Assembly: GCA_003155695.1 (NCBI GenBank)
Contig: PMDZ01000006.1
Coordinates: forward strand, 20,007-84,006
DNA from: Candidatus Nomurabacteria bacterium
GTDB taxonomy: Bacteria > Patescibacteriota > Minisyncoccia > Phycocordibacterales > UBA9973
Direction of reading: 5' to 3'
Length of the DNA stretch: 64,000 nucleotides
Shown here: positions 1 to 64,000 of the stretch, in pieces
Layout of the letters: every line of letters starts with the position of its first letter
Numbering within the stretch: the first letter of the stretch is position 1
Translations under genes and position numbers: made by a program
Notes under the pieces: generated by a model
Told to the model about the DNA's origin: nothing
The model's input: the letters and a program-made list of their open reading frames with translations, nothing else
Databases searched by the model: none

Positions 1-1
1 A

Positions 2-244
2 AAAGAAGATGGTACAGTGTACGATGTAATGAATATCTTGCAAAATGACAAGGAAAATAATTTTTCTTTTGTTTCAAAAGAATATTCAGGTCTTGGTATT
101 TTTATTGATGAGATAAACGGAATTAAAGGTGTTGCGGGTAAATATTGGGTTTACTCCGTCAATGGCGAAAAAGCATCAATTTCCGTTTCTAAATATATTC
201 TTAAAAACGGCGACAATGTTTTGTGGGAACAAAAAGAATTTTAA
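2..244 (+). CDS. DUF4430-like domain protein, 5' partial (reading frame is open to the window edge)
   Basis: The ORF 17..244 continues in frame to position 2 with no upstream stop. The C-terminus KYWVYSVNGEKASISVSKYILKNGDNVLWE fits the DUF4430 pattern W.Y.VNG...G......L..GD.I.W. Confidence 0.5.
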   Translation, partial: KEDGTVYDVMNILQNDKENNFSFVSKEYSGLGIFIDEINGIKGVAGKYWVYSVNGEKASISVSKYILKNGDNVLWEQKEF

Positions 245-260
245 ATAAAAATTTTGATAT

Positions 261-296
261 CCCCGTAGTAGATTTTGAAAAAAATTCACTACGGGG
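261..296 (+). terminator. Hairpin CCCCGTAGT(18-nt loop)ACTACGGGG immediately after the stop of the first ORF; there is no clean T-tract
   Basis: A 9-bp perfect stem read directly from the sequence. A similar CCCCGTAGT-containing imperfect hairpin lies at 3054..3085 after the next Cys-rich gene. Confidence 0.3.
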
Positions 297-308
297 TATA
301 CTGGTTCA

Positions 309-689
309 ATGCAAACAAAAACGAAATTCATTATATTTATAGTCCTAATAATTGTAATAATCGGAGGTTTTGGCGTCTATACTGCTTTAAAACCGCAACC
401 GCCAAGCAAATTGGATGGTTTTGCCCAGTGTCTGAAGGCTAGTGGTGCAGAGTTTTATGGAGCATTTTGGTGCCCTCACTGTCAGGAACAGAAAGCAGAA
501 TTTGGAACATCTACTCAATATCTACCGTATATAGAGTGCTCTAATGCCGATAATTCTCAGAAACAAATTTGTATTGATAAAAAAATAGAAAGTTACCCAA
601 CTTGGATTTTCAAAGATGGCTCAATTCAAACCGGGAAATTATCGCTAGAGACTCTAGCCGGGAAGACGGGGTGTACCTTACCTCAATAA
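309..689 (+). CDS. Membrane-anchored thioredoxin-fold protein with a WCPHC active site (DsbA-like / VKOR-associated Trx-like domain)
   Basis: An N-terminal TM helix is followed by a CxxC motif (FWCPHCQEQK) in a Trx-like context. The gene directly precedes a DsbB-like gene. Confidence 0.65.
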   Translation: MQTKTKFIIFIVLIIVIIGGFGVYTALKPQPPSKLDGFAQCLKASGAEFYGAFWCPHCQEQKAEFGTSTQYLPYIECSNADNSQKQICIDKKIESYPTWIFKDGSIQTGKLSLETLAGKTGCTLPQ

Positions 690-693
690 TAAT

Positions 694-1251
694 ATGCCCG
701 CTTATTTAGAAACAGTAAATAAAATCCTTTCACTTGGAACAATTTTCCTCCAGGTGCTTATCCTTGTTTTAATTGTTAATCTGGTTTTTATTCGTCATCG
801 TAATAATAAAGTTTTACTTTTCTTTAAGAAATATACATTTTATTTTGGATTTATTGTTGCACTTCTGGCAGTTCTTCTTTCTTTATTTTATTCGGCAGTT
901 GTTGGGTTCCCGGCTTGTGAGCTTTGTTGGGTAGAAAGAATTTTCTTATACCCTCAGTTAATTCTTTTTAGTATGGAATTATACAAACGCGACCGTTCAA
1001 TTGTCGATTTTAGTATTGTCTTTGCAATTCTAGGAACACTTACTTCCATATATCATGTCTATGTGGAAAATGGGGGCGCAAGCAATCTTGCTTGTACAGT
1101 AACCAATCCATTAAATCCCGGCGTTGTCTCTTGCGCCGTTAGATATGTTTACGAATTTGGCTACATCACGATACCGATTATGGCTCTTACAATATCATTA
1201 TTTATAATTTCACTACTTCTGAATTATAAGTATATGTCTCATATGGAATAA
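694..1251 (+). CDS. dsbB: DsbB/BdbC-family disulfide bond formation membrane protein
   Basis: A multi-TM protein. The loop motif PACELCWVERIFL resembles E. coli DsbB PCVLCIYER, and a second Cys pair (C..13..C) sits in a later loop. It is 4 nt downstream of the Trx-like gene. Confidence 0.6.
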   Translation: MPAYLETVNKILSLGTIFLQVLILVLIVNLVFIRHRNNKVLLFFKKYTFYFGFIVALLAVLLSLFYSAVVGFPACELCWVERIFLYPQLILFSMELYKRDRSIVDFSIVFAILGTLTSIYHVYVENGGASNLACTVTNPLNPGVVSCAVRYVYEFGYITIPIMALTISLFIISLLLNYKYMSHME

Positions 1252-1297
1252 AATTTAGCCTCTTCACCACACTTATTTTTAATGTTATAATTATGGT

Positions 1298-3043
1298 GTG
1301 AAAAGCGAAACCAAAACCTGCCAGAATTGCAAAAAAGACTTCATCATTGAGCCGGATGACTTTTCGTTCTACGAAAAAATCAAAGTTCCGCCGCCGACTT
1401 TCTGCCCCGAATGCAGAATGATTCGCAGAATGTCTTTTCGTAACGAAAGAACTATTTATAAAAGAAAATGCAACCTTTGCAATAAAGATATTGTCAGTAT
1501 TTATCGCCCTGATAGCCCTTTTATTGTTTATTGTTATGAGTGTTTTTATGGTGATAACTGGGATTATTCCAAATATGGTGTGGATTATGATTTTGATAAA
1601 TCATTTTTGAAACAATTCAGTGATTTAATTTTGAGTACACCGAAATTGGCAAATCAAGCAAGTAATAATCTTGTTAATAGTGAATATACGAATCACGTAG
1701 AATCGTTGAAAAATTGTTATCTTTTATTCGCTTCTAGAAATAATGAAGAGTGTATGTATTGTACACATGTTAATTATTCGAAAAATTTGATGGATTGCTA
1801 TAGAGTTTCAAAAAGTGAACTTTGTTACCAATGCGTTGATTGTGACAACGGTTATAATTTAAAATATTCTATTCAGTCGCAGTCTTGTGTTGACAGCTGG
1901 TTTTTGTTTAATTGTCGAGGCTGTACGGACTGCTTTTTAAGTTCGAATTTGATAAATAAGTCGTATTGTATTAATAATGAACAATGTACGAAAGAACAAT
2001 ACCAAGATTTTATGAAAGAATTGCTGACTGGAAATCATCAAACCGTTATTGATTTTCTTGATAAATTTAATATATTAAAAATGAATACAATCAGAAAATC
2101 TTCCGAAGGTGTTAATAATATCTTTTCTTCGGGTAATTATCTGAAAAATACGAAGAACTGCAAAAATTGTTTCGATATTTCCGATTCTGAGGACTGCAAA
2201 TTCTTAGGATATTGCAACAATGCTAAAGATGTAATGGATGGTTATGCCATTTATCCAACAACCGAATTTTCTTATGAAGTAGTCGGGGCAGGTGTAAATG
2301 CTTTCGGTAATCTGTTTTCATATTTACCCTGGGAAGGAGCTCTCAATCTGGTTTATTGTATAAATGCTTTTCCAGACTGTAAAAATTGTTTTGGATGTAC
2401 TCAAATAAGACATAAACAATATTGTATTTTGAACAAACAATATACAAAAAAAGAATATGAAGAACTTGTTCCGAAGATCATTAAACACATGAATGATATG
2501 CCATATGTAGACAGTAGGGGAATAGTATATAAATACGGAGAATTTTTTCCAAGCGAATTAAGCCCATTTTATTACAACGAAACTATTGCCCAAGAGTATT
2601 TCTCGTTAAAAAAAGAACAAGCTATATCACAAGGACATAAGTGGAAAGAGAAAGAAGACAGAAACTATAGTATTGATATACAAAATAAAGATATTCCTTA
2701 TGATATAAAAGATGTAAAAGATAATATATTAGGCAAAGTCATTGAGTGTGCTCACAAGGGAGAATGTAATCAACAATGCACTGAAGCTTTCAGAATTATC
2801 CCTGAAGAATTACAATTTTACAAAAGAATGAATTTACTCTTACCACGTCTTTGCTCAAACTGTCGGCACTATGAAAGATTATTGGAAATGAATCCAATGA
2901 AACTTTGGAAGAGGGAATGTATGTGCAACAAAACCAGTCATAGTCATAAAGGTAAATGCACAGTTGAGTTTGAAACAAGTTATGCTCCCGAGCGACCGGA
3001 AATTGTTTATTGTGAACGATGTTATCAGCAGGAAGTTTATTGA
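1298..3043 (+). CDS. Cysteine-rich protein, paralog 1 of 3 (581 aa); N- and C-terminal zinc-ribbon-like modules with an internally duplicated Cys/Asn/Tyr-rich core; family unknown
   Basis: N-terminus CQNCKKDFIIEPDDFSFYEKIKVPPPTFCPECRMIRRMSFRNER..YKRKCNLC. C-terminus ...FYKRMNLLLPRLCSNCRHYERL...ERPEIVYCERCYQQEVY. About 40 Cys and no signal peptide. Paralogs lie at 3626..5332 and 14905..16665. Confidence 0.8.
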   Translation: MKSETKTCQNCKKDFIIEPDDFSFYEKIKVPPPTFCPECRMIRRMSFRNERTIYKRKCNLCNKDIVSIYRPDSPFIVYCYECFYGDNWDYSKYGVDYDFDKSFLKQFSDLILSTPKLANQASNNLVNSEYTNHVESLKNCYLLFASRNNEECMYCTHVNYSKNLMDCYRVSKSELCYQCVDCDNGYNLKYSIQSQSCVDSWFLFNCRGCTDCFLSSNLINKSYCINNEQCTKEQYQDFMKELLTGNHQTVIDFLDKFNILKMNTIRKSSEGVNNIFSSGNYLKNTKNCKNCFDISDSEDCKFLGYCNNAKDVMDGYAIYPTTEFSYEVVGAGVNAFGNLFSYLPWEGALNLVYCINAFPDCKNCFGCTQIRHKQYCILNKQYTKKEYEELVPKIIKHMNDMPYVDSRGIVYKYGEFFPSELSPFYYNETIAQEYFSLKKEQAISQGHKWKEKEDRNYSIDIQNKDIPYDIKDVKDNILGKVIECAHKGECNQQCTEAFRIIPEELQFYKRMNLLLPRLCSNCRHYERLLEMNPMKLWKRECMCNKTSHSHKGKCTVEFETSYAPERPEIVYCERCYQQEVY

Positions 3044-3156
3044 AAAATGCTTGCCCCCGTAGTGAGCTTTGCCCTACTGCCGGGGTTATCATAATGAGGT
3101 ATTGTAACTATCAAGCCGAGATAGTTTAAGATTATTAACTAATAAAATTTAATTGT

Positions 3157-3582
3157 ATGCTTTTTGAATCAGTCGACAAAGAATCAAAAAATATTGTTTT
3201 CGTTTATACGACATGTTCTGGTATTGAAGAGGCAAGGTCAATAGGGCTCTCTGCCGTCGAAGAGAAGCTGGCTATTTCTGTGGATTATTGGCCAGTTAAT
3301 TCTATATATCCATGGCAAAATGTTATTAAGGAGATAGACCAATGTATGCTCATTTTTTCGACCCAAAAAATATTGAGTGATAAATTAATGAAACATATAG
3401 AGGCAGAACATTCATATGAAGTCCCAATGGTCATACGCTCAGATATGAAGATAACCAACCAGCCTTATTCTTTCTGGGTAGATAATACATTATCAAACAA
3501 AGATAAATATCTTACCGAAGAAGAATATGAACACAAAAAGAAAGAAGAAGAGGGAGGATATCAATATGATAAACTGAAGTAA
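3157..3582 (+). CDS. cutA: CutA1 divalent-cation tolerance protein with an acidic/basic C-terminal tail
   Basis: VYTTCSGIEEARSIGLSAVEEKLAISVDYWPVNSIYPWQ...HSYEVPMVI matches the conserved CutA core (VYTTxP..EEA..IA..L.E.LAAC.N..P..SIY.W.G.I..HPYEVPE). Confidence 0.8.
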   Translation: MLFESVDKESKNIVFVYTTCSGIEEARSIGLSAVEEKLAISVDYWPVNSIYPWQNVIKEIDQCMLIFSTQKILSDKLMKHIEAEHSYEVPMVIRSDMKITNQPYSFWVDNTLSNKDKYLTEEEYEHKKKEEEGGYQYDKLK

Positions 3583-3616
3583 TTACGAATTACGAATTAA
3601 TAATTACGAATTCAGG
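3581..3616. repeat. AT-rich microsatellite, TTACGAA(T) x3, directly after the cutA stop
   Basis: The sequence aattacgaattacgaattaataattacgaattcagg read directly. Confidence 0.5.
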
Positions 3617-3625
3617 ATTAAAATT

Positions 3626-5332
3626 TTGGAAAACAAACCAGAAAAAAGAATATGCCAGAATTGCAAGAAAGACTTCACTATCGAGCCGGAGGATTTTAAT
3701 TTTTACGAAAAAATCAAAGTTCCACCACCGACTTTTTGCTGGGAGTGTCGTCATCAGCGAAGACTAAGTTTCAGAAACGAAAGGATGTTTTATAAAAGGA
3801 ATTGCGGTTTGTGTGGAGAAAGTGTCGTGTCTCGTATTTCTCCAGATAAAAAATACCCAATGTATTGCCAAAAATGTTGGTGGAGCGACAAGTGGAACCC
3901 ATCAGATTACGGTCAAGAATATGACTTTTCAAAAACCTTTTTCGAACAATGGAAGGATTTATTTTTTAAGGTTCCTAGTATTCCGATGATTAATTCAAAC
4001 TCGGTTAACAGCGACTGGGTTAATCAAGAAACAGATGATAAAAATTGTTATTTGAATGTTGGAGGTCATTATAACGAGGATTCAGCTTACAATACATATG
4101 AAATATACGGAAAAAATTGTTTCGATGGTTACTGGATTTTAAATTGCGACCATTGTTCCAATTGCATACATTGCGAGAGAAGTTATTTTTCAAATTTTTC
4201 CGAGGAATGTCACGAGTGTTTATATACAAATTTTTCTTACGATTGCCGCAATTGTGACCATATGATCGGTTGTGCAGGACTCCGAAATAAAAAATATTAT
4301 ATATTTAATAAACAATACGAGAAAAAAGAATATGAAAAATTTTTAGAGGAACATCCATTTTCTTCCAATACTGGAGTTCTTTGGTGGATAAATGAAAGTC
4401 AAAAGATTTGGCTAAAATCTCCTCATCGAGAAAATATGATATTTAAAGCTACCAATTCTACCGGTAATGATTTATCTGAAGTAAAAAATTCCCATAATTG
4501 TTTTCAAGGAACAAATCTGGAAAACTGTAAAAATTCATTTATTTGCGGTTGGATGAAAGATACTCATGACAATAGTTCTCATGGAGCAGCCGAATTAGCA
4601 TATGAATGTGCACATGGTGGTGGATGTTACAATTCGAAATTTTTATTATATTGTATGGCAGGTGATCCTCTGAAAAAAATCAATCTTCACAATATTGAAT
4701 ATTCTGCGGCAGTTCTAAGCTCCAGCAATTGTTTTGGTTGTGTTGGCGTTCATGGGGGAGAATATATGATACTTAACCGCAAATATTCCAAAGATGAATA
4801 TAGTGAGTTATTGCCTAAAATTAAACAACACATGAATGATATGCCCTATGTCGATAAAAAGGGGAGAATCTATAAATATGGCGAATTTTTTCCAAGTGAA
4901 TTTTCTCCATTCGGTTATAATGAAACAACAGCAGAAGAATATATAAAATTAGAAAAAGAAGAAGTGCTCAAACAAGGTTATAACTGGAGTGATTATACTT
5001 CGGATGTGAAATATGAATTTTCGGATTATGTGATTCCCGATGATATTAAAGATGTTGGTGATGATATATTAGATAAAATTCTTAAATGCGAAGAAACTGG
5101 CAAAGCTTATAAAATAATCGAGATGGAGCTATCTTTCTATCGTCAGCTTGGGTTACCAATACCGCGTAAATCTCCACTTGCCCGCCACAAAGAAAGAATT
5201 TCCAAATTATTACCTTTAAAAATATTTAAAAGGAAATGTGATTTTTGTAAAAGAGAAATAAATACCTCATATCCTCCGGAACGTCCTGAAATTATATATT
5301 GCAAAAAATGTTATCAAAACGAAGTATACTAA
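3626..5332 (+). CDS. Cysteine-rich protein, paralog 2 of 3 (568 aa)
   Basis: Same architecture as 1298..3043. N-terminus CQNCKKDFTIEPEDFNFYEKIKVPPPTFCWECRHQRRLSFRNERMFYKRNCGLC. C-terminus ELSFYRQLGLPIPRKSP...ERPEIIYCKKCYQNEVY. Shares the block HMNDMPYVDKKGRIYKYGEFFPSEFSPFGYNETT with the other paralogs. Confidence 0.8.
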   Translation: MENKPEKRICQNCKKDFTIEPEDFNFYEKIKVPPPTFCWECRHQRRLSFRNERMFYKRNCGLCGESVVSRISPDKKYPMYCQKCWWSDKWNPSDYGQEYDFSKTFFEQWKDLFFKVPSIPMINSNSVNSDWVNQETDDKNCYLNVGGHYNEDSAYNTYEIYGKNCFDGYWILNCDHCSNCIHCERSYFSNFSEECHECLYTNFSYDCRNCDHMIGCAGLRNKKYYIFNKQYEKKEYEKFLEEHPFSSNTGVLWWINESQKIWLKSPHRENMIFKATNSTGNDLSEVKNSHNCFQGTNLENCKNSFICGWMKDTHDNSSHGAAELAYECAHGGGCYNSKFLLYCMAGDPLKKINLHNIEYSAAVLSSSNCFGCVGVHGGEYMILNRKYSKDEYSELLPKIKQHMNDMPYVDKKGRIYKYGEFFPSEFSPFGYNETTAEEYIKLEKEEVLKQGYNWSDYTSDVKYEFSDYVIPDDIKDVGDDILDKILKCEETGKAYKIIEMELSFYRQLGLPIPRKSPLARHKERISKLLPLKIFKRKCDFCKREINTSYPPERPEIIYCKKCYQNEVY

Positions 5333-5366
5333 ATAATTACTAATTATATATGGTATAATAAAAGAT

Positions 5367-7124
5367 ATGCATGTTGATGAAAAAGTAATTATAGACCTTC
5401 TCAATGATTCCGGATTAGTCACCAAAACAGATATTTCTGTCGCTCTTAAAAAATCTAAGGAAACCAACCAGCCACTCGGTTCGGTTTTGGTCAGTAACGG
5501 TAAATTGACCGAGAAAGACTGGAATAAAATTCAAGCGGTAGCTCTTGGCATTCCGTTCGTCAGTTTGGAAGGAGAGAAGATTGACCCGAACGTTTTAACT
5601 TTGATTCCCGAGCCGATTGCTCGAAATAATAATATTATTGCTTACAAAAAAACCAGTATTGGTTTGGAAGTGGCTATGCTTGATGTCGAGAACCTTCCGG
5701 TTATAGATTTTATTAAAAAGAAAGTTGGCACGCGCATTCTTCCCAGAATAACGAGCTCGGCTTCCATAAAAGAAGCCCTTAATCAATACAAGAAAAGTCT
5801 GCAAGCGGATTTTGAGGATATTATTAAAAAAGAAAGTAGCTCCATTAAGCCAGTAAAAGAAAGTGGCCCAGGTTCCGAAGAAAAATCTGAAAAAGAATTG
5901 AAAGAATTGGCCGAGGATTTGCCGATTGTTAAAATTGTAGACACTCTTATCTCGCACGCTATTACTCAAGGAGCTTCGGATATTCATATTGAACCGGAGG
6001 AAGAATCACTCATTGTTCGCTATCGTATTGACGGTATTTTGCATGATGCCATGGTACTACCCAAAGATACATCGTCAGGAATTGTCGCCCGTATTAAAGT
6101 CCTATCCAATCTAAAACTTGATGAGAAACGTCTTCCGCAAGATGGGCGTTTCAAAATCACAAACGACCAAGGCAATGTTTCTTTCCGTGTCTCGACTCTT
6201 CCGACATATTACGGCGAGAAAACTGTTATCAGAATTCTGCGGGAAAACGCCAAAGGTTTTTCTCTGGAAGGGCTTGGTTTCCACGGTGAAGCCCTGGAGA
6301 GAATCCATGACGGGATGAAAAAACGTACGGGCATGCTCCTTTGCGCCGGGCCGACCGGTTCCGGAAAGACGACAACCCTTTATACGATGCTCGATATTTT
6401 GAATACTCCTGATGTGAATATTTCAACCGTTGAAGACCCTATTGAATATCAAATGGCCAGAATTAATCAAACTCAGACGAAAGCGGAAATTGGGCTGACT
6501 TTCGCCAATGGTTTGCGTACACTACTACGTCAGGACCCTGATATAATCATGGTCGGAGAAATTCGTGACGGAGAAACAGCTTCGCTTGCCATAAATGCTT
6601 CACTCACCGGACATCTGGTTCTCTCGACTATTCACACTAACTCCGCGGCTGGAGCCATCCCTCGTATGATTGATATGGGGGTTGAACCATTCTTGATTGT
6701 TTCAACAGTTAAGACGGTTATTGCCCAGAGATTGGTCCGATTACTTGCAGAGGGGAAAGAAAAATATTTTTTAAGTGATATAGAAATGAAAGCCTTGGAA
6801 AAAGTGGTAGACCTCGACCGCGTTCTTGGATTTTTAAAATTGGAAAAAATTGTTGATGAGAATGCAACTTGGGACAAAATTCCATTTTATAAACCAAAAG
6901 GAAGCGAGGAATCAAAAGATGGCTTTAAGGGGCGTATCGGAATTCATGAAGTTCTTAAAGTGACAACGACTATTAAAGAAATGATTTTAAAGGGCTCGTC
7001 TGTAGATGAAACAGAAAAGATGGCAAAAAGTGAAGGAATGATGACAATGCTTGAAGATGGCATATTCTTGGCGGCCCAAGGTTTGACTTCGACGGAAGAA
7101 GTTCTTCGTGTTGTTTCGGAATAA
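5367..7124 (+). CDS. pilB: Type IV pilus assembly ATPase PilB (GspE family)
   Basis: An N-terminal T2SSE_N-like domain, the Walker A motif GPTGSGKTTTL, and the His/Asp boxes typical of GspE/PilB. The gene is followed by pilC. Confidence 0.9.
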   Translation: MHVDEKVIIDLLNDSGLVTKTDISVALKKSKETNQPLGSVLVSNGKLTEKDWNKIQAVALGIPFVSLEGEKIDPNVLTLIPEPIARNNNIIAYKKTSIGLEVAMLDVENLPVIDFIKKKVGTRILPRITSSASIKEALNQYKKSLQADFEDIIKKESSSIKPVKESGPGSEEKSEKELKELAEDLPIVKIVDTLISHAITQGASDIHIEPEEESLIVRYRIDGILHDAMVLPKDTSSGIVARIKVLSNLKLDEKRLPQDGRFKITNDQGNVSFRVSTLPTYYGEKTVIRILRENAKGFSLEGLGFHGEALERIHDGMKKRTGMLLCAGPTGSGKTTTLYTMLDILNTPDVNISTVEDPIEYQMARINQTQTKAEIGLTFANGLRTLLRQDPDIIMVGEIRDGETASLAINASLTGHLVLSTIHTNSAAGAIPRMIDMGVEPFLIVSTVKTVIAQRLVRLLAEGKEKYFLSDIEMKALEKVVDLDRVLGFLKLEKIVDENATWDKIPFYKPKGSEESKDGFKGRIGIHEVLKVTTTIKEMILKGSSVDETEKMAKSEGMMTMLEDGIFLAAQGLTSTEEVLRVVSE

Positions 7125-7131
7125 TGGATGA

Positions 7132-7253
7132 ATCCCGTACGAGATCCACATGTTATCTTTTACAGAATAGTTAAAAATAATTATAAGGTTTATATTATAA
7201 ACAATAAATTAGTAAGAAACGTCCCATCTTTGAGGGACTATCTCGTACGGGAT
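7132..7253. promoter_or_regulatory. 14-bp perfect inverted repeat (ATCCCGTACGAGAT / ATCTCGTACGGGAT) bracketing the pilB-pilC intergenic spacer; the right arm overlaps the pilC ATG
   Basis: Arms at 7132..7145 and 7240..7253 read from the sequence. An inner hairpin GTCCCATCTTTGAGGGAC lies at 7221..7238. Confidence 0.4.
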
Positions 7254-8466
7254 GAAATTTAAATATAAAATACAAAATAAAAATAATGAAATAATGGAAG
7301 GAATTATTGAATCTCCCGATAAGTTTACTTTGGCCAGGGAATTGCGGGAAAAAGGAAATACTCCGATTTCGATAGAAGAGGTCAAAGAAAAAGAAGGAAT
7401 TTTATCGGTGAAGTTAAGTTTTTTTTCGAGAGTTTCTCTCTCGGAAAAAATCATGTTTACCAATAATTTAAGCGGAATGTTAACGGCTGGACTTTCTTTG
7501 AGTCGAGCATTATCAATATTGGAAAAACAATCGACCAATCATGCTCTCTGCGATATACTGCGTGGACTGGAAGAAGATATAAGCAAAGGTAACTCTCTTT
7601 CGGAGGGAATGAAAAAATTTCCCAAAATTTTTTCCGGAATTTTCGTTCCAATGGTTCATGCAGGAGAAGAATCCGGTAATTTGCCAAGCACACTGACCGA
7701 AGTTGGTATAAGTCTTAAGAAATCCTACGATTTGAATAAAAAAATAAAAGGAGCGATGACATACCCAGGAATTATTCTTTGTGCCATGATAGTAATCGGT
7801 ATATTTATGATGATTTATGTTGTTCCAACTTTGACCAAGACATTTAAAGATTTAGGAACTGAATTACCGACATCGACAAAAATAATTATTTGGATTTCCG
7901 ATACTATTAGTCAGCACATAATCCTATTCTTCGCGATAATAGTCTTTGTTATCATAGGTATTGTTTTACTTTCCAAACTTAAACTGGTCCAAAGATATTT
8001 TGACCGTATCATTTTATATATTCCGGTTATCGGGAATATAGTTAAAGAAGTTAATACTGCTCGCACAGCAAGGACAATGTCGTCGCTTTTATTATCGGGT
8101 GTCAGCATTTCAAATTCTTTATCGATAACGGAAGAAGTTCTTCAGAACGTTCATTACAAGGAACTGATTCATAAATCAATCGGGTCCATAGAAAAAGGAA
8201 TGGTTTTATCCGCTTCATTTAAAGAAAATATTTTTCTGTATCCAATCATGATGGGTGAGATGGTTGAAGTTGGAGAAGAAACCGGTAATCTGTCAAAAAT
8301 GCTTTTGGATATTGCCAATTTTTATGAAAATGAAGTAGATAATAAAACCAAAGACTTATCGACGATTATTGAACCGGTATTGATGCTTATAATCGGTGCA
8401 GTTGTCGGAATTTTTGCTGTCTCAATGATAAAACCGATGTATTCGGTTATGAATAATATTAGCTAG
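7252..8466 (+). CDS. pilC: Type IV pilus inner-membrane platform protein PilC (GspF family)
   Basis: Two T2SSF-like repeats with three TM segments, in the usual position after pilB. Confidence 0.85.
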   Translation: MKFKYKIQNKNNEIMEGIIESPDKFTLARELREKGNTPISIEEVKEKEGILSVKLSFFSRVSLSEKIMFTNNLSGMLTAGLSLSRALSILEKQSTNHALCDILRGLEEDISKGNSLSEGMKKFPKIFSGIFVPMVHAGEESGNLPSTLTEVGISLKKSYDLNKKIKGAMTYPGIILCAMIVIGIFMMIYVVPTLTKTFKDLGTELPTSTKIIIWISDTISQHIILFFAIIVFVIIGIVLLSKLKLVQRYFDRIILYIPVIGNIVKEVNTARTARTMSSLLLSGVSISNSLSITEEVLQNVHYKELIHKSIGSIEKGMVLSASFKENIFLYPIMMGEMVEVGEETGNLSKMLLDIANFYENEVDNKTKDLSTIIEPVLMLIIGAVVGIFAVSMIKPMYSVMNNIS

Positions 8467-8470
8467 TTAG

Positions 8471-10285
8471 ATGATAAATTATTTTAAAATAAAAAATAAA
8501 AAAAATGGATTTACATTAGTGGAAACATTAGTGGCGACGGCTATTTTTGTCTCTATCTCGGTTGGAATATATGTAGGGCTAATGAATATTTTAAAAATAA
8601 TGAATATAATCCGGACAAAAAATATAATGACGGATATTGCCAATGAACAGTTTGAAATTGTCCGAAATTTGCCATATAGTAGCGTGGGCACAGTTAGTGG
8701 AATTCCTTCCGGTATTCTTTCCCAAAGTAAAACAATTAATCGTGATAATAAAGTTTTCGATGTGGATACTGTGGTTCGTAATTTTGACGACCCGTTTGAT
8801 GGCACTTTTGACGGGACTCCCAAAGATACATCTCCGGCAGATATGAAGATAATAGAATTGACGATTGCATGTACTTCATGCGACGATACTTTAGCCCCGA
8901 TCTCTTTTACGACAAAAGTTGCGCCGAAAAATCTTGAAACCACTTCCGTAGATGGGGCAATTGTTGTTAAAGTTTTCGACTCGTCGGGATTGCCTGTCGG
9001 TGGTGCTAGTGTTAATGTTGTAAATAATAGTATTACTCCCGCTGTAAATATAAACGATGAAACCGATGTAAATGGAATGTATACAATTGTTGATGCTCCT
9101 CCGTCGGTTGGTAGTTATCAGATTATCGTTACTAAAGACGGGTATTCTACTGACCGCACTTATCAAACTGGAGGAACCGGTAACCCGGCGCATCCAACTA
9201 AACCAAACCTGACTGTCGTTGTTCAACAAATTTCGCAAATGTCCTTCACAATAGATCAAACCAGCACTATTGATTTTTCCAGTATAAATAGTCAGTGTGT
9301 GGCAACTCCGGGTTTTGATTTTACTTTGTCGGGAAGTAAATTAATCGGAACAAATCCTAACACTCTCAAATACTCCAATTCGCTTGTGACAGACAGTTCA
9401 GGACTGCTAACTTTACCTAATGTTGAATGGGATACATATAACATTACCGGTATTGATAGTGCTTATGATATTATCGGAACCAATCCGCTTTTATCACTCG
9501 GTATCAATCCCAATGTTGAACAAAATATGCAGATTATTACCGCTCCCAAAAATGGCAGAAGGCTTTTGGTTGTAGTGAGAGACCAATCTACCGGGTTGCC
9601 TATTTCCGACGCTACTGTTGCTGTCACTGGTCCAAGTAGCTATTCGCAAAGTTATACTACAAGCCAGGGATTTTTGACTCAAACAGATTGGTCCGGGGGA
9701 AGTGGACAAACCTCCTTTGGAAGCGCAAATAAGTTCTTCGATTCGGACGGTAACATTGATTATAGTTCTTCGCCTGGGAATTTAAGCTTGAAAAAACTAA
9801 GTAATTATGTTCCGAATGGCTATCTCACTTCGTCTACTTTCGATACAGGTTCGGCAAGTAATTTTAGACAAATTATTTGGAGTCCGGCAACGGAACCATC
9901 TCAAACAGGAACATCAAGTGTTAGATTCCAAATCGCTACAAACAACGATAATGCCACATGGAATTTTACCGGGCCTGATGGAACTTCATCCACATATTAC
10001 AGTTCCGCCAATCAAAATATAAGTTCAACCAATAACGGACAAAGATATATCCGCTATCGGTTGTATCTCTCTACTTCAAACCAATCATATACTCCGACTA
10101 TATCGGATATTTCCTTCACTTATACTTCAGCTTGTATCCCTCCCGGACAAGTATCTTTCTCTGGTCTTGCTTCCGGTAGTTACGGTATTTCTGTGACAAA
10201 AACCGGTTATCACAGTACGTCAAAAAATATAACAATTGCAAGTGGAGATAGCTGGGTCAAGCAAGAAATTACGATTTCGCCATAA
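8471..10285 (+). CDS. Large (604 aa) type IV pilin / prepilin-type protein
   Basis: A class III signal peptide: MINYFKIKNKKNG|FTLVETLVATAIFV, i.e. the G-F-T-L-V-E cleavage/methylation motif followed by a hydrophobic helix. The long S/T/G-rich globular region contains carboxypeptidase-regulatory-like beta domains. Confidence 0.8.
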   Translation: MINYFKIKNKKNGFTLVETLVATAIFVSISVGIYVGLMNILKIMNIIRTKNIMTDIANEQFEIVRNLPYSSVGTVSGIPSGILSQSKTINRDNKVFDVDTVVRNFDDPFDGTFDGTPKDTSPADMKIIELTIACTSCDDTLAPISFTTKVAPKNLETTSVDGAIVVKVFDSSGLPVGGASVNVVNNSITPAVNINDETDVNGMYTIVDAPPSVGSYQIIVTKDGYSTDRTYQTGGTGNPAHPTKPNLTVVVQQISQMSFTIDQTSTIDFSSINSQCVATPGFDFTLSGSKLIGTNPNTLKYSNSLVTDSSGLLTLPNVEWDTYNITGIDSAYDIIGTNPLLSLGINPNVEQNMQIITAPKNGRRLLVVVRDQSTGLPISDATVAVTGPSSYSQSYTTSQGFLTQTDWSGGSGQTSFGSANKFFDSDGNIDYSSSPGNLSLKKLSNYVPNGYLTSSTFDTGSASNFRQIIWSPATEPSQTGTSSVRFQIATNNDNATWNFTGPDGTSSTYYSSANQNISSTNNGQRYIRYRLYLSTSNQSYTPTISDISFTYTSACIPPGQVSFSGLASGSYGISVTKTGYHSTSKNITIASGDSWVKQEITISP

Positions 10286-10290
10286 ATATT

Positions 10291-10908
10291 ATGTTTACGA
10301 ATTCATTTAAAAAAAATAATGGTTTTACACTTTTGGAAATTCTGATTACGATGGTGATTTTTACCGCAATTATGGGTGTTGTAACCATGTTTGCCAGAGA
10401 CTTGTTTTATTACAACAGTATGTTTTCCAGTGGTTTAACTTCTTATGATGAAGCAAGAAAAGTTCTTCAGCCTATCTCTTCCGAGATTCGTTCCGCTTCG
10501 CCATCTTCTTTGGGTTCTTATCCTATTGAGACAGCAGGTATTACAGCTTTTACTTTTTTTTCCGATATTAATAGTGATGGGTTGAAAGAAAGAATTAGAT
10601 ATTTTTTATCCGGAACTACATTAATGAAAGGAGTTATTGTACCGTTAGGAAGCCCATTGCAGTATTTGTCGAATACGGAAGTTCTTACAGAAATTGTGCA
10701 CAATGTTCGAAATGGTTCAACTCCCATATTTACTTATTATGATTCCAGTTATAACGGTAGTACATCTCCTTTGTCGCAACCGGTTTCAATTTTATCCGTC
10801 CGTCTTGTTATGATAACTTTAATTCTTGAAGGAGACCCCAATAGGCAACCTGCCCCGATAACAGTTACTACGGAAGTAAGTATTCGTAACCTTAAAGATA
10901 ATTTATGA
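10291..10908 (+). CDS. Prepilin-type N-terminal cleavage/methylation domain protein (minor pilin / pseudopilin)
   Basis: KKNNG|FTLLEILITMVIFTAIMGV prepilin motif. Confidence 0.8.
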   Translation: MFTNSFKKNNGFTLLEILITMVIFTAIMGVVTMFARDLFYYNSMFSSGLTSYDEARKVLQPISSEIRSASPSSLGSYPIETAGITAFTFFSDINSDGLKERIRYFLSGTTLMKGVIVPLGSPLQYLSNTEVLTEIVHNVRNGSTPIFTYYDSSYNGSTSPLSQPVSILSVRLVMITLILEGDPNRQPAPITVTTEVSIRNLKDNL

Positions 10909-12386
10909 TTTATAAAATAGAAAAATACAATAAAGATAGTCGCGGAGTAATTCTTTTGAATGTTCTGGTGTTTTCTGCTTTAGCGATATCTCTTGTGACG
11001 TTCTTTATTACCTGGGCATCCTCCAGTGTCAAAATAGTAGAATCAACATTGCACAAAGAACAAGCTTTTCAGATTGCGGAAGCTGGGGTAGATTATTATC
11101 GCTGGCATTTGGCTCATGCTCCTAGTGATTTTAAAGACGGAACAACAAACAATGGACCTTATACCCACATTTTTTACGATAAAGATGGAGTTGCTATCGG
11201 TAGTTTTATTTTAACCATTACTCCTCCTATAATAGGCTCAACTATCGTTACAATCAAATCGGAGGGACATGTAAATAATTACCCATCAATCAAAAGAACA
11301 ATTCAAACAAAACTCGCTATTCCATCTTTTGCAAAATACGCTATTGTTGCAAACGATAATATGCGTTTTGGAGAAGGAACTGAAATTTTTGGTCCAGTTC
11401 ATTCGAACGGTGGTATCAGATTCGATGGAATAGCTCACAACATTGTGACAAGTGCCCTTTCTTCCTATGATGACCCCGATCACTCGGGTGGTTCAGAGTT
11501 TGGTGTTCATACCCACGTGAATGTCGGAGGTGGAATTAACGATTCTTTTCGCTCACAAGAGGCGCCTCCGACAAGTCCGGTTCCAACAAGGAGTGATGTC
11601 TTTCTCGCAGGACGTCAATTCCCGGTTCCGCAATCTGATTTCACCGGAATTACAAATGATCTTTCTGTAATTAAAACAAATGCTACGTCAGGGGGTAAGT
11701 ATTTGGCTCCATCAGGAGCTCTTGGCTATCATATTGTACTTAAAACAAACGATACTTATGATTTATATAAAGTAAATAATTTGGCTACTCCCTCCGACAG
11801 CGATTGTGCCAGCACTTCAAATTACGGGGACGATACCTGGGGAACATGGAGTATAGCTTCTGGCGGACAAACTCTGGTAGGGAATTACAATAATCCGGCA
11901 AATGGACTTATCTTTGTGGAAGATAATGTTTGGGTTGACGGTCAGATAAATACCGCCAGAATTACAATTGCTGCCGGAAAATTCCCGGATAATGTAGGTA
12001 CCAGAAAAAGTATATTTATTAATAACGACCTTATGTATACAAACTATAATGGGCAAGATGTAATCGGTCTAATTGCCCAAGACGACGTGACTGTCGGAAT
12101 GATAAGTGACGACAACCTTCGCATTGATGCCGCTCTCATGGCGGTTAATGGCAGAGTTGGAAGACATTATTACAGTGATCAATGTAGCCCGTATCATTTA
12201 AGAAATAGCATTACTCTTTATGGAATGATAGGCAGTAATCAACGATATGGATTTGCTTACACAGATAATACTGGTTACGATACCCGTACAATTATTTATG
12301 ATGCCAATTTGTTATACGGGCCACCGGTTTCTTTTCCTCTAACTTCCGATAAATACTCAACTATTTCGTGGGATGAGATGGAGTAA
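10905..12386 (+). CDS. Pilus-associated membrane-anchored protein (PilX-like, degenerate prepilin motif)
   Basis: The N-terminus SRGVILLNVLVFSALAISLV is hydrophobic and prepilin-like but lacks the Glu at +5. Its start overlaps the upstream pseudopilin gene by 4 nt, so it is operonic. Confidence 0.45.
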   Translation: MIYKIEKYNKDSRGVILLNVLVFSALAISLVTFFITWASSSVKIVESTLHKEQAFQIAEAGVDYYRWHLAHAPSDFKDGTTNNGPYTHIFYDKDGVAIGSFILTITPPIIGSTIVTIKSEGHVNNYPSIKRTIQTKLAIPSFAKYAIVANDNMRFGEGTEIFGPVHSNGGIRFDGIAHNIVTSALSSYDDPDHSGGSEFGVHTHVNVGGGINDSFRSQEAPPTSPVPTRSDVFLAGRQFPVPQSDFTGITNDLSVIKTNATSGGKYLAPSGALGYHIVLKTNDTYDLYKVNNLATPSDSDCASTSNYGDDTWGTWSIASGGQTLVGNYNNPANGLIFVEDNVWVDGQINTARITIAAGKFPDNVGTRKSIFINNDLMYTNYNGQDVIGLIAQDDVTVGMISDDNLRIDAALMAVNGRVGRHYYSDQCSPYHLRNSITLYGMIGSNQRYGFAYTDNTGYDTRTIIYDANLLYGPPVSFPLTSDKYSTISWDEME

Positions 12387-12430
12387 TAATAACCTTACAT
12401 AAATGGTTATTTTGTGGTATAATAGAACAT

Positions 12431-13183
12431 ATGGCTAAAATCGTTGTTGCCAACTGGAAAGAAAACCCGCAATCCCAAAAAGAGGCGGAAGTTCTTTTTA
12501 AGGGTACATTTCTCTTGGCGAAATTCAGAGAAAACACCAGAATCATTATCTGCCCGCCATTTCCATACCTCTATCTGTCCGGAAAATTTAAAAATAAAAA
12601 AGTTTTTCTTGGTGCCCAGAATGTCGGAAAAGAGGAGGGCGGGTCTTATACCGGGGAAGTTTCGCCTAAAATGCTTTCCGATATGGGAGCGGATTTTGCA
12701 ATAGTCGGCCACGGAGAAGAACGCTTACTTGGAGAGACAAATGAAATTATAAATGCAAAAATATTAAATTTACTTAAATTTAAACTCTCACCGATTCTTT
12801 GTGTCGGGGAAAGTGAGAGAGACAAAGAGGGAAATTATCTTTCTTTCGTCGAAGGACAAGTGAAAGATTGTCTTTTGGCTGTACCTAAAGCCCAAATGAA
12901 AAATATTATCATCGCTTACGAACCGATATGGGCAATAGGAGCGAATGCCACTCGTGAAGCAACAAAAGAAGAATTTATGGAAATGAAAATTTTTATCAAA
13001 AAAGTAATTTCCGATATTTATGACGGGAAGATTGCTCACAGTATACCGATTCTTTACGGCGGTTCGGTGAATCCAGCTAATGCTTCGCAATTTGTGGATG
13101 GTGGAAAAGCCGACGGACTGCTCGTTGGTCGCGACAGTCTCGACCCGAAAAAATTTGGAGCAATATTAAACGCCTTAAATTAA
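12431..13183 (+). CDS. tpiA: Triosephosphate isomerase
   Basis: ANWKEN, IVGHGEERLL, AYEPIWAIGAN and YGGSV match the canonical NWKMN, GHSERR, AYEPVWAIGTG and YGGSV motifs. Confidence 0.9.
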   Translation: MAKIVVANWKENPQSQKEAEVLFKGTFLLAKFRENTRIIICPPFPYLYLSGKFKNKKVFLGAQNVGKEEGGSYTGEVSPKMLSDMGADFAIVGHGEERLLGETNEIINAKILNLLKFKLSPILCVGESERDKEGNYLSFVEGQVKDCLLAVPKAQMKNIIIAYEPIWAIGANATREATKEEFMEMKIFIKKVISDIYDGKIAHSIPILYGGSVNPANASQFVDGGKADGLLVGRDSLDPKKFGAILNALN

Positions 13184-13188
13184 ATAAA

Positions 13189-14310
13189 ATGAAATCAATA
13201 AAAGAATTAAAAAATTTAACCGGCAAAAGAGTTGTTCTCCGAGCCGATTTCAATGTGCCGATAAAAAACGGCGTTGTCCTTGATGATTTCCGGATTAAAA
13301 AAGTTATTCCGAGCATTTTATATTTGCAGAAGAAAGGCGCGAAAGTTATTATTATTTCCCATATCGGAGACGACGGGAAAGAGAGTTTGCTTCCGGTGGC
13401 AAATAAACTTAAAAAATATATTAAAGACGTGAACTTTATTCAAACGCCGATTTTTTCCAACGAGACACAAAAAATATTAAATTCACTAAAAAATAAAGAT
13501 ATAGTCTTGCTTGAGAACTTGCGTCGCGAGACCGGCGAAAAGAAAAATTCGCCTTCATTTGCAAGGGCTTTATCGCGGTATGGCGATATTTACGTCAATG
13601 ATGCTTTCTCGGTTTCTCACCGCGAACATGCTTCGATTGTTGGCATCACCAAGTATCTTCCCGGCTATGCCGGTTTTCAGATGGAAGCCGAAGTAGAAAA
13701 TTTATCAAAAGTCTTTAATCCGCCACACCCATTTTTATTTATCTTGGGCGGAGCGAAATTTGAAACGAAAATTCCTTTGATTAAAAAGTTTCTTCGCCAA
13801 GCCGACCACATTTTTATTGCCGGAGCGATTGCCAATGACTTCTTCAAAGCAAGAGGTTATGAAGTCGGAACATCGCTTGTCAGTGATGCGAATTTTCAAA
13901 TTACTCCGCTCTTAAAAGCTAAAAATCTAATTCTGCCGACTGATGTTGAAGTTACAAAAAATTCCAAAAATCATATAACCAAGCCGACCGAGGTCATGCC
14001 GGATGAAAATATTGTTGATATCGGACCGCAATCGGTTCTCCAGCTCAAAGATTTAATTGCTAAAGCCGAATTTATTCTCTGGAATGGACCACTTGGAAAA
14101 TTTGAAAGTGGTTTCGGTAAAGCAACAGAAGAAGTGCTTAAGATTGTTTCCAAATCAAAAGCCAAGAATGTCATCGGCGGAGGGGACACAGTTGCACTTA
14201 TCTCAAAACTCAAAATTGAAGATAAACTCGGTTTCGTTTCAACCGGCGGTGGGGCTACTCTCGATTTCCTTTCCAAAGGAACCTTGCCGGGGATCCGTGT
14301 ATTAAAATAA
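13189..14310 (+). CDS. pgk: Phosphoglycerate kinase
   Basis: RADFNVP at the N-terminus, a hinge, and C-terminal nucleotide-binding motifs (GGGDT-like GGGATLDFL). The gene is adjacent to tpiA. Confidence 0.9.
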   Translation: MKSIKELKNLTGKRVVLRADFNVPIKNGVVLDDFRIKKVIPSILYLQKKGAKVIIISHIGDDGKESLLPVANKLKKYIKDVNFIQTPIFSNETQKILNSLKNKDIVLLENLRRETGEKKNSPSFARALSRYGDIYVNDAFSVSHREHASIVGITKYLPGYAGFQMEAEVENLSKVFNPPHPFLFILGGAKFETKIPLIKKFLRQADHIFIAGAIANDFFKARGYEVGTSLVSDANFQITPLLKAKNLILPTDVEVTKNSKNHITKPTEVMPDENIVDIGPQSVLQLKDLIAKAEFILWNGPLGKFESGFGKATEEVLKIVSKSKAKNVIGGGDTVALISKLKIEDKLGFVSTGGGATLDFLSKGTLPGIRVLK

Positions 14311-14322
14311 ATATGTAAATAT

Positions 14323-14901
14323 ATGTCCATAATAAATATTTTTAAAAAGATAATTCAAAAGAGACCAAATGAGAATGATTATGGAATAAACCTGTCGATT
14401 CCATCACTTAAAAAATTTCTGACTTATTTGCCCCCGAATCCAATGATTCTGAACGTCGGGTGCGGAATAGGTCAAGACTCCAAATTTCTGAAAGAGAACG
14501 GCTGCTATGTTTTGGGAGTGGATTCGTCCAAAGAGATGATTAACCGAGCGAAAGTTTACGCTCCCGAAGTTAAATTCGAATTGCAAGATTTTATGAAGTT
14601 GGAGCCGAGCGTCAAATATGACGCGATTTGGTGCTCCAGAGTTTTTCATCATATGGTAAATATTGGACCAGAAAAATTCTTCGGCCAAGCAAAAAATTTA
14701 TTGAAAGAAAAAGGAGTTTTATATTTAACATCGGTTGCTTCCGATACGGAACGAGGTGAAATAATAAAAAACAATCTGGTTATTCGCGGATTAACCGAAA
14801 ATTCGTTCAAGAGTATGGTTATGGAGAATGGTTTTGAAATCTTGGATTTTAATTATTGGGATGACAGGAAAGGTATGGAAATATTTGCCAGAGTAAAATA
14901 A
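14323..14901 (+). CDS. Class I SAM-dependent methyltransferase
   Basis: Motif I LNVGCGIGQD, followed by the acidic motif VLGVDSS. Confidence 0.7.
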   Translation: MSIINIFKKIIQKRPNENDYGINLSIPSLKKFLTYLPPNPMILNVGCGIGQDSKFLKENGCYVLGVDSSKEMINRAKVYAPEVKFELQDFMKLEPSVKYDAIWCSRVFHHMVNIGPEKFFGQAKNLLKEKGVLYLTSVASDTERGEIIKNNLVIRGLTENSFKSMVMENGFEILDFNYWDDRKGMEIFARVK

Positions 14902-14904
14902 AAA

Positions 14905-16665
14905 ATGGAAGATCAGACCAAAATATGCCAAAACTGCAAAAATAAGTTCAACATCGAACCCGATGATTTTTCTTTCTACGAGAAAATGAAAGTTCCGGCA
15001 CCAACTTTTTGCTATCTTTGCAGAGTAGAGAGACGGCTGGCATTTCGAAACGAGAGAAAATTTTTCAGAGTCAAGGATGCTTTTACAGGTCTTGATATTT
15101 TTTCTCTTTACCCACCAGAAAGCGGGAAGAAATCAGTAACCGAAGAAGAATGGCACAAGGACAACTGGAACGAACTTGATTACGGCCGTGATTATGATTT
15201 TTCCATAAATTTTTTCAAACAGCTCTACAAATTGGAAAAAGAAGTGCCGATTTTCGCCCTTCGGGTTGAAGGCATGATCAATAGCTCCTATTGTGCCAAT
15301 GCTTCATATTTGAGGAATACTTACCTTTGTTTCAATTCCAATACTTCGGAAAGCTGTATGTACGGTAATGCCGTCGATTACAGTAAAGATTGTGTAGATA
15401 ACTCCCATGTCAATCATATGGAAAGATGTTACGAATGTTTCTGGATGCAGAATTGTTATCAATGTTATTTTACGATTATGTCGGCGGAATCGAGAAATTT
15501 GTGGTTCTGTCGAAATTGCCTTGGTTGTAACGATTGTTTTGGTTGTACCAACTTACGCAAAGCCTCATATTATATATTCAATAAACAATATTCAAAAGAA
15601 GACTATTTTTCGGAAATAGAAAAAATGAAATTGGATACGATATCCGGTCTTAAAAAGGCAAGAGAAGCTGCCAGAAATTTCTGGAAAACTCAACCGACAA
15701 AATACCAGCACGGCCTGAAAAATATTAATTCAACCGGTTCGTACGTTACCAATTGCAAGAATGTTAATGACAGTTTCCTTATCAGAGAAGGGGAAAATAT
15801 GCGTTATTGCCAGTATTTGCAGGTTCCAAAAAACAAAGATTGTTATGATACCACAGCCTGGGGGGATAATATGGAAATGCATTATGAAACTTGTCTTTGC
15901 GGCGAAAATTCATACAATCTTAAATTTTCAACCGACAGTTGGCCAAACTGCAAAAATCTCGAGTATTGTATAAGTTGTTTCAGTACATCCGATTGTTTTG
16001 CTTGCGTCGGTTTGAAGAAAAAACAATATTGTATTTTCAACAAGCAATATGGAAAAGACGAATATTTTGAAATGGTGGAAAAAATAAAAAAACAGATGGA
16101 TGATATACCGTATGTCGACAAAAAGGGGAGTGTCTATAAATACGGTGAATTTTTCCCGATTGAACTTTCACCGTTCGGTTACAACAATACGACATCTTTC
16201 CAATATTTCCCGATGACGAAAGTTAAAGCCGAGGAAAACGGCTACCCATGGATTGAAGTTCCGCGTGGTAAATATAATATCACCAAAAAAGCCTTGGAAT
16301 TACCCTATTCAATTAACGATGCGGATGAAAGCATTTTGGATGATGTCATCGAATGCAACAATTGTAAAAATCCTTACAAAATTCTGGAAGACGAATTTAA
16401 TTTTTATAAAAAAGAAAAAATACCGTTGCCGGATTTATGCGATGAGTGTCGTTTCAGAAGAAGAATCGAAGACAGATTAAAGTTTCAACTCTACGATAGG
16501 TCTTGTATGTGTTCAGGAGAAAAAGATGCCACTGGAAAATACAAAAATACCGTCAAACATGTCCACGGTGACAATTCTTGCGAAGAAAAATTCAAAACCG
16601 GCTACGGTTCGGAGAGAGGAGAGATAATCTATTGTGAGAAATGTTATCAGCAGGAAGTTTATTAA
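14905..16665 (+). CDS. Cysteine-rich protein, paralog 3 of 3 (586 aa)
   Basis: N-terminus CQNCKNKFNIEPDDFSFYEKMKVPAPTFCYLCRVERRLAFRNER. C-terminus EFNFYKKEKIPLPDLCDECRFRRR...ERGEIIYCEKCYQQEVY. The internal block QMDDIPYVDKKGSVYKYGEFFPIELSPFGYNNTT is conserved with paralogs 1 and 2. Confidence 0.8.
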   Translation: MEDQTKICQNCKNKFNIEPDDFSFYEKMKVPAPTFCYLCRVERRLAFRNERKFFRVKDAFTGLDIFSLYPPESGKKSVTEEEWHKDNWNELDYGRDYDFSINFFKQLYKLEKEVPIFALRVEGMINSSYCANASYLRNTYLCFNSNTSESCMYGNAVDYSKDCVDNSHVNHMERCYECFWMQNCYQCYFTIMSAESRNLWFCRNCLGCNDCFGCTNLRKASYYIFNKQYSKEDYFSEIEKMKLDTISGLKKAREAARNFWKTQPTKYQHGLKNINSTGSYVTNCKNVNDSFLIREGENMRYCQYLQVPKNKDCYDTTAWGDNMEMHYETCLCGENSYNLKFSTDSWPNCKNLEYCISCFSTSDCFACVGLKKKQYCIFNKQYGKDEYFEMVEKIKKQMDDIPYVDKKGSVYKYGEFFPIELSPFGYNNTTSFQYFPMTKVKAEENGYPWIEVPRGKYNITKKALELPYSINDADESILDDVIECNNCKNPYKILEDEFNFYKKEKIPLPDLCDECRFRRRIEDRLKFQLYDRSCMCSGEKDATGKYKNTVKHVHGDNSCEEKFKTGYGSERGEIIYCEKCYQQEVY

Positions 16666-17066
16666 ATCGCTTTCTTTATTTTTTCAAGTGTTTTTTTGGC
16701 TTCCGATTCTTTGTATTCTTTTGTCGGGAAGTTTCTAAAAAAATCTCCATTATATCGAGGTATCACGTGGACGTGGAAATGGGGGACTTCGTTACCGACA
16801 ACTGATTCCTGAACATAATCACATTTTAAACTCTTTTTGAGAGCAAGCATCATTTTTTTTGTTAGTTTGAAGATATCTCCGATTGTCTTATCGTCTGCTT
16901 CCTGCATCCAAACAATATGTTTTTTGGGAATTATCAAAAGATGACCATGGCTGACCGGTTTAATATCAAGAAAAACCAAGAAATTTTTATCCTCGAAGAC
17001 TTTACTACAAGGGATCTCTCCCTTTGCCAGCTTGCAAAATATGCAGCTATTTGTTTGTTCGGTCAT
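16662..17066 (-). CDS. HIT-family (histidine triad) nucleotide hydrolase
   Basis: The HIT motif VPHFHVHVIP. The start is taken at MTEQTNSCIFC rather than the longer ORF reaching 17090, which would overlap recJ. Confidence 0.8.
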   Translation of the reverse strand: MTEQTNSCIFCKLAKGEIPCSKVFEDKNFLVFLDIKPVSHGHLLIIPKKHIVWMQEADDKTIGDIFKLTKKMMLALKKSLKCDYVQESVVGNEVPHFHVHVIPRYNGDFFRNFPTKEYKESEAKKTLEKIKKAI

Positions 17067-17094
17067 GTTAGCATTATATGGTAAAATCAAAAGT

Positions 17095-18774
17095 ATGCCA
17101 AATCACATTGAACTACTTGACTTATTGCTCGCCAATCGCGGAATACCGAAAGATGAGCAAGAAAGATTTCTCAATCCATCTTATGAAGAGCATCTTTACG
17201 ACCCATTTCTGATGAAAGATATGGAGCGAGCTTGTGTGCGGATTTTCGAGGCGGTGGAAGCCAAAGAAAAAATTCTTATTTATAGCGATTACGATTGCGA
17301 CGGTATACCGGCTTCAGTTATCATCTACGATTTTTTTAACAAGATTGGTCACAAGGATTTTTCTATATATATTCCTGACCGGCATGATGAAGGCTATGGA
17401 CTCCACCTTGATGCTATCGACCAATTTATCGCCGAAGAGGTAAAACTTTTAATCACTTTCGACCTTGGAATTACGGCGGTAGAGGAAGTGGCTCGTGCAG
17501 AAGCGGCTGGAATAGATGTTATAATTTCCGACCATCACCTGCCTCATCGGCAGGCAGGCTTACCCCAAGAAGAACTTCCTCGGGCTTATGCCATCTTAAA
17601 TCCAAAGCAAGAAGATTGTGGATACCCGGATAAAAATCTATGCGGAGCCGGAATTGCTTTTAAGTTAGTTCAAGCACTGATAAAAAAATATGGTGAATAT
17701 TGGAAAATAAATAATGGCTGGGAGAAATGGTTGCTCGATATGGTCGGGGTGGCAACTTTGGCTGACCAAGTTCCACTTCTCGGTGAAAACCGCGTGCTTG
17801 CCTATTATGGTTTGAAAGTTTTGCAGAAAGGACGCCGACCCGGACTTGTCGAAATTTTCCGTAAGGCTGGAGTAGAAATTACAAAACTAAACGAAGAGGA
17901 TATTACTTTCACTTTGGCTCCGCGCATAAATGCTGCCTCGCGAATGGCCGACCCGATGATTGCTTTTGAAGCTTTGTCGGCAATCGATGCGGTCTTGGCC
18001 AGAACTTGTGCCGATAATTTGTCGAAAATAAACGATGAAAGGAAAATAATGGTTGCTCATATGATGAAAGAAGTGAAAAAGATTTTGAGTAAGAGGGAAG
18101 ACAAGAAAGTGATTGTTATCGGGAACCCTTTATGGCGAATCGGTGTCTTGGGAATTATCGCTTCGAAAATTGTTGAAGAATATAAAAGACCGGTTTTCGT
18201 TTGGGGGTCGGATGGTAGCGACATATTGAAGGGTTCATGCCGTTCATGGGGGAATGTAAATTTAGTCGATGTTATGAGTGCCTTGCCGGAGAACAGCTTG
18301 GCTGGCTTTGGCGGGCATAGCGGGGCAGGGGGGTTCTCGGTCTCACACACAGAGATACATTTTCTTGAAGAAAGAATTTTGAAAGTTTTTGACAAAGATT
18401 GGGGGACTGGTGAAGAAGTCCTTCCGGATGAAGCCGAAGCAACGATAAGTATTGATGACGTTACAAGCGGCAATTACAGTGTCATAGAAAAGCTTGCGCC
18501 CTATGGAATAGGGAATCCAAAACCGAAATTTCTTTTCAAAAATTTGACGATATCGGGAATTAAAGAATTCGGCAAAGAGAAAAACCACTTGGAATTATCT
18601 TTCAAAAATAGTCATGGGTCGCAAATTAAAGCCATTGCCTTCTTTAAAACACGCAACAGTTTTGAACCCATACTTCTAGAGGGGAACAGCATAAATCTGG
18701 TGGCGACATTCGAAAAGAATAATTTCGCCGGTCGGGACGAGCTTCGATTAAGAATTGTTGATATAATAATATGA
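17095..18774 (+). CDS. recJ: Single-stranded-DNA-specific exonuclease RecJ (DHH/DHHA1)
   Basis: DYDCDGIPAS, ISDHHLP (DHH motif), and a DHHA1 C-terminal region GFGGHSGAGG. The start is moved to MPNHIELL, which avoids overlap with the divergent HIT gene. Confidence 0.85.
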   Translation: MPNHIELLDLLLANRGIPKDEQERFLNPSYEEHLYDPFLMKDMERACVRIFEAVEAKEKILIYSDYDCDGIPASVIIYDFFNKIGHKDFSIYIPDRHDEGYGLHLDAIDQFIAEEVKLLITFDLGITAVEEVARAEAAGIDVIISDHHLPHRQAGLPQEELPRAYAILNPKQEDCGYPDKNLCGAGIAFKLVQALIKKYGEYWKINNGWEKWLLDMVGVATLADQVPLLGENRVLAYYGLKVLQKGRRPGLVEIFRKAGVEITKLNEEDITFTLAPRINAASRMADPMIAFEALSAIDAVLARTCADNLSKINDERKIMVAHMMKEVKKILSKREDKKVIVIGNPLWRIGVLGIIASKIVEEYKRPVFVWGSDGSDILKGSCRSWGNVNLVDVMSALPENSLAGFGGHSGAGGFSVSHTEIHFLEERILKVFDKDWGTGEEVLPDEAEATISIDDVTSGNYSVIEKLAPYGIGNPKPKFLFKNLTISGIKEFGKEKNHLELSFKNSHGSQIKAIAFFKTRNSFEPILLEGNSINLVATFEKNNFAGRDELRLRIVDIII

Positions 18775-19232
18775 TTATGAATAAAGATATAAAAATTTAT
18801 ACCGATGGATCGTCGCTGGGGAATCCGGGGCCAGGAGGATGGGGGATGGTGGTACTTGAAGGTGAAAAGAAAATCCATGAACAAGGCGGATACGATAAAA
18901 ATACGACCAACAACCGGATGGAACTGACGGCTGTTATGGAAACTTTAAAATATATAACCAAGCACCACAAAAAAGATAATGTTGCAATTTTTGCCGATTC
19001 GAGTTATGTTCTAACGGGGATACAATCGTGGATACATAACTGGGAAAAAAACGGCTGGCGAACAGCCAACAAAAAGCAGGTTTTAAATCAGGATTTATGG
19101 AAAGAATTAATTGCTCTTGTCCGAAGTTATAGAAACAAAATAAATTGGGAGAAAGTGAAAGGTCATTCAGGGCATATCCACAACGACCGTGCCGATGAAA
19201 TTGCGAAAAGTTGTGCGTTGAAACAGGAATAA
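18771..19232 (+). CDS. rnhA: Ribonuclease HI
   Basis: TDGSSLGNPGPGGWG, NRMELTAV, ADSSYV and HSGHIHNDRADE match the RNase H catalytic D-E-D-D pattern. Confidence 0.9.
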   Translation: MIMNKDIKIYTDGSSLGNPGPGGWGMVVLEGEKKIHEQGGYDKNTTNNRMELTAVMETLKYITKHHKKDNVAIFADSSYVLTGIQSWIHNWEKNGWRTANKKQVLNQDLWKELIALVRSYRNKINWEKVKGHSGHIHNDRADEIAKSCALKQE

Positions 19233-19242
19233 ATAAATTTTT

Positions 19243-20541
19243 ATGTCGAAGAAAGAAATTGTGATAGTTTCTATCCTTTTAGCCATCGCCGGTGTGCGAT
19301 TTTTCTTTTTTACATCGGTTGCTCCTTCGTATGGTGAAGTCGTCGGCAAAGAAGTGACGTTTGAGGGGATGGTCAGTGACGACCCGGATGTCCGCATTAA
19401 AAATCAGCAACTCGATATAAAATTAAAAGATAAAGATATAAATATCTTGGTTATCGTCGATAGAAATGTAAAAGTTTCTTATGGGGATGAAGTCAGCGTT
19501 CACGGTGTGCTCCTTGAGCCGGAGAATTTTATCACCCAATCGGGCAAAGAATTTAATTATAAAAGATATCTGGCAAACCAAGATATTTATTTTATGATTA
19601 AAAATGCCGATATTGAAATTCTTTCGAGTGATAATGGTAGTAAAATCAAATTGTTACTCTATAAATTAAAAAATGCTTTTATAAAAAGTATCAATAAGGT
19701 TATCCCGATGCCGGAAAGCGATTTGGCAAATGGTCTGGTTCTTGGAATTCGGGGTGGTTTTGACCAAGACACCAAACAGGAATTTATTGAGACGGGGACG
19801 ATTCACATCATCGCACTATCGGGGTATAACGTTTCTATTGTCGCCAGTAACGTCATGAAATTTTTCAGTTTAATTTTCTCCCAAACTATCTCAATTATTT
19901 TTGGTATTATTGTTATCTTTCTATTTATAATTATGACTGGGGCAAGTACGACGGCGATTCGCGCCGGAATTATGGCGACGATTATGCTCCTCGGCCGGAT
20001 GACGGGCAGGAATTATATTGCCGGCCGTGCACTTGTGATAGCTGGGCTTTTGATGGTCGCTTATGACCCTCGAGTACTTACCGATATGTCTTTTCAATTA
20101 TCTTTTCTTGCTACAGGCGGAGTGCTTTATCTGACACCCAAAGTTCTGAATTGGTTTAAATTTCTGCCAATGCGTTTTGGTTTCAGGGAAATGATTGCAA
20201 CTACCGTTGCGGCGACAATTGCCGTTTTGCCGATACTTCTTTATCTGACGGGTATATTATCTCTCGTTTCTCTTCCGGCAAACGCATTGATACTTCTATT
20301 TATTCCTACCGTAATGTTTTTTATTTTTGTTACAGGAATTCTCGGTTTTATTTCACCAATACTTGCAATTCCATTCGGGTATATTTCTTACCTAATACTC
20401 CTATATGTTCTTTCCGTTATCCACTATCTCGGTTCACTTTCGTTTGCCAGCGTTTCTATATTATCTTTCCCACTACCGCTTGTAATTTTGATTTACGCCT
20501 TTTTGCTTTGGTGGGTGTTTAAAAAAAAAGACCATAGATGA
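19243..20541 (+). CDS. comEC: ComEC/Rec2 DNA internalisation channel, membrane portion (DUF4131 + competence domain), lacking the C-terminal MBL domain
   Basis: An N-terminal OB-like DUF4131 region, the competence-domain motif IIALSGYNVSIVAS, and about 8 TM helices. A metallo-beta-lactamase domain is encoded separately at 21401..22267. Confidence 0.75.
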   Translation: MSKKEIVIVSILLAIAGVRFFFFTSVAPSYGEVVGKEVTFEGMVSDDPDVRIKNQQLDIKLKDKDINILVIVDRNVKVSYGDEVSVHGVLLEPENFITQSGKEFNYKRYLANQDIYFMIKNADIEILSSDNGSKIKLLLYKLKNAFIKSINKVIPMPESDLANGLVLGIRGGFDQDTKQEFIETGTIHIIALSGYNVSIVASNVMKFFSLIFSQTISIIFGIIVIFLFIIMTGASTTAIRAGIMATIMLLGRMTGRNYIAGRALVIAGLLMVAYDPRVLTDMSFQLSFLATGGVLYLTPKVLNWFKFLPMRFGFREMIATTVAATIAVLPILLYLTGILSLVSLPANALILLFIPTVMFFIFVTGILGFISPILAIPFGYISYLILLYVLSVIHYLGSLSFASVSILSFPLPLVILIYAFLLWWVFKKKDHR

Positions 20542-20555
20542 TACGGTCGTCCATA

Positions 20556-20650
20556 AAATAGCTCCTCTCAGAGGGTACGAAAATTTTTTACTAAAAATTT
20601 TCTCAGTTTTCGCTCCGTCGAGCTCAAAAGCCCCTCTGGTAGGACTATTT
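20556..20650 (+). repeat. Copy A of the ~92-bp structured interspersed repeat (subfamily 1)
   Basis: atagctcctctcagagggtacgaaaattttttactaaaaattttctcagttttcgctccgtcgagctcaaaagcccctctggtaggactat. It is homologous to 42392..42486 and, in reverse orientation, to 43737.., 44941.. and 47766.. Confidence 0.8.
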
Positions 20651-20755
20651 CATTTCCTCCCTTATAAGTGAAGCAGGATTATTGAAATTATGAGTCGCGT
20701 CGGAGCCCTTTAGGGTAAAGCGCGAATAATTTTAATAATCCTGTGGAACGGCTAC

Positions 20756-21349
20756 TTAAATTACTTTCTTGTAATTTTCTTCCACAGTCATCCAATTTAA
20801 ATTTGCGAAAAAAGCTTCGACATATTTCTTTTTTTCGCTCGTCGGATAATCATAAACGTAGGCATGTTCCCACATATCAAGACAAAGTAGCGGTGAGAGC
20901 CCAGTCAGTTGCCCCAAGTGATGCTCGTCTACCCATGAGATAATCAGTTTGTCACTAATTTTATCGAAATAGAGAATTGTCCAGCCAATTCCGCGAGTTG
21001 CGGCGACGAATTTAAAATGACTCAAGAAATTCTCAAACGTTCCCCATTCTTTTTCTATTTTTTTATATAATTCTCCTTTCGTATTGATTTCTTTTTTCCC
21101 GCCGGATAGATGGGCAAAATAATATTCATGATTTCGCATCCCATCGAACTCGAATCCAAGACGACGTTGTAATTCTCCCAAGATGTAGGCATTTTTTTCC
21201 GGGTCACTCCTGAGCTCACTTATTTTATTAAAAATAAGATTCGTGTTTTTCACGTACCCGGCGTAAAGTTTCAAATGCTCCTCGATATTTTTTTCCGATA
21301 TTCCCGCAAGCTTGGGAATATCAAATTTTTTTGCAGTAAATGTTTCCAT
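20756..21349 (-). CDS. Fe/Mn superoxide dismutase
   Basis: The C-terminal metal-ligand motif DMWEHAYVYDY and HHLGQLTG. The gene sits on the opposite strand between the two ComEC parts. Confidence 0.85.
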   Translation of the reverse strand: METFTAKKFDIPKLAGISEKNIEEHLKLYAGYVKNTNLIFNKISELRSDPEKNAYILGELQRRLGFEFDGMRNHEYYFAHLSGGKKEINTKGELYKKIEKEWGTFENFLSHFKFVAATRGIGWTILYFDKISDKLIISWVDEHHLGQLTGLSPLLCLDMWEHAYVYDYPTSEKKKYVEAFFANLNWMTVEENYKKVI

Positions 21350-21400
21350 ATTTTTAAATTTGCTTCAATTAATAATTAGTTATAATGTACGAAGTATAAC

Positions 21401-22267
21401 ATGGAAAGATTAAGAAAATATGAACAATATATACCCCTTATTTTCCTCATCATTTTCGCCATTATCATATGGTTTTTCGCTTTTCTATATAACAATCATC
21501 ATAATTATTTGGAAGTTGTCTTTTTGGATGTCGGTCAAGGAGATTCCATTTACATAGAAGCGCCGAACGGCAAACAAATGCTTGTTGATGGCGGGCCCGA
21601 CGCGAAACTTCTTTCAAGTTTGGCCAAAGTTATGCCTTTCGCCGACCGCTCTATCGATATGGTCGTGGAGACTCATCCGGATACGGACCACATCGGAGGA
21701 TTGCCACAACTGCTCGACAATTATAAGGTCACAAATATTTTGGAAAATGGAGCGACTTCAGACTCCAAAACATTTTCTGCTTTGGAAGAAAAAATTTCCG
21801 AGGACAAAATAAATAAAATTATTGCTCGTCGCGGAATGCGCATTGTTTTGGATGCGGAGAAAAATATTTATTTTGATATTTTATTCCCCGATCGCGATGT
21901 CTCAAATCTTGATTCAAACGACGGCTCGATAGTCGGGAAGCTAGTCTATGGGAATAGTTCCTTTATGTTGACAGGTGATGCAACTCTTTATACGGAAAAT
22001 CAAATTGAATGGAACGAGAACGAGGACACACTAAAATCCGATGTCCTCAAATTGGGGCATCATGGTTCGCGAACATCGTCGAGTATCTTATGGCTAGAAA
22101 AAGTTAATCCAAAAGTTGCTATCGTTTCTGCTGGAAAAGATAACAAATATGGTCATCCTCACCAGGAAACACTCGACAGGCTTTCGTCATTATATATTCC
22201 ATTTTTAAGTACGGCTGAAATAGGAAATATAATTTTCAAAAGTGATGGAACAAAACTAGTTTATTAA
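21401..22267 (+). CDS. Membrane-anchored metallo-beta-lactamase-fold protein (ComEC C-terminal-type MBL domain encoded as a separate gene)
   Basis: An N-terminal TM helix, then VVFLDVGQGDSIYIE...HPDTDHIGG...LKLGHHGSRTSSS, the ComEC-type lactamase_B motifs. Confidence 0.7.
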   Translation: MERLRKYEQYIPLIFLIIFAIIIWFFAFLYNNHHNYLEVVFLDVGQGDSIYIEAPNGKQMLVDGGPDAKLLSSLAKVMPFADRSIDMVVETHPDTDHIGGLPQLLDNYKVTNILENGATSDSKTFSALEEKISEDKINKIIARRGMRIVLDAEKNIYFDILFPDRDVSNLDSNDGSIVGKLVYGNSSFMLTGDATLYTENQIEWNENEDTLKSDVLKLGHHGSRTSSSILWLEKVNPKVAIVSAGKDNKYGHPHQETLDRLSSLYIPFLSTAEIGNIIFKSDGTKLVY

Positions 22268-22387
22268 ATAAACATCTCCGCAAATCTTATCAATAAAAAA
22301 GTCCTCGGACGAGGGAGGACGAGGAGCCAGACATTTTTTCTTGAAAAGATTTGCTACGATTTAAAAATCTTCACGACTGTGAGGATT

Positions 22388-22633
22388 TTACTTTATAATT
22401 CCGGCTTTTTTCAGAACTTTATAGGCGCCTTTTTTGTTGATTGTTTTGATGGCCTTAGTTGAAATAGTGAGAGGGAAATATTTTTTGAGTTCTGGGACAT
22501 AAACCCTTTTCTTTTGCAGATTGGAATATTTACGAACATTACCGGTCGGATTGAATTTGGTAGCACGAACAACGTTGGAATATCCTCCCGCCATTATCGA
22601 ACCCTTTTTTGTTATGTCGCAAACTTTCGCCAT
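22388..22633 (-). CDS. rpmB: 50S ribosomal protein L28
   Basis: MAKVCDITKKGSIMAGGYSNVVRATKFNPTGN...ISTKAIKTINKKG fits the L28 pattern (MAKVC.ITGK...GN.VSH....T.R.F.PN). Confidence 0.75.
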   Translation of the reverse strand: MAKVCDITKKGSIMAGGYSNVVRATKFNPTGNVRKYSNLQKKRVYVPELKKYFPLTISTKAIKTINKKGAYKVLKKAGIIK

Positions 22634-22736
22634 CCCATTAAAAAATTTAATTATAATATTTATACTTAACTCTATAATCCCGGAATTTTCTAACGGGACA
22701 AGTATGTGAAGCTATGCTATCATATAAAACACACCT

Positions 22737-23387
22737 ATGCAAGCCCAAATTATTACCGGAATTTTTTATATTATTGTTTTGATTATGTCCATCGTCATCC
22801 ACGAAGTTGCGCATGGTTATTCGGCGTATCTTCTCGGGGATAATACCGCTCGCCTAAGTGGAAGACTTACTCTGAACCCGATTAAACATCTCGACCCTTT
22901 TGGTTCGGTTATTTTGCCGCTCTTGCTCCTTTTGACCGGGTCGGGTTTTATTATCGGTTGGGCACGACCTGTTCCTTACAATCCAAATAACTTGCGAAAT
23001 GGCAGAATGGGGAACTTTATTGTCGCAATTTCGGGAATAGCCGCGAATATTATTATTGCCATTATTTTTGGTTTTCTGATAAGATTTGCCCCGATGCTTG
23101 GAATTCCAGCATACAATCCCGACCCACTATTCCTCAGTCCTTTTTATAGTATCGCATCGATTATTGTTGAAATGAATTTGGTTTTAGCATTATTTAATAT
23201 CATTCCTATTCCACCACTCGATGGCTCAAAAATTTTATTTTCTTTTCTTCCGGCGAGACTCCATTTTATTGAGGATTTTCTTGAGAGATGGGGAATATTT
23301 ATTCTCCTTTTCTTCATAATCTTTATATGGGGCAGCGTTTCTCCTCTTATTTATTATGCCTTTAAATTGCTCACTGGTTTGCCTTAA
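22737..23387 (+). CDS. Peptidase M50 family (site-2-protease-like) intramembrane zinc metalloprotease
   Basis: HEVAHGY (HExxH) lies within TM1, with LNPIKHLDPFGS and multiple TM helices. Confidence 0.75.
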   Translation: MQAQIITGIFYIIVLIMSIVIHEVAHGYSAYLLGDNTARLSGRLTLNPIKHLDPFGSVILPLLLLLTGSGFIIGWARPVPYNPNNLRNGRMGNFIVAISGIAANIIIAIIFGFLIRFAPMLGIPAYNPDPLFLSPFYSIASIIVEMNLVLALFNIIPIPPLDGSKILFSFLPARLHFIEDFLERWGIFILLFFIIFIWGSVSPLIYYAFKLLTGLP

Positions 23388-23449
23388 AATATCTTGAGTT
23401 TTTGCACTAAAAACATGCCACTTTAATTGAAATCTATAGTATAATATAG

Positions 23450-26400
23450 TTGTATATTATGAGAAAATTAAAGTTCCTAAAACTCCATTGGGCAAAACTT
23501 CTTTCGGTATTCTTTTTAATATTACTTCTCGGAGCTTATGCCCATATTTTCGCTATTGACCGAAAATATAATCCGGGAGAAATATTGAACCCGGATTGTT
23601 TTCCGGGAGAAACAAATTGCACGGTTGATATTACAACTGGAAGTTCACAGTGGACGACAAATGGGTCTAGTATTTATTACAACACAGGGAATGTTGGAGT
23701 AGGGGTGATTGCACCGACAGCACAATTACAATTTAAAGCTGGAACTACTACTGCTGGAACTGCTCCGCTTAAATTCACTGTCGGAACAAATTTAACTAAT
23801 GCCGAAGCCGGAGCGATGGAATGGAATGGAACAAATCTTTTTATAACCCAAACATCAGGTCCAACTAGAAAAACAATTGCTTATACCACGGATATTTCAG
23901 ATAGTTCACCTATCACTATTGTTGATAGTACCAATCTTGTTTCGACCGGACTTCAGGCAGCTGGACCCGTTCCCTATGGAACACAAGATGCGATTATCAT
24001 TGGTCGCTGGGCAGGATTCAATATGATTTCCGGTTATAATTCAATTTTTTTAGGCCTTGAAGCTGGTGCTCAAGCCAATGCCGAGTCCTCTAATTTTATA
24101 GGACATGGCGCTGGTAGTGGTACTACATCTCAATATTCAAACTTTTTGGGTCATTTTGCTGGTGAAAATTCTACCTCAGCTAACTATTCAAATTTTATTG
24201 GTAGTGATGCTGGAGCGTCTACTTCCGCTACTTTTTCAAATTTCATCGGTTTTGTTGCTGGCCGCGATGCAACTTCCGCTTCCTATTCAAACTTTTTTGG
24301 GTCTAGCGCTGGTTCTTCTGCTGCTAATGCCAGCAATTCAAATTTTTTTGGTGCAGGCGCTGGAGCGAACGCCACTAATGCATCTTATTCAAATTTAATC
24401 GGTTTCAGAGCCGGACTATCTCCCATTAGTATTAATAACAGTATCGGTGCCAATAATATAATTATCGGGACAAACATTTCATTACCAACCGCAACAGCTA
24501 ATTCGATGAACTTGGGTGGTGTTTTGTTTGCCACCGGAACTTATGCAACTACAACAGGTAATCCATCAACCACAGCCGTTGCGACGGGTAAAGTTGGAGT
24601 CGGAGTTGTTTCGCCATCGGCAAGATTGCAACTTGCTGCCGGAACCGCTTCCGCCGGTACTGCTCCACTTAAATTAACTGCCGGGACAAACTTGGGAACA
24701 ACCGAAGCTGGAGCGATTGAATACGACGGTTCCCATTTATATTTTTCGGCCACAAATAATGGAGACAGATATCAACTGGACCAACAAGCAGATGGAATAG
24801 TAAGTTCCCCATGGTTAGCAAATGGTTCTGATATTTATTATGATGGTGGCAATGTCGGCATTGGAAATGATTCACCGACATCAAAACTTGACATCAAACT
24901 TGATTTGACAGTATCTTATAATCAAAGTTTTTCCGGTAGTGGATTAAATGATGCCATATATTCAGGAACATATTCTGGATCAAATCCTCCAAACGCTGTA
25001 ATTGTTCAAATAGATGGCGAAGGCACACCTGATACTTTCACATATTACGATAACCATTCAGATTGTTCTTATCCTAATGGATTTTCAATTCCAATTACCG
25101 GCTCGGCGCAATTAGTTTGCGATGGTATTTCTATTACATTTACAAATATAACTGGGCATCACAGTGGAGATACTTGGACATATGAAATTAACAGTCCGGA
25201 TTCTAATCCGATTATTAAAATAAGTGATAACACGGGCAATAATTACTTTACTGTTAATGCGGTTGCCGATAAATCAAATTTCCTAGGTACTAATGCTGGT
25301 AATGGTGCTGTCTCTGCTCATGATTCAAACTTCATCGGTACATCTGCTGGTAATGGTGCTGTCTCTGCTCATGATTCAAACTTCATCGGTACATCTGCTG
25401 GTTATGGTGCAACCTCAGCTTCCGGCTCAAACTTCTTAGGCCTAAATGCCGGTATTTATGCTACTGGTGCCCATAACTCAAACTTCTTAGGTCCTAGTGC
25501 TGGTAATGGTGCCACCTCTGCCATCTTTTCGAACTTTATAGGTACTGTTGCTGGTCTTAGTGCCACCTCCTCTTCCTATTCAAATTTTATAGGTAATGGT
25601 GCTGGATATCAAGCCACTTCTGCTTCTTACTCAAACTTCTTAGGGATAAATGCAGGTAATGGTGCTACCTCTGCTATCAACTCAAACTTCTTAGGTCCTT
25701 GGGCTGGTTCTGGTGCTATCAATGTTTCTTATTCAAATTTATTTGGCTATGAGACGGGGATGTCTTTTACTGGCAACAACATTGGCTCCAACAACATAAT
25801 CCTCGGAACAAGTATTTCTCTACCTAATGCGGCAACCAATGCTATTAATTTAGGAGGAGTCATATTTGCAACAGGGACACATTCTGACACAAATGGCATA
25901 TCTATCATTGCTGAAGCTACTGGCAAAGTTGGTATCGGAGTCGTCTCACCGTCAGCTCGCTTACAACTTGCTGCCGGAACCGCTTCCGCCGGTACTGCCC
26001 CACTTAAATTAACTGCCGGTACAAATCTTTCGACAACCGAAGCCGGAGCGATTGAATACGACGGTTCCCATTTATATTTTTCGGCCACAAATTCCGGAAG
26101 CCGTTACCAACTCGACCAGCAAGGTGGAACTCCTTCTCCTATTACTATTGTTAACACCTCAAATCTTTTTTCAACAGGAATTAGTGCTGGAACTGGGGTA
26201 ACTTCTACAACTGATTCAAACTTTTTTGGTACTGATGCAGGTGATTCTGCTACTGGTGCTTTTGGTTCAAACTTTTTTGGTCCATCTGCTGGAATTTCAG
26301 CCCCGGATGCTTTTTACTCAAACTTTTTTGGTTTACAAGCTGGGGCAGGGGCTAATGATGCCAGCAATTCAAATTTTTTAGGTCATAATGCTGGTGCTAG

Positions 26401-27781
26401 TGCCATCAATGCCGCATTATCAAACTTCTTAGGACAATCCGCAGGTTTAGGAGCTGTAGGAGCTTCTGAGTCAAACTTCATAGGTGATTCTGCCGGATAT
26501 CAAGCCACCTCTGCTCATGATTCAAACTTCTTAGGAAATGCTGCTGGTCAAGGTGCTTCCCTTGCCTCTTACTCAAATTTATTTGGTTACCAATCGGGAA
26601 GGTCTTTCCCTGTAGATACTCCCACTAACAATATCGGTTCCAACAACATAATCATCGGAACAAATATTTCTTTACCTAATGCGACTGCAAATACCATGAA
26701 CTTAGGTGGAGTTCTTTTTGCCACAGGAACATATGCAACGACGACTGGCGACCCATCTATCACCGCAGTCTCAGGTGGCAAAGTCGGTATCGGCGTCGTT
26801 TCGCCATCATATACTCTCCAAGTCGGAAACTCATCTATCTCCGGAGTAGTCGCCCGATTTGAAAATAGTGTCGGAACTTGTGACATCAATCCTACTACCT
26901 CATCGGTTGGTTGTTCTTCCGACATAAGATTAAAGAAAAATATAACTACCCTCGATAATACAGAATTTGCTCTCTCAACTGTCCCTGATATGACAGGTAA
27001 ATCAACATTGGAAAAAGTTCTGAATCTCACTCCGGTCACATACAACTGGAATAGTGAAAGTGATACCGACCAGAAACACATTGGGTTCATCGCCCAAGAA
27101 ATGGAACAAATATTCCCTGATTTGGTCAGCACCGACCCGGTAACAGGTCTTAAGTCTCTTAGTTACGCAAACATGACGCCATACCTAGCCAAAGCCATAC
27201 AGGAGATGGATTTAAAAATTACAGATATTAATAATCAGGAATTAGAAAATAGTTGGAGGGATAGCATACTTGCTTGGTTTAAAAATACCTCAAATGGAAT
27301 TACTGAATTTGTCTCAAGTATTCTTCGAGCCAAAGATAAACTTTGTATCGGAGAGGGAAGTGACGAAGTTTGTATAACAAAGGAAGACTTATTGCAAATG
27401 AAAAATAATGCCGGACTAAACGCCGGAACAGCTGCCGTGCTTCCGACTGTTGATAACTCCGGCTCATCCGGGACAGATAATTCAACTGCTGGGACATCGG
27501 ATACTTCGGGAACAGGAGCATCCAATACCGGAACAACGACCGACACCACCGGTACGACAGGGGGGAACGACGGTAACAATACCGATACAACCGGAGGAAA
27601 CACAAATAACACAACCACAGATACATCCACCACAAATACTCCCGATACTGGAACGACGAATATAAATGCTGGTAATGATACGACCGGTAATGCAAGTGGT
27701 GATACGACAAATACGGATACAACCAACACTAATAACAATAATAGTGGAACGGATAATCAAAATAATGACCTCGGTAATTAA
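23450..27781 (+). CDS. Giant (1443 aa) secreted repetitive surface protein with a C-terminal phage-tail-fibre-type intramolecular chaperone (Peptidase_S74-like) domain and a T/N/G/D-rich tail
   Basis: A signal peptide, then three modules each starting with GKVG(V/I)GVVSPSARLQLAAGTASAGTAPLKLTAGTNL..TEAGAIEYDGSHLYFSATN. Each module is followed by 10-15 tandem 17-aa repeats (SNFIG..AG.GA.SA..). Near the C-terminus is CSSDIRLKKNITTLDN...LNLTPVTYNWN...HIGFIAQEMEQIFPDLV...LSYANMTPYLAKAIQEMDLKI, the S74 chaperone signature. Confidence 0.75.
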   Translation: MYIMRKLKFLKLHWAKLLSVFFLILLLGAYAHIFAIDRKYNPGEILNPDCFPGETNCTVDITTGSSQWTTNGSSIYYNTGNVGVGVIAPTAQLQFKAGTTTAGTAPLKFTVGTNLTNAEAGAMEWNGTNLFITQTSGPTRKTIAYTTDISDSSPITIVDSTNLVSTGLQAAGPVPYGTQDAIIIGRWAGFNMISGYNSIFLGLEAGAQANAESSNFIGHGAGSGTTSQYSNFLGHFAGENSTSANYSNFIGSDAGASTSATFSNFIGFVAGRDATSASYSNFFGSSAGSSAANASNSNFFGAGAGANATNASYSNLIGFRAGLSPISINNSIGANNIIIGTNISLPTATANSMNLGGVLFATGTYATTTGNPSTTAVATGKVGVGVVSPSARLQLAAGTASAGTAPLKLTAGTNLGTTEAGAIEYDGSHLYFSATNNGDRYQLDQQADGIVSSPWLANGSDIYYDGGNVGIGNDSPTSKLDIKLDLTVSYNQSFSGSGLNDAIYSGTYSGSNPPNAVIVQIDGEGTPDTFTYYDNHSDCSYPNGFSIPITGSAQLVCDGISITFTNITGHHSGDTWTYEINSPDSNPIIKISDNTGNNYFTVNAVADKSNFLGTNAGNGAVSAHDSNFIGTSAGNGAVSAHDSNFIGTSAGYGATSASGSNFLGLNAGIYATGAHNSNFLGPSAGNGATSAIFSNFIGTVAGLSATSSSYSNFIGNGAGYQATSASYSNFLGINAGNGATSAINSNFLGPWAGSGAINVSYSNLFGYETGMSFTGNNIGSNNIILGTSISLPNAATNAINLGGVIFATGTHSDTNGISIIAEATGKVGIGVVSPSARLQLAAGTASAGTAPLKLTAGTNLSTTEAGAIEYDGSHLYFSATNSGSRYQLDQQGGTPSPITIVNTSNLFSTGISAGTGVTSTTDSNFFGTDAGDSATGAFGSNFFGPSAGISAPDAFYSNFFGLQAGAGANDASNSNFLGHNAGASAINAALSNFLGQSAGLGAVGASESNFIGDSAGYQATSAHDSNFLGNAAGQGASLASYSNLFGYQSGRSFPVDTPTNNIGSNNIIIGTNISLPNATANTMNLGGVLFATGTYATTTGDPSITAVSGGKVGIGVVSPSYTLQVGNSSISGVVARFENSVGTCDINPTTSSVGCSSDIRLKKNITTLDNTEFALSTVPDMTGKSTLEKVLNLTPVTYNWNSESDTDQKHIGFIAQEMEQIFPDLVSTDPVTGLKSLSYANMTPYLAKAIQEMDLKITDINNQELENSWRDSILAWFKNTSNGITEFVSSILRAKDKLCIGEGSDEVCITKEDLLQMKNNAGLNAGTAAVLPTVDNSGSSGTDNSTAGTSDTSGTGASNTGTTTDTTGTTGGNDGNNTDTTGGNTNNTTTDTSTTNTPDTGTTNINAGNDTTGNASGDTTNTDTTNTNNNNSGTDNQNNDLGN
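25295..25396 (+). repeat. Perfect 51-nt tandem duplication (2 units) inside the giant surface-protein gene
   Basis: gctggtaatggtgctgtctctgctcatgattcaaacttcatcggtacatct occurs twice back to back, encoding AGNGAVSAHDSNFIGTS x2. Diverged copies flank it. Confidence 0.9.
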
Positions 27782-30700
27782 AATATTTTTCAAATATATA
27801 CTCCTCATTATTTTAATTGGCGGAGCTTTTGGGGTTTTTGCCTCGACTACCAACGGAACGATAGATGCGGGCAATCACACGGCGCTTCTTTGCATGAATG
27901 ATATTTGTTCCGTCACCACCAGAATAAATTTTTTGACGACCAACGGCAGAGCTGTACATGTCACAAATAGTGCGTTAACCGGTGAAATATGGTCGGAACA
28001 GGTAGGTTGGATAAATTTAAATCCGACAAATAGCGGGGTAGCCAATACAACGAGAGGTATTCTTTCCGGCGATGCTTGGGGAGAAAATGCTGGTTGGATA
28101 AATTTTGATCCCTATAATGGTGGAGTAGTCATAAATAATAGGGGTGAATTTGTCGGCTTTGCTTGGAGTCAAAATTACGGATGGATTAAATTTGATTGTA
28201 CTGTTGCGAATGCTTGTGTCAAAACTGATTGGCGCCCGAGTAATGATGGGGGTGGTGGAGGAGGGCCACCAGTGGTGGATATATGCCCAAATATTGCCGG
28301 GAATCAAACATTAATACCGGATGGTCTTGTTATCAATGCTCTTGGGCAATGTGTTTCCCCAGAACAATGTAATGTCCTAGATGGTGCACTTAAGCAACCA
28401 CTTGATGTCATGATTATAATTGACAAATCAGGCAGTATGGCTGGCACCAAACTGTCTCAAGCCAAAACCGCCGCTACAGCCTTCATCAATAATCTGGTTC
28501 TCGGTTCTGACCGGGTCGGATACGTCTCATATTCTACGACGGCAACACTCGAAAATGGGCTGACAACATCTTTTGATACAATTAAAGCAAAGATAGCAAG
28601 TACTGTATCAAATGGAAATACGAATATCGGAGGAGCGGCAAGAATTGCTTATCAAGAAATGTTGATCAATGGTCGGGCGGGAGTTAAGCATGTCATCATT
28701 ATTCTGACCGATGGACAAGCAAATGTCTCGGATGTTAGAACTCTGACCCCAAATCAATACGCGATCAATCAATCGGACCTGGCCAAACTCCGAGGCATGA
28801 TTGTTTATTCTATCGGACTGGGGACAGATGTAGATTCCGATCTTCTTTCTTCTATGGCAACCTTGCCAAGTTATTTTTATAATTCTCCGACTGGTAGCGA
28901 CCTTTCAAATATTTATCTGCAAATTGCCGCTATTGAATGTACCGCTGCCCCTTCAAAGGTTTTCGATACGGTTATTTATGATGCAAATAGAAATGGATTA
29001 TATGATACCAATGAAAGGGGATTAGCTGGATCTATTATCTCCTTAACAAGTAGTGATGGCAGTCAACAAACAAGAACGATGACAACGCTTGCCGACGGGA
29101 GTTTCCTTTTTGATGCTGTAACACCAGGGAACTATTCAGTCTGCAATACATCACCTTCGGGGATGTATCAAACCAAACCAGTTTCAAATGGATGTTTTGA
29201 TATAAGTGTTGTTCAAGGTATTAATGTCACAGATCTCAAATTTTTAGTTACTGGTAACCAACCATTTTGTTCGCTTAATCCAAATGACCCATCATGTGAT
29301 GTTTGCCCAAACATTTCAGGTATCCAAAGTACAATTCCGAATGGATTTACCATTAACTCAAGTGGTAATTGCGTTCCAACCCCAACATTCTGCGAACAAA
29401 ATCCCACCGACCCATCATGTAATCCAACATTCTGCGAAAACAATCCCAATGACCCATCATGTGATGTTTGCCCAAATATTTCAGGTACCCAAAGTACAAT
29501 TCCGGATGGATATACCTTGAACTCAAGTGGTAATTGTGTTCCGGCTCTAACATTTTGTGAACAAAATCCCACCGACCCATCTTGTATAACTCCAACGTTC
29601 TGTTCACTTCACCCGAGTGACTCAACATGTGTAGAGCCAAGTTTCTGTACACTTCATCCCACAGACCCATCTTGTATAACTCCAACATTCTGCACACTTC
29701 ACCCTAACGATCCGTCATGCACAACCCCATCATTTTGTGCTCTACATCCCACCGACCCATCTTGTATAACTCCGGCATATTGTGCTCTTCACCCGACTGA
29801 CCCATCATGTTCAACGCCGGAGATATTTTGTGCACTTCATCCGACCGACCCATCGTGCATTAATCCGACATTTTGTTCTCTCCATCCGACGAATATATTA
29901 TGTGTAATTAAAGATACAACATCCGGTATTTTAGAAACAATAAATGGAAATCTTAATAATACTATTACCGATGTAGCCAAAAATGTTGCCGAGGCAACTG
30001 AAATTATCTTTACAAATCCAGTCGGGAAAGTTGTCACTAAAATAGTTGAAACAACCGGAGCTGTCACTGGTGCAATCGGCATTGCCGGCTTAGTTTTCTC
30101 CGGACCAATTGCTCTGGCTGATGCTTTTCTAATTCCAATTCGGTTGTGGAGTCTTCTTCTTGCTCTGTTTGGAATCAAAAAAAGGAAAACTCCATGGGGT
30201 ACAGTTTATGACAGTGTCACAAAGCAGCCCCTTGACCCGGCATATGTCGTTTTACAGAATTTAGATGGCAAAGAAGTTGCGACTTCGATTACCGACCTTG
30301 ATGGTAGATATGGTTTTCTTGTTCCACCTGGAGCGTATAGAATTATCGCCAGAAAAACAAATTATGAATTCCCTTCAAAGAAATTACTTGATAGACAGAA
30401 AGATGAATTATATGATGATTTGTATTTCAATGAAATCATAGAGGTTAAAGAAGGGGGAATCATAACCCGTAATATCCCAATGGATCCGATTAAGTTTGAT
30501 TGGAATGAATTTGCCAAGCGCGATCGCAAATTAATGAAGTTCTACTCGAGACGCAGTCTTTGGGTTGCTCTTATTTCGGATATTCTGTTTTTCCTTGGTC
30601 TAATCATCTCTACAATTGCGACAATTATTACGCCAGTTACATACAATATCATCGTTCTCGTTGTTTATCTAGTTTTACTCATATTAAGAGGGACGATATT

Positions 30701-30968
30701 AAAACCTAGAATTTATGGTCTTGTAAATCAAAAAGAAAACAAAGATCCATTGTCTTTTGCTATCATGAGAATTTTCTTTGCCGGAAGTGACCATGAAATA
30801 GCACACAAAGTCACAGACCAAACAGGTAGGTATTATTGTCTTGTTCCAAACGGCAGGTACTATACAAAGATTGAGGTAAAAAACCCTGATGAAAGTTATA
30901 GTTTAGTTCATATATCAGATCCAATTGAAGTTAAAAAGGGGTATATAAACAAGAAATTTGAGGTGTAA
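27765..30968 (+). CDS. Large multi-domain surface protein (putative adhesin): tryptophan-rich GWI(N/K)F triple repeat, vWA domain, SdrD-B/Cna-B-like domain, a roughly 10-unit CxLHPTDPSC repeat array, a carboxypeptidase-regulatory-like domain and TM segments
   Basis: The start is taken at MTSVIKIFFKYILLIILIGGAFGVFA (27765) rather than the upstream ORF start 27666. The vWA MIDAS motif is DVMIIIDKSGSM...ILTDGQAN. The SdrD-B-like motif is DANRNGLYDTNERGLAGSI. The Cys repeat is TPTFCTLHPNDPSCTTPSFCALHPTDPSC... Confidence 0.7.
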   Translation: MTSVIKIFFKYILLIILIGGAFGVFASTTNGTIDAGNHTALLCMNDICSVTTRINFLTTNGRAVHVTNSALTGEIWSEQVGWINLNPTNSGVANTTRGILSGDAWGENAGWINFDPYNGGVVINNRGEFVGFAWSQNYGWIKFDCTVANACVKTDWRPSNDGGGGGGPPVVDICPNIAGNQTLIPDGLVINALGQCVSPEQCNVLDGALKQPLDVMIIIDKSGSMAGTKLSQAKTAATAFINNLVLGSDRVGYVSYSTTATLENGLTTSFDTIKAKIASTVSNGNTNIGGAARIAYQEMLINGRAGVKHVIIILTDGQANVSDVRTLTPNQYAINQSDLAKLRGMIVYSIGLGTDVDSDLLSSMATLPSYFYNSPTGSDLSNIYLQIAAIECTAAPSKVFDTVIYDANRNGLYDTNERGLAGSIISLTSSDGSQQTRTMTTLADGSFLFDAVTPGNYSVCNTSPSGMYQTKPVSNGCFDISVVQGINVTDLKFLVTGNQPFCSLNPNDPSCDVCPNISGIQSTIPNGFTINSSGNCVPTPTFCEQNPTDPSCNPTFCENNPNDPSCDVCPNISGTQSTIPDGYTLNSSGNCVPALTFCEQNPTDPSCITPTFCSLHPSDSTCVEPSFCTLHPTDPSCITPTFCTLHPNDPSCTTPSFCALHPTDPSCITPAYCALHPTDPSCSTPEIFCALHPTDPSCINPTFCSLHPTNILCVIKDTTSGILETINGNLNNTITDVAKNVAEATEIIFTNPVGKVVTKIVETTGAVTGAIGIAGLVFSGPIALADAFLIPIRLWSLLLALFGIKKRKTPWGTVYDSVTKQPLDPAYVVLQNLDGKEVATSITDLDGRYGFLVPPGAYRIIARKTNYEFPSKKLLDRQKDELYDDLYFNEIIEVKEGGIITRNIPMDPIKFDWNEFAKRDRKLMKFYSRRSLWVALISDILFFLGLIISTIATIITPVTYNIIVLVVYLVLLILRGTILKPRIYGLVNQKENKDPLSFAIMRIFFAGSDHEIAHKVTDQTGRYYCLVPNGRYYTKIEVKNPDESYSLVHISDPIEVKKGYINKKFEV
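29570..29890 (+). repeat. DNA-level array of about 39-nt repeats encoding the C-x-LHPTDPSC-ITPTF peptide units
   Basis: Near-identical units read from the sequence, e.g. ttctgcacacttcaccctaacgatccgtcatgcacaaccccatca and ttttgtgctctacatcccaccgacccatcttgtataactccggca. Confidence 0.7.
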
Positions 30969-31051
30969 ATGGGGGTTGCATTTTTACATATATTATAGTA
31001 AAGTATTCTAACTAGTCAGATATGGCTATTTTTGTTTAAATTTTAAAAAGG

Positions 31052-31474
31052 ATGCCTACAATTAATCAATTGGTTCGAAAGAGCCGCAAAACAACCAAAA
31101 GAAAATCTAAAGCCGTAGCTCTTGCTCGCGGGTTTAATTCGATTAAGAACAAGCCGGTTTACTACCCGGCGCCGTTTAAGCGTGGAGTTTGTACGAAAGT
31201 TTCAACCACAACGCCAAAGAAGCCGAACTCAGCCCTCCGAAAAATTGCTCGTGTCAGACTGACAAACGGAATGGAAGTTACCGCCTATATTCCCGGAGAA
31301 GGGCACAACTTGCAGGAGCACTCAGTCGTTATGATTCGTGGCGGACGTGTCAAAGACCTTATTGGAGTTCGTTATCATATCGTCCGCGGACGTCTTGATA
31401 CGAGTGGTGTTGAAAAACGTCGCCAATCGAGAAGTCAGTATGGAACGAAAACACCTAAAGCTATAAAGAAATAA
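31052..31474 (+). CDS. rpsL: 30S ribosomal protein S12
   Basis: [12 protein letters not shown]...[10 protein letters not shown]...[38 protein letters not shown]. Confidence 0.95.
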
Positions 31475-31507
31475 TTAAGAATTAAGAATTAAGAATTAAA
31501 AATTACA
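31473..31507. repeat. AT-rich heptamer microsatellite (AATTAAG) x4 directly after the rpsL stop
   Basis: aattaagaattaagaattaagaattaaaaattac read directly. Confidence 0.5.
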
Positions 31508-31511
31508 AAAA

Positions 31512-31982
31512 ATGAGAAGAAGAATAAAAAATAAAAATATAGTAGAACCGGACATTGTCTATAATTCTCAAAAACTTGGGAAGTTTATTAACAATATAAT
31601 GCTAAACGGCAAAAAGGAAACGGCTCGAAAGTCCGTTTATAAAGCTTTTGATATCATTAAAGAAAAAACCGGCAATCCAAACCCTTTAGAAATATTTGAT
31701 ACAGCAATCAAGAATGCTGGTCCAATGGTGGAAGTTCGCTCACGCCGTATTGGCGGAGCCAACTACCAAGTTCCACGAGAAGTCCGACCGGAAAGACGCA
31801 CAGCTCTTGCCATGAGGTGGATTATTTTGGCGGCTCGAGGAAAGAAAGGAGCCCCAATCCATGAAAAGCTAGCTGAAGAATTGATTCTGGCCTCAAAAAA
31901 CGAAGGAGCAGCTGTCAAAAAGCGTGAAGATACCCACAAAATGGCGGAATCAAACAAAGCCTTCGCTCACTTCGCTTGGTAA
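31512..31982 (+). CDS. rpsG: 30S ribosomal protein S7
   Basis: Conserved S7 blocks (GKKETARK, RIGGANYQVP, ESNKAFAHFAW), in the position between rpsL and fusA. Confidence 0.95.
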   Translation: MRRRIKNKNIVEPDIVYNSQKLGKFINNIMLNGKKETARKSVYKAFDIIKEKTGNPNPLEIFDTAIKNAGPMVEVRSRRIGGANYQVPREVRPERRTALAMRWIILAARGKKGAPIHEKLAEELILASKNEGAAVKKREDTHKMAESNKAFAHFAW

Positions 31983-31994
31983 AAATTATATTAT

Positions 31995-34136
31995 ATGGAA
32001 AGAGATTATCCTTTAGAAAAAGTTAGAAATTTTGGAATTATAGCCCACATTGACGCCGGGAAAACCACGACGAGTGAACGTGTGCTCTTTTATACTGGAA
32101 TGTCGCACAAAATAGGGGAGGTTCACGACGGCGATACGACCACCGACTGGATGGAGCAAGAACGGGAACGGGGAATTACGATTACCAGTGCGGCGGTTAC
32201 CTGTTTCTGGACTCCGACTTATGCTGGGACCGACAAAACAAAAAAACATCGTTTTAATATTATCGATACCCCCGGGCACATTGACTTTACGGTTGAGGTT
32301 AAGCGTTCACTTCGTGTGCTTGATGGCGCAGTAGTAGTCTTTGATGGAGTTGCCGGAGTTGAACCGCAATCCGAAACTAACTGGCGCTATGCCGACGAAG
32401 CTATGGTTCCGCGAATTTGTTTTATAAACAAGCTTGATCGTATTGGCGCCTCGTTTGAGCATTCATATGCCACAATACTCGACCGTTTAAATAAAAATGC
32501 CGTTCGGATGCAAATCCCAATCGGGCTTGAAGAGAAGCACGAAGGAGTTGTTGATCTTCTCACAATGAAAGCCTATTACTTTGAAGGAGAAATGGGAAAT
32601 AAGGTTATTGAAAAAGAGATACCGGAGAATCTTGTCAACGATGCTAAAAAATATCGCGAAGAATTAATTGAAAAAATTGTTGAGCAAGATGATAAAGTCA
32701 TGACTGAATATTTGGAAGGAAAAATTCCGGATATTGAAATTCTAAAATCAATTTTGCGAAAAGCGGTAATTGCCAATAAGGTTTTCCCGGTTTTTGCCGG
32801 TAGTGCCCTTAAAAATAAAGGAGTTCAATTGGTTCTTGATGCTGTCGTTGATTACTTGCCCAGCCCGATAGATATCCCATCTATTGAAGGAATTAATCCG
32901 GATACCGAAGAAAAAGAGGTTCGTCACGCTTCCGATTCCGAACCGTTTTCGGCTCTGGCTTTTAAAGTTGCGACTGATCCGTTCGTTGGCCAGATTATTT
33001 ATTTTCGTGTTTACTCCGGAAGTTTATCTTCGGGAAGTTATATTTACAATCCTCGAACACGCAACAAAGAACGTATCGGAAGAATTTTGCGTATGCACGC
33101 CAATGACCGTGAAGAAATGAAAAAAGTTTTTGCCGGAGAAATTGCCGCAGCTGTCGGATTGAAAGATACGATTACTTCCGATACTCTTTGTGATGAAGAC
33201 CACCCAATAGAACTTTATCGTATCATTTTCCCTGAGCCGGTTATTCAATTGCGAGTTGAGCCGAAGACAAAAGCCGACCAAGAAAAGATGGGTATGGCAC
33301 TCAACAGATTGGCTCAAGAAGACCCGACGTTTAGGGTTTCAACCGATATGGAAACAAACGAAACAATCATTGCCGGAATGGGGGAACTTCACCTTGAAAT
33401 TATTGTTGACCGTATGAAAAGGGAATTTTCAGTGGAAACAAATGTCGGCAAACCTCAAGTGGCATACAGGGAAACAATTACCGGGAAAGCAGAAGTTGAA
33501 GGAAAATACATCAAACAGTCCGGTGGACGTGGTAACTATGGTCACGTCAAAATTAAAGTTAAGCCGATGGATATGACCGTCGACCCTGACGACTTGCCGA
33601 AGAATACAAAGAGAGAGAAAGGATTTGAATTTATCAATACTATTAAAGGTGGAGCTATTCCACAGGAATATATTCCGGCTTGTGAAAAAGGATTTAAGGA
33701 AGGCCTTGACCGAGGAGTCCTGGCCGGATTCAAACTTGTAAATGTTTCGGTTGAACTTTGGGATGGAACATATCACGATGTGGACTCTAATGAAATGGCT
33801 TTCAAGATTGCCGCTTCTATGGCTGTGCAAGATGCTTGTCGAATAGCTCGCCCGGTAATTCTTGAACCAATGATGAAAGTTGAAGTTGTGACGCCGGAGA
33901 AATTTATGGGTGATGTCACCGGGAGTCTTTCGTCAAAGCGTGGACTTATCGAAGGTATGGAACCTCGTGGACTCAATCAAGCCGTTCGAGCTGTCGTTCC
34001 GCTTTCGGAAATGTTCGGCTACATGACGACCCTCCGCTCGATGACCGAAGGCCGCGCCGGATTCACCATGGAATTCTTGCGTTACGATATCGTGCCTAAT
34101 AGTGTAGCGACATCAATTATAGAAAACAGAAAGTAA
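31995..34136 (+). CDS. fusA: Elongation factor G
   Basis: [18 protein letters not shown] and NKLDR GTPase motifs in a 713-aa protein, in str-operon order. Confidence 0.95.
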
Positions 34137-34158
34137 AAAAGCTGAAATGATTAAAAAA

Positions 34159-34194
34159 AGGAGGTGTTGGCGAAAGCAAACACCTCCTTTTTTA
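34159..34194 (+). terminator. Rho-independent terminator of the rpsL-rpsG-fusA operon
   Basis: AGGAGGTGTT-ggcgaaagca-AACACCTCCT followed by TTTTTT, a 10-bp perfect stem. A TATAAT box (tgtgctataatatg) follows, ahead of the FKBP gene. Confidence 0.85.
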
Positions 34195-34248
34195 TATTGT
34201 AATTTGTGCTATAATATGCCCATATTAGTTAATAATTTTCGTAAAATC

Positions 34249-34758
34249 ATGCAAAATCAAAAGGAAAATATAGGTGTTATTGTTTCTTTTATTATCGTTG
34301 TCTGTGTCATCGGGCTTGTTGTCTACCTTTTATTGAACCAAAAAGAGAAAGCAAATCCATTGGAAGGGATAAAAAGTGTAGGGACCGAACAAACGGCACC
34401 AACAACCAACGATACGACAACACAAGCGCCAATTAATAATAATCAACAAAAAAATACTATGGAAAAAATAGCAAAAGCAGGTGACACTTTAGTTATGAAT
34501 TACACTGGACGTTTAACCAACGGAACTGTTTTCGATTCTAATGTTCTACCGAAATTTGGGCATGTTGAACCTTTTAAATTTACTCTTGGAGCCGGCCAAG
34601 TTATCAAGGGCTGGGATGAAGGTCTAGTTGGGATGAAGGTTGGTGAAAAGAAAACTTTGACAATTCCGCCAGAGAAGGGATATGGAGCGCAAGCAGTCGG
34701 TTCAATTCCGGCAAATTCAACTCTTATTTTTGATGTTGAATTGGTTGGCATAGAATAA
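34249..34758 (+). CDS. Membrane-anchored FKBP-type peptidyl-prolyl cis-trans isomerase
   Basis: The C-terminal FKBP domain YTGRLTNGTVFDS...FKFTLGAGQVIKGWDEGLVGMKVGEKKTLTIPPEKGYG...LIFDVELVGI. The start is taken at MQNQKE, since the longer ORF start 34147 would include the fusA terminator. Confidence 0.8.
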   Translation: MQNQKENIGVIVSFIIVVCVIGLVVYLLLNQKEKANPLEGIKSVGTEQTAPTTNDTTTQAPINNNQQKNTMEKIAKAGDTLVMNYTGRLTNGTVFDSNVLPKFGHVEPFKFTLGAGQVIKGWDEGLVGMKVGEKKTLTIPPEKGYGAQAVGSIPANSTLIFDVELVGIE

Positions 34759-34769
34759 ACCAAAATATT

Positions 34770-36269
34770 ATGGCAAAAGTTAAAAATTTTTTTAAAGATA
34801 AAATTCTGAAAAAGAAGGGGGTTTGGATACCACTCTTGATTATTTTGGTAATTGGTCTTTTTATTTTATTAAAGCCAAACAATAATGCAAAAAATACCGT
34901 TACCGATATTGCAAAGTATACAGACTTAAAAGAAACAGTTCTTGCTACTGGCCAAGTTGTCTCAAATACGGATTTGAATTTGTCTTTCAATTCAGGTGGA
35001 ACTGTCAAAACCATAAAAGTAAAAGTTGGGGATACTGTCAAACAAGGACAAGAACTTGCGACTCTCGACCAAGCATCGGTTCTGGCTACTCTGACATCGG
35101 CTCGTGGGGCACTTGCGGCGGCAAATGCCGGATATAAGAAAATTTTGGAAGGTGCTTCGAATGAACAAATTGCTCTATCTCAAGTCACTCTTGACCAAAC
35201 TAAACTGACCCAAGGGACACTTGTTAACAACGCCTATAAAAATCTTTTGAATTCTACTCCGGAAGCAGTGCCCAAAGATGGAACAAGTGACAATGCCGCA
35301 CCGACAATTAGTGGAACTTATAATTTAGGGAAAGAAGGGGAAATATATTTAAGTATTTATAATAGTTCCGGTGGTGAAAGTTTTAGTGTGACTGGACTTG
35401 CGGAAGGAACAGGGCTGGTTGATGCAATTACTCCCCAGCCAATAGGTGATTCAGGCTTATATATTAAATTTCCTTCGGAGACAAATATAGACGTTAGTGA
35501 TTGGGTTATAGAAATTCCCAATAAAAAAGCTGCCGATTATTTAATCAATTATAATGCATACCAGACTGCACTTGCCCAAGCGAAATCGGCTATAGACCAA
35601 AGTGCTGCCGAACTTGCTTTAACAAAATCTACCGCTCGTCAATCGGACATTGATTTAGCGGAAGCTAATATTATTTCGGCCGAAGGGCAAGTGGAACAGG
35701 CCACGGCTGTGTACAATAATACTGTAATTACAGCACCACTTGACGGGACAATCACAAGCATTGATATCAAACAGGGAGAACTAGCTTCGGCCTTGAGCCC
35801 GGCTATGACTCTTCAAGATGTTTCGAATATTTACCTTGAAGCCAATATAAATGAAGCAAATATTGCGAGCCTTGGTTTGGGTATGCCTGTTGATATCACT
35901 TATGACGCTTTTGGCTCGGATACACATTTTAAGGGTAATATTACAAAGATAGACCCATCCTCTACCATAATTTCCGGAGTCGTGAATTACAAAGTTACAG
36001 CCAGTGTAGAGCAAACAGAAAATCTTCGCCCAGGGATGACAGCCAATATGACGATTCTTGTCAAAGAGAAAAATCATATTTTAGTTGTTCCGTCTCGCGC
36101 AATTTTAACCGATACTTCAGGTAATAAAACTATTCGCATAGTTACAGATACAAAAACAAAAAAATTTAAAGAAGTAAAAATTACTACCGGCCTCGAAGGT
36201 GATGGCGGTATGGTTGAAGTTACTTCGGGGTTAAATGAAAATAACGAATTTGTCATTTTAATAAAATAA
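34770..36269 (+). CDS. HlyD/MacA-family periplasmic adaptor (membrane fusion protein) of an ABC efflux system
   Basis: An N-terminal TM anchor, a biotin-lipoyl-like region (KVKVGDTVKQGQELATLD), a coiled coil, a beta-barrel, and a C-terminal MFP domain. It is followed by the ABC ATPase and permeases. Confidence 0.75.
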   Translation: MAKVKNFFKDKILKKKGVWIPLLIILVIGLFILLKPNNNAKNTVTDIAKYTDLKETVLATGQVVSNTDLNLSFNSGGTVKTIKVKVGDTVKQGQELATLDQASVLATLTSARGALAAANAGYKKILEGASNEQIALSQVTLDQTKLTQGTLVNNAYKNLLNSTPEAVPKDGTSDNAAPTISGTYNLGKEGEIYLSIYNSSGGESFSVTGLAEGTGLVDAITPQPIGDSGLYIKFPSETNIDVSDWVIEIPNKKAADYLINYNAYQTALAQAKSAIDQSAAELALTKSTARQSDIDLAEANIISAEGQVEQATAVYNNTVITAPLDGTITSIDIKQGELASALSPAMTLQDVSNIYLEANINEANIASLGLGMPVDITYDAFGSDTHFKGNITKIDPSSTIISGVVNYKVTASVEQTENLRPGMTANMTILVKEKNHILVVPSRAILTDTSGNKTIRIVTDTKTKKFKEVKITTGLEGDGGMVEVTSGLNENNEFVILIK

Positions 36270-36278
36270 AATATAAAA

Positions 36279-36992
36279 ATGTTAATAGAACTTAAAAACA
36301 TTATTAAGAATTATGATAATGGGGGAGTGATAACTCGTGTTTTGCAAAATATTAATTTGGAAGTTGATAAAGGAGAGTTTATCGCTATTATGGGACCATC
36401 CGGTTCCGGTAAATCAACCCTGATGCATACGATTGGATTTTTGGATAGACCAACTTCCGGAGATTATTTTTTTGACGGAGAAAATACAAAAGATTTTACC
36501 GATGATGAACTGGCTAAAATTCGTAACGAACAAGTTGGCTTCGTTTTTCAATCTTTTAATTTATTACCACGGACAACGGTTTTTGATAATGTCATGTTAC
36601 CACTTCTTTATAGTGAAAATAAAGAAGGGCATGACCGTCGAGTGAAAGACGCGCTGGAGTCGGTAGATTTGGGAGAGAGAATGTCTTTCATGAGCAATCA
36701 AATTTCCGGTGGGCAGAAACAGCGTGTAGCCATTGCTCGAGCTCTTGTCTGTGACCCGAAAGTTATTTTTGCCGATGAACCGACAGGAAATCTTGATTCA
36801 AAAAGTGGTGGAACGGTTATGCACATACTTGATGAACTAAACAAAGAGGGGCGGACTATAATTCTTGTTACTCACGATATAAATGTCGCTCGTCATGCCA
36901 AGCGCATTGTAGCTATTCGCGACGGGGAAATCGTCAAAGATGAAAAGGTGGCGGAAAGTGAAAGAATGCACTCAAAACGAAGTGAGGATTAA
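36279..36992 (+). CDS. ABC transporter ATP-binding protein (MacB/LolD-type)
   Basis: Walker [10 protein letters not shown], the signature [15 protein letters not shown], and Walker [13 protein letters not shown]. Confidence 0.9.
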
Positions 36993-36995
36993 TTT

Positions 36996-38282
36996 ATGCG
37001 GAATTTTTTATCCGAAATTAAAACGACTATTAAAAACTTGCTCTCTCGAAAAGGCAGGTCCTTTTTGACAATTCTAGGTATTATTATTGGTGTCGCTGGA
37101 GTTATTATCATTATTTCTCTTGGAGCAGGAGCTCAATCTTTGGTTCTTGGACAAATCACAAAATTGGGGACAAATATGATTGGAATTCTTCCGGGCAAAA
37201 GCAACGAGAATGGTCCACCGGCGGCTGTTTTTGGCGTTCAAATAAAGACTTTATCTGACCGTGATGTTGAGGCCATAAAAGATAAAAGTAAAGTTCCTTA
37301 TGCTATCGCAGTTGCTTCTTTTGTCAGTAGTAATATTACGATTACCTCGGGACGCGAAAGTGTCGACACAACTTTTACGGCTACAGACGGAGATTATACG
37401 AAAGTTCAAAATGTTGAAATGGAAAAAGGTGATTTTTTCACCGAGGAACAAAGCGATGCCGGGAGTAACGTTATCGTCTTGGGTTATGACGTGGCTACCG
37501 GTTTATTCCCAAACGGCAACGAGCTTGGCCAAGTAGTCAAAATTCAAATACCGAATAATAATCCGACATCACTCACGTCGGATGTTGGAAGTATTCCATT
37601 TCGAGTTATTGGAATCCAGAAAAAAATGGGAACAGTTGGATTCCAAAATCAAGACGACCAAGTCTTTATTCCTTTTTCTATCGGACAACGTCAACTGCTT
37701 GGCATTGATTATATTCAATTCATTCGGATAAAAGTTGACGATGCCGTAAATGTCAAAATAACCATCGATGATATTACTCGTGTTCTTCGAGAACAACATC
37801 ACATTACAAACCCGATTGATGACGATTTTTCTGTTCGAGATTTAGCTGATGCCATAAAAGTTCTGACAAATATTACCGGAACATTAAGTATCTTTCTCAG
37901 TTTAATGGCCGGCATTTCGCTTATCGTTGGAGGTATTGGAATTATGAATATCATGCTGGTGACTGTCTCCGAGCGAACTCGCGAGATTGGACTTAGGAAA
38001 GCAATCGGCGCAACTAGAAAAAATATTCGCAACCAGTTTCTTCTTGAATCGATTGTTCTTACTTTCTCTGGCGGAATCATCGGTATTATTGTCGGCATTT
38101 TAATTTCTTACCTTATCGCCCTCGGTGCCCGCTTTGCCGGCTATGATTGGGCTTTTGTTATTTCACCAATGGCCGTTATTCTGGCTGTTGCTGTTTCTAT
38201 TCTTACTGGAGTAGTTTTTGGCCTTTACCCGGCGATAAAGGCCGCCAAATTAGACCCGATTGTGGCACTACGTTATGAATAA
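36996..38282 (+). CDS. ABC transporter permease, MacB/FtsX family (large periplasmic domain + FtsX C-terminal TM bundle)
   Basis: An N-terminal TM helix, a roughly 230-aa extracytoplasmic domain, and three C-terminal TM helices carrying FtsX-type motifs (GIMNIMLVTVSERTREIGLRKAIGA). Confidence 0.8.
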   Translation: MRNFLSEIKTTIKNLLSRKGRSFLTILGIIIGVAGVIIIISLGAGAQSLVLGQITKLGTNMIGILPGKSNENGPPAAVFGVQIKTLSDRDVEAIKDKSKVPYAIAVASFVSSNITITSGRESVDTTFTATDGDYTKVQNVEMEKGDFFTEEQSDAGSNVIVLGYDVATGLFPNGNELGQVVKIQIPNNNPTSLTSDVGSIPFRVIGIQKKMGTVGFQNQDDQVFIPFSIGQRQLLGIDYIQFIRIKVDDAVNVKITIDDITRVLREQHHITNPIDDDFSVRDLADAIKVLTNITGTLSIFLSLMAGISLIVGGIGIMNIMLVTVSERTREIGLRKAIGATRKNIRNQFLLESIVLTFSGGIIGIIVGILISYLIALGARFAGYDWAFVISPMAVILAVAVSILTGVVFGLYPAIKAAKLDPIVALRYE

Positions 38283-39540
38283 TTTATATTTAAAGCAAGC
38301 TATACGTGGTATTAAATCAAACCCCTCGAGGACAATTTTGACGACTCTGGGAATTATGATTGGCATCGGAACGGTTATCCTTGTTCTTTCGGCTGGAGAA
38401 GGGTTTAAGAGTTACATCAATGCTCAAGTGGAAGCTTTCGGTTCAAATTCAATTATTATCCAGACTTCGGTGCCAGCTTCTACCAAGGCTAGGTCAAGCA
38501 GTGGAATCGGCTCAAATGAACCACAAAGTTCGGCCAACAACGCTGTTCCGATCACGACTCTTAAAGTTCGTGATGTCGAAGATATAAAAAATGTTTCAAA
38601 TGTCAAAAATTCCTATGGGGCGTCTGTTGGTCAGCAAACTGTCACCTATAAAAATGTTTCAAAAAGTTCTTTTATTTTTGGAGCAAGCGCCGCCCGTTTC
38701 GATATAGATAAAGGTGTGATTGCAAATGGACGCGGTTTTGTCGACCAGGAAGATAAAGCTTTGGCCCAAGTCGCAGTCCTTGGGAATAAAATTGCCACCG
38801 ATTTATTCGGGAATGAAGATCCGCTCAATAAATTTGTAAGAATCGGTAATTATAATTTTCAGGTAATCGGTGTTTACGAACCGACGGGAAGTCTGGACCC
38901 GACAAATGACGGAAGTGAAATTGTCATTCCGGTCACAACCTTGCAGAAAAAGATTCAAGGCATCGATTATCTTATATATATTGTCGCTGAATTACAGGAT
39001 AACTCTAAAGCCGACGCCACGGCTCTTGATATCATTGACGTTCTTCGCCGTAATCACTACATTACCGACCCGGTCAAAGATGATTTCAAAGTTCAAACTC
39101 AGCAAGAAAGTCTGGCAACTTTTGAGACAATTCTGAAAGCCATAACATTCCTGCTCATCGCCATTGCTTCTATCTCACTTATCGTTGGGGGAGTGGGAGT
39201 CATGAATATTATGTATGTCATCGTTACCGAACGTATCGGTGAAATCGGATTAAAGAAAGCTCTCGGTGCTCGCAACCGCGATATTCTTTATGAATTTCTT
39301 ATTGAGGCCATACTCCTGACAATTATAGGAGGAGTGATAGGAATAATGGGCGGTGCTTTCTTTGCTTTCATTGTTTCAAAAATTGCTCAAGGTTATGGGC
39401 TAGATTGGGCCTTTATTGTGCCTCCTTGGGGAGTAGCCATTTCCGTTTCCGTCTCAGCTATCATCGGCATCATTTTCGGTGTTTTTCCAGCCCAAAACGC
39501 CGCCCACCTAAATCCAATTGACGCGCTTAATAAAGAATAG
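38260..39540 (+). CDS. Second ABC transporter permease, MacB/FtsX family
   Basis: Same architecture: VMNIMYVIVTERIGEIGLKKALGA. Confidence 0.8.
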   Translation: MWHYVMNNLYLKQAIRGIKSNPSRTILTTLGIMIGIGTVILVLSAGEGFKSYINAQVEAFGSNSIIIQTSVPASTKARSSSGIGSNEPQSSANNAVPITTLKVRDVEDIKNVSNVKNSYGASVGQQTVTYKNVSKSSFIFGASAARFDIDKGVIANGRGFVDQEDKALAQVAVLGNKIATDLFGNEDPLNKFVRIGNYNFQVIGVYEPTGSLDPTNDGSEIVIPVTTLQKKIQGIDYLIYIVAELQDNSKADATALDIIDVLRRNHYITDPVKDDFKVQTQQESLATFETILKAITFLLIAIASISLIVGGVGVMNIMYVIVTERIGEIGLKKALGARNRDILYEFLIEAILLTIIGGVIGIMGGAFFAFIVSKIAQGYGLDWAFIVPPWGVAISVSVSAIIGIIFGVFPAQNAAHLNPIDALNKE

Positions 39541-39626
39541 AAAAAAATATAATGATTGCCTAATCTCAATTAAAGTTATATAATCGACAAGTCGGAACAT
39601 TATTAGTAGTTAAAAATATAAAATAT

Positions 39627-39896
39627 ATGCCAAAAGAAAAAGGACCTGAAGCGTTTAGTTTAACTCCAGAATATAGTGAGGCGAAGAAAGAATTTGGTCT
39701 TGATGTTTTAGATAATACCCAAATAGGTCTACGGGAAAAACTTAAAAAGCTCAAAGATCTTGCAGAAAAAATAGGTAACAATGCTAATAATTCCGCTGAT
39801 TTCGAGAATTTTCTTGGATATTGGATAAAAGCCAAAGATCGTGAACTTTATGAAGCTTATATGGAAAGTTTAGAAAATCTCAGAGACGCTGCATAA
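39627..39896 (+). CDS. Small hypothetical protein (89 aa), acidic/helical
   Basis: The ORF has a following imperfect 17-bp hairpin (atacaaaaatgtcctta / taaggatatttttgtat at about 39917..39958). No recognisable motif. Confidence 0.4.
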   Translation: MPKEKGPEAFSLTPEYSEAKKEFGLDVLDNTQIGLREKLKKLKDLAEKIGNNANNSADFENFLGYWIKAKDRELYEAYMESLENLRDAA

Positions 39897-40003
39897 GAAG
39901 GTAAATAAAGATTTTAAATATACAAAAATGTCCTTAATTATAAGGATATTTTTGTATATTTAGATTAATTTAAGTTTTAACTCTTCTATGGTATGATAGG
40001 CAC

Positions 40004-40798
40004 ATGGAAACATTATTAAACAACAAGAGAATAAGCATTTCGGTTTTTATATTATTAATAGTTTTGTCTTTGTTTGTCGTAGCTAAATTTATTAATGAGG
40101 TTAAGGGAAGTCCATATGTCGGTCGCGGGAATCAGCCGGCTAATGTGATATCTGTCGATGGAAAAGGCGATGTCACAGCCGTTTCCGATATTGCATCTTT
40201 GACTGTCAATCTAACCAAAGATGGAACGACGGCAAAAGAAGCCCAAGATTTGCTGAATACATCAATTACTAAAACGTTAAAATATCTTAAAGACCAAAAG
40301 ATTGACGATAAAGATATCAAGTCGGAATACGGAGGGTTAACTCCCAAGTATTCATATGCTCAACCTATTTGTATTACTTATCCGTGTCCGACCAAGGACC
40401 CAGTCATAATCGGTTACACCGCCACCCAGTCAATTACAATAAAAGTTCGTGTTGTCGACAATGCAAGTATTATTCGTACCGGTTTGGCCGATTTGGGAAT
40501 TACCGATATCAGTGGTCCAACCTTCACGATTGATAATCAAGATGCGTTTAATGACCAAGCTCGCGCTCTAGCTATAACCGACGCAAAAGGCAAAGCTCAA
40601 ATTTTGGCTAAAGAACTGGGAGTAACACTTGGTAAAGTTGTAAGCTTCTCGGAAAGTGGCAATAACCCATACCCAGTGATGTATGACACTAAAGCTATGC
40701 TGGGAGCCGGAACCTCAAGCAGTGCAGTTCCACCAACTCTTCCAAAAGGGGAAAACAAAATCACTTCAAACGTCTCAATTACTTACGAGATAAGATAA
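40004..40798 (+). CDS. SIMPL/DUF541 family periplasmic protein (26-kDa periplasmic immunogenic protein-like)
   Basis: An N-terminal TM/signal anchor, then the SIMPL-like fold signature (VSVDGKGDVTAVSDIASLTV...TQSITIKV...GKAQILAKELGVTLGKVVSFSE). Confidence 0.65.
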   Translation: METLLNNKRISISVFILLIVLSLFVVAKFINEVKGSPYVGRGNQPANVISVDGKGDVTAVSDIASLTVNLTKDGTTAKEAQDLLNTSITKTLKYLKDQKIDDKDIKSEYGGLTPKYSYAQPICITYPCPTKDPVIIGYTATQSITIKVRVVDNASIIRTGLADLGITDISGPTFTIDNQDAFNDQARALAITDAKGKAQILAKELGVTLGKVVSFSESGNNPYPVMYDTKAMLGAGTSSSAVPPTLPKGENKITSNVSITYEIR

Positions 40799-40810
40799 AA
40801 ATAACGAAAA

Positions 40811-40837
40811 AACCCTGCAAATGCAGGGTTTTTTTTG
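40811..40837 (+). terminator. Rho-independent terminator
   Basis: aaCCCTGCaaatGCAGGGtt followed by TTTTTTTT. Confidence 0.85.
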
Positions 40838-40981
40838 CTTTGCAAAATATTGTAAATATGATATTCTTCTATGGACAATAGCTCATCGACATATATTTTA
40901 GTAAATATTTGCCGATTATTTTTTTGAGTACTCTTTGATTGAAAAAATTAAATATCAAAATATAAACTAAAATTAAATAAT

Positions 40982-41521
40982 ATGGAAACAACGGAAATAA
41001 CCGCAACAAAAACTTGGAAAGAAACACTTGTCCAAATAGACGCCCGCCTTAAAGAGTTAAACGAAAAGGCAAAACCAAAGATTGAGCAAATTAAGGGAAA
41101 AATATTTCACGAAGATGATGGGGAGAAAAATTTTGCCCTTCTCATGGACATCGCTAAACGATTGGAAGCCATACAAACAGAAAACAATAAATTAATTAAT
41201 AGACATAAAGATGAGTATGAACTAATTTGTCTAACGAAAGAAAGCACTAAAGATTGTCTTTTATTGTTTAATGCTCTTAATCCGTCCGAAAGAATAGCCT
41301 TTGCTCGGTGTTTAAGTGGTGTTTTCCTTCCTGCTTGGAGAGACAAAATAGAAAGAGTCTCAGATGAAAGAGAAAAAATATTCTATAAAGAAAAATTTGA
41401 GCAATTGATGTATTTCTACAGAATTGAGATGATGTTTTATTTAACTGAAAAGGAAGTGGATGAAAAAGGCTTACCTAAGAAACGGTCAGCGGTCAAACCC
41501 GACCTCAAAGAAATAATGTAG
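40982..41521 (+). CDS. Hypothetical protein (179 aa)
   Basis: A clean ORF with its own terminator. No family recognised. Confidence 0.5.
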   Translation: METTEITATKTWKETLVQIDARLKELNEKAKPKIEQIKGKIFHEDDGEKNFALLMDIAKRLEAIQTENNKLINRHKDEYELICLTKESTKDCLLLFNALNPSERIAFARCLSGVFLPAWRDKIERVSDEREKIFYKEKFEQLMYFYRIEMMFYLTEKEVDEKGLPKKRSAVKPDLKEIM

Positions 41522-41531
41522 TTATTTATTT

Positions 41532-41559
41532 AAACCCCTGTAAATCAGGGGTTTTTTTT
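41532..41559 (+). terminator. Rho-independent terminator (near-twin of the one at 40811)
   Basis: aaaCCCCTGtaaatCAGGGGtttttttt. Confidence 0.85.
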
Positions 41560-41641
41560 CATGTTGACTTTATGGGTCTGAAAGCGTATTATATATCTAT
41601 TACACCCCCGGGGTGTTTTTTACTAAGACTAAAACATTTTT

Positions 41642-41827
41642 ATGGATAAAGTAATAAATTATATAAAAGAAGTAATAGAAGAATCAAAAAAGGTAACTTG
41701 GCCGACCCGCAGACAGACAATATTTTTCACAGTTACGGTTTTAATAATATCTGTAGCTGTCGCTTATTATCTCGGGTTACTGGATTTTCTATTTAGTAGT
41801 GGTCTTAAATTTTTACTTACAAGATAA
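41642..41827 (+). CDS. secE: Preprotein translocase subunit SecE
   Basis: A 61-aa single-TM protein, ...KKVTWPTRRQTIFFTVTVLIISVAVAYYLGLLDF, in the position before nusG. Confidence 0.8.
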   Translation: MDKVINYIKEVIEESKKVTWPTRRQTIFFTVTVLIISVAVAYYLGLLDFLFSSGLKFLLTR

Positions 41828-41839
41828 TTTTAAAATATT

Positions 41840-42391
41840 ATGGCAAAACAAGAATTAAGAGGAGAAAGGAATTGGTACGCGATTCATACTTACGCTGGTT
41901 ATGAAAATGCCGTCATGCGTAATCTAAAACAGCGTATCGATTCGCTTGGAATGAATGACAAAATTTTCAGTGTTGTCGTCCCAATCGAGAAAAAGATTAA
42001 GATAAAAGCTGGGAAGCGTGTCGAAGTTGAAGAGAAAGTTTACCCGGGTTATGTCCTCGTCGATATGATTGTTGACGATAATTCTTGGTATGTTGTTCGT
42101 AATACTCCTAGAGTCACAGGTTTTGTCGGAGCCGGAGTCAACCCGGTTCCGCTTGCCAAGAATGAAGTCGATGAACTTTTCAGTCGAATGGATAAAGTTG
42201 ATACGAAAAATAAACACCAAATTGATGTTGAGATTGGGGAGATGGTTCGTATTGCCGATGGCCCATTCAAAGATTTGGAAGGTAAGGTGAGCGATATAGA
42301 CAGAGAGCGAGGTAAAATAAAAGTTCTGGTTTCAATGTTTGGTCGTGAGACTCCAGTCGAGTTGGACTTTCTACAAATCAAGAAAATTTAA
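41840..42391 (+). CDS. nusG: Transcription termination/antitermination factor NusG
   Basis: An NGN domain (NWYAIHTYAGYENAV) and a C-terminal KOW motif (GEMVRIADGPFKDLEGKV). Lies in the secE-nusG-rplK order. Confidence 0.9.
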   Translation: MAKQELRGERNWYAIHTYAGYENAVMRNLKQRIDSLGMNDKIFSVVVPIEKKIKIKAGKRVEVEEKVYPGYVLVDMIVDDNSWYVVRNTPRVTGFVGAGVNPVPLAKNEVDELFSRMDKVDTKNKHQIDVEIGEMVRIADGPFKDLEGKVSDIDRERGKIKVLVSMFGRETPVELDFLQIKKI

Positions 42392-42486
42392 AATAGCTCT
42401 TCCCAAAGGGTACTCAAATTTTTTGCTAAAAATTTGCTCAGTTTTCGCTCCGTCGAGCTCAAAAGCCCCTTTGATAAGACTATTCT
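42392..42486 (+). repeat. Copy B of the ~92-bp structured interspersed repeat (subfamily 1), abutting the nusG stop codon
   Basis: aatagctcttcccaaagggtactcaaattttttgctaaaaatttgctcagttttcgctccgtcgagctcaaaagcccctttgataagactat. Confidence 0.8.
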
Positions 42487-42578
42487 AAATTTTCTTTATT
42501 CTTCTTGATTTGTAAGGATAATTATGATAGATTAAGTCTGTTACGCTAGCTTCAAATTAATAAAAAATATACATTTAT

Positions 42579-43001
42579 ATGGCAAAAAAAATTATAAAAA
42601 AAGTAAAATTACAAATTCCAGCCGCAAAGGCTACCCCTGCTCCACCACTTGGTCCGGCACTTGGTCAGGCCGGCGTTAATATCGCTGAATTCTGCCAAAA
42701 ATTTAACGCTATGACGGCTAAAATGGCTGGAGATATTGTCGGTGTTGCAATTACCGTTTATGAAGATAGAACTTACGATATTAAGGTTAAAACCCCACCA
42801 GTTTCAGGTCTGATATTCAAGGCCGCCGGAGTAGAAGGTGGCTCGGGAAAACCAAATACGGCAAAGGTTGGCAAATTAACCAAAGCTCAAATCAAAGAAA
42901 TTGCCATGAAGAAAATGCCCGACCTGAATGCCAAAGATATAGAAGGAGCCATGAAGATAGTGGAAGGTTCTGCTCGTTCAGCCGGAATCACCACAGAATA
43001 A
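42579..43001 (+). CDS. rplK: 50S ribosomal protein L11
   Basis: [35 protein letters not shown], the canonical L11 N-terminal domain. Confidence 0.95.
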
Positions 43002-43018
43002 ATAAAAATTATTTAACA

Positions 43019-43069
43019 TCTCAAAAGAAACAAACGAGAGCCATGGCTCTCGTTTGTTTCTTTTGAGAT
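43019..43069. terminator. 51-bp perfect palindrome between convergent rplK and efp (bidirectional terminator)
   Basis: atctcaaaagaaacaaacgagagccatggctctcgtttgtttcttttgagat, a 23-bp stem centred on CCATGG. Confidence 0.8.
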
Positions 43070-43072
43070 ACT

Positions 43073-43654
43073 TTATTTTCCAACTCTTTCGACATATTCA
43101 CCAGTTTCTGTATTGACGACAACTTTATCGCCGGCTTCAACGAAGAAGGGAACTTGAATCTTGACGCCATTTTCAAGTATGGCCAGTTTGCCTCCACCGT
43201 TGGCTGTGTTGCCACGGATTGATGGAGGAGCTTCCTTGATGGTGAATTCCATTTTAATCGGTAAGGATATTTTTATGATTTGGTCTTCATCGTCATTGTT
43301 GTTCCATACAAGGGCAGTTACATTCTCGTTAGTTTTCAAAAATCTAGCGGAGTTACCGATGATACTCTCGGAGATTTGGAAGCGGTCTTTCGGGTCAGTT
43401 GGATCGGCGAACCAATATTCTCCCTTATTAGTATAAAGGAATTTAATTTCACGTTTATTGATGTCTGCTTCATCCACTTTATCGGCAGCATGGAATGTTG
43501 CATTCAAAGCGCGACCATTCAACAAGTTTTTGAGTTTAACCTGATTTTGTGGCTTTCTCATCTGAGTTCGGGCAACGTGATTATCCAGAACTTCACACGG
43601 TTCATCCTCATAAATTATTATTTTTCCAACACGGATTTCGCTGTATTCGAGCAT
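43073..43654 (-). CDS. efp: Elongation factor P
   Basis: Three OB/KOW-like domains with MLEYSEIRVGKIIIYEDEPCEVLDNHVARTQMRK... The length and block structure are typical of EF-P. Confidence 0.85.
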   Translation of the reverse strand: MLEYSEIRVGKIIIYEDEPCEVLDNHVARTQMRKPQNQVKLKNLLNGRALNATFHAADKVDEADINKREIKFLYTNKGEYWFADPTDPKDRFQISESIIGNSARFLKTNENVTALVWNNNDDEDQIIKISLPIKMEFTIKEAPPSIRGNTANGGGKLAILENGVKIQVPFFVEAGDKVVVNTETGEYVERVGK

Positions 43655-43736
43655 ATATTTTCTAATTATTTAATAACTAAAGGAGTATAACAGAATAAGT
43701 CATTATTTTCAAGCTAGGATAACAAAAAACAAAAAA

Positions 43737-43827
43737 TAGTCTTATCAGAGGGACTTGGGAGCGCGACGGCGCGAGCACGAGGAATTTTTCAGCAGAAAAA
43801 TATCCGTGCCCTCTGGGAAGAGCTATC
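43737..43827 (-). repeat. Copy C of the structured interspersed repeat (subfamily 2, reverse orientation), between recA and efp
   Basis: Its reverse complement reads atagctcttcccagagggcacggatatttttctgctgaaaaattcctcgtgctcgcgccgtcgcgctcccaagtccctctgataagactat. Confidence 0.8.
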
Positions 43828-43846
43828 TTTTGTTTTTATCTTTAAA

Positions 43847-44917
43847 CTATTCTCCACTACTTGCAACCTGGATTTCTCCGAACCTGGATTTAATTTCTTT
43901 CAATATTTCGTCGGAAAGTTTTTTATTGTCACGCAGAAATGTTCGAGCAGCGTCATATCCGCGACCAAGTTTTATTTCTTCGACAGGACCTTTCTCTTTT
44001 TGTTTAGCTGTTCCGTTGTAACTAAATATTGCTCCGCTTGTTTTGCTGATGATTCCGAGTTTTTCACCGAGAGCCATTATTTCGCCTTCACGTGAAATTC
44101 CTTCCCCATACAGGATATCGAATTCAGTTTGTTTGAAAGGACTTGCGACTTTATTCTTGACGACTTTCACTCGAGTACGGCTTCCGACAACTTCCTCGCC
44201 TTTTTTGATTTGGGCAATACGACGGATATCCAAGCGAATAGTTGTGTAGAATTTAAGAGCCTTACCTCCCGGAGTTGTTTCCGGATTTCCGAACATTACA
44301 CCGATTTGCATACGAATCTGATTGATGAATATTAATACTGTTTTTGAATGAGCAACTATAGCTGTTAATTTGCGAAGGGCTTGCGACATCAGGCGAGCTT
44401 GTTTTCCCATATGCTGTTGGCCCATATCTCCCTCAATTTCGTCTTTTGGAGTCAGTGCCGCGACAGAGTCAATGACGATAACATCTATTTTCCCAGAACG
44501 AACCAAACTTTCTGTGATTTCAAGGGCTTGCTCACCATTATCCGGTTGGGATATCAAAAGCTCTTTTATATTTACTCCAAGCTTTCCGGCATAATCCGGG
44601 TCCATGGCATGCTCGGCATCTATATAGGCGCAAACTCCGCCTTTCTTCTGAGCTTCAGCAACGATGTGTAGGGCCAGTGTTGTCTTACCGGAAGATTCCG
44701 GTCCATATATCTCAATCATACGGCCACGAGGCACTCCACCGACGCCGAGAGCCATATCCAAGCCGATTGAACCAGTCGGAATAACATCGATATCTACTTT
44801 TGGAGCATCTCCCAATTTCATAATGGCTCCTTCTCCGAACTTTGTCTGAATTGATTTAATCGTATCTTCAATCGCTGCACCCATTTCCTTTGGGGCCTTT
44901 TTTGCTTTTTTTAACAT
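43847..44917 (-). CDS. recA: Recombinase RecA
   Basis: Walker [10 protein letters not shown], ...[19 protein letters not shown]..., and the conserved L1/L2 loop regions, in a 356-aa protein. Confidence 0.95.
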
Positions 44918-44940
44918 GACTATTAATTTCTCGAAATGAA

Positions 44941-45037
44941 AATAGTTTTCCCAAAAGGGGCTTGTGAACTCGACGGAGTGAACACGGAGGAAATTTTTAG
45001 TAGAAAATTTCCGTACCCTTTTTTGAATACTATTTTT
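44941..45037 (-). repeat. Copy D of the structured interspersed repeat (subfamily 1, reverse orientation), upstream of recA
   Basis: aatagttttcccaaaaggggcttgtgaactcgacggagtgaacacggaggaaatttttagtagaaaatttccgtacccttttttgaatactat matches the reverse complement of copies A and B. Confidence 0.75.
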
Positions 45038-45051
45038 GTTTCGAATGTATT

Positions 45052-45465
45052 TTAATTTATAATGTTCACACTTCTAAATGCGATCGCCTTCGCATTTTCT
45101 TCATAAACTACTTCGAATTTTTTCTCTGCGGTTTTCCCGAATTTGTCTTTGGCATCCAATGTCACAACCGAGAACCCCGGCAATACAGCGATGGATTCGG
45201 AGAAATTTCCATCCGTGTCGACAAATATTTCTCTACCATTGAGTGTTAAGTATATAGCTTTTGATGCGCTACCGCTAACTGTAGCAAGCGGTGAATTATT
45301 TTCTTGTTTTATCGCTGCTTTTATTTCAACACCTTTCCAGATAAAGTGCATTTTCTCATAACCAAAAATCATGATGATAGAAAACAATGCTACACAGGAA
45401 ATTATTCCTATCCACCATTTTATATTTTTGTTTTTTATGTTTCGCATTATGATTTTGCAAATCAT
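45052..45465 (-). CDS. Hypothetical membrane-anchored protein (137 aa)
   Basis: An N-terminal TM helix ([20 protein letters not shown]) followed by a beta-rich extracytoplasmic domain. No family recognised. Confidence 0.45.
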
Positions 45466-45500
45466 GTCGCGTAAGTCGATTGATACGCGACGCTGATTTT

Positions 45501-47741
45501 TTAATTGTTATTTTTTATTTCTTCTTCCTCAGTATGGTCCATTGGCTTCTCGAGTATCTCTCTTGGCTTTGCTCCATTACCGGCTCCTATCACTCCGCGT
45601 TCTTCAAGCATATCTATCAATTTTGCTGCCCGAGCATATCCAACTCCCAATTTTCTTTGTAAGTATGAAGTCGAAGCTTTTCCGGCTTCCATGACAGTTA
45701 ATCTTGCATCTTCGTAAAGGTCATCATCTCCGTCATCAATGCTATCTGTAAAAAGGCTACCATTTCCTTTATCTATATTACCACTTAAATCAATTGTATT
45801 CGGTATTTCGTCAATATACGCTTTCCTTAAATATTCTACCACTTTTTTGACTTCTTCTTCAGAGATAAAGGCACTTTGCAATCTCTCCGGGTGAGGAGTC
45901 TCGGCACACGAATAAAGCATATCTCCGGCGCCAAGAAGCTTCTCGGCTCCGCCTTGGTCCAGTATTGTTCGGGAATCTATCTGTGAAGAAACCTGAAGTG
46001 CAATACGCGTAGGAATATTGGCCTTGATTAACCCGGTAATTATATTTACCGATGGTCTTTGGGTGGAAAGGATGAGGTGTATACCCACAGCCCGGGACAT
46101 TTGGGCCAAGCGAATAATAGCACTTTCCAATTCTCTTGGGTAGGCGGTCATAATATCAGCCAGTTCATCCACAACGATAACAATGTAAGGAAGACGTTCA
46201 GCTTCTACTCCACTTTTCTTGGCTTTTTCATAAACATTGGCATGATATGATTCGATATTCTGGACCGATTCAGCCTGTAAAATATCGTAGCGTCTGTCCA
46301 TTTCGCGCGCGGCCCACTTGAGAGAAAGAATTGTTTTCTTTGCTTCGGTTATAACCGGTGTAAGCAAATGAGGAATTTTATTATATAGAGTAAGTTCGAC
46401 GCGCTTTGGGTCAACCATTATAAATTGCAAATCCTGTGGTCCATTCCTATAGAGTAGTGATGTGATAATGGAGTGAATGGTTACAGACTTACCTGAGCCG
46501 GTAGTTCCGGCAACAAGTAAGTGTGGCATCTTGGCAAGATTGCCGAATATTGATTTACCGGAAAGTCCACGCCCGAGTGCGATAGTGAGTGGCTTTTGAG
46601 AATTTTGGAATTTTTCATCGGCAAGAAGGGTCGCCAGTCCGACAGTTGATTTTACTTTATTCGGAATTTCAATTCCGACAAGCGATTTCCCAGGGATAGG
46701 AGCTTCGATACGGATAGTTTTTGCCATCAAAGCAAGAGCGAGTTCATTCTGAAGTCCGACGATTCGGGAAAGTTTAACTCCCTGAGCCGGCTTGAGTGAA
46801 TAACGAGTGACGGTCGGACCGACAGTTACTTCATCCATCTCGACAGAAATTCCGAAGGTAAATAAAGTTCTTTGAATGGTATTCATATTACCTTTCATGT
46901 CCCCGGTGTTTGCAACACCTTTATCCTTCTCGAGAAGTGATAGTGGGGGAGGGATGTAGTTCGTACTGAACTTCTTTACTTTGCCGACTGCCTTTGTTAT
47001 CTCATCTTCTTCTTTTGTTTCGTCATGAGGCATTTGTTCTACACTCTTATCTTTTTCGGCTTCTTTTTTAATTTCCACAATATCCTCCTCAATAGTTTCT
47101 TCAACTTCTTCTTTCTTTAGTTTTAGAGAACGAACATCCGATTTAAGGAAATCCCAAATCTTTCGGAATAGGTCCATTAAGTTTGGTTTCTCATCAAACA
47201 AAATAATAAGGGATGCGATAAGTATGGCACCAAGTAAAAGTATGGAAGCATATATTCCGAAAAGTTTTATAAACGGCCACGAGACTATGCTACCGAGATA
47301 TCCACCAAAAGTAATATTTATAGATTCCCCTTTTCCATTACTTGCGATGTCCATTATGGAGAGGGAAGAGAGTAGAGCGACAAAACCGAAAATAGCGTGA
47401 ACTTTTGCAATTTGTGGTTTCTCTTTTTTCATAAAAGAAAAACCGATAAGCACAAGCAAAATAGGCAATAGATAATATCCAACTCCCAAGAATGAATTTA
47501 ATATTGTATAAATAAAATTTCCGACAACTCCCGCCATTCTGAAAATTGAAAGTATAACGAGAAGTCCGAGGACCATAAAACCAATACCCCAGATACTGTA
47601 TCGAGTCTCTTCTTTTAATTCTATTTTTTTACCATTTTTTTTCTTTCCCTTCTTTGATGTTACTTCATCATCAATATCCTCATCAGTATCTTTTTTAGCC
47701 ATATATGTACACATTATATCATAATTTTTTTGCCTCCACAC
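45501..47741 (-). CDS. ftsK: DNA translocase FtsK/SpoIIIE
   Basis: N-terminal TM helices, a linker, and the motor domain with Walker A GTTGSGKS plus a C-terminal winged-helix gamma domain. The true start may be the internal MAKKDTDED. Confidence 0.9.
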   Translation of the reverse strand: MWRQKNYDIMCTYMAKKDTDEDIDDEVTSKKGKKKNGKKIELKEETRYSIWGIGFMVLGLLVILSIFRMAGVVGNFIYTILNSFLGVGYYLLPILLVLIGFSFMKKEKPQIAKVHAIFGFVALLSSLSIMDIASNGKGESINITFGGYLGSIVSWPFIKLFGIYASILLLGAILIASLIILFDEKPNLMDLFRKIWDFLKSDVRSLKLKKEEVEETIEEDIVEIKKEAEKDKSVEQMPHDETKEEDEITKAVGKVKKFSTNYIPPPLSLLEKDKGVANTGDMKGNMNTIQRTLFTFGISVEMDEVTVGPTVTRYSLKPAQGVKLSRIVGLQNELALALMAKTIRIEAPIPGKSLVGIEIPNKVKSTVGLATLLADEKFQNSQKPLTIALGRGLSGKSIFGNLAKMPHLLVAGTTGSGKSVTIHSIITSLLYRNGPQDLQFIMVDPKRVELTLYNKIPHLLTPVITEAKKTILSLKWAAREMDRRYDILQAESVQNIESYHANVYEKAKKSGVEAERLPYIVIVVDELADIMTAYPRELESAIIRLAQMSRAVGIHLILSTQRPSVNIITGLIKANIPTRIALQVSSQIDSRTILDQGGAEKLLGAGDMLYSCAETPHPERLQSAFISEEEVKKVVEYLRKAYIDEIPNTIDLSGNIDKGNGSLFTDSIDDGDDDLYEDARLTVMEAGKASTSYLQRKLGVGYARAAKLIDMLEERGVIGAGNGAKPREILEKPMDHTEEEEIKNNN

Positions 47742-47765
47742 CTTTTTCTCTTTGGCGTATCTCTG

Positions 47766-47858
47766 AATAGTCTTATTGAAGGGGCTTGTGAACTCGACGG
47801 AGCGAACACTGAGCTAATTTCTACCAAGAAATTAACGTACCCTTCAAGAAGAGCTATT
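47766..47858 (-). repeat. Copy E of the structured interspersed repeat (subfamily 1, reverse orientation), upstream of ftsK
   Basis: aatagtcttattgaaggggcttgtgaactcgacggagcgaacactgagctaatttctaccaagaaattaacgtacccttcaagaagagctattc. Confidence 0.75.
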
Positions 47859-47884
47859 CATATTTAATACAGAGCAGTTCCGAG

Positions 47885-47975
47885 ATAGCTCTTCTCAGAG
47901 AGCACGGATATTTTTCTACTGAAAAATTCCTCGTGCTCGCGCCGTCGCGCTCCCAAGTCTCTCTGATAAGACTAT
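47885..47975 (+). repeat. Copy F of the structured interspersed repeat (subfamily 2, forward orientation), flanked by a 12-bp inverted repeat (gagcagttccga / tcggaactgctc)
   Basis: atagctcttctcagagagcacggatatttttctactgaaaaattcctcgtgctcgcgccgtcgcgctcccaagtctctctgataagactat. Nearly identical to copy C, with compensatory changes (CAGAGAG/CTCTCTG versus CAGAGGG/CCCTCTG). Confidence 0.8.
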
Positions 47976-48072
47976 TTCGGAACTGCTCCCAAACATCTTG
48001 CGCAGAATATTTTTCGGTATATAATGGACACATTAAAGACATATTATCCCGTCAAGGCGGGGAAAAAGACAG

Positions 48073-48903
48073 ATGGATAATAAAAAAGACATACAACAGA
48101 CAAGCATAAATACTTATGGACAACCAAATGTCTCTGACAGTAAATCATTAGTGGACAGGCCTGTTTATGAGTTTATCAACAAAAAGACAGAAAAATTAGT
48201 TACTGCTCTCTATATGGTTACCGACTGCATGGATACCGACGATGCTCTCAAAGGGAAACTTCGTCAGTTAGGTGTAGAATTACTGTCCGATATGTATAAG
48301 CTTTCAACCTTATCCCCAATGGACAAATATACTCGTATTTCTTCCTCTCTTGCCCGTATTGATGAGATACTTTCTTTCATTGAGATTACTTACACAATTG
48401 GTTTTATTTCGGAAATGAATACCGTCATTTTGAAGAAAGAGTTCACAATTTTAATAGAGGAGCTAGAATCTCACCAAAAAGAAAACAAGCATTTCACATT
48501 TACCTTAGACGAGAAGATATTTGATTTACCGGAACTTCAAATCGCAGGGAAAGATTCAGATTACAAAGGGCAATCATTTATAAAGGACAAAAGGACATCT
48601 TTTAATAGTATGTCCTTTATGGATAATAAAAGTCCTTTACAAAAATCCCAACCTAAAAGGACAATATCTCACGAATCAAATTTTGCCGATAGGCAAGAGA
48701 GGACGAATAAGATATTAGCTCTTATAAAAGAAAAGAAGGACTTGCCTACTGGAGAAGTAGGAGTTTCGATAAAAGACATCTCTCTTTCTTTTACAGACTG
48801 CTCGGAAAAGACAATTCAACGCGAACTGAACTCACTTGTCCAGAAAGGTCAACTCAAGAAAACCGGGGCTAAACGCTGGTCGCGATACTCTATTGTTATT
48901 TAA
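48073..48903 (+). CDS. Hypothetical protein with a C-terminal winged-helix-like DNA-binding region
   Basis: A 276-aa protein. The C-terminus ...LPTGEVGVSIKDISLSFTDCSEKTIQRELNSLVQKGQLKKTGAKRWSRYSIV resembles wHTH recognition-helix/wing patterns. The N-terminal domain is unrecognised. Confidence 0.35.
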   Translation: MDNKKDIQQTSINTYGQPNVSDSKSLVDRPVYEFINKKTEKLVTALYMVTDCMDTDDALKGKLRQLGVELLSDMYKLSTLSPMDKYTRISSSLARIDEILSFIEITYTIGFISEMNTVILKKEFTILIEELESHQKENKHFTFTLDEKIFDLPELQIAGKDSDYKGQSFIKDKRTSFNSMSFMDNKSPLQKSQPKRTISHESNFADRQERTNKILALIKEKKDLPTGEVGVSIKDISLSFTDCSEKTIQRELNSLVQKGQLKKTGAKRWSRYSIVI

Positions 48904-49013
48904 AAAAGACGACAATATTATTGTTTTGTGACGACGGGTGGGGGCGTGCCGTTCCGAGGTAACCCGAGGAATGGGGTTAAGGAGGAATAAAACAATAATA
49001 TTGTCGTCTTTTT
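48903..49013. repeat. 25-bp perfect inverted repeat (AAAAAGACGACAATATTATTGTTTT) enclosing a GC-rich 61-nt loop, starting at the stop codon of the preceding gene
   Basis: Arms at 48903..48927 and 48989..49013. The loop reads gtgacgacgggtgggggcgtgccgttccgaggtaacccgaggaatggggttaaggaggaat, roughly 62% GC in a roughly 35% GC genome. Confidence 0.7.
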
Positions 49014-49328
49014 CTGTTTTAGGCTATTTCAAGGAAACCCTTATATTCCCAGTTATCCACACCTTTTGGTCAAATCCTATGTATCTATTGCATATTATAA
49101 ACCTGGAGTATATAATATCTGTGTATATTGTTGCTGGTATTTTTTTACCATATGTGATAATATATAGTATCCCTGTGTACTTGTTTCTAATAAGCGCATT
49201 TGGGAAGAGAAGATCATTGAAAATAAAATACCTCTATATTCTAATACCAAGAAGGTAGTGGCCGTTTCGTTTTCACTGGTCGGATCCGTTTTGTTTCTTT
49301 TCAATTTTATTTTTCCTCAATCGCCCGA

Positions 49329-49700
49329 TTGATAGAGATTGGGTGAGTCTTACTTTGATAGAGGTGAGATTATCCCGTTGATAGAGACGGGTGATAAAAG
49401 AAAAATAAAAATAAAGATTTCAAAATGTGGTATCGGCCCTGTCGACAAGGCAGATATGCTTGTCTCGTCTTTTCTTTACTCTCTCGAAAAGAGATTCTTA
49501 AGAAGGGTAAAGGCAGGCAGTGTTTTTTAGTTTAGTTATTCAAGTAATTTATTTTTTGATACTTATTCCGTCATCATTTTTTTGATAGAGAAATTGTGGA
49601 GGGAAGAGAATAAAATAAATTATGAGATGGAAGGTTTATGTTTGTTATTTTACGGTTTTGAATTTTGTTACTTTTTCCATCGCAACTTTTTTGATAGAGA
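49329..49700 (+). promoter_or_regulatory. Five direct copies of TTGATAGAG in the roughly 960-bp noncoding region upstream of the S-layer-like gene
   Basis: Three copies lie at 26- and 23-bp spacing (49329, 49355, 49378), each followed by a GGTGA-containing tail. Further copies are at 49581 and 49692, each preceded by a T-run. They fall in different codon phases of any overlapping ORF, so they are nucleic-acid-level repeats. Confidence 0.5.
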
Positions 49701-49865
49701 GAAGTTATGGTTCAAGTTTCAGAATTTGGAAATTCAGTAAAAAAAGATTATTAATTATTAATTTCAATTCTTAATTATTAATCAAATACACACACATTAG
49801 TTTTTTTCCGGAGCACACAATTCATTATCAGTCGTCTTCCGGAATTAGTCGAAGCTAATCTAAAC

Positions 49866-51752
49866 GTGTATAAAATTATAAAGATTATGTTAAAAAAATT
49901 TTTAATCGGAGCAATAGCAGTAATAGCTTTTGGTGTTGTTATGCACACAGCTATGGCCGCTCTTGATTTCGGTCCTACAACTTTAAAAGTAGGTAGTACA
50001 GGAGTATTCGTAAGCACACTTCAGCAATTTGTTGGAGCAACAGCTGACGGATCTTTCGGTCCTATGACGAAAGCAAAGGTTATGGCATGGCAAGCAACAA
50101 ACGGCTTAACAGCTGATGGCGTGTTTGGTCCATTGTCAAAAGCTAAAGCTAACGCAACAGTTGGAACATATCCATCAGGTTGTTCGTCAACATTGGGTTA
50201 CAGCACAACAACCGGTTTACCATGTACAACAGCAGGAAATTATCCGGCAGGCTGTACTTCAGAAGTAGGATACTCTCCTACAACCGGAGCAAAGTGTGAT
50301 AGTTCAACAACTGGTGGTGGTTCCTCAGGTGGAGCTCTATCCGGTGGTGCAGGGGATGCAACTTTAACTCACTATTCAACCAGTGAGAAAAGTAAAATAA
50401 AAGAAGGAGATTCAGACGTTAAAGTTCTTGGCTTCAGAGTTGAAGCTTCAGATTCTGACATTGCTGTAAACAATGTTAAAGTTAAAATCGAAAACACTGA
50501 TGCACCTTCTTCTTCGTACAAAATCACAAAATACTTAGATTCAGTGGATATCTACCAAGGTTCAACAAAGGTTGGATCGGCAGATGCTGCTGACTTTACA
50601 AAAGCATCAGATGATTCTTACTCAAAATCAATTGCAGTTTCAAATGCAGTTGTTAGAGATGGGGACAAGGATCCTTTCTATGTAGTATTCAATGCTGTAG
50701 ATAGTATTGATTCAGAAAACTCTACTGCAAGTCTTACAGTAGGTGTAGAATCATTCCGCTTTACAGATGGATCAGGAGTTGTTACAACAGCAACACCCGA
50801 TCCAGCAGTTTCTAATGTAGTTACATTAGATGATTCATCAGATGTTCTAACTCTAAAGTCATCTTCAAATAATCCTGATGATGTAACTGTTACAGTTGAT
50901 GAAAACAATACTACAGATGAAGTATTAGCTCTTGCATTCAAATTGAAGGCAGGTTCTGATTCTTCAGATATCACACTTGATAAACTTCCAATTACTCTTG
51001 AAATAGCTGGTGCTGGAGCATCGGTTACTTCTTCAGAAAAAGTTATTGATTCTGTAGTTGTTAAGTTAGATGGTAAGGAAATCACAGCTGATGCTACTAA
51101 TACATCAATTAATAACGCAGGGTCAGATACAGCTCTATATACAGCTGACCTTTCAAATGAGGATATTACTATTGCTCAAGATGATACCCTTGAAGCAAAA
51201 GTTTATATAACTTTTGTTGAACAGGGTGGAACAGGTTCTGGTAAGAACTATACAGATGGCTCAACAGTTGTTACTGCTCATATAACAGGTACTGCTATTA
51301 CAGCAGAAAGTGCTAATGATGATACTATCAGTCCAACATCTGGTACACAAACAGGTGCTGCACTTACACTAAGTACATCTTCAATTACTTTGTCTGGTAT
51401 GAGTTGGACAACAACTTCAGGTTCATCTACTGGTACACTTGACTTCTACTTCTCATTAGAAGCTGGTGATAATGATGTTGAAAATCTTACAATAAGTGAT
51501 GTTGTTACATCAGAAAATACAACTAATGCTGGTGGTAAAGCAGCTGGTGATGCAGCAGGAGTTCTTACAAAGATATCTGGTGATGCAACAACAAACTCAA
51601 CAGGTAACTTTACAATCTCATCAGGTGATACTGCTAACTTCAGAATTAGATATACCACAACAGTTTCTGGTTCAGAAGTTCAGATTAAAACAATTAAAGG
51701 ACAAACAGTTCCTGATAACAAGCAATTGTCAGGTACATTTATTGCTCAATAA
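49866..51752 (+). CDS. Secreted cell-surface protein with an N-terminal peptidoglycan-binding (PG_binding_1-like) domain, Cys-pair repeats and a long S/T/D/A/V-rich beta region (S-layer-like)
   Basis: A signal peptide, then LKVGSTGVFVSTLQQFVGATADGSFGPMTKAKVMAWQATNGLTADGVFGPLSKAKA (a PGBD pattern), then three repeats YP(S/A)GC..(L/V)GYS.TTG..C, then about 450 aa of low-charge T/S/D/V-rich sequence. The gene has its own strong terminator. Confidence 0.6.
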   Translation: MYKIIKIMLKKFLIGAIAVIAFGVVMHTAMAALDFGPTTLKVGSTGVFVSTLQQFVGATADGSFGPMTKAKVMAWQATNGLTADGVFGPLSKAKANATVGTYPSGCSSTLGYSTTTGLPCTTAGNYPAGCTSEVGYSPTTGAKCDSSTTGGGSSGGALSGGAGDATLTHYSTSEKSKIKEGDSDVKVLGFRVEASDSDIAVNNVKVKIENTDAPSSSYKITKYLDSVDIYQGSTKVGSADAADFTKASDDSYSKSIAVSNAVVRDGDKDPFYVVFNAVDSIDSENSTASLTVGVESFRFTDGSGVVTTATPDPAVSNVVTLDDSSDVLTLKSSSNNPDDVTVTVDENNTTDEVLALAFKLKAGSDSSDITLDKLPITLEIAGAGASVTSSEKVIDSVVVKLDGKEITADATNTSINNAGSDTALYTADLSNEDITIAQDDTLEAKVYITFVEQGGTGSGKNYTDGSTVVTAHITGTAITAESANDDTISPTSGTQTGAALTLSTSSITLSGMSWTTTSGSSTGTLDFYFSLEAGDNDVENLTISDVVTSENTTNAGGKAAGDAAGVLTKISGDATTNSTGNFTISSGDTANFRIRYTTTVSGSEVQIKTIKGQTVPDNKQLSGTFIAQ

Positions 51753-51794
51753 TTGTATAACTAAATCTGGTTGATACGCCTTAAAATGTATTCA

Positions 51795-51825
51795 AAAAAC
51801 CACTCATTATATGAGTGGTTTTTTG
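51795..51825 (+). terminator. Rho-independent terminator of the S-layer-like gene
   Basis: aaaaaCCACTCATtatATGAGTGGtttttt. Confidence 0.85.
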
Positions 51826-51885
51826 TTATTTGAAAAGCTCCATTTCGTATAGATATTTTGTTCTTTTTCGGTTATACTCTTTAAT

Positions 51886-53904
51886 ATGGTGAAGGTAAAA
51901 GAGCAAATACTTTGGCAATGGAAGTGGATAGAATACTTGGCCTATGCTATTGTTTTTATCACCCCTCTTTATTTTAGTACAAATCATTGGTTTTCGTTTA
52001 ATTCCCCGAAGACGCTCGCTATTTCTTTTGGAGTTTTGTCTATGACTATATTGTATGCTTGGGGAGTTATTGTCTCAAAGAAATTTTCTATAAAAGTTAC
52101 CCCACTTCACATTGTATTAGGAGTTTTTCTTGTCATTCTTACTATCAGTTCTATTTTGGGAGTGGATGCGCATAATTCATTTTTTGGGACTTTTAGTTTT
52201 CCGACCAACTTAATTTTTATTTATATAGTATCTTTGTTCGCTATTTTTATCGGATTTTTGATTCATAGAGATAAACAATTTTTACCAAAAATAATTTTAA
52301 CATCTTTTCTTAGTAGTATCATTGTGGCTTTTTTCTCATATACAGGGACTTCAATTTTTAAAATATTTACTGATTATAGTTCGACAATAGGGAATAGTTC
52401 ATATGCCGGGGCTTATCTCTTGTTCAATATTTGCTTTGGAATTGGCTTATTCTCATATTATAAAAAATGTTGGAAGAAGATATTAATAGCGATTTCAACT
52501 CTTTTTATTATTTTTTGCCCGCTATTCTTCAATATAGATATTTTTTCCGGGAAAATTGCATTATCGGATATTTTACACAATCCGCTTTTGCTCGCAGGTG
52601 TTGCAAATGGGGCAGCTCTGGGTGTAATTTTTTCCATTATAATCATTGCTTGTTTTTATCTCTTATTATCTTGTAAGAAGCCAATTAAAATTATTGGAGT
52701 TGTTTTATTTTTAGGATTTCTTTTGGGAACTGTTTATACTGGTTATATTTTTTTGAATCCAACCTCGAAGATTCATAATATATATTCTGAAGTAAAAGGT
52801 GATAATAGATTTATAGCTTGGGATATTGCTGAGAGAGGTTTGATGGATAGACCGCTACTCGGTTCCGGATTTAATAACTTTTATTACACATATCAAAAAT
52901 ATTTTAGAGCGGATATTTATAAAGAAGATATTGAATTTTTCCTCCAACCGCATAATGTTGTTTTTGAGTATGCATCAAATAATGGTATTTTAGGATTAGT
53001 TTCTTTTCTCTCGTTGTTATTTTTTACTTTTCTCGCATTGTTTAAGTATAGAGAAGATGAAGACGGAGAATATAGAATGTTTAGAATCTCTATAATTGGT
53101 ATTTTATTCGGATATTTTATTCAAAATTTATTTGGTTTTGATACAGTTACCTCTTACCTGATGCTTTTCTTGGTTGTTGGGATTGCGATAGGACTATCTT
53201 ACAAAAACCGGGATATTGCATTTACCGACAAATCGGAAATAATAAAAAAAATAATTTCTGTAATTATAATACTTGGGAGCCTAGTTTCTATTGTTTTATT
53301 TGTTGTATTGCCATGGAAAGAATCTTTAAAATGGAGACATTTTAACCAGGAGACAAGACTTCAGGAGCTTAGCATATTGAGACAAGGGTTGCAGGAGACC
53401 TCTCTTTTCGGAGGAGTAGGAGATAGTACTTATGAAGCAATTAAATTATATAATTTTTATATAGCAAATGTGGATAAAATAAATGATTCGAATAGAATGT
53501 CTTTTCTTGATGAAATTGATTCTATTGTCGGGCAAATAGAAAAAGACCAACTGTCTCAACCAGATGATTTTCGGGCTTATCTTGTCATAGGGAAGTTATT
53601 GAGTCTAAAAATATATATTATGGGGAGGGTCGATGAGAGTGTTTGGGGAAAAGCGAATTTTTATCTGGATAAAACACTCAGCATTGTTAATTACCAAAAC
53701 CCTGAAGCTTTCTTGGCAAAGGCACAATTATATATTTTCAAAAATGACTATGTCCAAGCTCGTTTATATACCCAAAAAGCAATATCGTTAATTCCAAACT
53801 ACAAAGATTCATATGAAATAGCAAAAAAAATTCAAGCCTTGAGCTCCGATAAAGATTTCCAGAAATACATAGATAATATGCAAAAAATCTGGCTTATAAA
53901 ATAA
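51886..53904 (+). CDS. Wzy_C-domain (O-antigen ligase / O-oligosaccharyltransferase-like) polytopic membrane protein with C-terminal TPR repeats
   Basis: About 12 TM helices with the Wzy_C signature region ...RPLLGSGFNNFYYTYQKYF...QPHNVVFEYASNNGILGLVSFL. The C-terminus AFLAKAQLYIFKNDYVQARLYTQKAISLIPNYKDSYEIAKKI is TPR-like. Confidence 0.7.
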   Translation: MVKVKEQILWQWKWIEYLAYAIVFITPLYFSTNHWFSFNSPKTLAISFGVLSMTILYAWGVIVSKKFSIKVTPLHIVLGVFLVILTISSILGVDAHNSFFGTFSFPTNLIFIYIVSLFAIFIGFLIHRDKQFLPKIILTSFLSSIIVAFFSYTGTSIFKIFTDYSSTIGNSSYAGAYLLFNICFGIGLFSYYKKCWKKILIAISTLFIIFCPLFFNIDIFSGKIALSDILHNPLLLAGVANGAALGVIFSIIIIACFYLLLSCKKPIKIIGVVLFLGFLLGTVYTGYIFLNPTSKIHNIYSEVKGDNRFIAWDIAERGLMDRPLLGSGFNNFYYTYQKYFRADIYKEDIEFFLQPHNVVFEYASNNGILGLVSFLSLLFFTFLALFKYREDEDGEYRMFRISIIGILFGYFIQNLFGFDTVTSYLMLFLVVGIAIGLSYKNRDIAFTDKSEIIKKIISVIIILGSLVSIVLFVVLPWKESLKWRHFNQETRLQELSILRQGLQETSLFGGVGDSTYEAIKLYNFYIANVDKINDSNRMSFLDEIDSIVGQIEKDQLSQPDDFRAYLVIGKLLSLKIYIMGRVDESVWGKANFYLDKTLSIVNYQNPEAFLAKAQLYIFKNDYVQARLYTQKAISLIPNYKDSYEIAKKIQALSSDKDFQKYIDNMQKIWLIK

Positions 53905-53932
53905 TTATTAAAATAAATGTTATAATTAGGAT

Positions 53933-54817
53933 ATGAAAATAATAGTCACAGGCGGAGCGGGGTTTATTGGGAGCCATATTGTGGATACTCTTATTAACGG
54001 GGGATACGAAGTCCATGTTGTGGATAACTTATCGGCTGGGAAAAAGGAAAATGTGAACCCAAAGGCAACTCTACATGTAGTGGATATCCGAGATAAAGAT
54101 GCCCTCATTCCGATTTTTAAGGATGCCAAATACGTCTTCCACGAAGCAGCTTTCCCCCAAGTAGAGTATTCTATCCAAAATCCAATAGAGACAAATGATA
54201 TCAATGTGAATGGAACGTTGAATGTCTTGGAGGTTTCAAAAATAAATAAAGTCAGAAGAGTTATCTTTGCCTCTTCGTGCGCTGTCTATGGTGACCAAGA
54301 GAAAATGCCAATGGTTGAGGATATGGCTGTTTATCCACTTTCTCCTTATGCTGTCCATAAGCATATTGGGGAAATATATATGAAATTATATTCAGAAATT
54401 TATAATCTGGAGACTGTTTGTCTTCGGTATTTTAATGTCTATGGTCCACGCCAATCTGTGAATGGCTCATATCCACTTGTCATAGCCAAATTTTTAGACC
54501 TGAAAAAACAAAATAAGCCGCTTATGATAGTCGGAACCGGTGAGAATACTCGCGATTATGTCAATGTTCGAGATATTGTCCGGGCAAACATATTGGCGAT
54601 GAAAGGTGATAAGGTTGGAAAAGGAGAAGTTATAAATATTGGTACCGGCAAACAATATTCTGTTAACCAAATTGCCGAAATCATCGGTGGTCCGACAGAG
54701 CACATTCCTCCGCGAATTGAACCTCGTTGCGCGGAAGCTGGCATTACAAAAGCCAAAGAGCTTCTTGATTGGGAGCCGAGTGTGAGTTTAGAGGAGGGGA
54801 TAAATACTTTGCTTTAG
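53933..54817 (+). CDS. NAD-dependent sugar-nucleotide epimerase/dehydratase (GalE/WbpP-like SDR)
   Basis: MKIIVTGGAGFIGSH Rossmann fold and the YxxxK catalytic motif (YAVHKHIGE). Confidence 0.85.
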   Translation: MKIIVTGGAGFIGSHIVDTLINGGYEVHVVDNLSAGKKENVNPKATLHVVDIRDKDALIPIFKDAKYVFHEAAFPQVEYSIQNPIETNDINVNGTLNVLEVSKINKVRRVIFASSCAVYGDQEKMPMVEDMAVYPLSPYAVHKHIGEIYMKLYSEIYNLETVCLRYFNVYGPRQSVNGSYPLVIAKFLDLKKQNKPLMIVGTGENTRDYVNVRDIVRANILAMKGDKVGKGEVINIGTGKQYSVNQIAEIIGGPTEHIPPRIEPRCAEAGITKAKELLDWEPSVSLEEGINTLL

Positions 54818-54847
54818 GCCTTATTAATTAAAATATAAAGTTGTTAT

Positions 54848-55603
54848 ATGGATAATATTTTAGAAGAAGAAAAAAAATTTCAAGATTCGAAAGTCACAAG
54901 CAGTGTTCGTGCTGGGTATTATGCTTTCTATAAAGATAACAAAGAAACATTAGCTCATATTAATAATCATTTAAATGGAGTTTCCGGGAAAATTCTTGTT
55001 TTGGGATGTGGAGATGTGGATATTACCTTGCTTTCCAAATACAAATTCAACCAAATTGTTGGAATCGATATTTCTCCCGAATCGGTGAAAAAAATAAATT
55101 TATTCATAAAAAATAAAGGGTTGGGCGACAAAATAAAATGTTTTGTTATGGATGCCCATAATTTGGAGTTTAGTGATAAAGAATTCGATATAATCTTCGG
55201 AACTGGTATTTTGCATCATTTAAACATTGAAAAGGCCTCAGAAGAAATGAGGAGAGTATTAAAAGATAACGGCGAAATAATTTTTATGGAACCACTGGGA
55301 ATAAATCCAGTGCTAAATTGGCATCGCAAAAGAACACCGGAAGCAAGAACTGAATTTGAACACCCACTTCGCTCCAAAGACTTCAAGACAATAAAAAAAT
55401 ATTTTTCAATAAGCACAAAAGGGTTTTATCTATTTACAATCCTAAGTTTTGGATTCAAAACTATTATTAAATCTGATTTTCTTTATAAAATAAGTCGATT
55501 AGCACTTTCAGGCTTGGACATGTTATTATTATCTGTACTACCCTTAGATTACTTATGTTGGATTACAATCATTGAAGGTAAAAAAAGAAATTTAACTGTC
55601 TGA
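54848..55603 (+). CDS. Class I SAM-dependent methyltransferase
   Basis: ILVLGCGDVD motif I, GIDISPES, and a hydrophobic C-terminal tail. Confidence 0.65.
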   Translation: MDNILEEEKKFQDSKVTSSVRAGYYAFYKDNKETLAHINNHLNGVSGKILVLGCGDVDITLLSKYKFNQIVGIDISPESVKKINLFIKNKGLGDKIKCFVMDAHNLEFSDKEFDIIFGTGILHHLNIEKASEEMRRVLKDNGEIIFMEPLGINPVLNWHRKRTPEARTEFEHPLRSKDFKTIKKYFSISTKGFYLFTILSFGFKTIIKSDFLYKISRLALSGLDMLLLSVLPLDYLCWITIIEGKKRNLTV

Positions 55604-55621
55604 TGAGTCAGCAAAATAATT

Positions 55622-56554
55622 ATGGAAATAAGTGAAGAAAAAAGAAAGGAACTGATATCTCAACTTGACAGACTTTCAAAAAGAGCGTTTGAATACTTAA
55701 GATTTTTAGGCGCTGGCTTTATAAAAAAAATAATGAGAATGATCTCCTCTCCACGAATATTTTTTGAAAATATTTTCTGGCGCTTACGAGTGAAAATATC
55801 AGGATGCAAAAGTGAAATCCCTGTCACGTTTTTCTTTGGCAGAAAAATCCTTTTGGATATAAGAGACCGTGATGCCCTTGACCTCAAGCTGTTCGGTCTT
55901 TTGCCGGCCGACGAAGAATGCTCACTCACGAAATATTTTATAATGAATTTAAAGTCAAACGACGTATTTTACGATATCGGCGCGAACTGGGGTTTCTATT
56001 CTTATCTTGCCGTCATATTTTGCAATGAAGTACATGTTTTCGAACCTTTGCCAAATATAGCGAAACTTTTGGAAAAAAATTTAAGCGGTGACGCAAAAGT
56101 AACTTTCAATAACATTGCCATATCCGACAAAAAAGGGAGTTCTGAAATCTATATCAGTGAAAGTTCAGGAAGAAGTACGATTAACAAAGAATCTGTCGAG
56201 ATGAATGGGGGAAAAAACATGGGGAAAATTATTATTCAAACAACAACTTTGGATGAATATGTCCTGGGGAAAAATCTTCCGACAATCATCAAGATGGATG
56301 TGGAAGGAGCGGAATATATGGTAATCAAAGGGGGTATTGATATCTTTTCAAAACACAATCCGATTATTGCTTTAGAGGTATGGTCATCCTCTTTTGGAGG
56401 ATCAATTTCGATGAAAGCGGTAGAATTGCTGAGAGAAATGGGGTATACTTCATATAGAATAACGGATAAGAGCACGCTTGAAGGAATAAAAGGAGATCTA
56501 TCTTTGTCGATAGGACAAGGAAGAAATTGTGAAAACTTCATTTTTAAAAAATAA
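55622..56554 (+). CDS. FkbM-family methyltransferase
   Basis: YDIGANWGFYS...LDEYVLGKNLPTIIKMDVEGAEYMVIKGG, the Methyltransf_21/FkbM signature. Confidence 0.8.
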   Translation: MEISEEKRKELISQLDRLSKRAFEYLRFLGAGFIKKIMRMISSPRIFFENIFWRLRVKISGCKSEIPVTFFFGRKILLDIRDRDALDLKLFGLLPADEECSLTKYFIMNLKSNDVFYDIGANWGFYSYLAVIFCNEVHVFEPLPNIAKLLEKNLSGDAKVTFNNIAISDKKGSSEIYISESSGRSTINKESVEMNGGKNMGKIIIQTTTLDEYVLGKNLPTIIKMDVEGAEYMVIKGGIDIFSKHNPIIALEVWSSSFGGSISMKAVELLREMGYTSYRITDKSTLEGIKGDLSLSIGQGRNCENFIFKK

Positions 56555-56590
56555 TGTTCATATTTACAATTATTAACAAAAAGTGTATCA

Positions 56591-57649
56591 ATGAATAACC
56601 AAGAAAAAAAAATTAAAATAGGAATAGTGGGTGCCGGCTGGGTGGCGAATAATCGACATATTCCGGCTTTTAAGTCCGACCGACGATGCAGTATCGTGGC
56701 AATATACGATACAACACTAGAAAAAGCGGAAAAAACGGCAAAAAAGTACAAAATAAAAAATATATTTTCTGATTATAATTCGTTTTTAAATTCGGAAATA
56801 GATGCTGTTGTGGTCTGTACTCCGCCAATGTGTCATGCCAGTGTGGCCAAGGAAGCGCTTCTTCGAAATAAACACGTGCTGGTAGAAAAACCATTTTCTC
56901 TCACTATCGCTGATGGAAAAGAAATTGAAAATATTGCAAAAAGCAATGGTTTAATACTTTTTCCGGGACATAATTTCCTTTTTTCTAGAGCAATGTTAAA
57001 AATAAAAGAAGAACTAAAAAAACCGGACACAGGTGATATTTTGCATGTATCCGGATATCAGTGGAGCAGTTGGATGCGTCATCTTCCGACTTGGTTTCCA
57101 GAATTACCCGGCGGCTTATTCTTTGATGAAGGTCCTCATTTTATGTATTTGATGAAATATCTTGTGGGAGATTTTTCCGTAACTTCCGCAACATATACCA
57201 AAAAAGAAGCTGGGATGAAAAGACCGTTTGAAAATTATGTGGTCTCGGTAAAGGGAGAAAGGGCAACTGGAGATTTTTCGATGTTTTTCGGGTCGCCAAT
57301 GTCCGAATGGTTAATTGTCATAATGTGTCAGAAAAAGACACTTGTTTATGATATGTTCAGGGACTTTTACTTTACATTTAACCCCGAGCTAAAAAGAACT
57401 CGCATGTATCCAATAAGTGTTGTTGCATCCTTTGACAGACAGGTTTGGAAACAATATATAAAGTGGATATTCAGAAGATACGCCATATTTAAGCGGCACT
57501 TATATGGTGCCGATGTAATCGCAAGAAAATTTTTGGACGCAATCACAGGAAAAAGCGAACCAATTTTACACCCGTCAGATGGATATCAAGCTGTCGAAAA
57601 AATTATTGAAATAATTAAAAAATCAGGAACGAATTTATATGAAGTCTGA
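56591..57649 (+). CDS. Gfo/Idh/MocA-family NAD(P)-dependent oxidoreductase (sugar-nucleotide dehydrogenase-like)
   Basis: IKIGIVGAGWVANNRHIPAF N-terminal Rossmann fold and the EKP motif (VLVEKPFSLT). Confidence 0.8.
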   Translation: MNNQEKKIKIGIVGAGWVANNRHIPAFKSDRRCSIVAIYDTTLEKAEKTAKKYKIKNIFSDYNSFLNSEIDAVVVCTPPMCHASVAKEALLRNKHVLVEKPFSLTIADGKEIENIAKSNGLILFPGHNFLFSRAMLKIKEELKKPDTGDILHVSGYQWSSWMRHLPTWFPELPGGLFFDEGPHFMYLMKYLVGDFSVTSATYTKKEAGMKRPFENYVVSVKGERATGDFSMFFGSPMSEWLIVIMCQKKTLVYDMFRDFYFTFNPELKRTRMYPISVVASFDRQVWKQYIKWIFRRYAIFKRHLYGADVIARKFLDAITGKSEPILHPSDGYQAVEKIIEIIKKSGTNLYEV

Positions 57650-58745
57650 AGTAGTTTTTTTTACTCATACACTAGAGGGGGGAGTCGGCAGAGTTACCAT
57701 GCAGTTGGCTGAAGGTTTTTTAAACGAGGGTGTTTCTTCGGAAGTTTGGACACAAGAGAACACAGATTTGTCTCCATCGTTTGCTTCAGTTAAAATTTTT
57801 TCTTTTAACAAAAAAAAGGCTCGCCAACTTTTTTTTCTTCTATTAAAAAAGATTAATGAAGATAAACCGAGAGTGATAATTTCATCAACATTCTATACCA
57901 ATATTATTGCTATAATATCGTCACTACTCTCTCATCGTAAAGTCAAAGTAATTGTTATCGAACATATTGCTGTTAAGTCTGAATTCAAAAACTTGGGTCT
58001 ATTAAAAAAATTAATCATGCGCGTCTTGATATTCTTTTTTTATCGTCTTGCCTATTCGGTCGTAACAGTGTCCGATGAATCCGGCGATATTCTAAGTAGA
58101 TTCTGCCTTTTACCACGAAAAAAAATTATTACTATATACAACCCTGTTATTTCTAAAGATTTATACGAAAAATCAAATACTCCAATAAACCACCCTTTTT
58201 TTAACTTAGGTCATCCAATTCTTCTTAATGTAGGAAGGCTAGATAAGCAGAAAGATATTGGCACACTCCTCGAGGCGTTTTCTATAGTAACGAAAGAAAT
58301 TGAAAGCCGCCTTATTATAATTGGAGAAGGAAATGGAAAAACACAATTAATAGAACAATGCAAAAAATTAAAAATTCTTAATCAGGTGGATTTTGCTGGG
58401 TATTTGAAAAATCCCTATCCTTTTTTCAAAAAATCTAGCGTGTTTGCCCTTTCTTCACTATATGAAGGTCTGCCAACTGTTCTTATTGAGGCCTTGGCTT
58501 TGCGACTTCCCATTGTCAGCACAAAATGTCCATCAGGTCCGGCAGAAATACTCCAGCAAGGAAAATACGGGATTCTTGTACCTATTAAAGATCCGAAATC
58601 TCTCGCACAAGGAGTTTTGAATCTTTTGAAAAATAAAAATATTATTCATGAACCACCGGAAGAATATCTAGACCCGTATACTCAAAAGTATTCTGTTCAC
58701 CGTTATCTTTCAATTATTCATAATATTAATAAAAAAAATGATTAA
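57639..58745 (+). CDS. Glycosyltransferase family 4 (GT-B, Glycos_transf_1)
   Basis: LLNVGRLDKQKDIGTLLEAF...FALSSLYEGLPTVLIEALALRLPIVSTKCPSGPAEIL (the EX7E region). Confidence 0.85.
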   Translation: MKSEVVFFTHTLEGGVGRVTMQLAEGFLNEGVSSEVWTQENTDLSPSFASVKIFSFNKKKARQLFFLLLKKINEDKPRVIISSTFYTNIIAIISSLLSHRKVKVIVIEHIAVKSEFKNLGLLKKLIMRVLIFFFYRLAYSVVTVSDESGDILSRFCLLPRKKIITIYNPVISKDLYEKSNTPINHPFFNLGHPILLNVGRLDKQKDIGTLLEAFSIVTKEIESRLIIIGEGNGKTQLIEQCKKLKILNQVDFAGYLKNPYPFFKKSSVFALSSLYEGLPTVLIEALALRLPIVSTKCPSGPAEILQQGKYGILVPIKDPKSLAQGVLNLLKNKNIIHEPPEEYLDPYTQKYSVHRYLSIIHNINKKND

Positions 58746-60012
58746 AACAATGTTAAATAAAATATCAAAAGAAATCGACTACTGTTTAATAGGAATTCTG
58801 TTTTTATGCATGTATTTTACCGGGCCCTTATATCAAGTAAATCTGATTGGGATAAAGATTTTACCATTTGATTTTGCCATTGTTGGAATAACAATTTTTG
58901 TAATTCTGAGAATGCTTAAAGAAAAAACTTTGAAATACAATATAATTTCATTTCCTAAGATATTACTGATTTCTTTCTGTTTATTCGCCACAATGATGTC
59001 ATTGGACATATTGAGAGTACCGGCACATTTATCAGTCTTGACCCTTCTTATTGCAACTATTCGAAATTTCGTATTCTCTTGGATAATAATTAATCTGGTT
59101 TTGCGTACTAAGATTAATCAAGAGCAAATCATGAGTTTAGTTACATGCATAACTACTGCCGTTTCATTTGTTAGTATAATTGCATATTTTATCTATTCTA
59201 TCTCGTTAGCTAAAATTCAAATGATGCCTTCTTTATGGCATCTTGGTATTTGGTATTATTTAAGCGAAGGAAAATTCTTGAGATTGTCTGGACTTGCAAG
59301 CGATCCCAATTTTTTTATCGCAGTTAGCATCGTGGGATTTATTTTTTCCCTCTTACTTTTCAATAAGAATAATTTACAGAAGATTATGTCGTTTATTATA
59401 TTCATTGCGCTTGTTCTTACTATTTCAAAAATTTTTCTAGTGTTGCTTGTTGGGTCATTCATGGGTTTGTTGGCGATTTATATAATAAAAAAACAAAAAT
59501 ATATTTTGGATATCCTACGAAACTTTTTAACGATCGTTATTATATCGTCGGTTGTTCTGCTGATTATTGGTATCATGTTCCCGAAAGTAAATGTGTATAA
59601 AATGTATACATCAAGAATATCCACTGAAGTAGCTTATACAAATAACCCAGAAGCAATTGACACTCGCTCGAGTTTGTGGAAGGTAGGATATGAAACTTAT
59701 TTGGAACACCCGGTTACTGGTTCCGGTGGCAAAGCTATACTCTTCAAAAGAGGTATGTATGTTCATAATGATTATCTGGAAATGATGAGTTCCTATGGCA
59801 TAATTGGCTTGATGATCTTACTCTTCTTCCTTTTTTCCAATCTATTTGTATCCTTTAAATATTTATACAGTAGATTGTTGCTGGCACCATTCCTCTCAAT
59901 TTTTTGTTATGTTGGTTTTATGATGGGTTTTTCAGTGTTTTTCAATCCATATTTTTTCTTTCCTCTCGGAATAATGTGGTCGCAAATTATTCTGTTAAAA
60001 AAACAAGAATAA
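58738..60012 (+). CDS. O-antigen polymerase/ligase-family (Wzy-like) polytopic membrane protein
   Basis: About 10-12 TM helices with a Wzy_C-like loop ...HPVTGSGGKAILFKRGMYVHNDYLEMMSSYGIIGLMILLFF. Confidence 0.7.
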   Translation: MIKTMLNKISKEIDYCLIGILFLCMYFTGPLYQVNLIGIKILPFDFAIVGITIFVILRMLKEKTLKYNIISFPKILLISFCLFATMMSLDILRVPAHLSVLTLLIATIRNFVFSWIIINLVLRTKINQEQIMSLVTCITTAVSFVSIIAYFIYSISLAKIQMMPSLWHLGIWYYLSEGKFLRLSGLASDPNFFIAVSIVGFIFSLLLFNKNNLQKIMSFIIFIALVLTISKIFLVLLVGSFMGLLAIYIIKKQKYILDILRNFLTIVIISSVVLLIIGIMFPKVNVYKMYTSRISTEVAYTNNPEAIDTRSSLWKVGYETYLEHPVTGSGGKAILFKRGMYVHNDYLEMMSSYGIIGLMILLFFLFSNLFVSFKYLYSRLLLAPFLSIFCYVGFMMGFSVFFNPYFFFPLGIMWSQIILLKKQE

Positions 60013-60041
60013 TCAGTTAACTTGCCAAAATTAGATTTAAG

Positions 60042-60932
60042 ATGATGATTTCAGTAATAATAATTACATACAGAAGAAAGGAGGAAATCCTGAAATGTTT
60101 AGAATCAATCGTATCACAGGACTATAATAATTATGAAATTATTCTTATCGATAATAACAAGGAAGAACATTTTTCCGAATATATTCTAAATCATGCAAAA
60201 GATGTACCTCGATTAAAATATATCAAAAATAATTTTAATTCTTCGGTTACAGGAGGGAGAAATCTGGGTGTTTTGCATGCCTCGGGAGATATTTGTGTTT
60301 TTATCGATGATGACGCGTTTTTTGAAAAAAATAATGCATTAACCTTAACTTCCGAAAAAATGAATAGAGAAAAAGATGTGGGGGTTTTAGCTTATAAAAT
60401 AATAAATTATTCGAGTAAAAATGTTGAGCGCAAAGAATTCCCATTTAAGAACAAAAAGATCGATAAAAATACTGAAACTGAAGCCTCATACTTCTTGGGA
60501 GGAGCACATGCAATACGTAGGAATGTCTTTGGTTTAGTAGAAGGATACCCGGAAGATTTTATATATGGAATGGAAGAATTGGATATTTCATTCAGAATTT
60601 TGGATAAGGGTTTTAAAATATTGTATTTCCCTTGTGTTATCGCATGGCACAACCCGTCCATATCGGGAAGACTTGAAAAAAAATCTTACTGGAAAAACAT
60701 TTTGGAAAATAGACTAAAGGTTGGAATCCGGAATCTTCCATGGAGGTATTTTGCGATTAATTTTATCATATGGTCTCTGAAGGTGCTGAAAGAATCCAAG
60801 AACATAATGGTGCTGATTGAAACATATAGTTCTCTTCTCAGAAACAGGAAAGAGATTCAGAAGGGAAGAAAAGTCATTTCGAACAAGACAATTAAAAAAT
60901 TAAAATTAATTGATAATAGGTTATATTATTAA
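60042..60932 (+). CDS. Glycosyltransferase family 2
   Basis: MISVIIITYRRKEEILKCLESIVSQDY..YEIILIDN and a DDD motif (FIDDDAFF). Confidence 0.85.
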   Translation: MMISVIIITYRRKEEILKCLESIVSQDYNNYEIILIDNNKEEHFSEYILNHAKDVPRLKYIKNNFNSSVTGGRNLGVLHASGDICVFIDDDAFFEKNNALTLTSEKMNREKDVGVLAYKIINYSSKNVERKEFPFKNKKIDKNTETEASYFLGGAHAIRRNVFGLVEGYPEDFIYGMEELDISFRILDKGFKILYFPCVIAWHNPSISGRLEKKSYWKNILENRLKVGIRNLPWRYFAINFIIWSLKVLKESKNIMVLIETYSSLLRNRKEIQKGRKVISNKTIKKLKLIDNRLYY

Positions 60933-60934
60933 AA

Positions 60935-62161
60935 ATGACAAAAAGAAAAAAAATACTGATTTCATTGTTCAGATTTCCTTATCCAGCAAGTGATGGTACT
61001 CGAAATAAAATTCTAAAAAGTGTGATTGAAGGACTTGCTACTGATTTTGATCTTGAGTTTTTTATTGTTTCAACTGAAAAAATTGAGCCCAAAAATGTTG
61101 AATATTTTAAGAACAAATACGGCAAAATCCATTTATTTAAGCATTCGAAATTCGAAATGGTATTAAGGGCATTTTGTGCTCTATTCTCAAAACTACCGAT
61201 TCAAGCGCGTGTGTACATATATGAAGATGCAAAGAAATGGCTAAGAAAAAACATCAATTCATTTGATGCATTATATGTTCACGAAATACGTCTTACCGAA
61301 TATTTAACAGATATTAACTTCGATAAAAATAAAATAGTAATCGACCTGAACGATGCAATATCTTTAAATTATAGTTCTTCTTTGGTTAATATCGGATATT
61401 TTAAAAAATTATTTTATTCTTTCGAATTTAAAAGAGTTAGAGATTATGAGGAAAAAATTGTTAATTCATTTAAACATTTTGTTACGGTGTCGGAATATGA
61501 CAGAAATTATCTGTTAAAATTTAATAAAAATAATTCACTAATACATTTTGTCTGTATTAGACTCGGTTTTGCAGTCTCTGAAAATTTTTATCGAGAAAAG
61601 GCGTCCGACCACAATATTTATTTTATCGGCAATTTGAATTATGAACCTAATCGTGATTGTATTTATTTCTTGTTACAACAAATTTTGCCGGAAGCAAAAA
61701 AAATAATTCCTGATCTTTCTTTATATATAATAGGAGGAGGTAATATTCCGAAGAAATTCTTTAGCCTTCCTGGTGTGATATTTACCGGGTTTGTTAATGA
61801 TCCTCTTCCAGTAATTGAAAAATGTAGCGCACTTATCGCACCCATCCGCTTCAACGGGGGAGTTCCTTCAAAAATTTTAGAATCCATGTCATACGGTATT
61901 CCCGTGGTGACATCCAAAGAAGCGGTTAATGGTATCGTTGATCTTAAAAATCACGAAAATATAATTTTATGCAATATTACCGATGTACATGCTTGGTGCC
62001 TGTCATTAAAAGAAATATTATTCAACTCTGAATTAAGAAACAAAATAGGGGTAAATGCTAAAGTATTCATAAATGAAAATTATTCTATATATAAAAGTCA
62101 ACAGGAATTTCGTAATTTGTTCCATGAAATTATATTGAGGAAAGAACCCTTTTCCAGCTAA
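60935..62161 (+). CDS. Glycosyltransferase family 4-like (GT-B)
   Basis: A C-terminal GT1/GT4 domain: IYFIGNLNYEPNRD...APIRFNGGVPSKILESMSYGIPVVTS. Confidence 0.75.
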   Translation: MTKRKKILISLFRFPYPASDGTRNKILKSVIEGLATDFDLEFFIVSTEKIEPKNVEYFKNKYGKIHLFKHSKFEMVLRAFCALFSKLPIQARVYIYEDAKKWLRKNINSFDALYVHEIRLTEYLTDINFDKNKIVIDLNDAISLNYSSSLVNIGYFKKLFYSFEFKRVRDYEEKIVNSFKHFVTVSEYDRNYLLKFNKNNSLIHFVCIRLGFAVSENFYREKASDHNIYFIGNLNYEPNRDCIYFLLQQILPEAKKIIPDLSLYIIGGGNIPKKFFSLPGVIFTGFVNDPLPVIEKCSALIAPIRFNGGVPSKILESMSYGIPVVTSKEAVNGIVDLKNHENIILCNITDVHAWCLSLKEILFNSELRNKIGVNAKVFINENYSIYKSQQEFRNLFHEIILRKEPFSS

Positions 62162-63386
62162 GTGTTACCAAAAGGCATAATGCCAATGTTGTTGTTACAG
62201 ATGAACCAATAATTCCAAACTTAGGAACAAAAATAATATTAAATACCAAATTAAAAACCAATGCGCAAATATTAGCGATGAGGAGTTTTCTTTGCTTATT
62301 TGCAGCGATTGAACCATATATAATCAAAAAATTCAGAAAAGTTGGGATAAGAGAAATAAATAATATTCGGAGAGCGTCGATGCTTCCAATATAATCTTTC
62401 CCGTATATTAAAATTATTATCGTCCTTGAAAAAAACATTCCAAGTACAGCTACAACAATTGCCAACCCAGAATAAAATTTAGCATATTTTTTTAATAGAT
62501 TCTTGAATTTTTGTATATCTTCTTTTGCGCTCCTGACTAAAGTTGGTAACAATGATATTGAAAGAAATGCGGGTATAACATATAAAAACAATATGATTCT
62601 TTGTGCTGAAGAATACAGACCGACTTGTTGCACTCCTTTAAAATATCCTAAAATAAGAGTATCAACATTGAAAGCTGTAGTATTTACTGCAAAATTAATG
62701 GTGATCGGCAAAGCAGCTACGAAAATTATTAAAGCGAGTTTTTTGGAAAAATTGAAAAATATTTCTCTTCGATACTCGGCAAGCGAAAATATTGAAAATA
62801 ATAATCCTATGAAAGCCCCTATACTGTATCCCACTGCAAGAAAAAAAACATTTTTATATAAAAAAAGAAATAAAATACCCAGGATCCCGACGGAGGCATA
62901 CGCAATTATTTTCAATACTGCCTCACGCTCCATTTTTTCCAATGAGCGGTGAAAAGACATGAAAAATTCTCTCAAGGAATCAAAGACGAGAAAAAGCAGT
63001 ACGAAGAAAACCAACCACCCATCAACTTTTATCTTTCCTAGGTGAATAAGGACAAAAGTTAACAATGAAGCGAAAATAAGAAGTGAGAATTTAAGATAAA
63101 ATGCCGTCGAAAAATATGAGGTTTTATAATCATTATCAGTTGAAAGTTCTTTTGTTGCCAAGGTGTTTAACCCGACGTCGGTAAATGAAATAAACAATGA
63201 GGCAAAAGCAAGAATATACGAAAATAGTCCCCAACCCGTGAGCCCAAGGGTTCTTGCGGCGTAAATAACCAGAATCATTTTAAACAATCTTCCTATTACT
63301 TCTCCGAAAAATAGCCATACAGTATTTTTAATAACAGTTTGTTTGGTATTAGTATTTACAAAAAAGAAATTCTTAATTTGCTCCAT
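62130..63386 (-). CDS. Polysaccharide/oligosaccharide flippase (Wzx, MOP superfamily)
   Basis: A 418-aa protein with about 12-14 TM helices in the Polysacc_synt-like arrangement. It is convergent with the glycosyltransferase operon. Confidence 0.75.
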   Translation of the reverse strand: MEQIKNFFFVNTNTKQTVIKNTVWLFFGEVIGRLFKMILVIYAARTLGLTGWGLFSYILAFASLFISFTDVGLNTLATKELSTDNDYKTSYFSTAFYLKFSLLIFASLLTFVLIHLGKIKVDGWLVFFVLLFLVFDSLREFFMSFHRSLEKMEREAVLKIIAYASVGILGILFLFLYKNVFFLAVGYSIGAFIGLLFSIFSLAEYRREIFFNFSKKLALIIFVAALPITINFAVNTTAFNVDTLILGYFKGVQQVGLYSSAQRIILFLYVIPAFLSISLLPTLVRSAKEDIQKFKNLLKKYAKFYSGLAIVVAVLGMFFSRTIIILIYGKDYIGSIDALRILFISLIPTFLNFLIIYGSIAANKQRKLLIANICALVFNLVFNIIFVPKFGIIGSSVTTTLALCLLVTLSWKRVLSSI

Positions 63387-63828
63387 TTTTATTTTTCAAA
63401 ATTTTAGATTCTTCCTCAAGGATCCTTTTTCTTAGATTACTTGTTGAATAATTATGGTTGCGACTGTTATAAATGACTTTCATATCAGGGAGCATGTCTC
63501 TTGAGTAATTTGGTTTATTCCGCCAATCTTCTCCCATAAAGCGTACATCCGGATTAATTTTTTTCAATAATGTAAGCAGTCCTTTTTCGGTATTGTAAAT
63601 TTCTATTTTATCAATATGTCGGCAGGCCTTTAATTGGATAAACCTTTCCTCCATGGATTGAATTGGTTTATGTTTATCCTTCCTATCTATTGAAGGGTCA
63701 ATTTGTAATCCAACAACTAGATAGTCACATTGCTTTCTCGCTTCTTCGAACATCAAATAATGACCGGCATGGGTCAAGTCAAAAGCCCCGCAAGTGAAAC
63801 CAATAATTTTTTTACCTTTCTTTTTCAT
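63373..63828 (-). CDS. Cytidylyltransferase-family nucleotidyltransferase (TagD / RfaE domain II-like)
   Basis: IIGFTCGAFDLTHAGHYLMFEEA matches the (H/T)xGH motif of CTP_transf_like enzymes. It overlaps the upstream Wzx gene by 14 nt. Confidence 0.75.
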   Translation of the reverse strand: MKKKGKKIIGFTCGAFDLTHAGHYLMFEEARKQCDYLVVGLQIDPSIDRKDKHKPIQSMEERFIQLKACRHIDKIEIYNTEKGLLTLLKKINPDVRFMGEDWRNKPNYSRDMLPDMKVIYNSRNHNYSTSNLRKRILEEESKILKNKNGAN

Positions 63829-64000
63829 ATAGGCCTATTTTAACATAAAAGGGAAGGGAAAATAACTAACCCCACAGGTCTTCCTATGGGGTATCTAGAT
63901 TGCTTGCTTTTTAATACTAGTTATAGTATGATAATATCATATTATTATTTAATACAATTATAAGATTATGAGTACAATATCTGTTCCGATTTCTTCTAAA

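Follow-up and report, generated by a model that had tools for sequence, protein, structure and literature searches.

Paralogs A, B and C, encoded in the 64-kb stretch of DNA analysed here (the window), belong to a very large, unnamed Patescibacteria family, within which the three diverged long ago. They share a layout of two N-terminal treble-clef zinc fingers (F1-F2), two copies of a solenoid, a C1 block and two C-terminal fingers (F3-F4). In other genomes, family genes lie close beside the genes of two orphan coupling ATPases of the VirD4/TrwB-like kind, T4L and T4S; this tight linkage is a first testable clue to the function of family and ATPases alike. The family may serve as a zinc-stabilised adaptor or partner of the orphan VirD4/TrwB-type ATPase, a reading to which we assign a probability of about 40% from sequence and gene order.

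The ORF list contains the three genes described in the initial annotation, all on the + strand and at the same coordinates. Paralog A (1298..3043, GTG start) encodes 581 aa with 40 Cys and has finger type 1111; paralog B (3626..5332, TTG start) encodes 568 aa with 32 Cys and has finger type 1101; paralog C (14905..16665, ATG start) encodes 586 aa with 37 Cys and has finger type 1011. A count of roughly 40 Cys thus describes A and C and is slightly generous for B. Each protein contains 12–14 CxxC motifs compared to 1.8–2.7 in 2000 shuffles (P<0.0005). Pairwise identities of 40.6% (A-B), 40.2% (A-C) and 35.8% (B-C), with BLAST E-values of 1e-108 to 1e-149, establish a relatedness far beyond chance. 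Assembly duplication of one locus was ruled out because the paralogs are far too diverged (35.8–40.6% identity), and tblastn detects no fourth family copy in the 64-kb window. The motifs quoted in the initial annotation are present in all three proteins with small deviations: paralog C reads ERGEI in place of ERPEI, and paralog A reads YNETI in place of YN.TT. A promoter scan places a promoter-like site, a consensus match only, upstream of A (1263..1291; TTCACC-17-TATAAT with TG), and the methyltransferase gene ends 3 nt before the start of C. Hydropathy profiles of A, B and C contain no signal peptide or transmembrane segment. Mean hydropathy over the first 30 residues is -0.8 to -1.3; the top 19-residue window scores 0.84–1.15 in the three proteins, with a family maximum of 1.48. 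The proteins are predicted to be soluble, most likely cytoplasmic and zinc-binding, as had been proposed.

The N terminus was originally described as two consecutive C4 zinc ribbons. The Cys4 pair is present in A and B, but its topology is that of treble-clef fingers (a knuckle plus a helix N-terminus) related to Pfam zf_Tbcl and zf_Tbcl_2, not of classical ribbons. Nor does the pair extend to all three proteins: paralog C has DTTE at the finger 2 ligand positions, a loss that the 12 other members of its lineage all share. Finger 1 of A (1319..1414, + strand; C8, C11, C36, C39) is of the zf_Tbcl (PF13451) type. In the A model (AF2, pLDDT 85.9, pTM 0.85), DSSP assigns C8/C11 to the knuckle of a hairpin and C36/C39 to the N-terminus of a helix; a basic patch (R40/R43/R44/R48/R51) follows. 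Finger 2 of A (1469..1543, +; C58, C61, C79, C82) is an exact CxxC-x17-CxxC match starting at residue 58. The C-terminal ~100 aa, overlooked in the initial annotation, repeat the N-terminal finger module (hhalign probability 99.2%, E=6.8e-20). Here finger 3 of A (2747..2863, +; C484, C494, C519, C522) is the homolog of finger 1, and finger 4 (2918..3022, +; C541, C554, C572, C575) is of the zf_Tbcl_2 or CxxC-x17-CxxC type. Paralog A terminates in ...YCERCYQQEVY, and the ..EVY ending is common across the family. In B, fingers 1 (3653..3748), 2 (3803..3877) and 4 (5237..5311; an exact CxxC-x17-CxxC) are intact on the + strand and the finger 3 ligands are lost (CTSA). In C, fingers 1 (14926..15021), 3 (16354..16449) and 4 (16504..16644) are intact, also on the + strand.

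Fingers 1 and 4 are universal in the family, and fingers 2 and 3 are lost in defined lineages. The Cys occupancy of finger 1 is 0.99 and the finger 4 ligands are kept in 221/223 members. Full ligand sets are found in 187/223 members for finger 3 and in about half (107/223) for finger 2. Divergent family members score 30.4 bits against PF13451 (cutoff 24) for finger 1, and the finger 4 type in relatives scores 26.0 bits against PF23477 (cutoff 27) and E=5.4e-4 against TIGR04272; A, B and C themselves fall below detection in searches with these three profiles. The conserved arginines and the finger type suggest that the proteins might bind nucleic acid. Zinc binding by CxxC-x17-CxxC proteins was measured by ICP-MS with small Methanosarcina proteins (PMC12704099).

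The centre of the protein is a tandem duplication, missed in the initial annotation, of two modules, M1 and M2, that match each other as an internal repeat with 99.9% probability. In the structural model both are Cys-rich β-solenoids with a period of ~12 residues, each carrying a conserved helix cap. M1 of A (1658..1993, + strand; residues ~121–232) ends in a C206-x2-C209-x2-C212 cluster and the LxNKxYCIxN..Y..E.Y helix cap. M2 of A (2093..2446, +; residues ~266–383) ends in CFGC...YCILNKQYTKKEY. The C1 block of A follows (2483..2731, +; residues 396–478) with the pattern HMNDMPYVD..G.VYKYGEFFPSELSPF.YNET..EY.....W. It has no internal repeat partner within the protein and is modelled with a pLDDT of 92–98. 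Conservation peaks in the fingers and C1 (1.7–1.8 bits; 1.78 bits entropy for C1) and is lowest in the solenoid (2.2–2.3 bits). G414 is invariant and N427 near-invariant (0.99); the non-Cys residues of C1 are in general close to invariant, and the solenoid Cys are mostly poorly conserved. PDB matches are restricted to generic solenoids. These include the spruce budworm antifreeze protein (1m8n), curli CsgA (8c50), left-handed β-helix acyltransferases and γ-carbonic anhydrases, to which the family solenoid has a sequence identity of 3–8% and Foldseek E-values >2. Family proteins have no match to hexapeptide or pentapeptide repeat profiles. The known solenoids are extracellular or enzymatic trimers, whereas the family solenoid is flanked by cytoplasmic-type zinc fingers.

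Profile and structure searches (Pfam, NCBIfam, PADLOC, PHROGs, PDB) gave no match to a named family that covers A, B or C, in agreement with the initial annotation. The family comprises 5,375 clusters at 50% identity, and the top-ranked clusters are mostly 540–612 aa and align end to end. Only Patescibacteria (CPR) names occur among the homologs checked. Three copies had been considered an unusual dosage; this number is ordinary, as multi-copy is the norm for the family. Up to 7 copies stand in one array, and at least 9 genes are on a single 672-kb contig. Copies at the same locus have a median best identity of 45% to each other and 61% to a copy at another species' locus, and just 9/156 same-locus copies share a lineage. 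Paralog B is a singleton lineage in the sample, with a best identity of 47–48%. Orthologs of C at 62–67% identity are found at loci L069, L017, L027 and L086. In the C lineage, 4 of the 12 other members immediately follow the gene of the fingered ATPase T4L, and 2 of the 12 immediately precede T4S.

The neighbours named in the initial annotation are present in the window: Pfam identifies CutA1, PilB/PilC/pilin and a class I methyltransferase, and tpiA and pgk are found as ORFs. The interleaving of the pilus, tpiA-pgk and methyltransferase genes with A, B and C is incidental (these neighbours recur in 0–2 of 80 related loci), and the gene neighbourhood gives no support to a co-occurrence with type IV pili; the recurrent partner is the orphan VirD4-like ATPase pair. 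The sole window neighbour that recurs beside family genes elsewhere is cutA, which encodes a CutA1 divalent-ion tolerance protein (3157..3582, + strand; Pfam CutA1 E=5.4e-21) and lies between A and B. CutA adjoins a family gene in 8/9 cases compared to 3.6 ± 1.4 expected (P=0.003, which is optimistic since the loci are related), and in 7 loci it lies between T4S and a family gene. The 64-kb window contains no T4CP-like gene.

T4L and T4S match TrwB_AAD_bind, T4SS-DNA_transf, TraG-D_C and DUF87, and their closest solved relative is TrwB. A cassette of T4L, 1–4 family genes and T4S on the same strand with gaps <400 bp occurs at no fewer than 17 loci, often with CutA or DnaJ in between, and was confirmed in L164 by precomputed Pfam annotation. 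T4CP-like genes adjoin a family gene in 31/46 cases compared to 19.5 ± 3.0 after within-locus shuffling (P=0.0005); permutation P-values are optimistic because related genomes do not provide phylogenetically independent cases of adjacency. An independent reverse test used 47 loci from metagenome contigs centred on the ATPase. A family gene was present in 38/47 loci and within 1 kb in 36/47 (25/30 for loci of at least 8 kb); the value for distant ATPase relatives was 6/33. The linkage holds across ATPase cores just 30–42% identical, in several gene orders, and beside family members just 31–39% identical to A, B and C. Seen from the family, just 63/282 genes are within 400 bp of a T4CP-like gene, and about half of family-centred loci have none within 10 kb. 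CxxC-x17-CxxC occurs in ~50/157 ATPase ORFs, and the long ATPase T4L bears the finger on its C-terminal tail. An HMM of family finger 2 detects the C-terminal finger of 46/157 T4CP-like ATPases (best i-E 1e-6). TIGR04272 and PF23477 match both family proteins and ATPases, with scores under the curated thresholds (26.0 vs 27 bits; 19.6–19.8 vs 36 bits), and convergence is easy among small Cys4 fingers. Gene adjacency and the shared finger point to a possible contact between T4L/T4S and the family.

We propose that family proteins are zinc-stabilised binding or adaptor subunits of a membrane-associated VirD4/TrwB-type (T4CP-like) ATPase pair. The conserved terminal fingers and C1 block would form a constant docking or ligand-binding element that binds the ATPase itself or a shared ligand, plausibly nucleic acid, and the paralog lineages would differ in specificity through the more variable surface of the solenoid. 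A, B and C would be scattered members of the family that work with an ATPase encoded at another site in the genome, and the A-cutA-B order may be a remnant of the (ATPase)-CutA-family gene order known from other genomes.

Family proteins could instead be zinc-finger proteins that bind nucleic acid or regulate independently of the ATPases (as DNA/RNA-binding scaffolds or DNA mimics, for example), with ATPase adjacency as inherited synteny from an old expansion hotspot. A function of this kind would fit the four treble-clef fingers and their conserved Arg patches (R40, R43, R523, R527, R539) and the label "Zn ribbon nucleic-acid-binding protein" that one source gives to a family member; 219/282 copies are not adjacent to an ATPase, and A, B and C are all inside housekeeping operons. 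We consider this unlikely given the close linkage in the reverse test (36/47 within 1 kb) and its persistence across divergent ATPase cores and gene orders. The same finger type is also fused to the ATPase itself, and an overall pI of ~6.3 means that the proteins are not basic. Export as cargo of the T4CP-like ATPase without a signal peptide, with a solenoid disulfide-bonded outside the cell and directed to the surface or a host, appears less probable still. Effectors and surface proteins do not typically have such rigidly uniform lengths or orthologs that are ~61% identical; the four canonical Cys4 zinc sites point to a reducing compartment, and a Dsb pair recurs in just 1/80 loci. No channel is evident, as these ATPases are mostly far from virB4 (PMC12102498).

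The 23–42 Cys per family protein and the adjacent CutA1, including A-cutA-B, raise the idea that the family, together with CutA, buffers, stores or chaperones metal (Zn/Cu). This is improbable. The Cys content of A, B and C is just 5.6–6.9%, many ancient specialised paralogs would be left unexplained, and the combination of poorly conserved solenoid Cys with a near-invariant C1 is more in keeping with structural metal sites and a binding surface than with metal storage. There is little reason to expect an Fe-S or redox enzyme function based on the CxxCxxC(xxC) clusters of the solenoid. Occupancies at C206 (0.87), C209 (0.87), C212 (0.96) and C215 (0.81) are high and CxxCxxCxxC in B and C is far commoner than in shuffles, but all four Cys are present in just 132/223 members and A has Ser at 215. 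The proteins lack a ferredoxin (CxxCxxCxxxC) or radical-SAM (CxxxCxxC) motif and match no Fe-S family by profile or fold. Equally hard to credit is a role in anti-phage defence or conflict, with a HerA/FtsK-type ATPase as the partner of sensor or effector paralogs that have diversified. Such a role would account for the weak ATPase matches to DUF87/HerA and HerA_antiphage, the many diversified paralogs and the ParE/Phd toxin-antitoxin pair inserted in one array (L161). PADLOC returned no match, however, and viral contigs yielded no family member. The paralog lineages are old and have been inherited stably, and their genes lie within housekeeping operons (dcw, tpiA-pgk and dnaK-dnaJ among them).

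The adaptor reading can be set against known systems. T4L and T4S agree with published work, in which T4CP homologues are abundant and not linked to virB4: PMC12102498 reports 5,713 VirD4-type homologues in Patescibacteria, 148 of them near virB4, and raises exaptation. The paper names no partner, and the passages searched contain no mention of the shared finger, of the T4L-family-T4S cassette or of DUF8128 as a membrane partner or fusion (PMC12102498). The four terminal fingers of the family are of the PF13451, PF23477 and TIGR04272 types; fingers 2 and 4 have the CxxC-x17-CxxC spacing exactly and score close to the PF23477 and TIGR04272 thresholds. These profiles describe isolated 35–48 aa fingers of unknown function, cover <25% of the family protein and are silent on the solenoid and C1 block.

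In classical type IV secretion, Xanthomonas effectors carry a conserved VirD4-interacting domain. By analogy, the family resembles classical T4CP substrates and adaptors in combining a constant module with a variable part, encoded beside a coupling ATPase, but it has no sequence or fold similarity to them and no nearby virB4 channel genes. The variable part always has one fold in the A/B/C family and is a set of different toxin domains in the classical system. Gram-positive T4CPs that lack a TMD are recruited by a separate membrane protein. The orphan ATPases may be analogous to these enzymes, having no TM domain of their own and a membrane protein, here DUF8128, encoded before them.

The three same-strand open reading frames called in the initial annotation are present exactly as called, all on the forward strand, and encode paralogs A (1298..3043, 581 aa, 40 Cys), B (3626..5332, 568 aa, 32 Cys) and C (14905..16665, 586 aa, 37 Cys). 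Identity over the full length is 40.6% for A-B, 40.2% for A-C and 35.8% for B-C (E = 1e-108 to 1e-149). Alignment from end to end at 35.8–40.6% identity therefore identifies A, B and C as true, old paralogs. Assembly duplication is ruled out, as identity among the copies is only 36–41% and for each of them closer orthologs exist in other species. A tblastn search detected no further family copy in the 64-kb window. Each of the three proteins contains 12–14 CxxC motifs compared to ~2–3 in shuffled sequences (P < 0.0005). None has a TM-like hydrophobic stretch and the N-termini are strongly hydrophilic, from which a soluble, cytoplasmic location is a reasonable reading of the sequences.

Segments were compared by profile-profile alignment built on a 69-sequence family alignment. 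The first ~90 residues share homology with the last ~100 (99.2% probability, E = 7e-20), and the center is a tandem duplication in which repeat M1 (~91–250) matches repeat M2 (~251–395) with 99.9% probability (E = 2e-36). Both relationships were overlooked in the initial annotation. A unique block, C1 (~396–478), separates M2 from the C-terminal module and carries the motif HMNDMPYVD…YKYGEFFP.E.SPF.YNET. AlphaFold2 run on the same alignment predicted a confident single body with a mean pLDDT of 85.9 and a pTM of 0.85. The first CxxC of each Cys4 site lies in a β-hairpin knuckle and the second at the amino terminus of a helix in this model. In finger 1 of A, strands 4–7 and 14–17 flank C8/C11 and helix 37–45 begins at C36/C39; finger 2 has the same arrangement, with a C58/C61 knuckle and helix 80–84. 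The predicted topology is that of treble-clef fingers rather than the classical zinc ribbons first suggested. In M1 and M2 the strands are numerous and very short, hydropathy has a period of ~12 residues and Cys residues fall at multiples of three. Alignment entropy is lowest in the finger modules and C1 (1.7–1.8 bits), the most conserved parts, and highest in the solenoid body (2.2–2.3 bits), the least conserved. The family architecture is two treble-clef fingers (F1, F2), two solenoid repeats, C1 and two further treble-clef fingers (F3, F4).

Ligand conservation differs among the four fingers. All four ligands are kept in 219/223 members at F1, 107/223 at F2, 187/223 at F3 and 221/223 at F4. 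When the members are coded from F1 to F4 in order, with 1 denoting all ligands present, the classes are 1111 (n = 99), 1011 (n = 84), 1001 (n = 28) and 1101 (n = 6) among the 223. Each window copy belongs to a different class: A is 1111, B is 1101 with F3 lost, and C is 1011 with F2 lost. The loss of F2 in C is common to all 12 other members of the C lineage, which marks it as a long-standing trait rather than decay. The exact spacing CxxC-x17-CxxC occurs at residue 58 of A (F2) and at residues 60 (F2) and 538 (F4) of B; F4 of A and C has an insertion followed by a retained x17 spacing (C554–C572 in A and C559–C577 in C).

The family is very large. A word-indexed search gave a minimum of 7,959 clusters (90% identity); every name among the matches listed was "hypothetical" except for a single "Zn ribbon nucleic-acid-binding protein", and a Pfam domain was absent from all of them. 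When 1.84 billion representatives were searched exhaustively with an HMM, 5,375 clusters (50% identity) scored E ≤ 1e-3 and 2,264 of these E ≤ 1e-30. The best 150 of the 5,375 are mostly 540–612 aa with a single end-to-end match, together with a minority of shorter fragments. Among the names checked, every informative source was from the Patescibacteria: Paceibacterota, Nomurabacteria, Staskawiczbacteria, Giovannonibacteria, Jorgensenbacteria, Liptonbacteria, Sungiibacteriota and Gracilibacteria-labelled MAGs. Many TPA records are called "uncultured Candidatus Saccharibacteria", which looks more like a generic label than an accurate one. A contig labelled Burkholderiales bacterium (JAMPXW010000002.1) carries four family genes and two genes for ATPases resembling type IV coupling proteins (T4CP-like) in a Paceibacteria-type setting of DnaJ, agmatinase, CysRS and PerM genes, so the contig is probably misbinned. 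A mobile-element or phage origin was rejected, as IMG/VR viral contigs yielded no relatives.

Multiple copies are the rule. About 190 family genes were found in 80 loci from species-representative genomes, and same-strand tandem arrays of up to 6–7 genes are common (loci L035, L075, L070 and L028). Family genes are adjacent to one another 70 times in these loci compared to 34 ± 4 expected by shuffling. One 672-kb contig carries at least 9 family genes, found in three sampled 22-kb stretches; these genes take up at least 2.3% of the contig. Three copies, which had been considered an unusual dosage, are therefore normal for this family. The best identity of a copy to another in its own locus has a median of 45% (maximum 62%) compared to a median of 61% to a copy in another species' locus, and a lineage is shared by 9/156 same-locus copies only. 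It follows that the duplications happened long ago and that each lineage has been maintained separately. Spans of 2.0–2.6 kb in tblastn were due to the joining of adjacent paralogs by the tool, ruling out inteins or insertions. Frameshifts or stops break a number of family genes into two ORFs that adjoin or overlap (L075 5789..7536, L024 525..2339, L105 10362..12124, L110 8361..10046 and L113 7681..9115, each in the coordinates of its own locus); the broken genes could be pseudogenes or reflect MAG sequencing errors. The lineage nearest A lies between ftsW and murG of the dcw cluster in at least three genomes (L001 8874..12957, L057 and L061), a site where insertion of a non-dcw gene is unusual. 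A five-gene family array contains a ParE-toxin/PhdYeFM-antitoxin pair on the opposite strand (L161 16756..17297).

Clustering of the ORFs flanking the 80 family loci identified the commonest neighbor as a soluble P-loop ATPase of ~500 aa, present in 34/80 loci. It matches TrwB_AAD_bind, DUF87/HerA, TraG-D_C and T4SS-DNA_transf; its nearest solved relative is TrwB, and it has sub-threshold NCBIfam matches to VirD4-like and TraD coupling proteins. The ATPase gene is next to a family gene in 31/46 cases compared to 19.5 ± 3.0 by within-locus shuffling (P = 0.0005), and CutA in 8/9 (P = 0.003). DnaJ adjacency was not significant by permutation (7/14, P = 0.10), and DnaK, CysRS, PerM, SecDF, agmatinase and a Sigma70_r4/HARE-HTH protein reflect plain synteny rather than adjacency. 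The 80 loci had been chosen for containing the family, so a reverse test was run from the ATPase side by scanning metagenome contigs with an ATPase alignment. A family gene was present in 38/47 loci of the close ATPase subfamily and lay within 1 kb in 36/47; for close ATPase loci of at least 8 kb, one lay within 1 kb in 25/30. Distant ATPase relatives had a family gene in 6/33. The linkage persists at ATPase cores that are 30–42% identical, beside family members that are 31–39% identical to A, B and C, and it is therefore old and widespread.

Two forms of the ATPase are involved. The long form (T4L, ~570–800 aa) has a C-terminal CxxC-x17-CxxC finger followed by a long, probably disordered Pro/Lys/Ser-rich tail in which an ADLGIEF motif and the C-terminal ending ..LRK(I/T)LE are conserved (examples are L082 2109..4292, L021 4557..6743 and L029 7895..9901). 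The short form (T4S, ~480–520 aa) is without the finger. The order T4L, one to four family genes, T4S and, in some loci, further family genes forms a same-strand cassette with gaps of <400 bp in at least 17 loci, with DnaJ (8 cases) or CutA (7 cases) located between T4S and the next family gene. L164 (3314..11749) is an example in which precomputed Pfam assignments confirm the order T4L (DUF87, TrwB_AAD_bind, zf_Tbcl_2), family gene, T4S, DnaJ, family gene; the whole loci L082, L083, L085, L091, L108 and L121 are others. Genes of the C lineage lie directly after T4L in four cases and directly before T4S in two. Upstream of the cassette there is often a Sigma70_r4/HARE-HTH protein, a DUF8128 membrane protein and a small membrane protein. 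DUF8128 (PF26449) is usually a separate gene before the ATPase with a small gene between them (L163 3858..7553). It is fused to the ATPase in a 747-aa protein (L161 19743..21635), which suggests that DUF8128 is the membrane anchor of the ATPase. The ~1.4 Mb of related DNA revealed no other architecture with family modules until an HMM of F2 was used and found the T4L finger in 46/157 ATPase ORFs (best i-E = 1e-6). The TIGR04272 and PF23477 profiles match both the family and the ATPase.

The linkage holds for the family, and the window is without a T4CP-like gene by tblastn; the order A-cutA-B is the sole echo of the cassette there. A family gene lies <400 bp from an ATPase gene in only 63/282 cases, and the ATPase association is a trait of the core loci of the family, not of every copy. 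Pfam bore out CutA1, PilB/PilC/pilin and a class I methyltransferase among the neighbors named at the outset. As a trait of the family, a functional tie to the pilus operon, tpiA-pgk or the methyltransferase was rejected, as was one to HIT, RecJ or ComEC, identified after C by Pfam; each is near the family in 0–2/80 loci, mostly in the syntenic L060. The observation of the three genes is confirmed and its first interpretation partly supported. Immediately upstream of A, at window positions 309..1251, a thioredoxin-like protein that is membrane-anchored and has a CPHC motif makes up a disulfide-forming pair with a DsbB homolog (Pfam E = 2.7e-11). Such a pair is near family genes in 1/80 loci, again the syntenic L060, and its position beside the Cys-rich A is probably coincidental. 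The HIT gene (16662..17090, reverse strand) converges on C with a 4-nt overlap of the stop regions. The longest recJ ORF (17032..18774, forward strand, TTG start at 17032) overlaps the 5′ end of HIT by ~59 nt, and recJ therefore probably begins downstream of 17032. Three large ORFs that resemble pilins (604, 205 and 493 aa) follow pilB and pilC at 8471..12386, and the large ones are of unusual size for minor pilins or tip proteins. Pfam detects an N-terminal methylation motif in the first only, along with a CarboxypepD_reg domain, and the other two look like pilins by N-terminal sequence. A single promoter-like site was found upstream of A, and the promoter/terminator scan was otherwise uninformative.

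These data describe a real, huge, Patescibacteria-restricted and unnamed family of ancient paralogs with a strong genomic tie to an orphan pair of T4CP-like ATPases that shares its finger. The preferred reading, with a probability of about 0.4, is that the family proteins are zinc-stabilized adaptor or partner subunits of the T4CP-like ATPase. Docking, to the ATPase or a shared ligand, would fall to the constant fingers and C1; such a ligand is plausibly nucleic acid, as arginines are conserved, and paralog-specific binding would come from the variable solenoid. The same arginines would suit proteins that bind nucleic acid autonomously, which beside the strong ATPase linkage is unlikely. A role for the family proteins as exported cargo is rather improbable.

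Adjacency to CutA would fit metal buffering in concert with CutA, and this is more improbable still. Metallothioneins are small, ~30% Cys proteins with conserved Cys clusters throughout. Unlike these stores, the family copies are 5.6–6.9% Cys in ~580 aa, and occupancy of the solenoid Cys positions is mostly 0.3–0.75. The chance that the proteins are Fe-S or redox enzymes is very small: ferredoxin CxxCxxCxxxC(P) and radical-SAM CxxxCxxC motifs number zero in A, B and C, and there is no profile match. A defense system, which tandem arrays of divergent paralogs might evoke, is just as remote, and PADLOC-DB gave no match to an anti-phage component for A, B or C.

A 2025 survey of 2,918 Patescibacteria genomes counted 5,713 VirD4-type homologues, of which only 148 lie near virB4; its searched passages state that exaptation "cannot be ruled out", name no partner and do not mention the T4L-family-T4S cassette (PMC12102498). 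It is conceivable, albeit doubtful, that the family supplies the partners so far missing for these thousands of orphan VirD4-type ATPases and forms, together with DUF8128 and T4L/T4S, an undescribed lineage-specific ATP-driven machine for handling macromolecules, be it the import, export or segregation of DNA or protein, each ancient paralog with a different cargo or target specificity. If true, the machine would be a core and genome-costly (at least 2% of coding capacity) part of the ultra-small symbiotic lifestyle.

The family is without a name, a whole-protein profile model or a solved structural relative, and it marks a major gap in what is known of CPR biology, now linked in a testable way to a second CPR gene family that also lacks an explanation. 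Patescibacteria account for much of bacterial diversity, and the majority of the lineage-specific genes in their tiny genomes are unexplained. The ATPase link turns an open question into concrete experiments and, if real, defines a new ATPase-partner module specific to the Patescibacteria radiation. Without the link, the family would still be among the largest uncharacterized zinc-finger architectures in bacteria and merits a curated family model.

The whole protein has no match in Pfam, NCBIfam or PADLOC, the best PDB hmmsearch hit (E = 1.7) led to no assignment, and PHROGs returned phrog_15341 alone (E = 0.003), with function unassigned in PHROGs. A recurrent Med15_N match (25/69 members, E ≥ 0.0028) on a KQYTKEEYEEL helix was treated as compositional noise. 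Literature searches found no paper on the family, PF13451, PF23477, DUF8128 or the ATPase cassette. For left-handed β-helix transferases and γ-carbonic anhydrases, neither a hexapeptide-repeat profile nor a trimeric LbH fold was found. The fingers come closest to described domains. Sub-threshold matches among the 69 close relatives are to PF13451 zf_Tbcl (19/69) and PF23477 zf_Tbcl_2 (14/69). F1 of divergent members scores 30.4 and 24.7 bits against PF13451 (residues 2–40; cutoff 24 bits), and A, B and C have no match even at E ≤ 10. The best family member reaches 26.0 bits for PF23477 in F4 (cutoff 27) and 19.6 bits for TIGR04272 (cutoff 36), neither of which was detected in A, B or C. [quoted passage not shown] The parts belong to recognizable fold classes and the whole protein to no described family. 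No known kind fits the whole protein, so both the protein family and its architecture are of a new kind, assembled from recognizable finger and solenoid folds.

Follow-up and report, generated by a model that had tools for sequence, protein, structure and literature searches.

A large Patescibacteria-specific protein family with paired zinc fingers on either side of a predicted, duplicated beta-helix core

The gene P2 encodes a Cys-rich protein with close relatives in the window (the whole 64-kb stretch of DNA analysed here), and the locus raises the question of how such a protein is built and what its construction could serve. An HMM made from P2 homologs identified exactly two full-length paralogs in the window, P1 and P3; the three proteins are 37–42% identical to one another, contain 32–40 cysteines apiece and retain four (P1) or three (P2 and P3) intact zinc fingers. 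P2 orthologs are 50–73% identical to P2 with 99–100% length coverage, and the AF2 model of P2 has a pLDDT of 84 and a pTM of 0.85. Neither a signal peptide nor a transmembrane segment was found in the family proteins, whose N-termini are hydrophilic (maximum KD(19) ≤ 1.15), and P1, P2 and P3 are predicted to be soluble cytoplasmic proteins. Directly upstream of P1 are genes for DsbB and a membrane thioredoxin; the region directly downstream of P2 is occupied by a type IV pilus operon. The positions of the genes, and of the segments that we delineate in P2, are collected in Table 1.

Table 1. Positions in the window of P2, its segments, its two paralogs and the CutA1 homolog.
Feature	Position	Strand	Description
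P2	3626..5332	+	ORF of 568 aa, TTG start, order N-A-B-L-C; gene under study
P1	1298..3043	+	581 aa, GTG start; all four zinc sites intact; 42% identity with P2
P3	14905..16665	+	586 aa; Cys of N-terminal finger 2 lost; 37% identity with P2
CutA1 homolog	3157..3582	+	PF03091, E = 5e-21; between P1 and P2
P2 N-terminal finger 1	3647..3793	+	Residues ~8–56; zf_Tbcl type CxxC-x24-CxxC, then Arg-rich helix CR.QRR..FRNER
P2 N-terminal finger 2	3794..3901	+	Residues ~57–92; zf_Tbcl_2 type CxxC...YCxxCWW; PF23477 matches
P2 core A	3911..4360	+	Residues ~96–245; N-cap helix, about nine 12-residue coils, C-cap Y.IFNK.Y.K.EY plus helix (predicted)
P2 core B	4361..4825	+	Residues ~246–400; second capped copy of the predicted beta-helix, less regular, with indels; pLDDT 60–74
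P2 segment L	4826..5065	+	Residues ~401–480; MPYVD..G..YKYGEFFP.E.SPFGYNET...IPDDIKDV.DDIL; acidic, aromatic-rich, conserved, non-repeated
P2 C-terminal finger 1	5066..5227	+	Residues ~481–534; homolog of N-terminal finger 1; degenerate, one Cys remaining (KCEETGKAY...PRKSPLARHKER)
P2 C-terminal finger 2	5228..5329	+	Residues ~535–568; zf_Tbcl_2 type C.C...YC..CYQ.EVY

Two internal duplications account for most of this layout. The first-pass annotation had proposed, from motif strings that are all found in the P2 and P3 translations, that the N-terminal module is echoed at the C-terminus and that the central core consists of two consecutive half-domains, and both proposals are borne out in P1, P2 and P3. 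Smith–Waterman alignment of the first 100 with the last 110 residues gives scores of 133 (P1), 107 (P2) and 122 (P3), compared with a mean of 29 (SD 5–6) for shuffled sequences (z = 15–18, the real score being matched by none of 300 shuffles); in hhalign, using a 62-sequence alignment (A1), the N and C modules match with 99.2% probability (E = 2e-19, 77 columns). Core A aligns with core B at z = 19 (P1), 6 (P2) and 22 (P3), and with 99.7% probability in hhalign (E = 2e-26, 135 columns), whereas the control pairs (N/A, N/B, L/A, L/B and C/A) remain at noise level (0.1–5.6%). The internal similarity in the self-alignment of each protein is significant and far exceeds that of cysteine spacing alone.

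The duplicated units are larger than the motifs that first drew attention to them: the motifs do repeat, but the repeats comprise a whole two-finger module of ~90 residues and a whole half-domain of ~140 residues, over which the six half-domains of P1–P3 align with 10 invariant columns. The terminal modules had also been described as mirrored, which is correct for the palindromic order of the domains (fingers, core, core, fingers) but not for the modules themselves, which repeat directly and share one N-to-C orientation. Core B and the C-terminal module are separated by a conserved, unique segment of ~80 residues (segment L) that the first-pass annotation did not include; it matches none of N, A, B or C in the hhalign controls, has a mean net charge of −6.3 and is 45% identical between paralogs. 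Beneath both duplications, a third level of repetition is present in core A as a strict 12-residue coil repeat. The architecture of ribbon, core A, core B and ribbon that had been suggested holds throughout the family, with the order N-A-B-L-C present in 229 of 257 family ORFs from 85 loci and most of the others situated at locus ends or representing adjacent halves of an interrupted gene. Both internal duplications are older than the radiation of the paralogs.

Each terminal module is read as a zf_Tbcl finger (PF13451) followed by a zf_Tbcl_2 finger (PF23477), two ‘probable treble clef’ types neither of which, to our knowledge, has a known function. With Pfam gathering cut-offs of 24 bits for PF13451 and 27 bits for PF23477, the modules in the window score below threshold (PF13451: 19.2 bits for the P1 N-terminus and 15.0 bits for the P3 C-terminus; PF23477: 10.3 and 12.9 bits for the two P1 modules), while several relatives score above it (PF13451: 26.1 bits for ortholog P0063 and 30.8 bits for a stand-alone module in locus L086; PF23477: 30–31 bits for orthologs P0027, P0063 and P0080). 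The window modules therefore probably belong to zf_Tbcl by transitivity, as the 90-residue L086 module both exceeds the cut-off and matches the HMM of the family N module (E = 2e-31). The distinguishing feature of the present proteins is that the zf_Tbcl/zf_Tbcl_2 pair occurs twice per chain and encloses a predicted beta-helix core for which Pfam offers no model. Small CxxC-x17-CxxC proteins from Methanosarcina mazei, which contain a seemingly similar two-CxxC finger, bind zinc by ICP-MS (PMC12704099); the spacing in finger 1 of the family is CxxC-x24-CxxC.

Conservation of the zinc sites across 211 full-length family proteins is graded from the outside inwards. The outermost sites are near-invariant, with the four Cys of N-terminal finger 1 conserved at 98–100% (both CxxC knuckles are present) and the principal Cys of C-terminal finger 2 (columns 536, 561, 579 and 582) at 98–99%. 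The inner sites are degenerate, and differently so at each end: the four Cys of N-terminal finger 2 are 54–81% conserved and the site is gone in ~46% of the family (intact in P1 and P2, lost in P3), and C-terminal finger 1 has lost its site in ~12% of the family, including P2, which lacks three of the four Cys, and all P2 orthologs. Both ends of the P2 AF2 model follow the order beta-beta-alpha-alpha-beta-beta-beta-alpha, and the degenerate C-terminal finger 1 is still modelled as beta-beta-alpha-alpha (pLDDT 86–95). The first fingers carry a mean net charge of +3.7 (N-terminal) and +7.2 (C-terminal); all other segments are neutral or acidic on average, the one exception being core B's short N-cap (+3.1). 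This distribution of charge favours the binding of nucleic acid or of an acidic partner by the first fingers. Basic zinc fingers are equally able to mediate protein–protein contacts, and the second finger (C..CGK.I.S.....IYC..C) is weakly LIM-like: its marginal match (E = 0.023, 18.6 bits) covers the second half of LIM domains such as that of CRP1 (PDB ID: 1b8t), with the finger placed over their second zinc site. The first finger bears no resemblance to LIM, and scores against the Pfam LIM model fall far short of the cut-off.

The core is the new element. Each of its halves is predicted to be a narrow right-handed beta-helix of 12-residue coils in which every third residue faces the lumen (Cys more often than Ser, and Ser more often than Leu or Val). 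Core A keeps an indel-free 12-residue register through about nine coils in P1, P2 and P3, and strands recur every 6 residues in core A of the P2 model. The autocorrelation of the family profile peaks at lags of 3, 6, 9 and 12 (12 being the largest) and more weakly at 24 and 36, and an independently built alignment of another subfamily has the same 3/12 periodicity. Coils follow the consensus (N/D)-C-x, repeated four times: inward positions hold Cys in 32% of cases, Ser in 23%, Leu in 10% and Val in 7%, Asn or Asp occupies the corners, and a Tyr/Phe ladder runs along one face; N, Y, D, F, E and K are found at outward positions, where Thr is not frequent. The pLDDT of the coils is moderate (50–77 in P2), with 78.7 overall for a model of a core-only protein. 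As each half has an N-cap helix and a conserved C-cap, the duplicated unit is, in the model, a complete capped beta-helix. We hold this structural description of the family proteins, fingers and core together, with high confidence.

The predicted fold of the core is superposable with that of the Tenebrio molitor antifreeze protein TmAFP (PDB ID: 1ezg), a right-handed beta-helix that likewise has 12-residue coils with every third residue directed inwards. At 15% identity, with no detectable sequence homology, the relationship is a structural analogy and not one of family membership. The proteins also differ in their details: TmAFP has a Thr-x-Thr ice-binding ladder, absent from the core, where the inward Cys are flanked mostly by N/D, Y/F and K/E, and one disulfide per coil (Cys at coil positions 2 and 8), for which the core offers no evidence of paired Cys. 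In addition, the family core is bacterial and predicted to be cytoplasmic, and its helix is duplicated, helix-capped and fused to zinc fingers. Other right-handed beta-helices (TibA, 4q1q; Ag43, 7kob; phage tailspikes; pectate lyases) are more distant, being secreted or virion proteins with three-sided coils of ~20–25 residues and only 4–8% identity to the core, and Foldseek against the PDB returned no fold match to the core. Hexapeptide (left-handed beta-helix) and pentapeptide repeats were rejected, as neither their periods (6/18 and 5/20, respectively) nor a Pfam match to them was found.

The high cysteine content of the family (22–44 Cys per protein) comes from two places: the four fingers, with up to 16 zinc-ligand Cys, and the core, with a buried ladder of Cys. 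Within this ladder, Cys at different inward positions are uncorrelated (mean phi of −0.08 at lag 6, and a maximum of 0.25 anywhere). As their occupancy is statistically independent, neither obligate disulfides nor Cys4 metal sites are likely, and the Cys/Ser ladder seems to serve packing rather than disulfide formation or metal binding. Disulfide pairing and metal ligation by the helix Cys were set aside on these co-occurrence statistics, which contain no signal for either. In the last coil of helix A, columns 205, 208, 211 and 214 are 84–92% Cys, forming a CxxCxxCxxC motif that is incomplete in P2. A ferredoxin-type 4Fe–4S site is not supported there, as the motif differs from CxxCxxCxxxCP, is not invariant and is accompanied by no Fer4 match.

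More than 6,289 proteins match P2, and a profile of the half-domain matches ~3,300 clusters (3,315) at 50% identity, 1,117 of them at E ≤ 1e-30. Nearly all of the named sources are Patescibacteria, mainly from Paceibacteria/Parcubacteria lineages. Two MAGs with proteobacterial labels also carry family members; we take these labels to be mis-assignments, and the family is confined to Patescibacteria. The core has no annotated homolog in any of the resources consulted: no Pfam or NCBIfam model matches it in full-length proteins, PADLOC models gave no match at E ≤ 0.1 for P1–P3 or the core-only protein P0173, and searches of PDB sequences using one protein, the A1 profile or a finger profile as the query returned nothing significant beyond the marginal LIM-like match. 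The one apparent exception, a match of a core-only protein to PF24967 (NTS_TR130), is barely over the cut-off and is regarded as spurious. IMG/VR viral contigs contain no relatives and, together with the empty PADLOC result, this led us to reject a defence or phage origin. Full-text searching of the literature found no description of the family. The proteins thus form an undescribed, very large and lineage-restricted family in which one known kind of zinc-finger pair is combined with a new, duplicated core, predicted to be a TmAFP-like beta-helix.

Natural split forms show where the architecture can be divided. An isolated half-domain, which the first-pass annotation had suggested looking for as a stand-alone protein in other genomes, was not found: every one of the best 150 of the 3,315 half-domain matches has at least two copies. 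The double core does occur separately, in core-only proteins of ~315 residues (A, B and a tail containing a shortened form of segment L) that constitute a robust subfamily in Peregrinibacteria and Gracilibacteria and have up to four Cys per coil; the helices can evidently function without covalently attached fingers. A run of three adjacent genes on one strand of L086 specifies, in turn, a core-only protein, the 90-residue finger pair described above and a full-length member. The coexistence of core-only, finger-only and full-length genes indicates that the core duplication is common to both core-containing architectures and that the finger pair is separable from it.

Family genes are organized in co-directional arrays, with 1–12 genes per 20-kb locus among the 85 loci and a largest array of 16 genes in 29 kb (contig JALLOO010000001.1). 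Gene overlaps of 4 nt are common, with six in a row in locus L001. P2 clusters with one member each of L001 and L003 (L001_4 and L003_2) at 57–61% identity, compared with 37–45% between paralogs; the P2 ortholog group spans two other genomes, so at least some of the paralog subfamilies are older than the divergence of those genomes. Identity between paralogs varies by segment, from 51% in both the N and C modules to 37% in core A and 34% in core B, and 15 of the 32 positions specific to the P2 orthogroup are in the coils of helix A. Among the neighbours, a VirD4/TraG-like ATPase is present near the family in 32 of the 85 loci, interleaved with the family genes; tblastn detected no VirD4-like ATPase in the 64-kb window. 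CutA directly adjoins family genes in 12 of the 85 loci (the window included) and DnaJ is another recurrent neighbour, whereas DsbB and pilus genes do not recur beside the family in the other 84 loci. The neighbourhood signal may in part be synteny inherited among related genomes.

For the role of the proteins, we favour a scaffold reading. The two beta-helices would form a rigid scaffold with paralog-specific determinants on its surfaces, those of helix A foremost; the helices are the segments least identical between paralogs and the P2-specific positions are concentrated in helix A, which is the basis for assigning specificity to these surfaces. The first fingers at the two ends, basic and conserved, would bind a shared polyanionic partner, which is most likely nucleic acid. 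Groups of paralogs from one operon would act jointly, perhaps as a hetero-oligomer; in many of the genomes they would do so alongside the interleaved VirD4/TraG-like ATPases and CutA. The translationally coupled arrays suggest that the paralogs act together; for hetero-oligomerization, the operon structure is the one line of evidence. To be set against this mechanism are the versatility of basic fingers, the finger-free core proteins, the window without an ATPase and the core without an annotated homolog. We consider the explanation as a whole, comprising the structure, the family and a scaffold with basic fingers, to have about an even chance of being right; the specific mechanism, in which scaffold-borne fingers hold a polyanion and paralogs work jointly, is drawn from sequence and is put forward as tentative and rather doubtful.

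Other readings of the same architecture were weighed against the scaffold. The first-pass annotation had suggested binding of a symmetric ligand or of nucleic acid, or head-to-tail dimerization; on this reading, the palindromic domain order would give a pseudo-two-fold particle, a homodimer or symmetric-ligand binder, able to clasp a palindromic nucleic acid or to pair with a second copy head to tail. The fixed palindromic order and the basic finger at either end are consistent with such a particle, as is the pTM of the P2 model, which suggests one rigid body. However, the unique segment L breaks the symmetry, the ends have degenerated unequally (most clearly N-terminal finger 2 and C-terminal finger 1), helices A and B are unequal both in how regular they are and in their paralog-specific positions, and the double core works as a separate finger-free protein in Peregrinibacteria and Gracilibacteria. 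Pseudo-symmetry is plausible as an architecture, the two ends are demonstrably non-equivalent, and a symmetric mode of binding would be unlikely. Binding or buffering of metal would have Zn, Cu, Fe or Fe–S clusters ligated within or along the helix by the four Cys that a coil can turn inwards, those of the conserved CxxCxxCxxC in helix A's final coil above all, in conjunction with CutA. This reading would draw on the abundance of Cys, on the conservation of the last-coil columns, on the coils of the core-only proteins that reach four Cys, and on the adjacency of CutA, annotated as a divalent-cation tolerance protein, here and elsewhere; with inward Cys occupancy independent from position to position, we judge this role distinctly unlikely.

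TmAFP, the best structural match to the core, is secreted and has a disulfide in each of its coils, and an analogous role as an exported, disulfide-stabilized beta-helix effector or surface component can be envisaged, leaving the cell through VirD4-like ATPases or the pilus machinery and oxidized by DsbB and thioredoxin. The genes on either side of P1 and P2 and the coupling ATPases interleaved with the family in many loci accord with such a route. Export is nevertheless very unlikely: signal peptides and transmembrane segments are lacking, the Cys–Cys covariation at i, i+6 that obligate disulfides need is absent, the orthologs are better conserved across candidate phyla than typical fast-evolving effectors, and the DsbB and pilus adjacency is not a recurrent feature of the other loci compared. 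The four zinc fingers per protein also argue against it, such a number being typical of intracellular proteins. An antifreeze or ice-binding function, suggested purely by analogy with TmAFP, would be extremely improbable for proteins that have no Thr-x-Thr ladder, are predicted to be cytoplasmic and carry zinc fingers.

Patescibacteria have genomes of ~1 Mb, and in some of these up to 29 kb (16 genes) is given to this one family. The large share of the genome, together with paralog subfamilies that are common to distant genomes, suggests an important, lineage-specific and fully unannotated function. The domain map, with its two types of zinc finger, new core, unique linker and natural split forms, is usable for annotation and for the design of constructs, and it documents what is predicted to be a cytoplasmic counterpart, in bacteria, of the antifreeze beta-helix of insects. 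A more far-reaching version of the scaffold reading, which we rate as decidedly improbable, is a Patescibacteria-specific cytoplasmic assembly in which 3–16 ancient paralogs would be translated stoichiometrically, their helices stacked or paired into a hetero-oligomeric rod or lattice, their fingers holding nucleic acid, and VirD4/FtsK-like ATPases loading or remodelling the whole. Were this correct, the assembly would organize the nucleoid, DNA uptake or RNA in a lineage-specific manner, and other bacteria would have nothing equivalent. One VirD4-like ATPase is itself fused to a zf_Tbcl_2 finger.

Among the family loci from other genomes, L086 carries the family architecture in naturally split form, as three successive genes (see table), the 90-aa gene of which encodes a stand-alone zf_Tbcl plus zf_Tbcl_2 module. 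A fusion was found in P0262, a 731-aa homolog from the representative search, in which a GNAT acetyltransferase domain lies N-terminal to a complete family member within one protein and most of the zinc-ligand cysteines of the fingers are substituted. One of the short fragments at locus L007 includes masked X residues; these fragments probably either are the remains of pseudogenes or stem from faulty assembly. The core-only homolog P0306, which has cores A and B without fingers, matched Pfam PF24967 (NTS_TR130) across its last coils and cap; despite a score of 29.5 bits against a cut-off of 25, this match was taken as chance.

The biggest of the family arrays seen, with 16 genes, lies on JALLOO010000001.1, of which loci L014 (1-15229) and L047 (1-21764) are overlapping views; at 29 kb, it occupies a big fraction of a genome of roughly 1 Mb. 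TraG/VirD4-like ATPases are interspersed among the family genes in 32 of the 85 loci compared, and the ATPase of locus L046 itself contains a zf_Tbcl_2 finger (residues 462-496) together with a long low-complexity tail. The conserved ORF beside CutA in loci L001 and L003 is without any Pfam match, and is missing in the window, where the paralog P2 comes straight after CutA.

Location of features in the window and in the family loci of other genomes
Feature	Location	Details
Co-directional family genes (16)	JALLOO010000001.1 1-28964	29 kb; single-cell Patescibacteria genome
TraG/VirD4-like ATPase ORF	L046 3863-6367	TrwB_AAD_bind, DUF87, TraG-D_C
Conserved ORF, ~65 aa	L001 4585-4782; L003 8047-8247	Between CutA and the array's first gene
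Three successive same-strand genes	L086 8001-10899	314 aa core-only, 90 aa finger module, 549 aa full-length member
Short ORF fragments	L007 4435-4803, 15301-15510	Match to N-terminal finger module only
Thioredoxin-like protein, membrane-anchored	Window 309-689	Same strand as P1
DsbB homolog	Window 694-1251	Same strand as P1
Type IV pilus operon	Window 5367-12386	PilB-type ATPase and PilC; three proteins that have a methylation motif at the N-terminus or resemble pilins
Two very large ORFs, 1443 aa and 1100 aa	Window 23450-30968	Mutual overlap of 116 nt

In the window, the thioredoxin-like/DsbB pair ends 46 nt 5' of the paralog P1, a neighborhood that did not recur in the other family loci examined, and the type IV pilus operon begins 34 nt past P2; at L086, a T2SSE ATPase lies 0.8 kb downstream from the family genes. 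Elsewhere in the window, the 1443-aa ORF contains a Peptidase_S74 intramolecular-chaperone domain and the 1100-aa ORF contains VWA, SdrD_B and CarboxypepD_reg domains; both are likely surface or adhesion proteins.

What the first reader, a model, noticed from the sequence alone, without database searches (positions are those of the whole stretch)
23450..27781. 1443-aa modular repeat protein with a self-cleaving tail-fibre chaperone domain at its C-terminus
After a signal peptide there are three modules. Each starts with a roughly 65-aa conserved head (nearly identical at the nucleotide level at about 24585..24790 and 25915..26100, and also roughly 23700..23900), followed by 10-15 tandem 17-residue repeats of consensus (Y)SNF(I/L/F)G..AG.GA.SA... 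The C-terminus carries ...CSSDIRLKKNITTLDN...LNLTPVTYNWN...KHIGFIAQEMEQIFPDLV...SLSYANMTPYLAKAIQEMDLKI. This matches the intramolecular chaperone auto-processing (Peptidase_S74) domain of phage endosialidases and tail fibres, including the Ser-Asp cleavage context. A T/N/G/D-rich low-complexity tail follows. Such domains drive trimerisation of beta-helical fibres and are then cleaved off, so this is probably a trimeric fibre on the cell surface (or a phage-derived fibre) of an organism with few other recognisable adhesins. No other phage genes lie nearby.
Basis: partly seen in the sequence, partly recalled or inferred. Interest (0 to 1): 0.7.

Follow-up and report, generated by a model that had tools for sequence, protein, structure and literature searches.

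The report
Phage-fibre-like surface protein of Patescibacteria
This chromosomal gene of an ultra-small (Patescibacteria/CPR) bacterium encodes an exported, repeat-built fibre ending in the self-cleaving folding domain of phage tail fibres; it belongs to a large, uncharacterised, fast-changing surface-protein family that probably mediates attachment.

Summary
ORF 23450..27781 (+) encodes 1443 aa (1440 aa from the ATG at 23459 used in public gene calls). It has an N-terminal signal sequence and three modules, each built as head, 17-residue SNFxGxxAG repeats, then cap. A Peptidase_S74 domain lies at aa 1157-1226 (E 3.4e-16). Ser1157, Asp1158 and Lys1162 are invariant in 54 relatives and align with the catalytic Ser/Lys of MyRF. 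Models give a confident ICA fold and a single-chain beta-solenoid for the repeats.

- Heads 2 and 3 are 84% identical in DNA and 94% in protein.
- The arrays hold 9, 10 and 9 units.
- Module 2 carries an extra 160-aa beta domain.
- S74 is followed by a further 181 aa, so it is not terminal.

The gene is cellular. No phage genes were found in the 64 kb window, and related genomes keep the same flanking genes. Relatives are overwhelmingly Patescibacteria, often with several paralogues per genome. They share a signal sequence with a YxPGxTLDPxCxPGxxxC motif and a lineage-specific post-S74 extension.

Trimerisation, cleavage between S1156 and S1157, and adhesion are inferred, not shown. Verdict: a new variant of a known kind, of moderate interest.

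The parts
23450..27781 (+). Whole gene: 1443 aa from TTG, or 1440 aa from the ATG at 23459 as called in public data
23450..23554 (+). N-terminal signal sequence (aa 1-35). It has a basic n-region, a ~19-aa hydrophobic stretch and an IFA|I site that fits signal peptidase I. It could instead be an uncleaved anchor.
   Evidence: Alignment of 38 family N-termini. No signal-peptide predictor was available.
23555..23629 (+). Family-wide N-terminal motif YxPGxTLDPxCxPGxxxCxV (here YNPGEILNPDCFPGETNCTV, Cys50/Cys57). Candidate cell-proximal attachment element.
23684..23884 (+). Head 1 (aa 79-145)
23987..24439 (+). Repeat array 1: 9 units of 16-17 aa, the first two degenerate
24440..24583 (+). Cap 1 (NNIIIGTNISLP..NLGGVLFATGTY...)
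   Evidence: (family D6)
24584..24784 (+). Head 2 (aa 379-445)
24785..25264 (+). Insert (aa 446-605): a second GNVGIG start plus a small beta domain with Cys539/Cys557. It recurs in some relatives, up to 3-4 partial matches per protein. Candidate ligand-binding domain.
   Evidence: pLDDT 72-93 in the core
25274..25783 (+). Repeat array 2: 10 units of 17 aa. Modelled as a beta-solenoid with one turn per unit.
25784..25918 (+). Cap 2
25919..26119 (+). Head 3 (aa 824-890): 94% aa and 84% nt identical to head 2
26159..26623 (+). Repeat array 3: 9 units
26624..26779 (+). Cap 3
26780..26917 (+). Pre-ICA stalk (aa 1111-1156) with the nearly invariant Cys1144/Cys1155. The predicted scissile bond S1156|S1157 lies at its end.
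   Evidence: PMC8326128
26918..27235 (+). ICA / Peptidase_S74 domain (aa 1157-1262), including the long C-terminal helix. Catalytic Ser1157 is at 26918-26920 and Lys1162 at 26933-26935.
27236..27409 (+). Post-ICA extension specific to the Patescibacteria clade (aa 1263-1320): helix, Cys1299/Cys1308 hairpin, helix
27410..27778 (+). T/N/G/D-rich low-complexity tail (aa 1321-1443). Relatives have T/P/E/S/V-rich tails and no terminal hydrophobic anchor.
27765..30968 (+). Overlapping downstream gene: VWA + SdrD_B + CarboxypepD_reg surface protein with C-terminal TM helices. Probably the same operon. A homologue was found in 8 related loci, directly after the fibre gene in the two syntenic ones.

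Best explanation
This is a chromosomal gene of a Patescibacteria (Paceibacteria/Nomurabacteria-like) bacterium. It encodes a Sec-exported surface fibre assembled like a phage tail fibre or tailspike.

Proposed steps:
1. The N-terminal signal sequence takes the chain across the membrane. It is either removed after IFA(35) or kept as an anchor.
2. Outside the cell, three chains are brought into register by the ICA (Peptidase_S74) domain at aa 1157-1262.
3. The chains then fold towards the N-terminus into three successive modules. In each module a ~67-aa head, probably an inter-chain connector, is followed by a single-chain beta-solenoid of 9-10 turns of 17 residues (SNFxGxxAGxxAxxAxx) and a cap.
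4. Once the ICA trimer is formed, the Ser1157/Lys1162 dyad cuts the bond between S1156 and S1157.
5. This separates a mature fibre of about 1120 aa from a 287-aa C-terminal fragment made of ICA, a Cys-hairpin extension and a T/N/G/D tail.

The conserved N-terminal Cys-loop motif would hold the fibre at the cell. The variable modules and the module-2 insert domain would contact the target.

The most likely role is adhesion or recognition of a partner cell or surface. The locus evolves by module replacement.

Shown here: domain content, catalytic residues, predicted folds, cellular context, family distribution and module turnover. Inferred: export, trimer formation, cleavage and adhesion.

The confidence of 0.7 is for the whole statement. 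It is about 0.9 for 'cellular, exported ICA-domain fibre of this Patescibacteria family' and about 0.5 for the adhesion role.
For: S74/ICA domain:
- Pfam hit of 59.7 bits.
- S1157, D1158 and K1162 are invariant in 54 relatives.
- The family profile hits the phage S16 gp37 intramolecular-chaperone region (6F45, E 4.8e-9) and the MyRF ICA domain (7DC3), with the Ser/Lys sites aligned.
- In MyRF, cleavage is N-terminal to S587, needs S587 and K592, and needs a trimer (PMC8326128).
- The AF2 model has pLDDT >93 over the ICA core. Its top PDB match is the MyRF ICA domain (probability 0.98-0.99), and 113 viral ICA proteins match at E<=1e-3.

Repeat arrays:
- Array 2 has pLDDT 85-98 with one strand per 17 residues.

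Export:
- The family shares a signal-like N-terminus ending in xFA or xYA.
- The protein has 8 Cys in four local pairs, several of them near-invariant.

Cellular origin:
- All neighbours are housekeeping genes.
- Loci L002 and L010 are syntenic.
- The best viral S74 match is 37-43% identical, against 45-76% in Patescibacteria genomes.

Diversification:
- Flanking proteins are 58-97% identical to their L002/L010 counterparts.
- In the fibre, only the ends (plus head copies in L002) align with the L002/L010 proteins.
- Tandem paralogues occur in other genomes.

Selection: 20 of 24 codon differences between heads 2 and 3 are synonymous.
Against: - There is no experimental or proteomic evidence for export, trimerisation or cleavage.
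- The heads and caps model poorly as monomers (pLDDT <50-66), so the quaternary arrangement is unknown.
- No known cell-wall or membrane anchor was found other than the N-terminal hydrophobic segment. No LPXTG, SLH, LysM or YadA anchor domain was hit.
- The 181 aa after the ICA domain have no counterpart in the non-Patescibacteria relatives examined, and the model does not explain them.
- No ligand-binding domain of known specificity was detected.
Confidence: 0.7

Rival explanations
1. It is a virion, tailocin or eCIS tail fibre, meaning a prophage or phage-tail-like particle component rather than a cell-surface protein.
For: - S74 domains are typical of phage fibres.
- PHROGs gives weak hits: phrog_1980 tail fibre at E 1.2e-3 and phrog_7841 at 1.6e-9.
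- The array and cap match jumbo phage PAU gp257 and a Leptolyngbya phage protein at 44-48% identity.
- Some homologues start with Mtd_N.
Against: - No capsid, terminase, portal, sheath, tube or baseplate genes occur anywhere in the 64 kb.
- The gene lies between M50/L28 and S12/S7/EF-G, at the same place in two related genomes.
- The signal-like N-terminus and the conserved Cys pairs argue for extracytoplasmic folding.
- The nearest viral S74 is only 37-43% identical.
Confidence: 0.04
2. It works as a MYRF-like release switch. The C-terminal extension and low-complexity tail hold the precursor in the wall or at the membrane. ICA cleavage then frees the N-terminal fibre as a secreted product such as matrix, toxin or decoy, instead of discarding a chaperone.
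For: - The Patescibacteria clade uniformly carries 89-278 aa after the Pfam core. This compares with 13-85 aa in the Bacteroidota, Omnitrophota and Leptospira relatives.
- The tails resemble the wall-spanning T/P/E/S-rich regions of monoderm surface proteins (resemblance from general knowledge).
- The MyRF precedent uses the ICA domain for release from a C-terminal anchor (PMC8326128).
Against: - No C-terminal hydrophobic anchor or sorting signal is present in this protein or its relatives.
- The conserved N-terminal motif suggests the N-terminus is the attached end.
Confidence: 0.12
3. It is an enzyme rather than an adhesin: a tailspike-like beta-helix polysaccharide lyase or hydrolase that digests a partner's capsule or wall.
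Against: - These matches have 4-13% identity and reflect the generic solenoid shape.
- The 17-residue turns are highly regular and Gly/Ala/Ser-rich, without the long loops or acidic clefts of such enzymes.
- No glycosidase or lyase family was hit.
Confidence: 0.07
4. It is an assembly artefact: a collapsed or chimeric repeat region from a short-read metagenome.
For: - The contig comes from a k141 short-read assembly.
- Two adjacent 51-nt units are 98% identical at 25294-25410.
Against: - The reading frame is intact over 4.3 kb.
- The exact 1440-aa protein is recorded on 5 contigs.
- The large repeated blocks are only 61-84% identical in DNA, mostly through synonymous changes, so they are easy to assemble.
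- Hundreds of homologues share the same architecture.
Confidence: 0.03

Closest known systems
C-terminal intramolecular chaperone (ICA/CIMCD, Peptidase_S74) of phage endosialidases and tail fibres: K1F endoNF, T5 pb1, S16/T4-like gp37
   Same: - Same domain, by profile and by predicted fold.
- Same SD..LK motif with the Ser-x4-Lys dyad.
- The same position at the end of a fibrous beta-structured stalk.
   Different: - The gene is cellular and the product appears to be exported.
- The domain is followed by a further ~60-aa Cys-hairpin module and a ~120-aa low-complexity tail.
- Conserved Cys pairs are present.
- No phage genes lie around it.
MYRF / MrfA ICA domain (eukaryotic membrane-bound transcription factors)
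   Same: - It is the best solved-structure match to the model (7DC3, probability 0.98-0.99).
- The aligned S587/K592 residues correspond to S1157/K1162.
- It is a non-viral use of the domain with more sequence after it.
   Different: - Topology and biology are different.
- There is no TM segment after the ICA domain here.
- The upstream part is a repeat fibre, not a DNA-binding domain.
'Tail fiber domain-containing protein' of Candidatus Paceibacterota/Nomurabacteria (automatic NCBI naming; uncharacterised)
   Same: This is the family the protein belongs to:
- 544 hits at E<=1e-5, with 34-61% local identity among the 120 listed.
- Shared signal sequence, N-terminal Cys-loop motif, SNFxG arrays, caps, S74 and post-S74 extension.
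   Different: - This member has three head+array+cap modules and one insert domain.
- Relatives mix these with other modules, and about 45% of the 120 listed hits lack S74.
- No paper on the family was found in four literature searches that bore on it.
Trimeric autotransporter adhesin heads (YadA, UspA1, CbpF) and single-chain beta-helix passengers or tailspikes
   Same: - A regular short-period beta-solenoid built from Gly/Ala/Ser/Asn-rich repeats.
- Both are trimeric surface-adhesin designs.
   Different: - The period is 17 aa, against 14-15 for YadA heads (from general knowledge).
- There is no YadA_head, YadA_stalk or YadA_anchor hit for this protein.
- Trimerisation would come from an ICA domain rather than a membrane beta-barrel anchor.

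Membership tests
Peptidase_S74 / ICA (intramolecular chaperone auto-processing) domain | Significant match to the family profile above the curated cut-off | tested here: met
   PF13884 at 59.7 bits against a cut-off of 22, E 3.4e-16, aa 1157-1226, profile positions 1-57 of 58. The family profile hits 6F45 at E 4.8e-9 and 7DC3 at E 1.3e-3.
Peptidase_S74 / ICA (intramolecular chaperone auto-processing) domain | Catalytic Ser and Lys five residues apart (endoNF S911/K916, MyRF S587/K592) | tested here: met
   S1157 and K1162 (CSSDIRLKK), together with D1158, are invariant in 54 aligned relatives. The motif aligns with HP(A)DLRAK of 7DC3 and with SSDRRIKK of 6F45. The residue equivalences come from PMC8326128.
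Peptidase_S74 / ICA (intramolecular chaperone auto-processing) domain | ICA fold: beta core around the cleavage strand plus a long C-terminal helix | tested here: met
   The AF2 model has pLDDT 93-98 over aa ~1157-1247 and a helix at aa 1239-1261. Foldseek's top PDB hits are the MyRF ICA domain (probability 0.98-0.99). In BFVD, 113 viral proteins match at E<=1e-3 and the named ones are ICA or tail-fibre proteins. TM-scores are low (0.24-0.46) because a monomer model is being compared with swapped trimers.
Peptidase_S74 / ICA (intramolecular chaperone auto-processing) domain | Homotrimerisation and actual self-cleavage | not testable with these tools
   Only monomer prediction was available, and there is no proteomics.
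Phage, tailocin or eCIS tail fibre (particle component) | Encoded within a cluster of virion or tail structural genes | tested here: not met
   Pfam or PHROGs scans of 40 further ORFs (39 of at least 100 aa plus the 81-aa L28; 15 shorter ORFs and those nested inside larger ORFs were not scanned) found only cellular functions or no hit. These functions include PilB/PilC, PGK, RecJ, ComEC, SOD, L28, M50, S12, S7, EF-G, MacB, RecA, FtsK and glycosyltransferases. The chromosomal position is conserved in L002 and L010.
Phage, tailocin or eCIS tail fibre (particle component) | Cytoplasmic assembly, with no secretion signal | tested here: not met
   A signal-like N-terminus is conserved in 38 relatives. 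Four local Cys pairs are present. No dedicated signal-peptide predictor was run.
Trimeric autotransporter adhesin (type Vc) | C-terminal YadA_anchor beta-barrel, with YadA_head/Hep_Hag and stalk repeats | tested here: not met
Patescibacteria S74 surface-fibre family (as defined here from the homologues) | Signal sequence followed by YxPGxTLDPxCxPGxxxCxV | tested here: met
   The query has YNPGEILNPDCFPGETNCTV, and the consensus comes from 38 N-termini.
Patescibacteria S74 surface-fibre family (as defined here from the homologues) | CxSD..LK ICA domain followed by a ~60-aa Cys-pair extension and a low-complexity tail, more than about 90 aa after the Pfam core | tested here: met
   The query has 217 aa after the Pfam core. 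Patescibacteria relatives with a complete S74 match have 89-278 aa, and the non-Patescibacteria relatives have 13-85 aa.

The most novel reading that the evidence does not exclude
These proteins are domesticated phage receptor-binding fibres. They serve as the main partner-recognition organ of Paceibacteria-type episymbionts. They are exported by Sec, trimerised outside the cell by the ICA domain, and held by the conserved N-terminal Cys-loop, possibly on the co-encoded VWA membrane protein. Their specificity is re-programmed by swapping head, solenoid and insert cassettes at a fixed chromosomal locus and among tandem paralogues. In this reading the clade-specific post-ICA extension is a functional part, for example a retained tip or a wall-interacting release latch as in MYRF, rather than disposable chaperone.
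Probability: 0.2. Interest if true: 0.75.

Novelty: new variant of a known kind. Interest (0 to 1): 0.45.

Why it matters
Patescibacteria have tiny genomes, and the cultured examples live attached to other cells. Beyond type IV pili, how they recognise and hold a partner is largely unknown.

This work defines a family with about 3,000 representative sequences that match the repeat array. It has several paralogues per sub-megabase genome, and its middle part is replaced between close relatives. The family re-uses the phage tail-fibre folding and cleavage device on what appears to be an exported cellular protein. That makes it a concrete candidate for a host-specificity determinant.

The family also supplies three sequence elements that matched no Pfam model in the scans done here:
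- the 17-residue SNFxG solenoid repeat;
- the N-terminal Cys-loop motif;
- the post-ICA extension.

It is a further non-viral use of the ICA domain besides MYRF.

The predicted cleavage between S1156 and S1157 is directly testable, by recombinant expression or in existing metaproteomes.

Tried and rejected
- NCBIfam gave no hit.
- A single-sequence search of PDB sequences gave nothing. Only the family profile reached 6F45 and 7DC3.
- Pfam at E<=10 on array 2, head 2, the insert, the post-S74 region and the N-terminus found no credible family.
- The exact-protein look-up failed with the TTG start and worked with the ATG start.
- The 54-sequence alignment A1 was too divergent for the search for related loci. 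A 12-sequence S74 alignment, A3, was used instead.
- Literature searches combining S74 or 'intramolecular chaperone' with Patescibacteria or CPR returned nothing. A search for the family name with Patescibacteria/CPR terms found no paper that uses that name.
- All 27 listed papers that mention Peptidase_S74 concern phages, eCIS, giant or polinton-like viruses, or unrelated topics.
- Two candidate papers, one on CPR parasitism and one on fibrillar adhesins, do not mention the domain.
- The promoter and terminator scan was uninformative in this AT-rich DNA.
- No second family member, N-motif or S74 motif exists elsewhere in the window.
- Prophage, eCIS, TAA, enzyme and mis-assembly readings were considered and rejected, as set out under the rival explanations.

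Full report
**1. What is there**

The ORF 23450..27781 (+) is open for 1443 codons from a TTG. Public gene calls use the ATG three codons downstream (23459, 1440 aa). That exact product is recorded on five contigs of 50-200 kb. One of them is ENA ERZ27256921 k141_4337598 (93.8 kb), which contains the window.

The anatomy, is as follows.

| Residues | Element |
|---|---|
| 1-35 | Basic n-region, a 19-residue hydrophobic stretch, then IFA\|I |
| 40-59 | YNPGEILNPDCFPGETNCTV |
| 79-145, 379-445, 824-890 | Three 67-aa heads |
| 180-330, 609-778, 904-1058 | Three arrays of 9, 10 and 9 units; consensus S-N-F-(I/L/F)-G-x-x-A-G-x-(G/S)-A-T-S-A-x-x |
| after each array | A ~50-aa cap (NNIIIGTNISLPNATAN.MNLGGVLFATGTY...) |
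| 446-605 | A 160-aa insert, present only in module 2 |
| 1111-1156 | Short stalk carrying Cys1144 and Cys1155 |
| 1157-1226 | Pfam S74 match |
| 1263-1320 | Helix, Cys hairpin, helix segment (Cys1299/Cys1308) |
| 1321-1443 | 123-aa tail, 78% T/N/G/D |

The eight cysteines form four local pairs.

- The periodicity is far beyond chance: 23 of 25 successive SN[FL] spacings are 16 or 17 residues.
- Heads 2 and 3 are 94% identical in protein but only 84% in DNA.
- Of the 24 codons that differ between them, 20 differ synonymously.
- The duplication is therefore old and under purifying selection. It is not an assembly echo.
- Only two adjacent 51-nt units (25294-25410, 98% identical) are at risk of collapse.

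**2. The S74/ICA domain is genuine**

- Pfam Peptidase_S74 scores 59.7 bits against a cut-off of 22, with E 3.4e-16.
- In an alignment of 54 relatives, S1157, D1158 and K1162 are invariant. Four further residues are also invariant, and Cys1144, Cys1155 and Cys1308 are nearly so.
- The family profile finds the chaperone-bearing C-terminus of phage S16 gp37 (6F45, E 4.8e-9) and the MyRF ICA domain (7DC3, E 1.3e-3).
- In those alignments the family's sSD..LKk lies on SSDRRIKK and on HP(A)DLRAK.
- According to PMC8326128, MyRF is cut between P586 and S587. S587 and K592 are indispensable and equivalent to endoNF S911 and K916, and cleavage needs the trimer.
- By this alignment the scissile bond here is S1156|S1157, and the dyad is S1157/K1162.
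- An AF2 model of aa 1058-1325 has pLDDT 93-98 over the ICA core and a long helix at aa 1239-1261.
- Its best solved-structure matches are the three chains of 7DC3, at probability 0.98-0.99.
- 113 viral predicted structures match at E<=1e-3, and the named ones are annotated as ICA or tail-fibre proteins.

**3. The repeat part**

No Pfam, NCBIfam or PDB-sequence match covers the heads, arrays, caps, insert, N-motif or post-ICA segment.

- An AF2 model of module 2 (aa 372-830) gives pLDDT 85-98 for the array, with one short strand every 17 residues. This is a single-chain beta-solenoid.
- The insert core scores 72-93 and is all-beta. The head and cap score below 50-66.
- I read the arrays as rigid spacer or binding solenoids. 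I read the poorly modelled heads as segments that need the other two chains. This second reading is an inference.
- tblastn against phage genomes shows that the array plus cap (aa 672-1102) is 44-48% identical to Sphingomonas jumbo phage PAU gp257 and to a Leptolyngbya phage protein. The S74 region matches many phage tail fibres at 26-34%.
- Both building blocks are therefore shared with phages.

**4. The gene is cellular, and the family is a Patescibacteria family**

The window encodes the following:
- PilB/PilC, PGK, RecJ and RNase H;
- a split ComEC with SOD between its two parts;
- L28 and M50 peptidase;
- the fibre gene, then a VWA/SdrD_B/CarboxypepD_reg protein;
- S12, S7, EF-G, HlyD/MacB, RecA and FtsK;
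- a polysaccharide gene cluster.

PHROGs finds no structural phage protein in the ORFs without Pfam hits.

- The word-indexed search found 544 relatives. The named ones are 'tail fiber domain-containing protein [Candidatus Paceibacterota]', on contigs of up to 840 kb.
- A scan of one genome per species found 123 S74 relatives.
- Almost all of the best ~60, at 41-76% identity, are labelled Patescibacteria (Paceibacterota, Nomurabacteria and similar); a few records carry only generic 'bacterium' labels.
- Many come as several loci per genome, and as tandem paralogues with near-identical N-termini (L011 x3, L028 x3, L032 x2, L038 x2).
- Only weaker matches, at 34-44%, come from Saprospiraceae, Chitinophagaceae, Bacteroidales, Leptospira, Omnitrophota and others.
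- The best match in IMG/VR is 37-43% identical.
- Patescibacteria members with a complete S74 match have 89-278 aa after the Pfam core. The other phyla have 13-85 aa.
- In the Patescibacteria members the extension contains a conserved ...WF.N..N.I...F.....LC......C.TK..L... segment followed by T/P/E/S/V/D-rich sequence without a terminal hydrophobic anchor.
- Thirty-eight N-termini share the signal-like segment ending in xFA or xYA and the motif YxPGxTLDPxCxPGxxxCxV.
- The array plus cap alone matches 3051 cluster representatives at E<=1e-3, and 511 at E<=1e-30.

**5. Module turnover at a fixed locus**

- L002 and L010 share the gene order ComEC-SOD-MBL-L28-M50-[fibre]-VWA-S12-S7-EF-G (L002 also RecJ-RNaseH upstream), with EF-G 88-89% and S12 95-97% identical to the window.
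- In L010 only the first ~100 aa of the fibre (56% identity) and the ICA region (49%) align. In L002 the ICA region (46%) and copies of the head align.
- The middle part is different: L002 has no SNFxG units and is at most 895 aa.
- Among the 120 listed homologues, heads, arrays, caps, inserts and S74 occur in many combinations, and 55 of them lack S74.
- A VWA homologue was found in 8 related loci, directly after the fibre gene in L002 and L010. In the window its start overlaps the fibre stop by 17 nt.

**6. Interpretation**

The best-supported reading is an exported, ICA-assembled, homotrimeric surface fibre that is cut at S1156|S1157. It would be attached through its conserved N-terminal end and would present variable solenoid and insert modules. 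The most likely function is adhesion or partner recognition by an episymbiotic bacterium.

- Domain identity, catalytic residues, predicted folds, context, distribution and turnover are shown here.
- Export, trimerisation, cleavage, orientation and adhesion are inferred.
- Rival readings are a particle-borne fibre, a MYRF-like release device, a depolymerase and a mis-assembly. They are weighed in their own section, and none is favoured.
- The unexplained element is the clade-specific ~180 aa after the ICA domain.

**7. Novelty**

- The ICA/S74 domain and its presence in non-phage bacterial proteins are known, and NCBI already auto-names relatives.
- I found no paper on this family in the searchable library. 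This is absence within one library only.
- The exported context, the N-terminal Cys-loop, the 17-residue solenoid repeat, the post-ICA extension and the cassette-like evolution in Patescibacteria make it a new variant of a known kind.
- It is of moderate interest generally, and of higher interest for CPR biology.

Noticed in passing
window 27765-30968 (+): The overlapping downstream gene encodes a 1067-aa protein with VWA, SdrD_B and CarboxypepD_reg domains. It carries Cys-rich 15-aa repeats P(T/S)FC.LHP.DPSC (45-nt period, 29545-29887) and repeated DVCPNISG.QS.IP.G units, and it ends in TM helices. Homologues were found in 8 related loci, directly after the fibre gene in the two syntenic ones, so it may be a functional partner.
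   Followed up: partly
window 19243-22267: ComEC is split into a Competence/DUF4131 gene (19243-20541) and a separate metallo-beta-lactamase gene (21401-22267). An Fe/Mn superoxide dismutase lies on the opposite strand between them. All three genes recur together in L002, L010, L037 and L047.
   Followed up: partly
L002 6419-9104 and L010 4211-8795, compared with window 23450-27781: The fibre gene keeps the same chromosomal position in two genomes whose EF-G is 88-89% identical to the window's. Only the ends of the fibre (in L002 the ICA region and head copies) align, which indicates cassette-like replacement of the central ~1000 aa.
   Followed up: yes
L011, L028, L032, L038: Two or three S74-fibre paralogues lie in tandem, with near-identical signal sequences and N-terminal motifs but different middle parts. 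Some genome bins hold 4-8 loci (JAZKAB01, JBDSNU01, JBBSBF01).
   Followed up: partly
window aa 672-1102 of the fibre (25463-26755): The SNFxG array plus cap is 44-48% identical to Sphingomonas jumbo phage PAU gp257 and to a Leptolyngbya phage Lbo-JY46 protein. Two homologues (P0064, P0066) begin with the Mtd_N domain of the Bordetella phage tropism determinant. This hints at exchange with phage fibres and perhaps at diversity-generating retroelement targets.
   Followed up: partly
window 51886-53904 and 58738-60012 (+): Two Wzy_C (O-antigen ligase or PglL-like) membrane proteins lie inside a glycosyltransferase, epimerase and flippase cluster. They could O-glycosylate surface proteins such as the Thr-rich tail of the fibre. 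This is pure speculation.
   Followed up: no
window 1298-5332, 8471-12386 and 14905-16665 (+): Five large ORFs (493-604 aa) lie around the PilB/PilC genes. One has a CarboxypepD_reg domain and the others have no Pfam or PHROGs hit. They may be pilus-associated or further surface proteins.
   Followed up: no
window 25294-25410: Two consecutive 51-nt units are 98% identical (SNFIGTSAGNGAVSAHD twice). This is the only spot where short-read assembly could have miscounted units.
   Followed up: partly
window 40004-40798 (+): A 264-aa ORF matches phrog_36144, of unknown function, at E 1e-25. It is isolated, with no other phage-like genes around it.
   Followed up: no

Follow-up and report, generated by a model that had tools for sequence, protein, structure and literature searches.

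Does the perfect tandem repeat inside a fibre-like gene of this Candidatus Nomurabacteria genome record a recent change in the number of repeat units, and does that number still vary among cells? The window, by which we mean the whole stretch of 64,000 nucleotides that was analysed, contains a gene with several arrays of short in-frame units, one of which is present twice in succession. The initial annotation had taken this pair as a sign of ongoing variation in repeat number, by which fibre length or antigenicity would differ from cell to cell. Tandem repeats in the genes of bacterial surface proteins do vary, as described for the staphylococcal SD-repeat proteins (PMC3324548) and reviewed for coding repeats in general (PMC3899988).

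The fibre gene and its product

The gene lies on the + strand at 23459..27781, starting from an ATG at 23459, and the gene call on the source contig has the same start and an identical product. It encodes a tail-fibre-like, putatively secreted surface protein of 1440 aa, a length for which the adjective 'giant' used at first is generous. The N-terminus is a predicted Sec signal peptide (MRKLKFLKLHWAKLLSVFFLILLLGAYA; 23459..23542, + strand), as read by eye from the translation through its basic N-end, hydrophobic core and AxA site. Three arrays of units follow on the same strand. Alignment of the units on their SNF motif gives seven units, two of them of 16 aa, for module 1 (24089..24439) and eight for module 3 (26216..26623). 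Module 2 (25274..25783) consists of ten 17-aa units of the pattern SNFxGxxAGxxAxxAxx, among them the duplicated one. A conserved connector, with 76-82% DNA identity between modules, comes after each array, and the protein ends in a Thr/Asn/Gly-rich tail.

On the C-terminal side of the fibre, Pfam recognises a Peptidase_S74 intramolecular-chaperone domain (PF13884; 26918..27127, + strand; E 3.4e-16), which covers residues 1157-1226 of the 1443-aa translation and scores 59.7 bits, against a cut-off (gathering score) of 22. The C-terminal piece alone scores 63.4 bits. The domain starts with SSDIRLKKNI, which we take to correspond to the Ser...Lys pattern of the Peptidase_S74 family. In its characterised relatives, the S74 domain drives the folding of a trimer and is then cut off. 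By analogy with this family, the protein of the window is probably trimeric and would release its S74 domain. Its homologues bear the name 'tail fiber domain-containing protein [Candidatus Paceibacterota]'.

The 17-aa repeat was assigned to no family by Pfam, NCBIfam, PHROGs or PDB sequence searches. A homologue search returned 601 proteins at E <= 0.001, 120 of which were listed, and the 17-residue unit was found both in myophage tail-fibre genes, beside sheath and lysozyme genes, and in chromosomal genes of CPR bacteria. In the AlphaFold2 model, which is a monomer prediction based on a 17-sequence alignment, each 17-residue unit forms one coil of a beta-solenoid. This beta-helix-like model resembled tailspikes best. 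Foldseek returned no significant match in the PDB.

We also considered a trimeric autotransporter. The heads of such adhesins (YadA, UspA1, BadA) are made of short solenoid repeats with a unit of 14 residues, whereas the unit in the window has 17, and S74 replaces the anchor. A Pfam search with the whole protein and with its C-terminal 291 aa returned Peptidase_S74 only and no YadA-type membrane anchor, and this assignment was rejected.

Just upstream of the second array lies a unique domain (24830-25300). A metagenome search with this domain found nothing closer than 58%; the best match in genomes was 34% over a comparable length, and viral sequences gave only short pieces of 54-64%. The nearest relative, at 58%, is a 2369-aa protein (L003, 1726-8835) in which the domain is present twice and which has an extra repeat block that looks YadA-like by eye. 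Its arrays are much longer, about 17-19 units each as opposed to 7, 10 and 8 in the window, which indicates that array length changes very readily within the family.

A perfect 51-nt tandem pair in the middle array

The first copy of the 51-nt unit is at 25295..25345 and the second at 25346..25396, both on the + strand, and the two are identical at 51 of 51 positions, as seen on reading the sequence and with a script. The unit begins in frame 0 of the ORF, and the 17-aa unit AGNGAVSAHDSNFIGTS occurs twice. Shifted by 51 nt, the sequence continues to match itself exactly for 1 base to the left of the pair and 6 to the right, a match of 58 nt in all (25294-25351 = 25345-25402). The whole strictly period-51 tract, on which slippage or unequal exchange could act, therefore measures 109 nt (25294..25402, + strand). 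Tandem Repeats Finder reported the same pair (25294-25410, period 51, 2.3 copies, 98% matches) and, around it, a wider diverged array (25274-25716, 8.7 copies, 69% matches). With its ten head-to-tail, in-frame units of 51 nt, a multiple of three and well over the 10 nt required of such units, the middle array has the make-up of a coding minisatellite, or VNTR.

Could the identity of the two copies simply follow from the likeness of all units to one another? When the 26 units of the fibre gene are lined up by their SNF motif, two units share on average 56% of their nucleotides (sd 10%). The top identities, 88% and 80%, belong to pairs that overlap the duplication, whereas the other 51-nt units share 39-78%, with 75-78% for the best pairs unrelated to it. 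As background similarity averages 56% and reaches 78% at most, an identity of 51/51 is not a by-product of general unit likeness. An exact in-frame doubling among diverged neighbours, as initially described, was thus verified. The fibre gene also has no longer exact direct repeat than this pair; the next two, of 48 and 35 nt, are between module connectors. With 0 differences in 51 nt, the 95% upper bound for the divergence between the copies is 5.7%. Set against the 7% that separate the window from a related strain (L002, discussed below), this sequence comparison makes the duplication appear recent on that scale, finer dating being impossible.

Whole units are gained and lost in relatives

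Perfectly identical adjacent 17-aa pairs were present in 5 of the 120 listed homologues, and adjacent pairs matching at 15 or more of the 17 positions in 27 of them. When the 20 multi-member clusters formed at 90% identity were compared internally, three contained proteins that are 99.9-100% identical and differ only by array-internal indels of 17 or 34 aa. The total indel in these variable clusters amounts to up to 51 aa, all inside arrays. At the DNA level, the gaps measure 51, 102 or 204 nt, the units at their edges are identical or nearly so, and point differences number 0-3 over 4-6 kb.

Two of the clusters differ in context. One pair (P0013/P0128) comes from a myophage context with a sheath gene nearby, and its two genes match without a mismatch over 4.0 kb apart from one gap of 102 nt, which lies between near-identical units. 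Another cluster (P0020/P0134/P0136), whose genes adjoin Endonuclease_7, has 0-3 mismatches in 6.1 kb and three alleles, with units arranged as A-B-A, as A-A or as a single A-like unit.

The third cluster (P0032/P0139/P0140) is chromosomal and belongs to another CPR lineage, in which the gene stands directly upstream of rpsL-rpsG-fusA, like that of the window. Over about 4.7 kb the alleles have two point differences, and they carry 3, 2 and 1 copies of a 102-nt repeat made of two units. Two of the assemblies show a 51-nt unit as a perfect tandem pair, the third as a single copy (2/2/1). The three assemblies were made from three samples with different programs (JGI, SPAdes, MEGAHIT). On the corresponding contigs (L020-L022; gene at L022 478-5283), the S74 fibre gene is downstream of adk, a GIY-YIG gene and map, and upstream of rpsL-rpsG-fusA.

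Copy number thus differs between near-identical strains in arrays homologous to that of the window, in three clusters, with 1-3 unit indels for 0-3 point substitutions per 4-6 kb in the genes of these relatives. In the variable lineages, the gene has changed by whole units no less often than by all point substitutions together. Some of the indels in relatives could be artefacts of short-read metagenome assembly. The general claim that identical in-frame units are substrates for expansion and contraction was borne out in these three independent clusters of homologues.

Copy number at the locus itself

The source contig (ENA ERZ27256921 k141_4337598, 93.8 kb) had been assembled by MEGAHIT with k=141. 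The protein is present on five contigs of 50-200 kb, all identical and with two copies of the unit each, in a look-up that returns exact sequences only; the other four contigs were not told apart by the short-flank look-up and may not be independent samples. Neither a one-copy nor a three-copy allele of the unit was found among these five exact-match contigs, and the array is covered in no close strain. The 90% cluster of the protein comprises three fragments, all of them outside module 2, and the exact 51-mer was absent from JGI metagenome contigs, GTDB genomes and IMG/VR. The proposal of ongoing repeat-number variation therefore stands for the homologues, which do gain and lose units, but five identical contigs, retrieved by exact look-up, display none at this locus. 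A comparison of strains and metagenomes, also suggested at the outset, gave a similarly divided answer, as the arrays of relatives vary in unit number while the array of the window was encountered in no close strain.

In three other samples the gene occurs only as fragments (L002, P0123, P0124). The L002 sequence (1-1833) begins within the third array and stops 3 nt before the repeated segment of the neighbouring VWA gene. This fragmentation fits assemblies broken by repeats or by strain mixtures.

L002, from JGI sample 3300046505, represents the one related strain for which DNA is available, with 93% nucleotide identity to the window over 1.8 kb. It departs from the window in two dense groups of differences: at 26507-26537, 8 of 31 nt are changed, and at 26719-26755, 10 of 31 nt. 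Within the former group, the L002 unit is identical to its upstream neighbour at 28 of 30 positions, compared with 21 of 30 in the window; within the latter, the two strains' stretches are each like a different module of the fibre gene of the window. The former group also coincides with 22 nt of module 3 (26509-26530) that match the duplicated unit exactly. To judge from these sequence patterns, short conversion tracts may also act in the fibre gene.

Origin of the identical pair

We consider it probable that the pair arose through a recent duplication of one unit, by slippage or unequal recombination, in a minisatellite-like coding array. One 17-codon unit of the middle array would have been duplicated in frame not long ago, through replication slippage or unequal recombination between adjacent similar units, and module 2 would thereby have gone from nine to ten units. 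The identical pair would now offer further gain or loss a better substrate than any other part of the gene, and the locus would show one moment in a minisatellite-like turnover common to the whole family, in phage tail fibres as well as in chromosomal genes of CPR bacteria. The possible traces of conversion in the gene mean, though, that an identical pair could in principle be converted rather than gained: two existing, diverged neighbours would have been made identical by a short intragenic conversion tract, with copy number unchanged. The clustered, neighbour- or module-like differences of L002 and the 22-nt tie between the duplicated unit and module 3 speak for such a homogenisation, and, with no outgroup for the array, a duplication is indistinguishable from conversion by a neighbouring unit. 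Yet the identity spans exactly one period plus 7 nt, which is the footprint expected of one-unit slippage, and module 2 has 10 units compared with 7 and 8 in modules 1 and 3. Both features favour a gain over a conversion. Furthermore, the differences among relatives are length changes and not mosaics alone, and homogenisation appears unlikely to us. That the assembler wrote a single unit twice is far less plausible still, and we regard it as highly improbable. Tandem repeats are known to give rise to errors in assembly (PMC6868369), a caveat that applies to all the metagenome alleles compared here, and the gene is fragmentary in three other samples, with L002 starting inside the third array. 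Against this, the k-mer size of 141 exceeds the 109-nt periodic stretch, which means that single k-mers span the copy number, the same protein is carried by five contigs of 50-200 kb, and a perfect 51-nt pair is also present in relatives assembled by other programs. De Bruijn assemblers, moreover, tend to collapse tandem copies rather than to add them, which is the opposite of the error needed.

A separate question is whether unit number is under selection, that is, tuned or switched at a high rate as an adaptive contingency affecting fibre reach, evasion of phages or of host defences, or antigens. Unit indels in relatives are at least as frequent as substitutions, and the gene encodes a surface protein within a strain-variable island. 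However, a high indel rate is predicted by the mechanics of repeats alone, the changes are in frame and switch no expression, each unit amounts to one solenoid coil of about 0.5 nm, and neither dedicated variation machinery nor a reverse transcriptase, such as a diversity-generating retroelement would have, was seen among the Pfam-assigned genes of about 13.5-37.8 kb of the window. A selected variation system is for these reasons quite unlikely, more so than homogenisation, and we retain the one-unit duplication as an event of ordinary repeat turnover.

Effect of one more unit

As one unit corresponds to one coil in the predicted fold, an extra unit would lengthen the solenoid by about 0.5 nm. 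Since the fibre comprises 25 coils as well as connectors, such a change is likely to be close to neutral. Reading frame and expression are unaffected by the gain of a unit, and altered antigenicity or function is at most a possibility. The proposed consequence for fibre length or antigenicity is probably overstated. The duplication is real but ordinary; it is a routine mode of change in proteins of the cell surface that are built of repeats, and has long been known as such, also from phage fibres of repetitive build.

Comparison with known systems

The surface-protein VNTRs, of which the alpha C protein of group B Streptococcus is a further example, are close counterparts. The window shares with them head-to-tail repeats, in frame and some tens of bases long, within the gene for a secreted surface protein, identical units as the end points of gain and loss and, in its relatives, near-identical strains that differ by whole units. 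It differs from them in that a single allele of the locus is known, in an uncultured CPR bacterium, and in that its unit is, in the model, a coil of a beta-solenoid and not a disordered or stalk spacer.

Among phage proteins, tail fibres and tailspikes of the endosialidase type, with their C-terminal intramolecular chaperone, are similar in other respects: the protein of the window has an S74 domain above the Pfam cut-off, its model is most tailspike-like, and its 17-aa repeat is also encoded by genuine myophage tail-fibre genes that have sheath and lysozyme genes as neighbours. Unlike these, the gene of the window is chromosomal, between an M50 peptidase gene and rpsL-rpsG-fusA, and has a predicted signal peptide.

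Simple-sequence contingency loci have units of about 1-9 nt, and a change in copy number shifts the reading frame or the spacing of a promoter. The proposed slippage between direct repeats is common to both. In the window, by contrast, the unit measures 51 nt, has two identical copies and always remains in frame, so that length is altered and there is no on/off switch. A role as a phase-variation switch was rejected, the 51-nt unit being in frame inside a coding sequence.

Host and accessory island

The fibre gene is surrounded by housekeeping genes, upstream those for PGK, RecJ, RNase H, ComEC, SOD, L28 and the M50 peptidase, and downstream those for S12, S7 and EF-G (rpsL-rpsG-fusA). Proteins with 88-92% identity to the EF-G bear the names Candidatus Paceibacterota, Nomurabacteria or Patescibacteria. 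This affinity and these neighbours indicate that the host is a CPR bacterium of the Paceibacteria type and not a phage. A prophage was also rejected, since the fibre gene and the VWA gene that follows it are flanked directly by housekeeping genes and no phage genes were seen nearby.

The VWA gene (27765..30968, + strand), identified by gene call and Pfam, encodes a protein with VWA, SdrD_B and CarboxypepD_reg domains and Cys-rich 15-aa repeats. It overlaps the fibre gene by 17 nt (27765-27781) in a different frame, an arrangement in the sequence which suggests that the two genes may be expressed together. In a relative that shares the gene order and has a 97% identical EF-G, gene calls place rpsL 90 nt after the M50 peptidase gene, and both island genes are absent. 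Their absence from so close a relative defines a strain-variable island of 7.5 kb (23459-30968). A scan for promoters and terminators and a reading of the island borders gave nothing decisive on the route of insertion.

A chromosomal, S74-containing, tail-fibre-like protein that is encoded in an island missing from a close relative, and that is built of a unit common to phage fibres, may reasonably be proposed as a fibre for attachment between cells, in a group of bacteria few of whose host-contact proteins are known. We also entertain, as a rather doubtful speculation, a broader scenario in which an episymbiotic cell of the Paceibacteria type would have obtained the fibre and VWA genes by horizontal transfer, as an island for attachment that is specific to the strain and is built of a phage-fibre solenoid unit uncatalogued in Pfam and NCBIfam. 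Units would then turn over at least at the pace of point mutation, their number would evolve fast and possibly under selection, as a determinant of reach or of specificity for a partner, and the population would still be polymorphic for the pair at 25295-25396.

Beyond the duplication, two features are worth a note, namely the occurrence of an uncatalogued 17-residue solenoid unit in both phage fibres and CPR chromosomes, and the presence of an accessory island beside rpsL. Whole-unit differences among relatives imply that such genes will be mis-clustered and mis-assembled in metagenomes, and unit number could serve as a strain marker.

The island has a slightly raised G+C content of 0.42, compared with 0.38-0.39. 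The relative with the 97% identical EF-G has two sigma-70 genes after fusA that are absent from the window. The VWA gene has repeats of its own, a 165-nt pair with 89-90% identity (29277-29586) and a 45-nt array (29545-29887) that encodes the Cys-rich 15-aa units TPTFCxLHPxDPSC.
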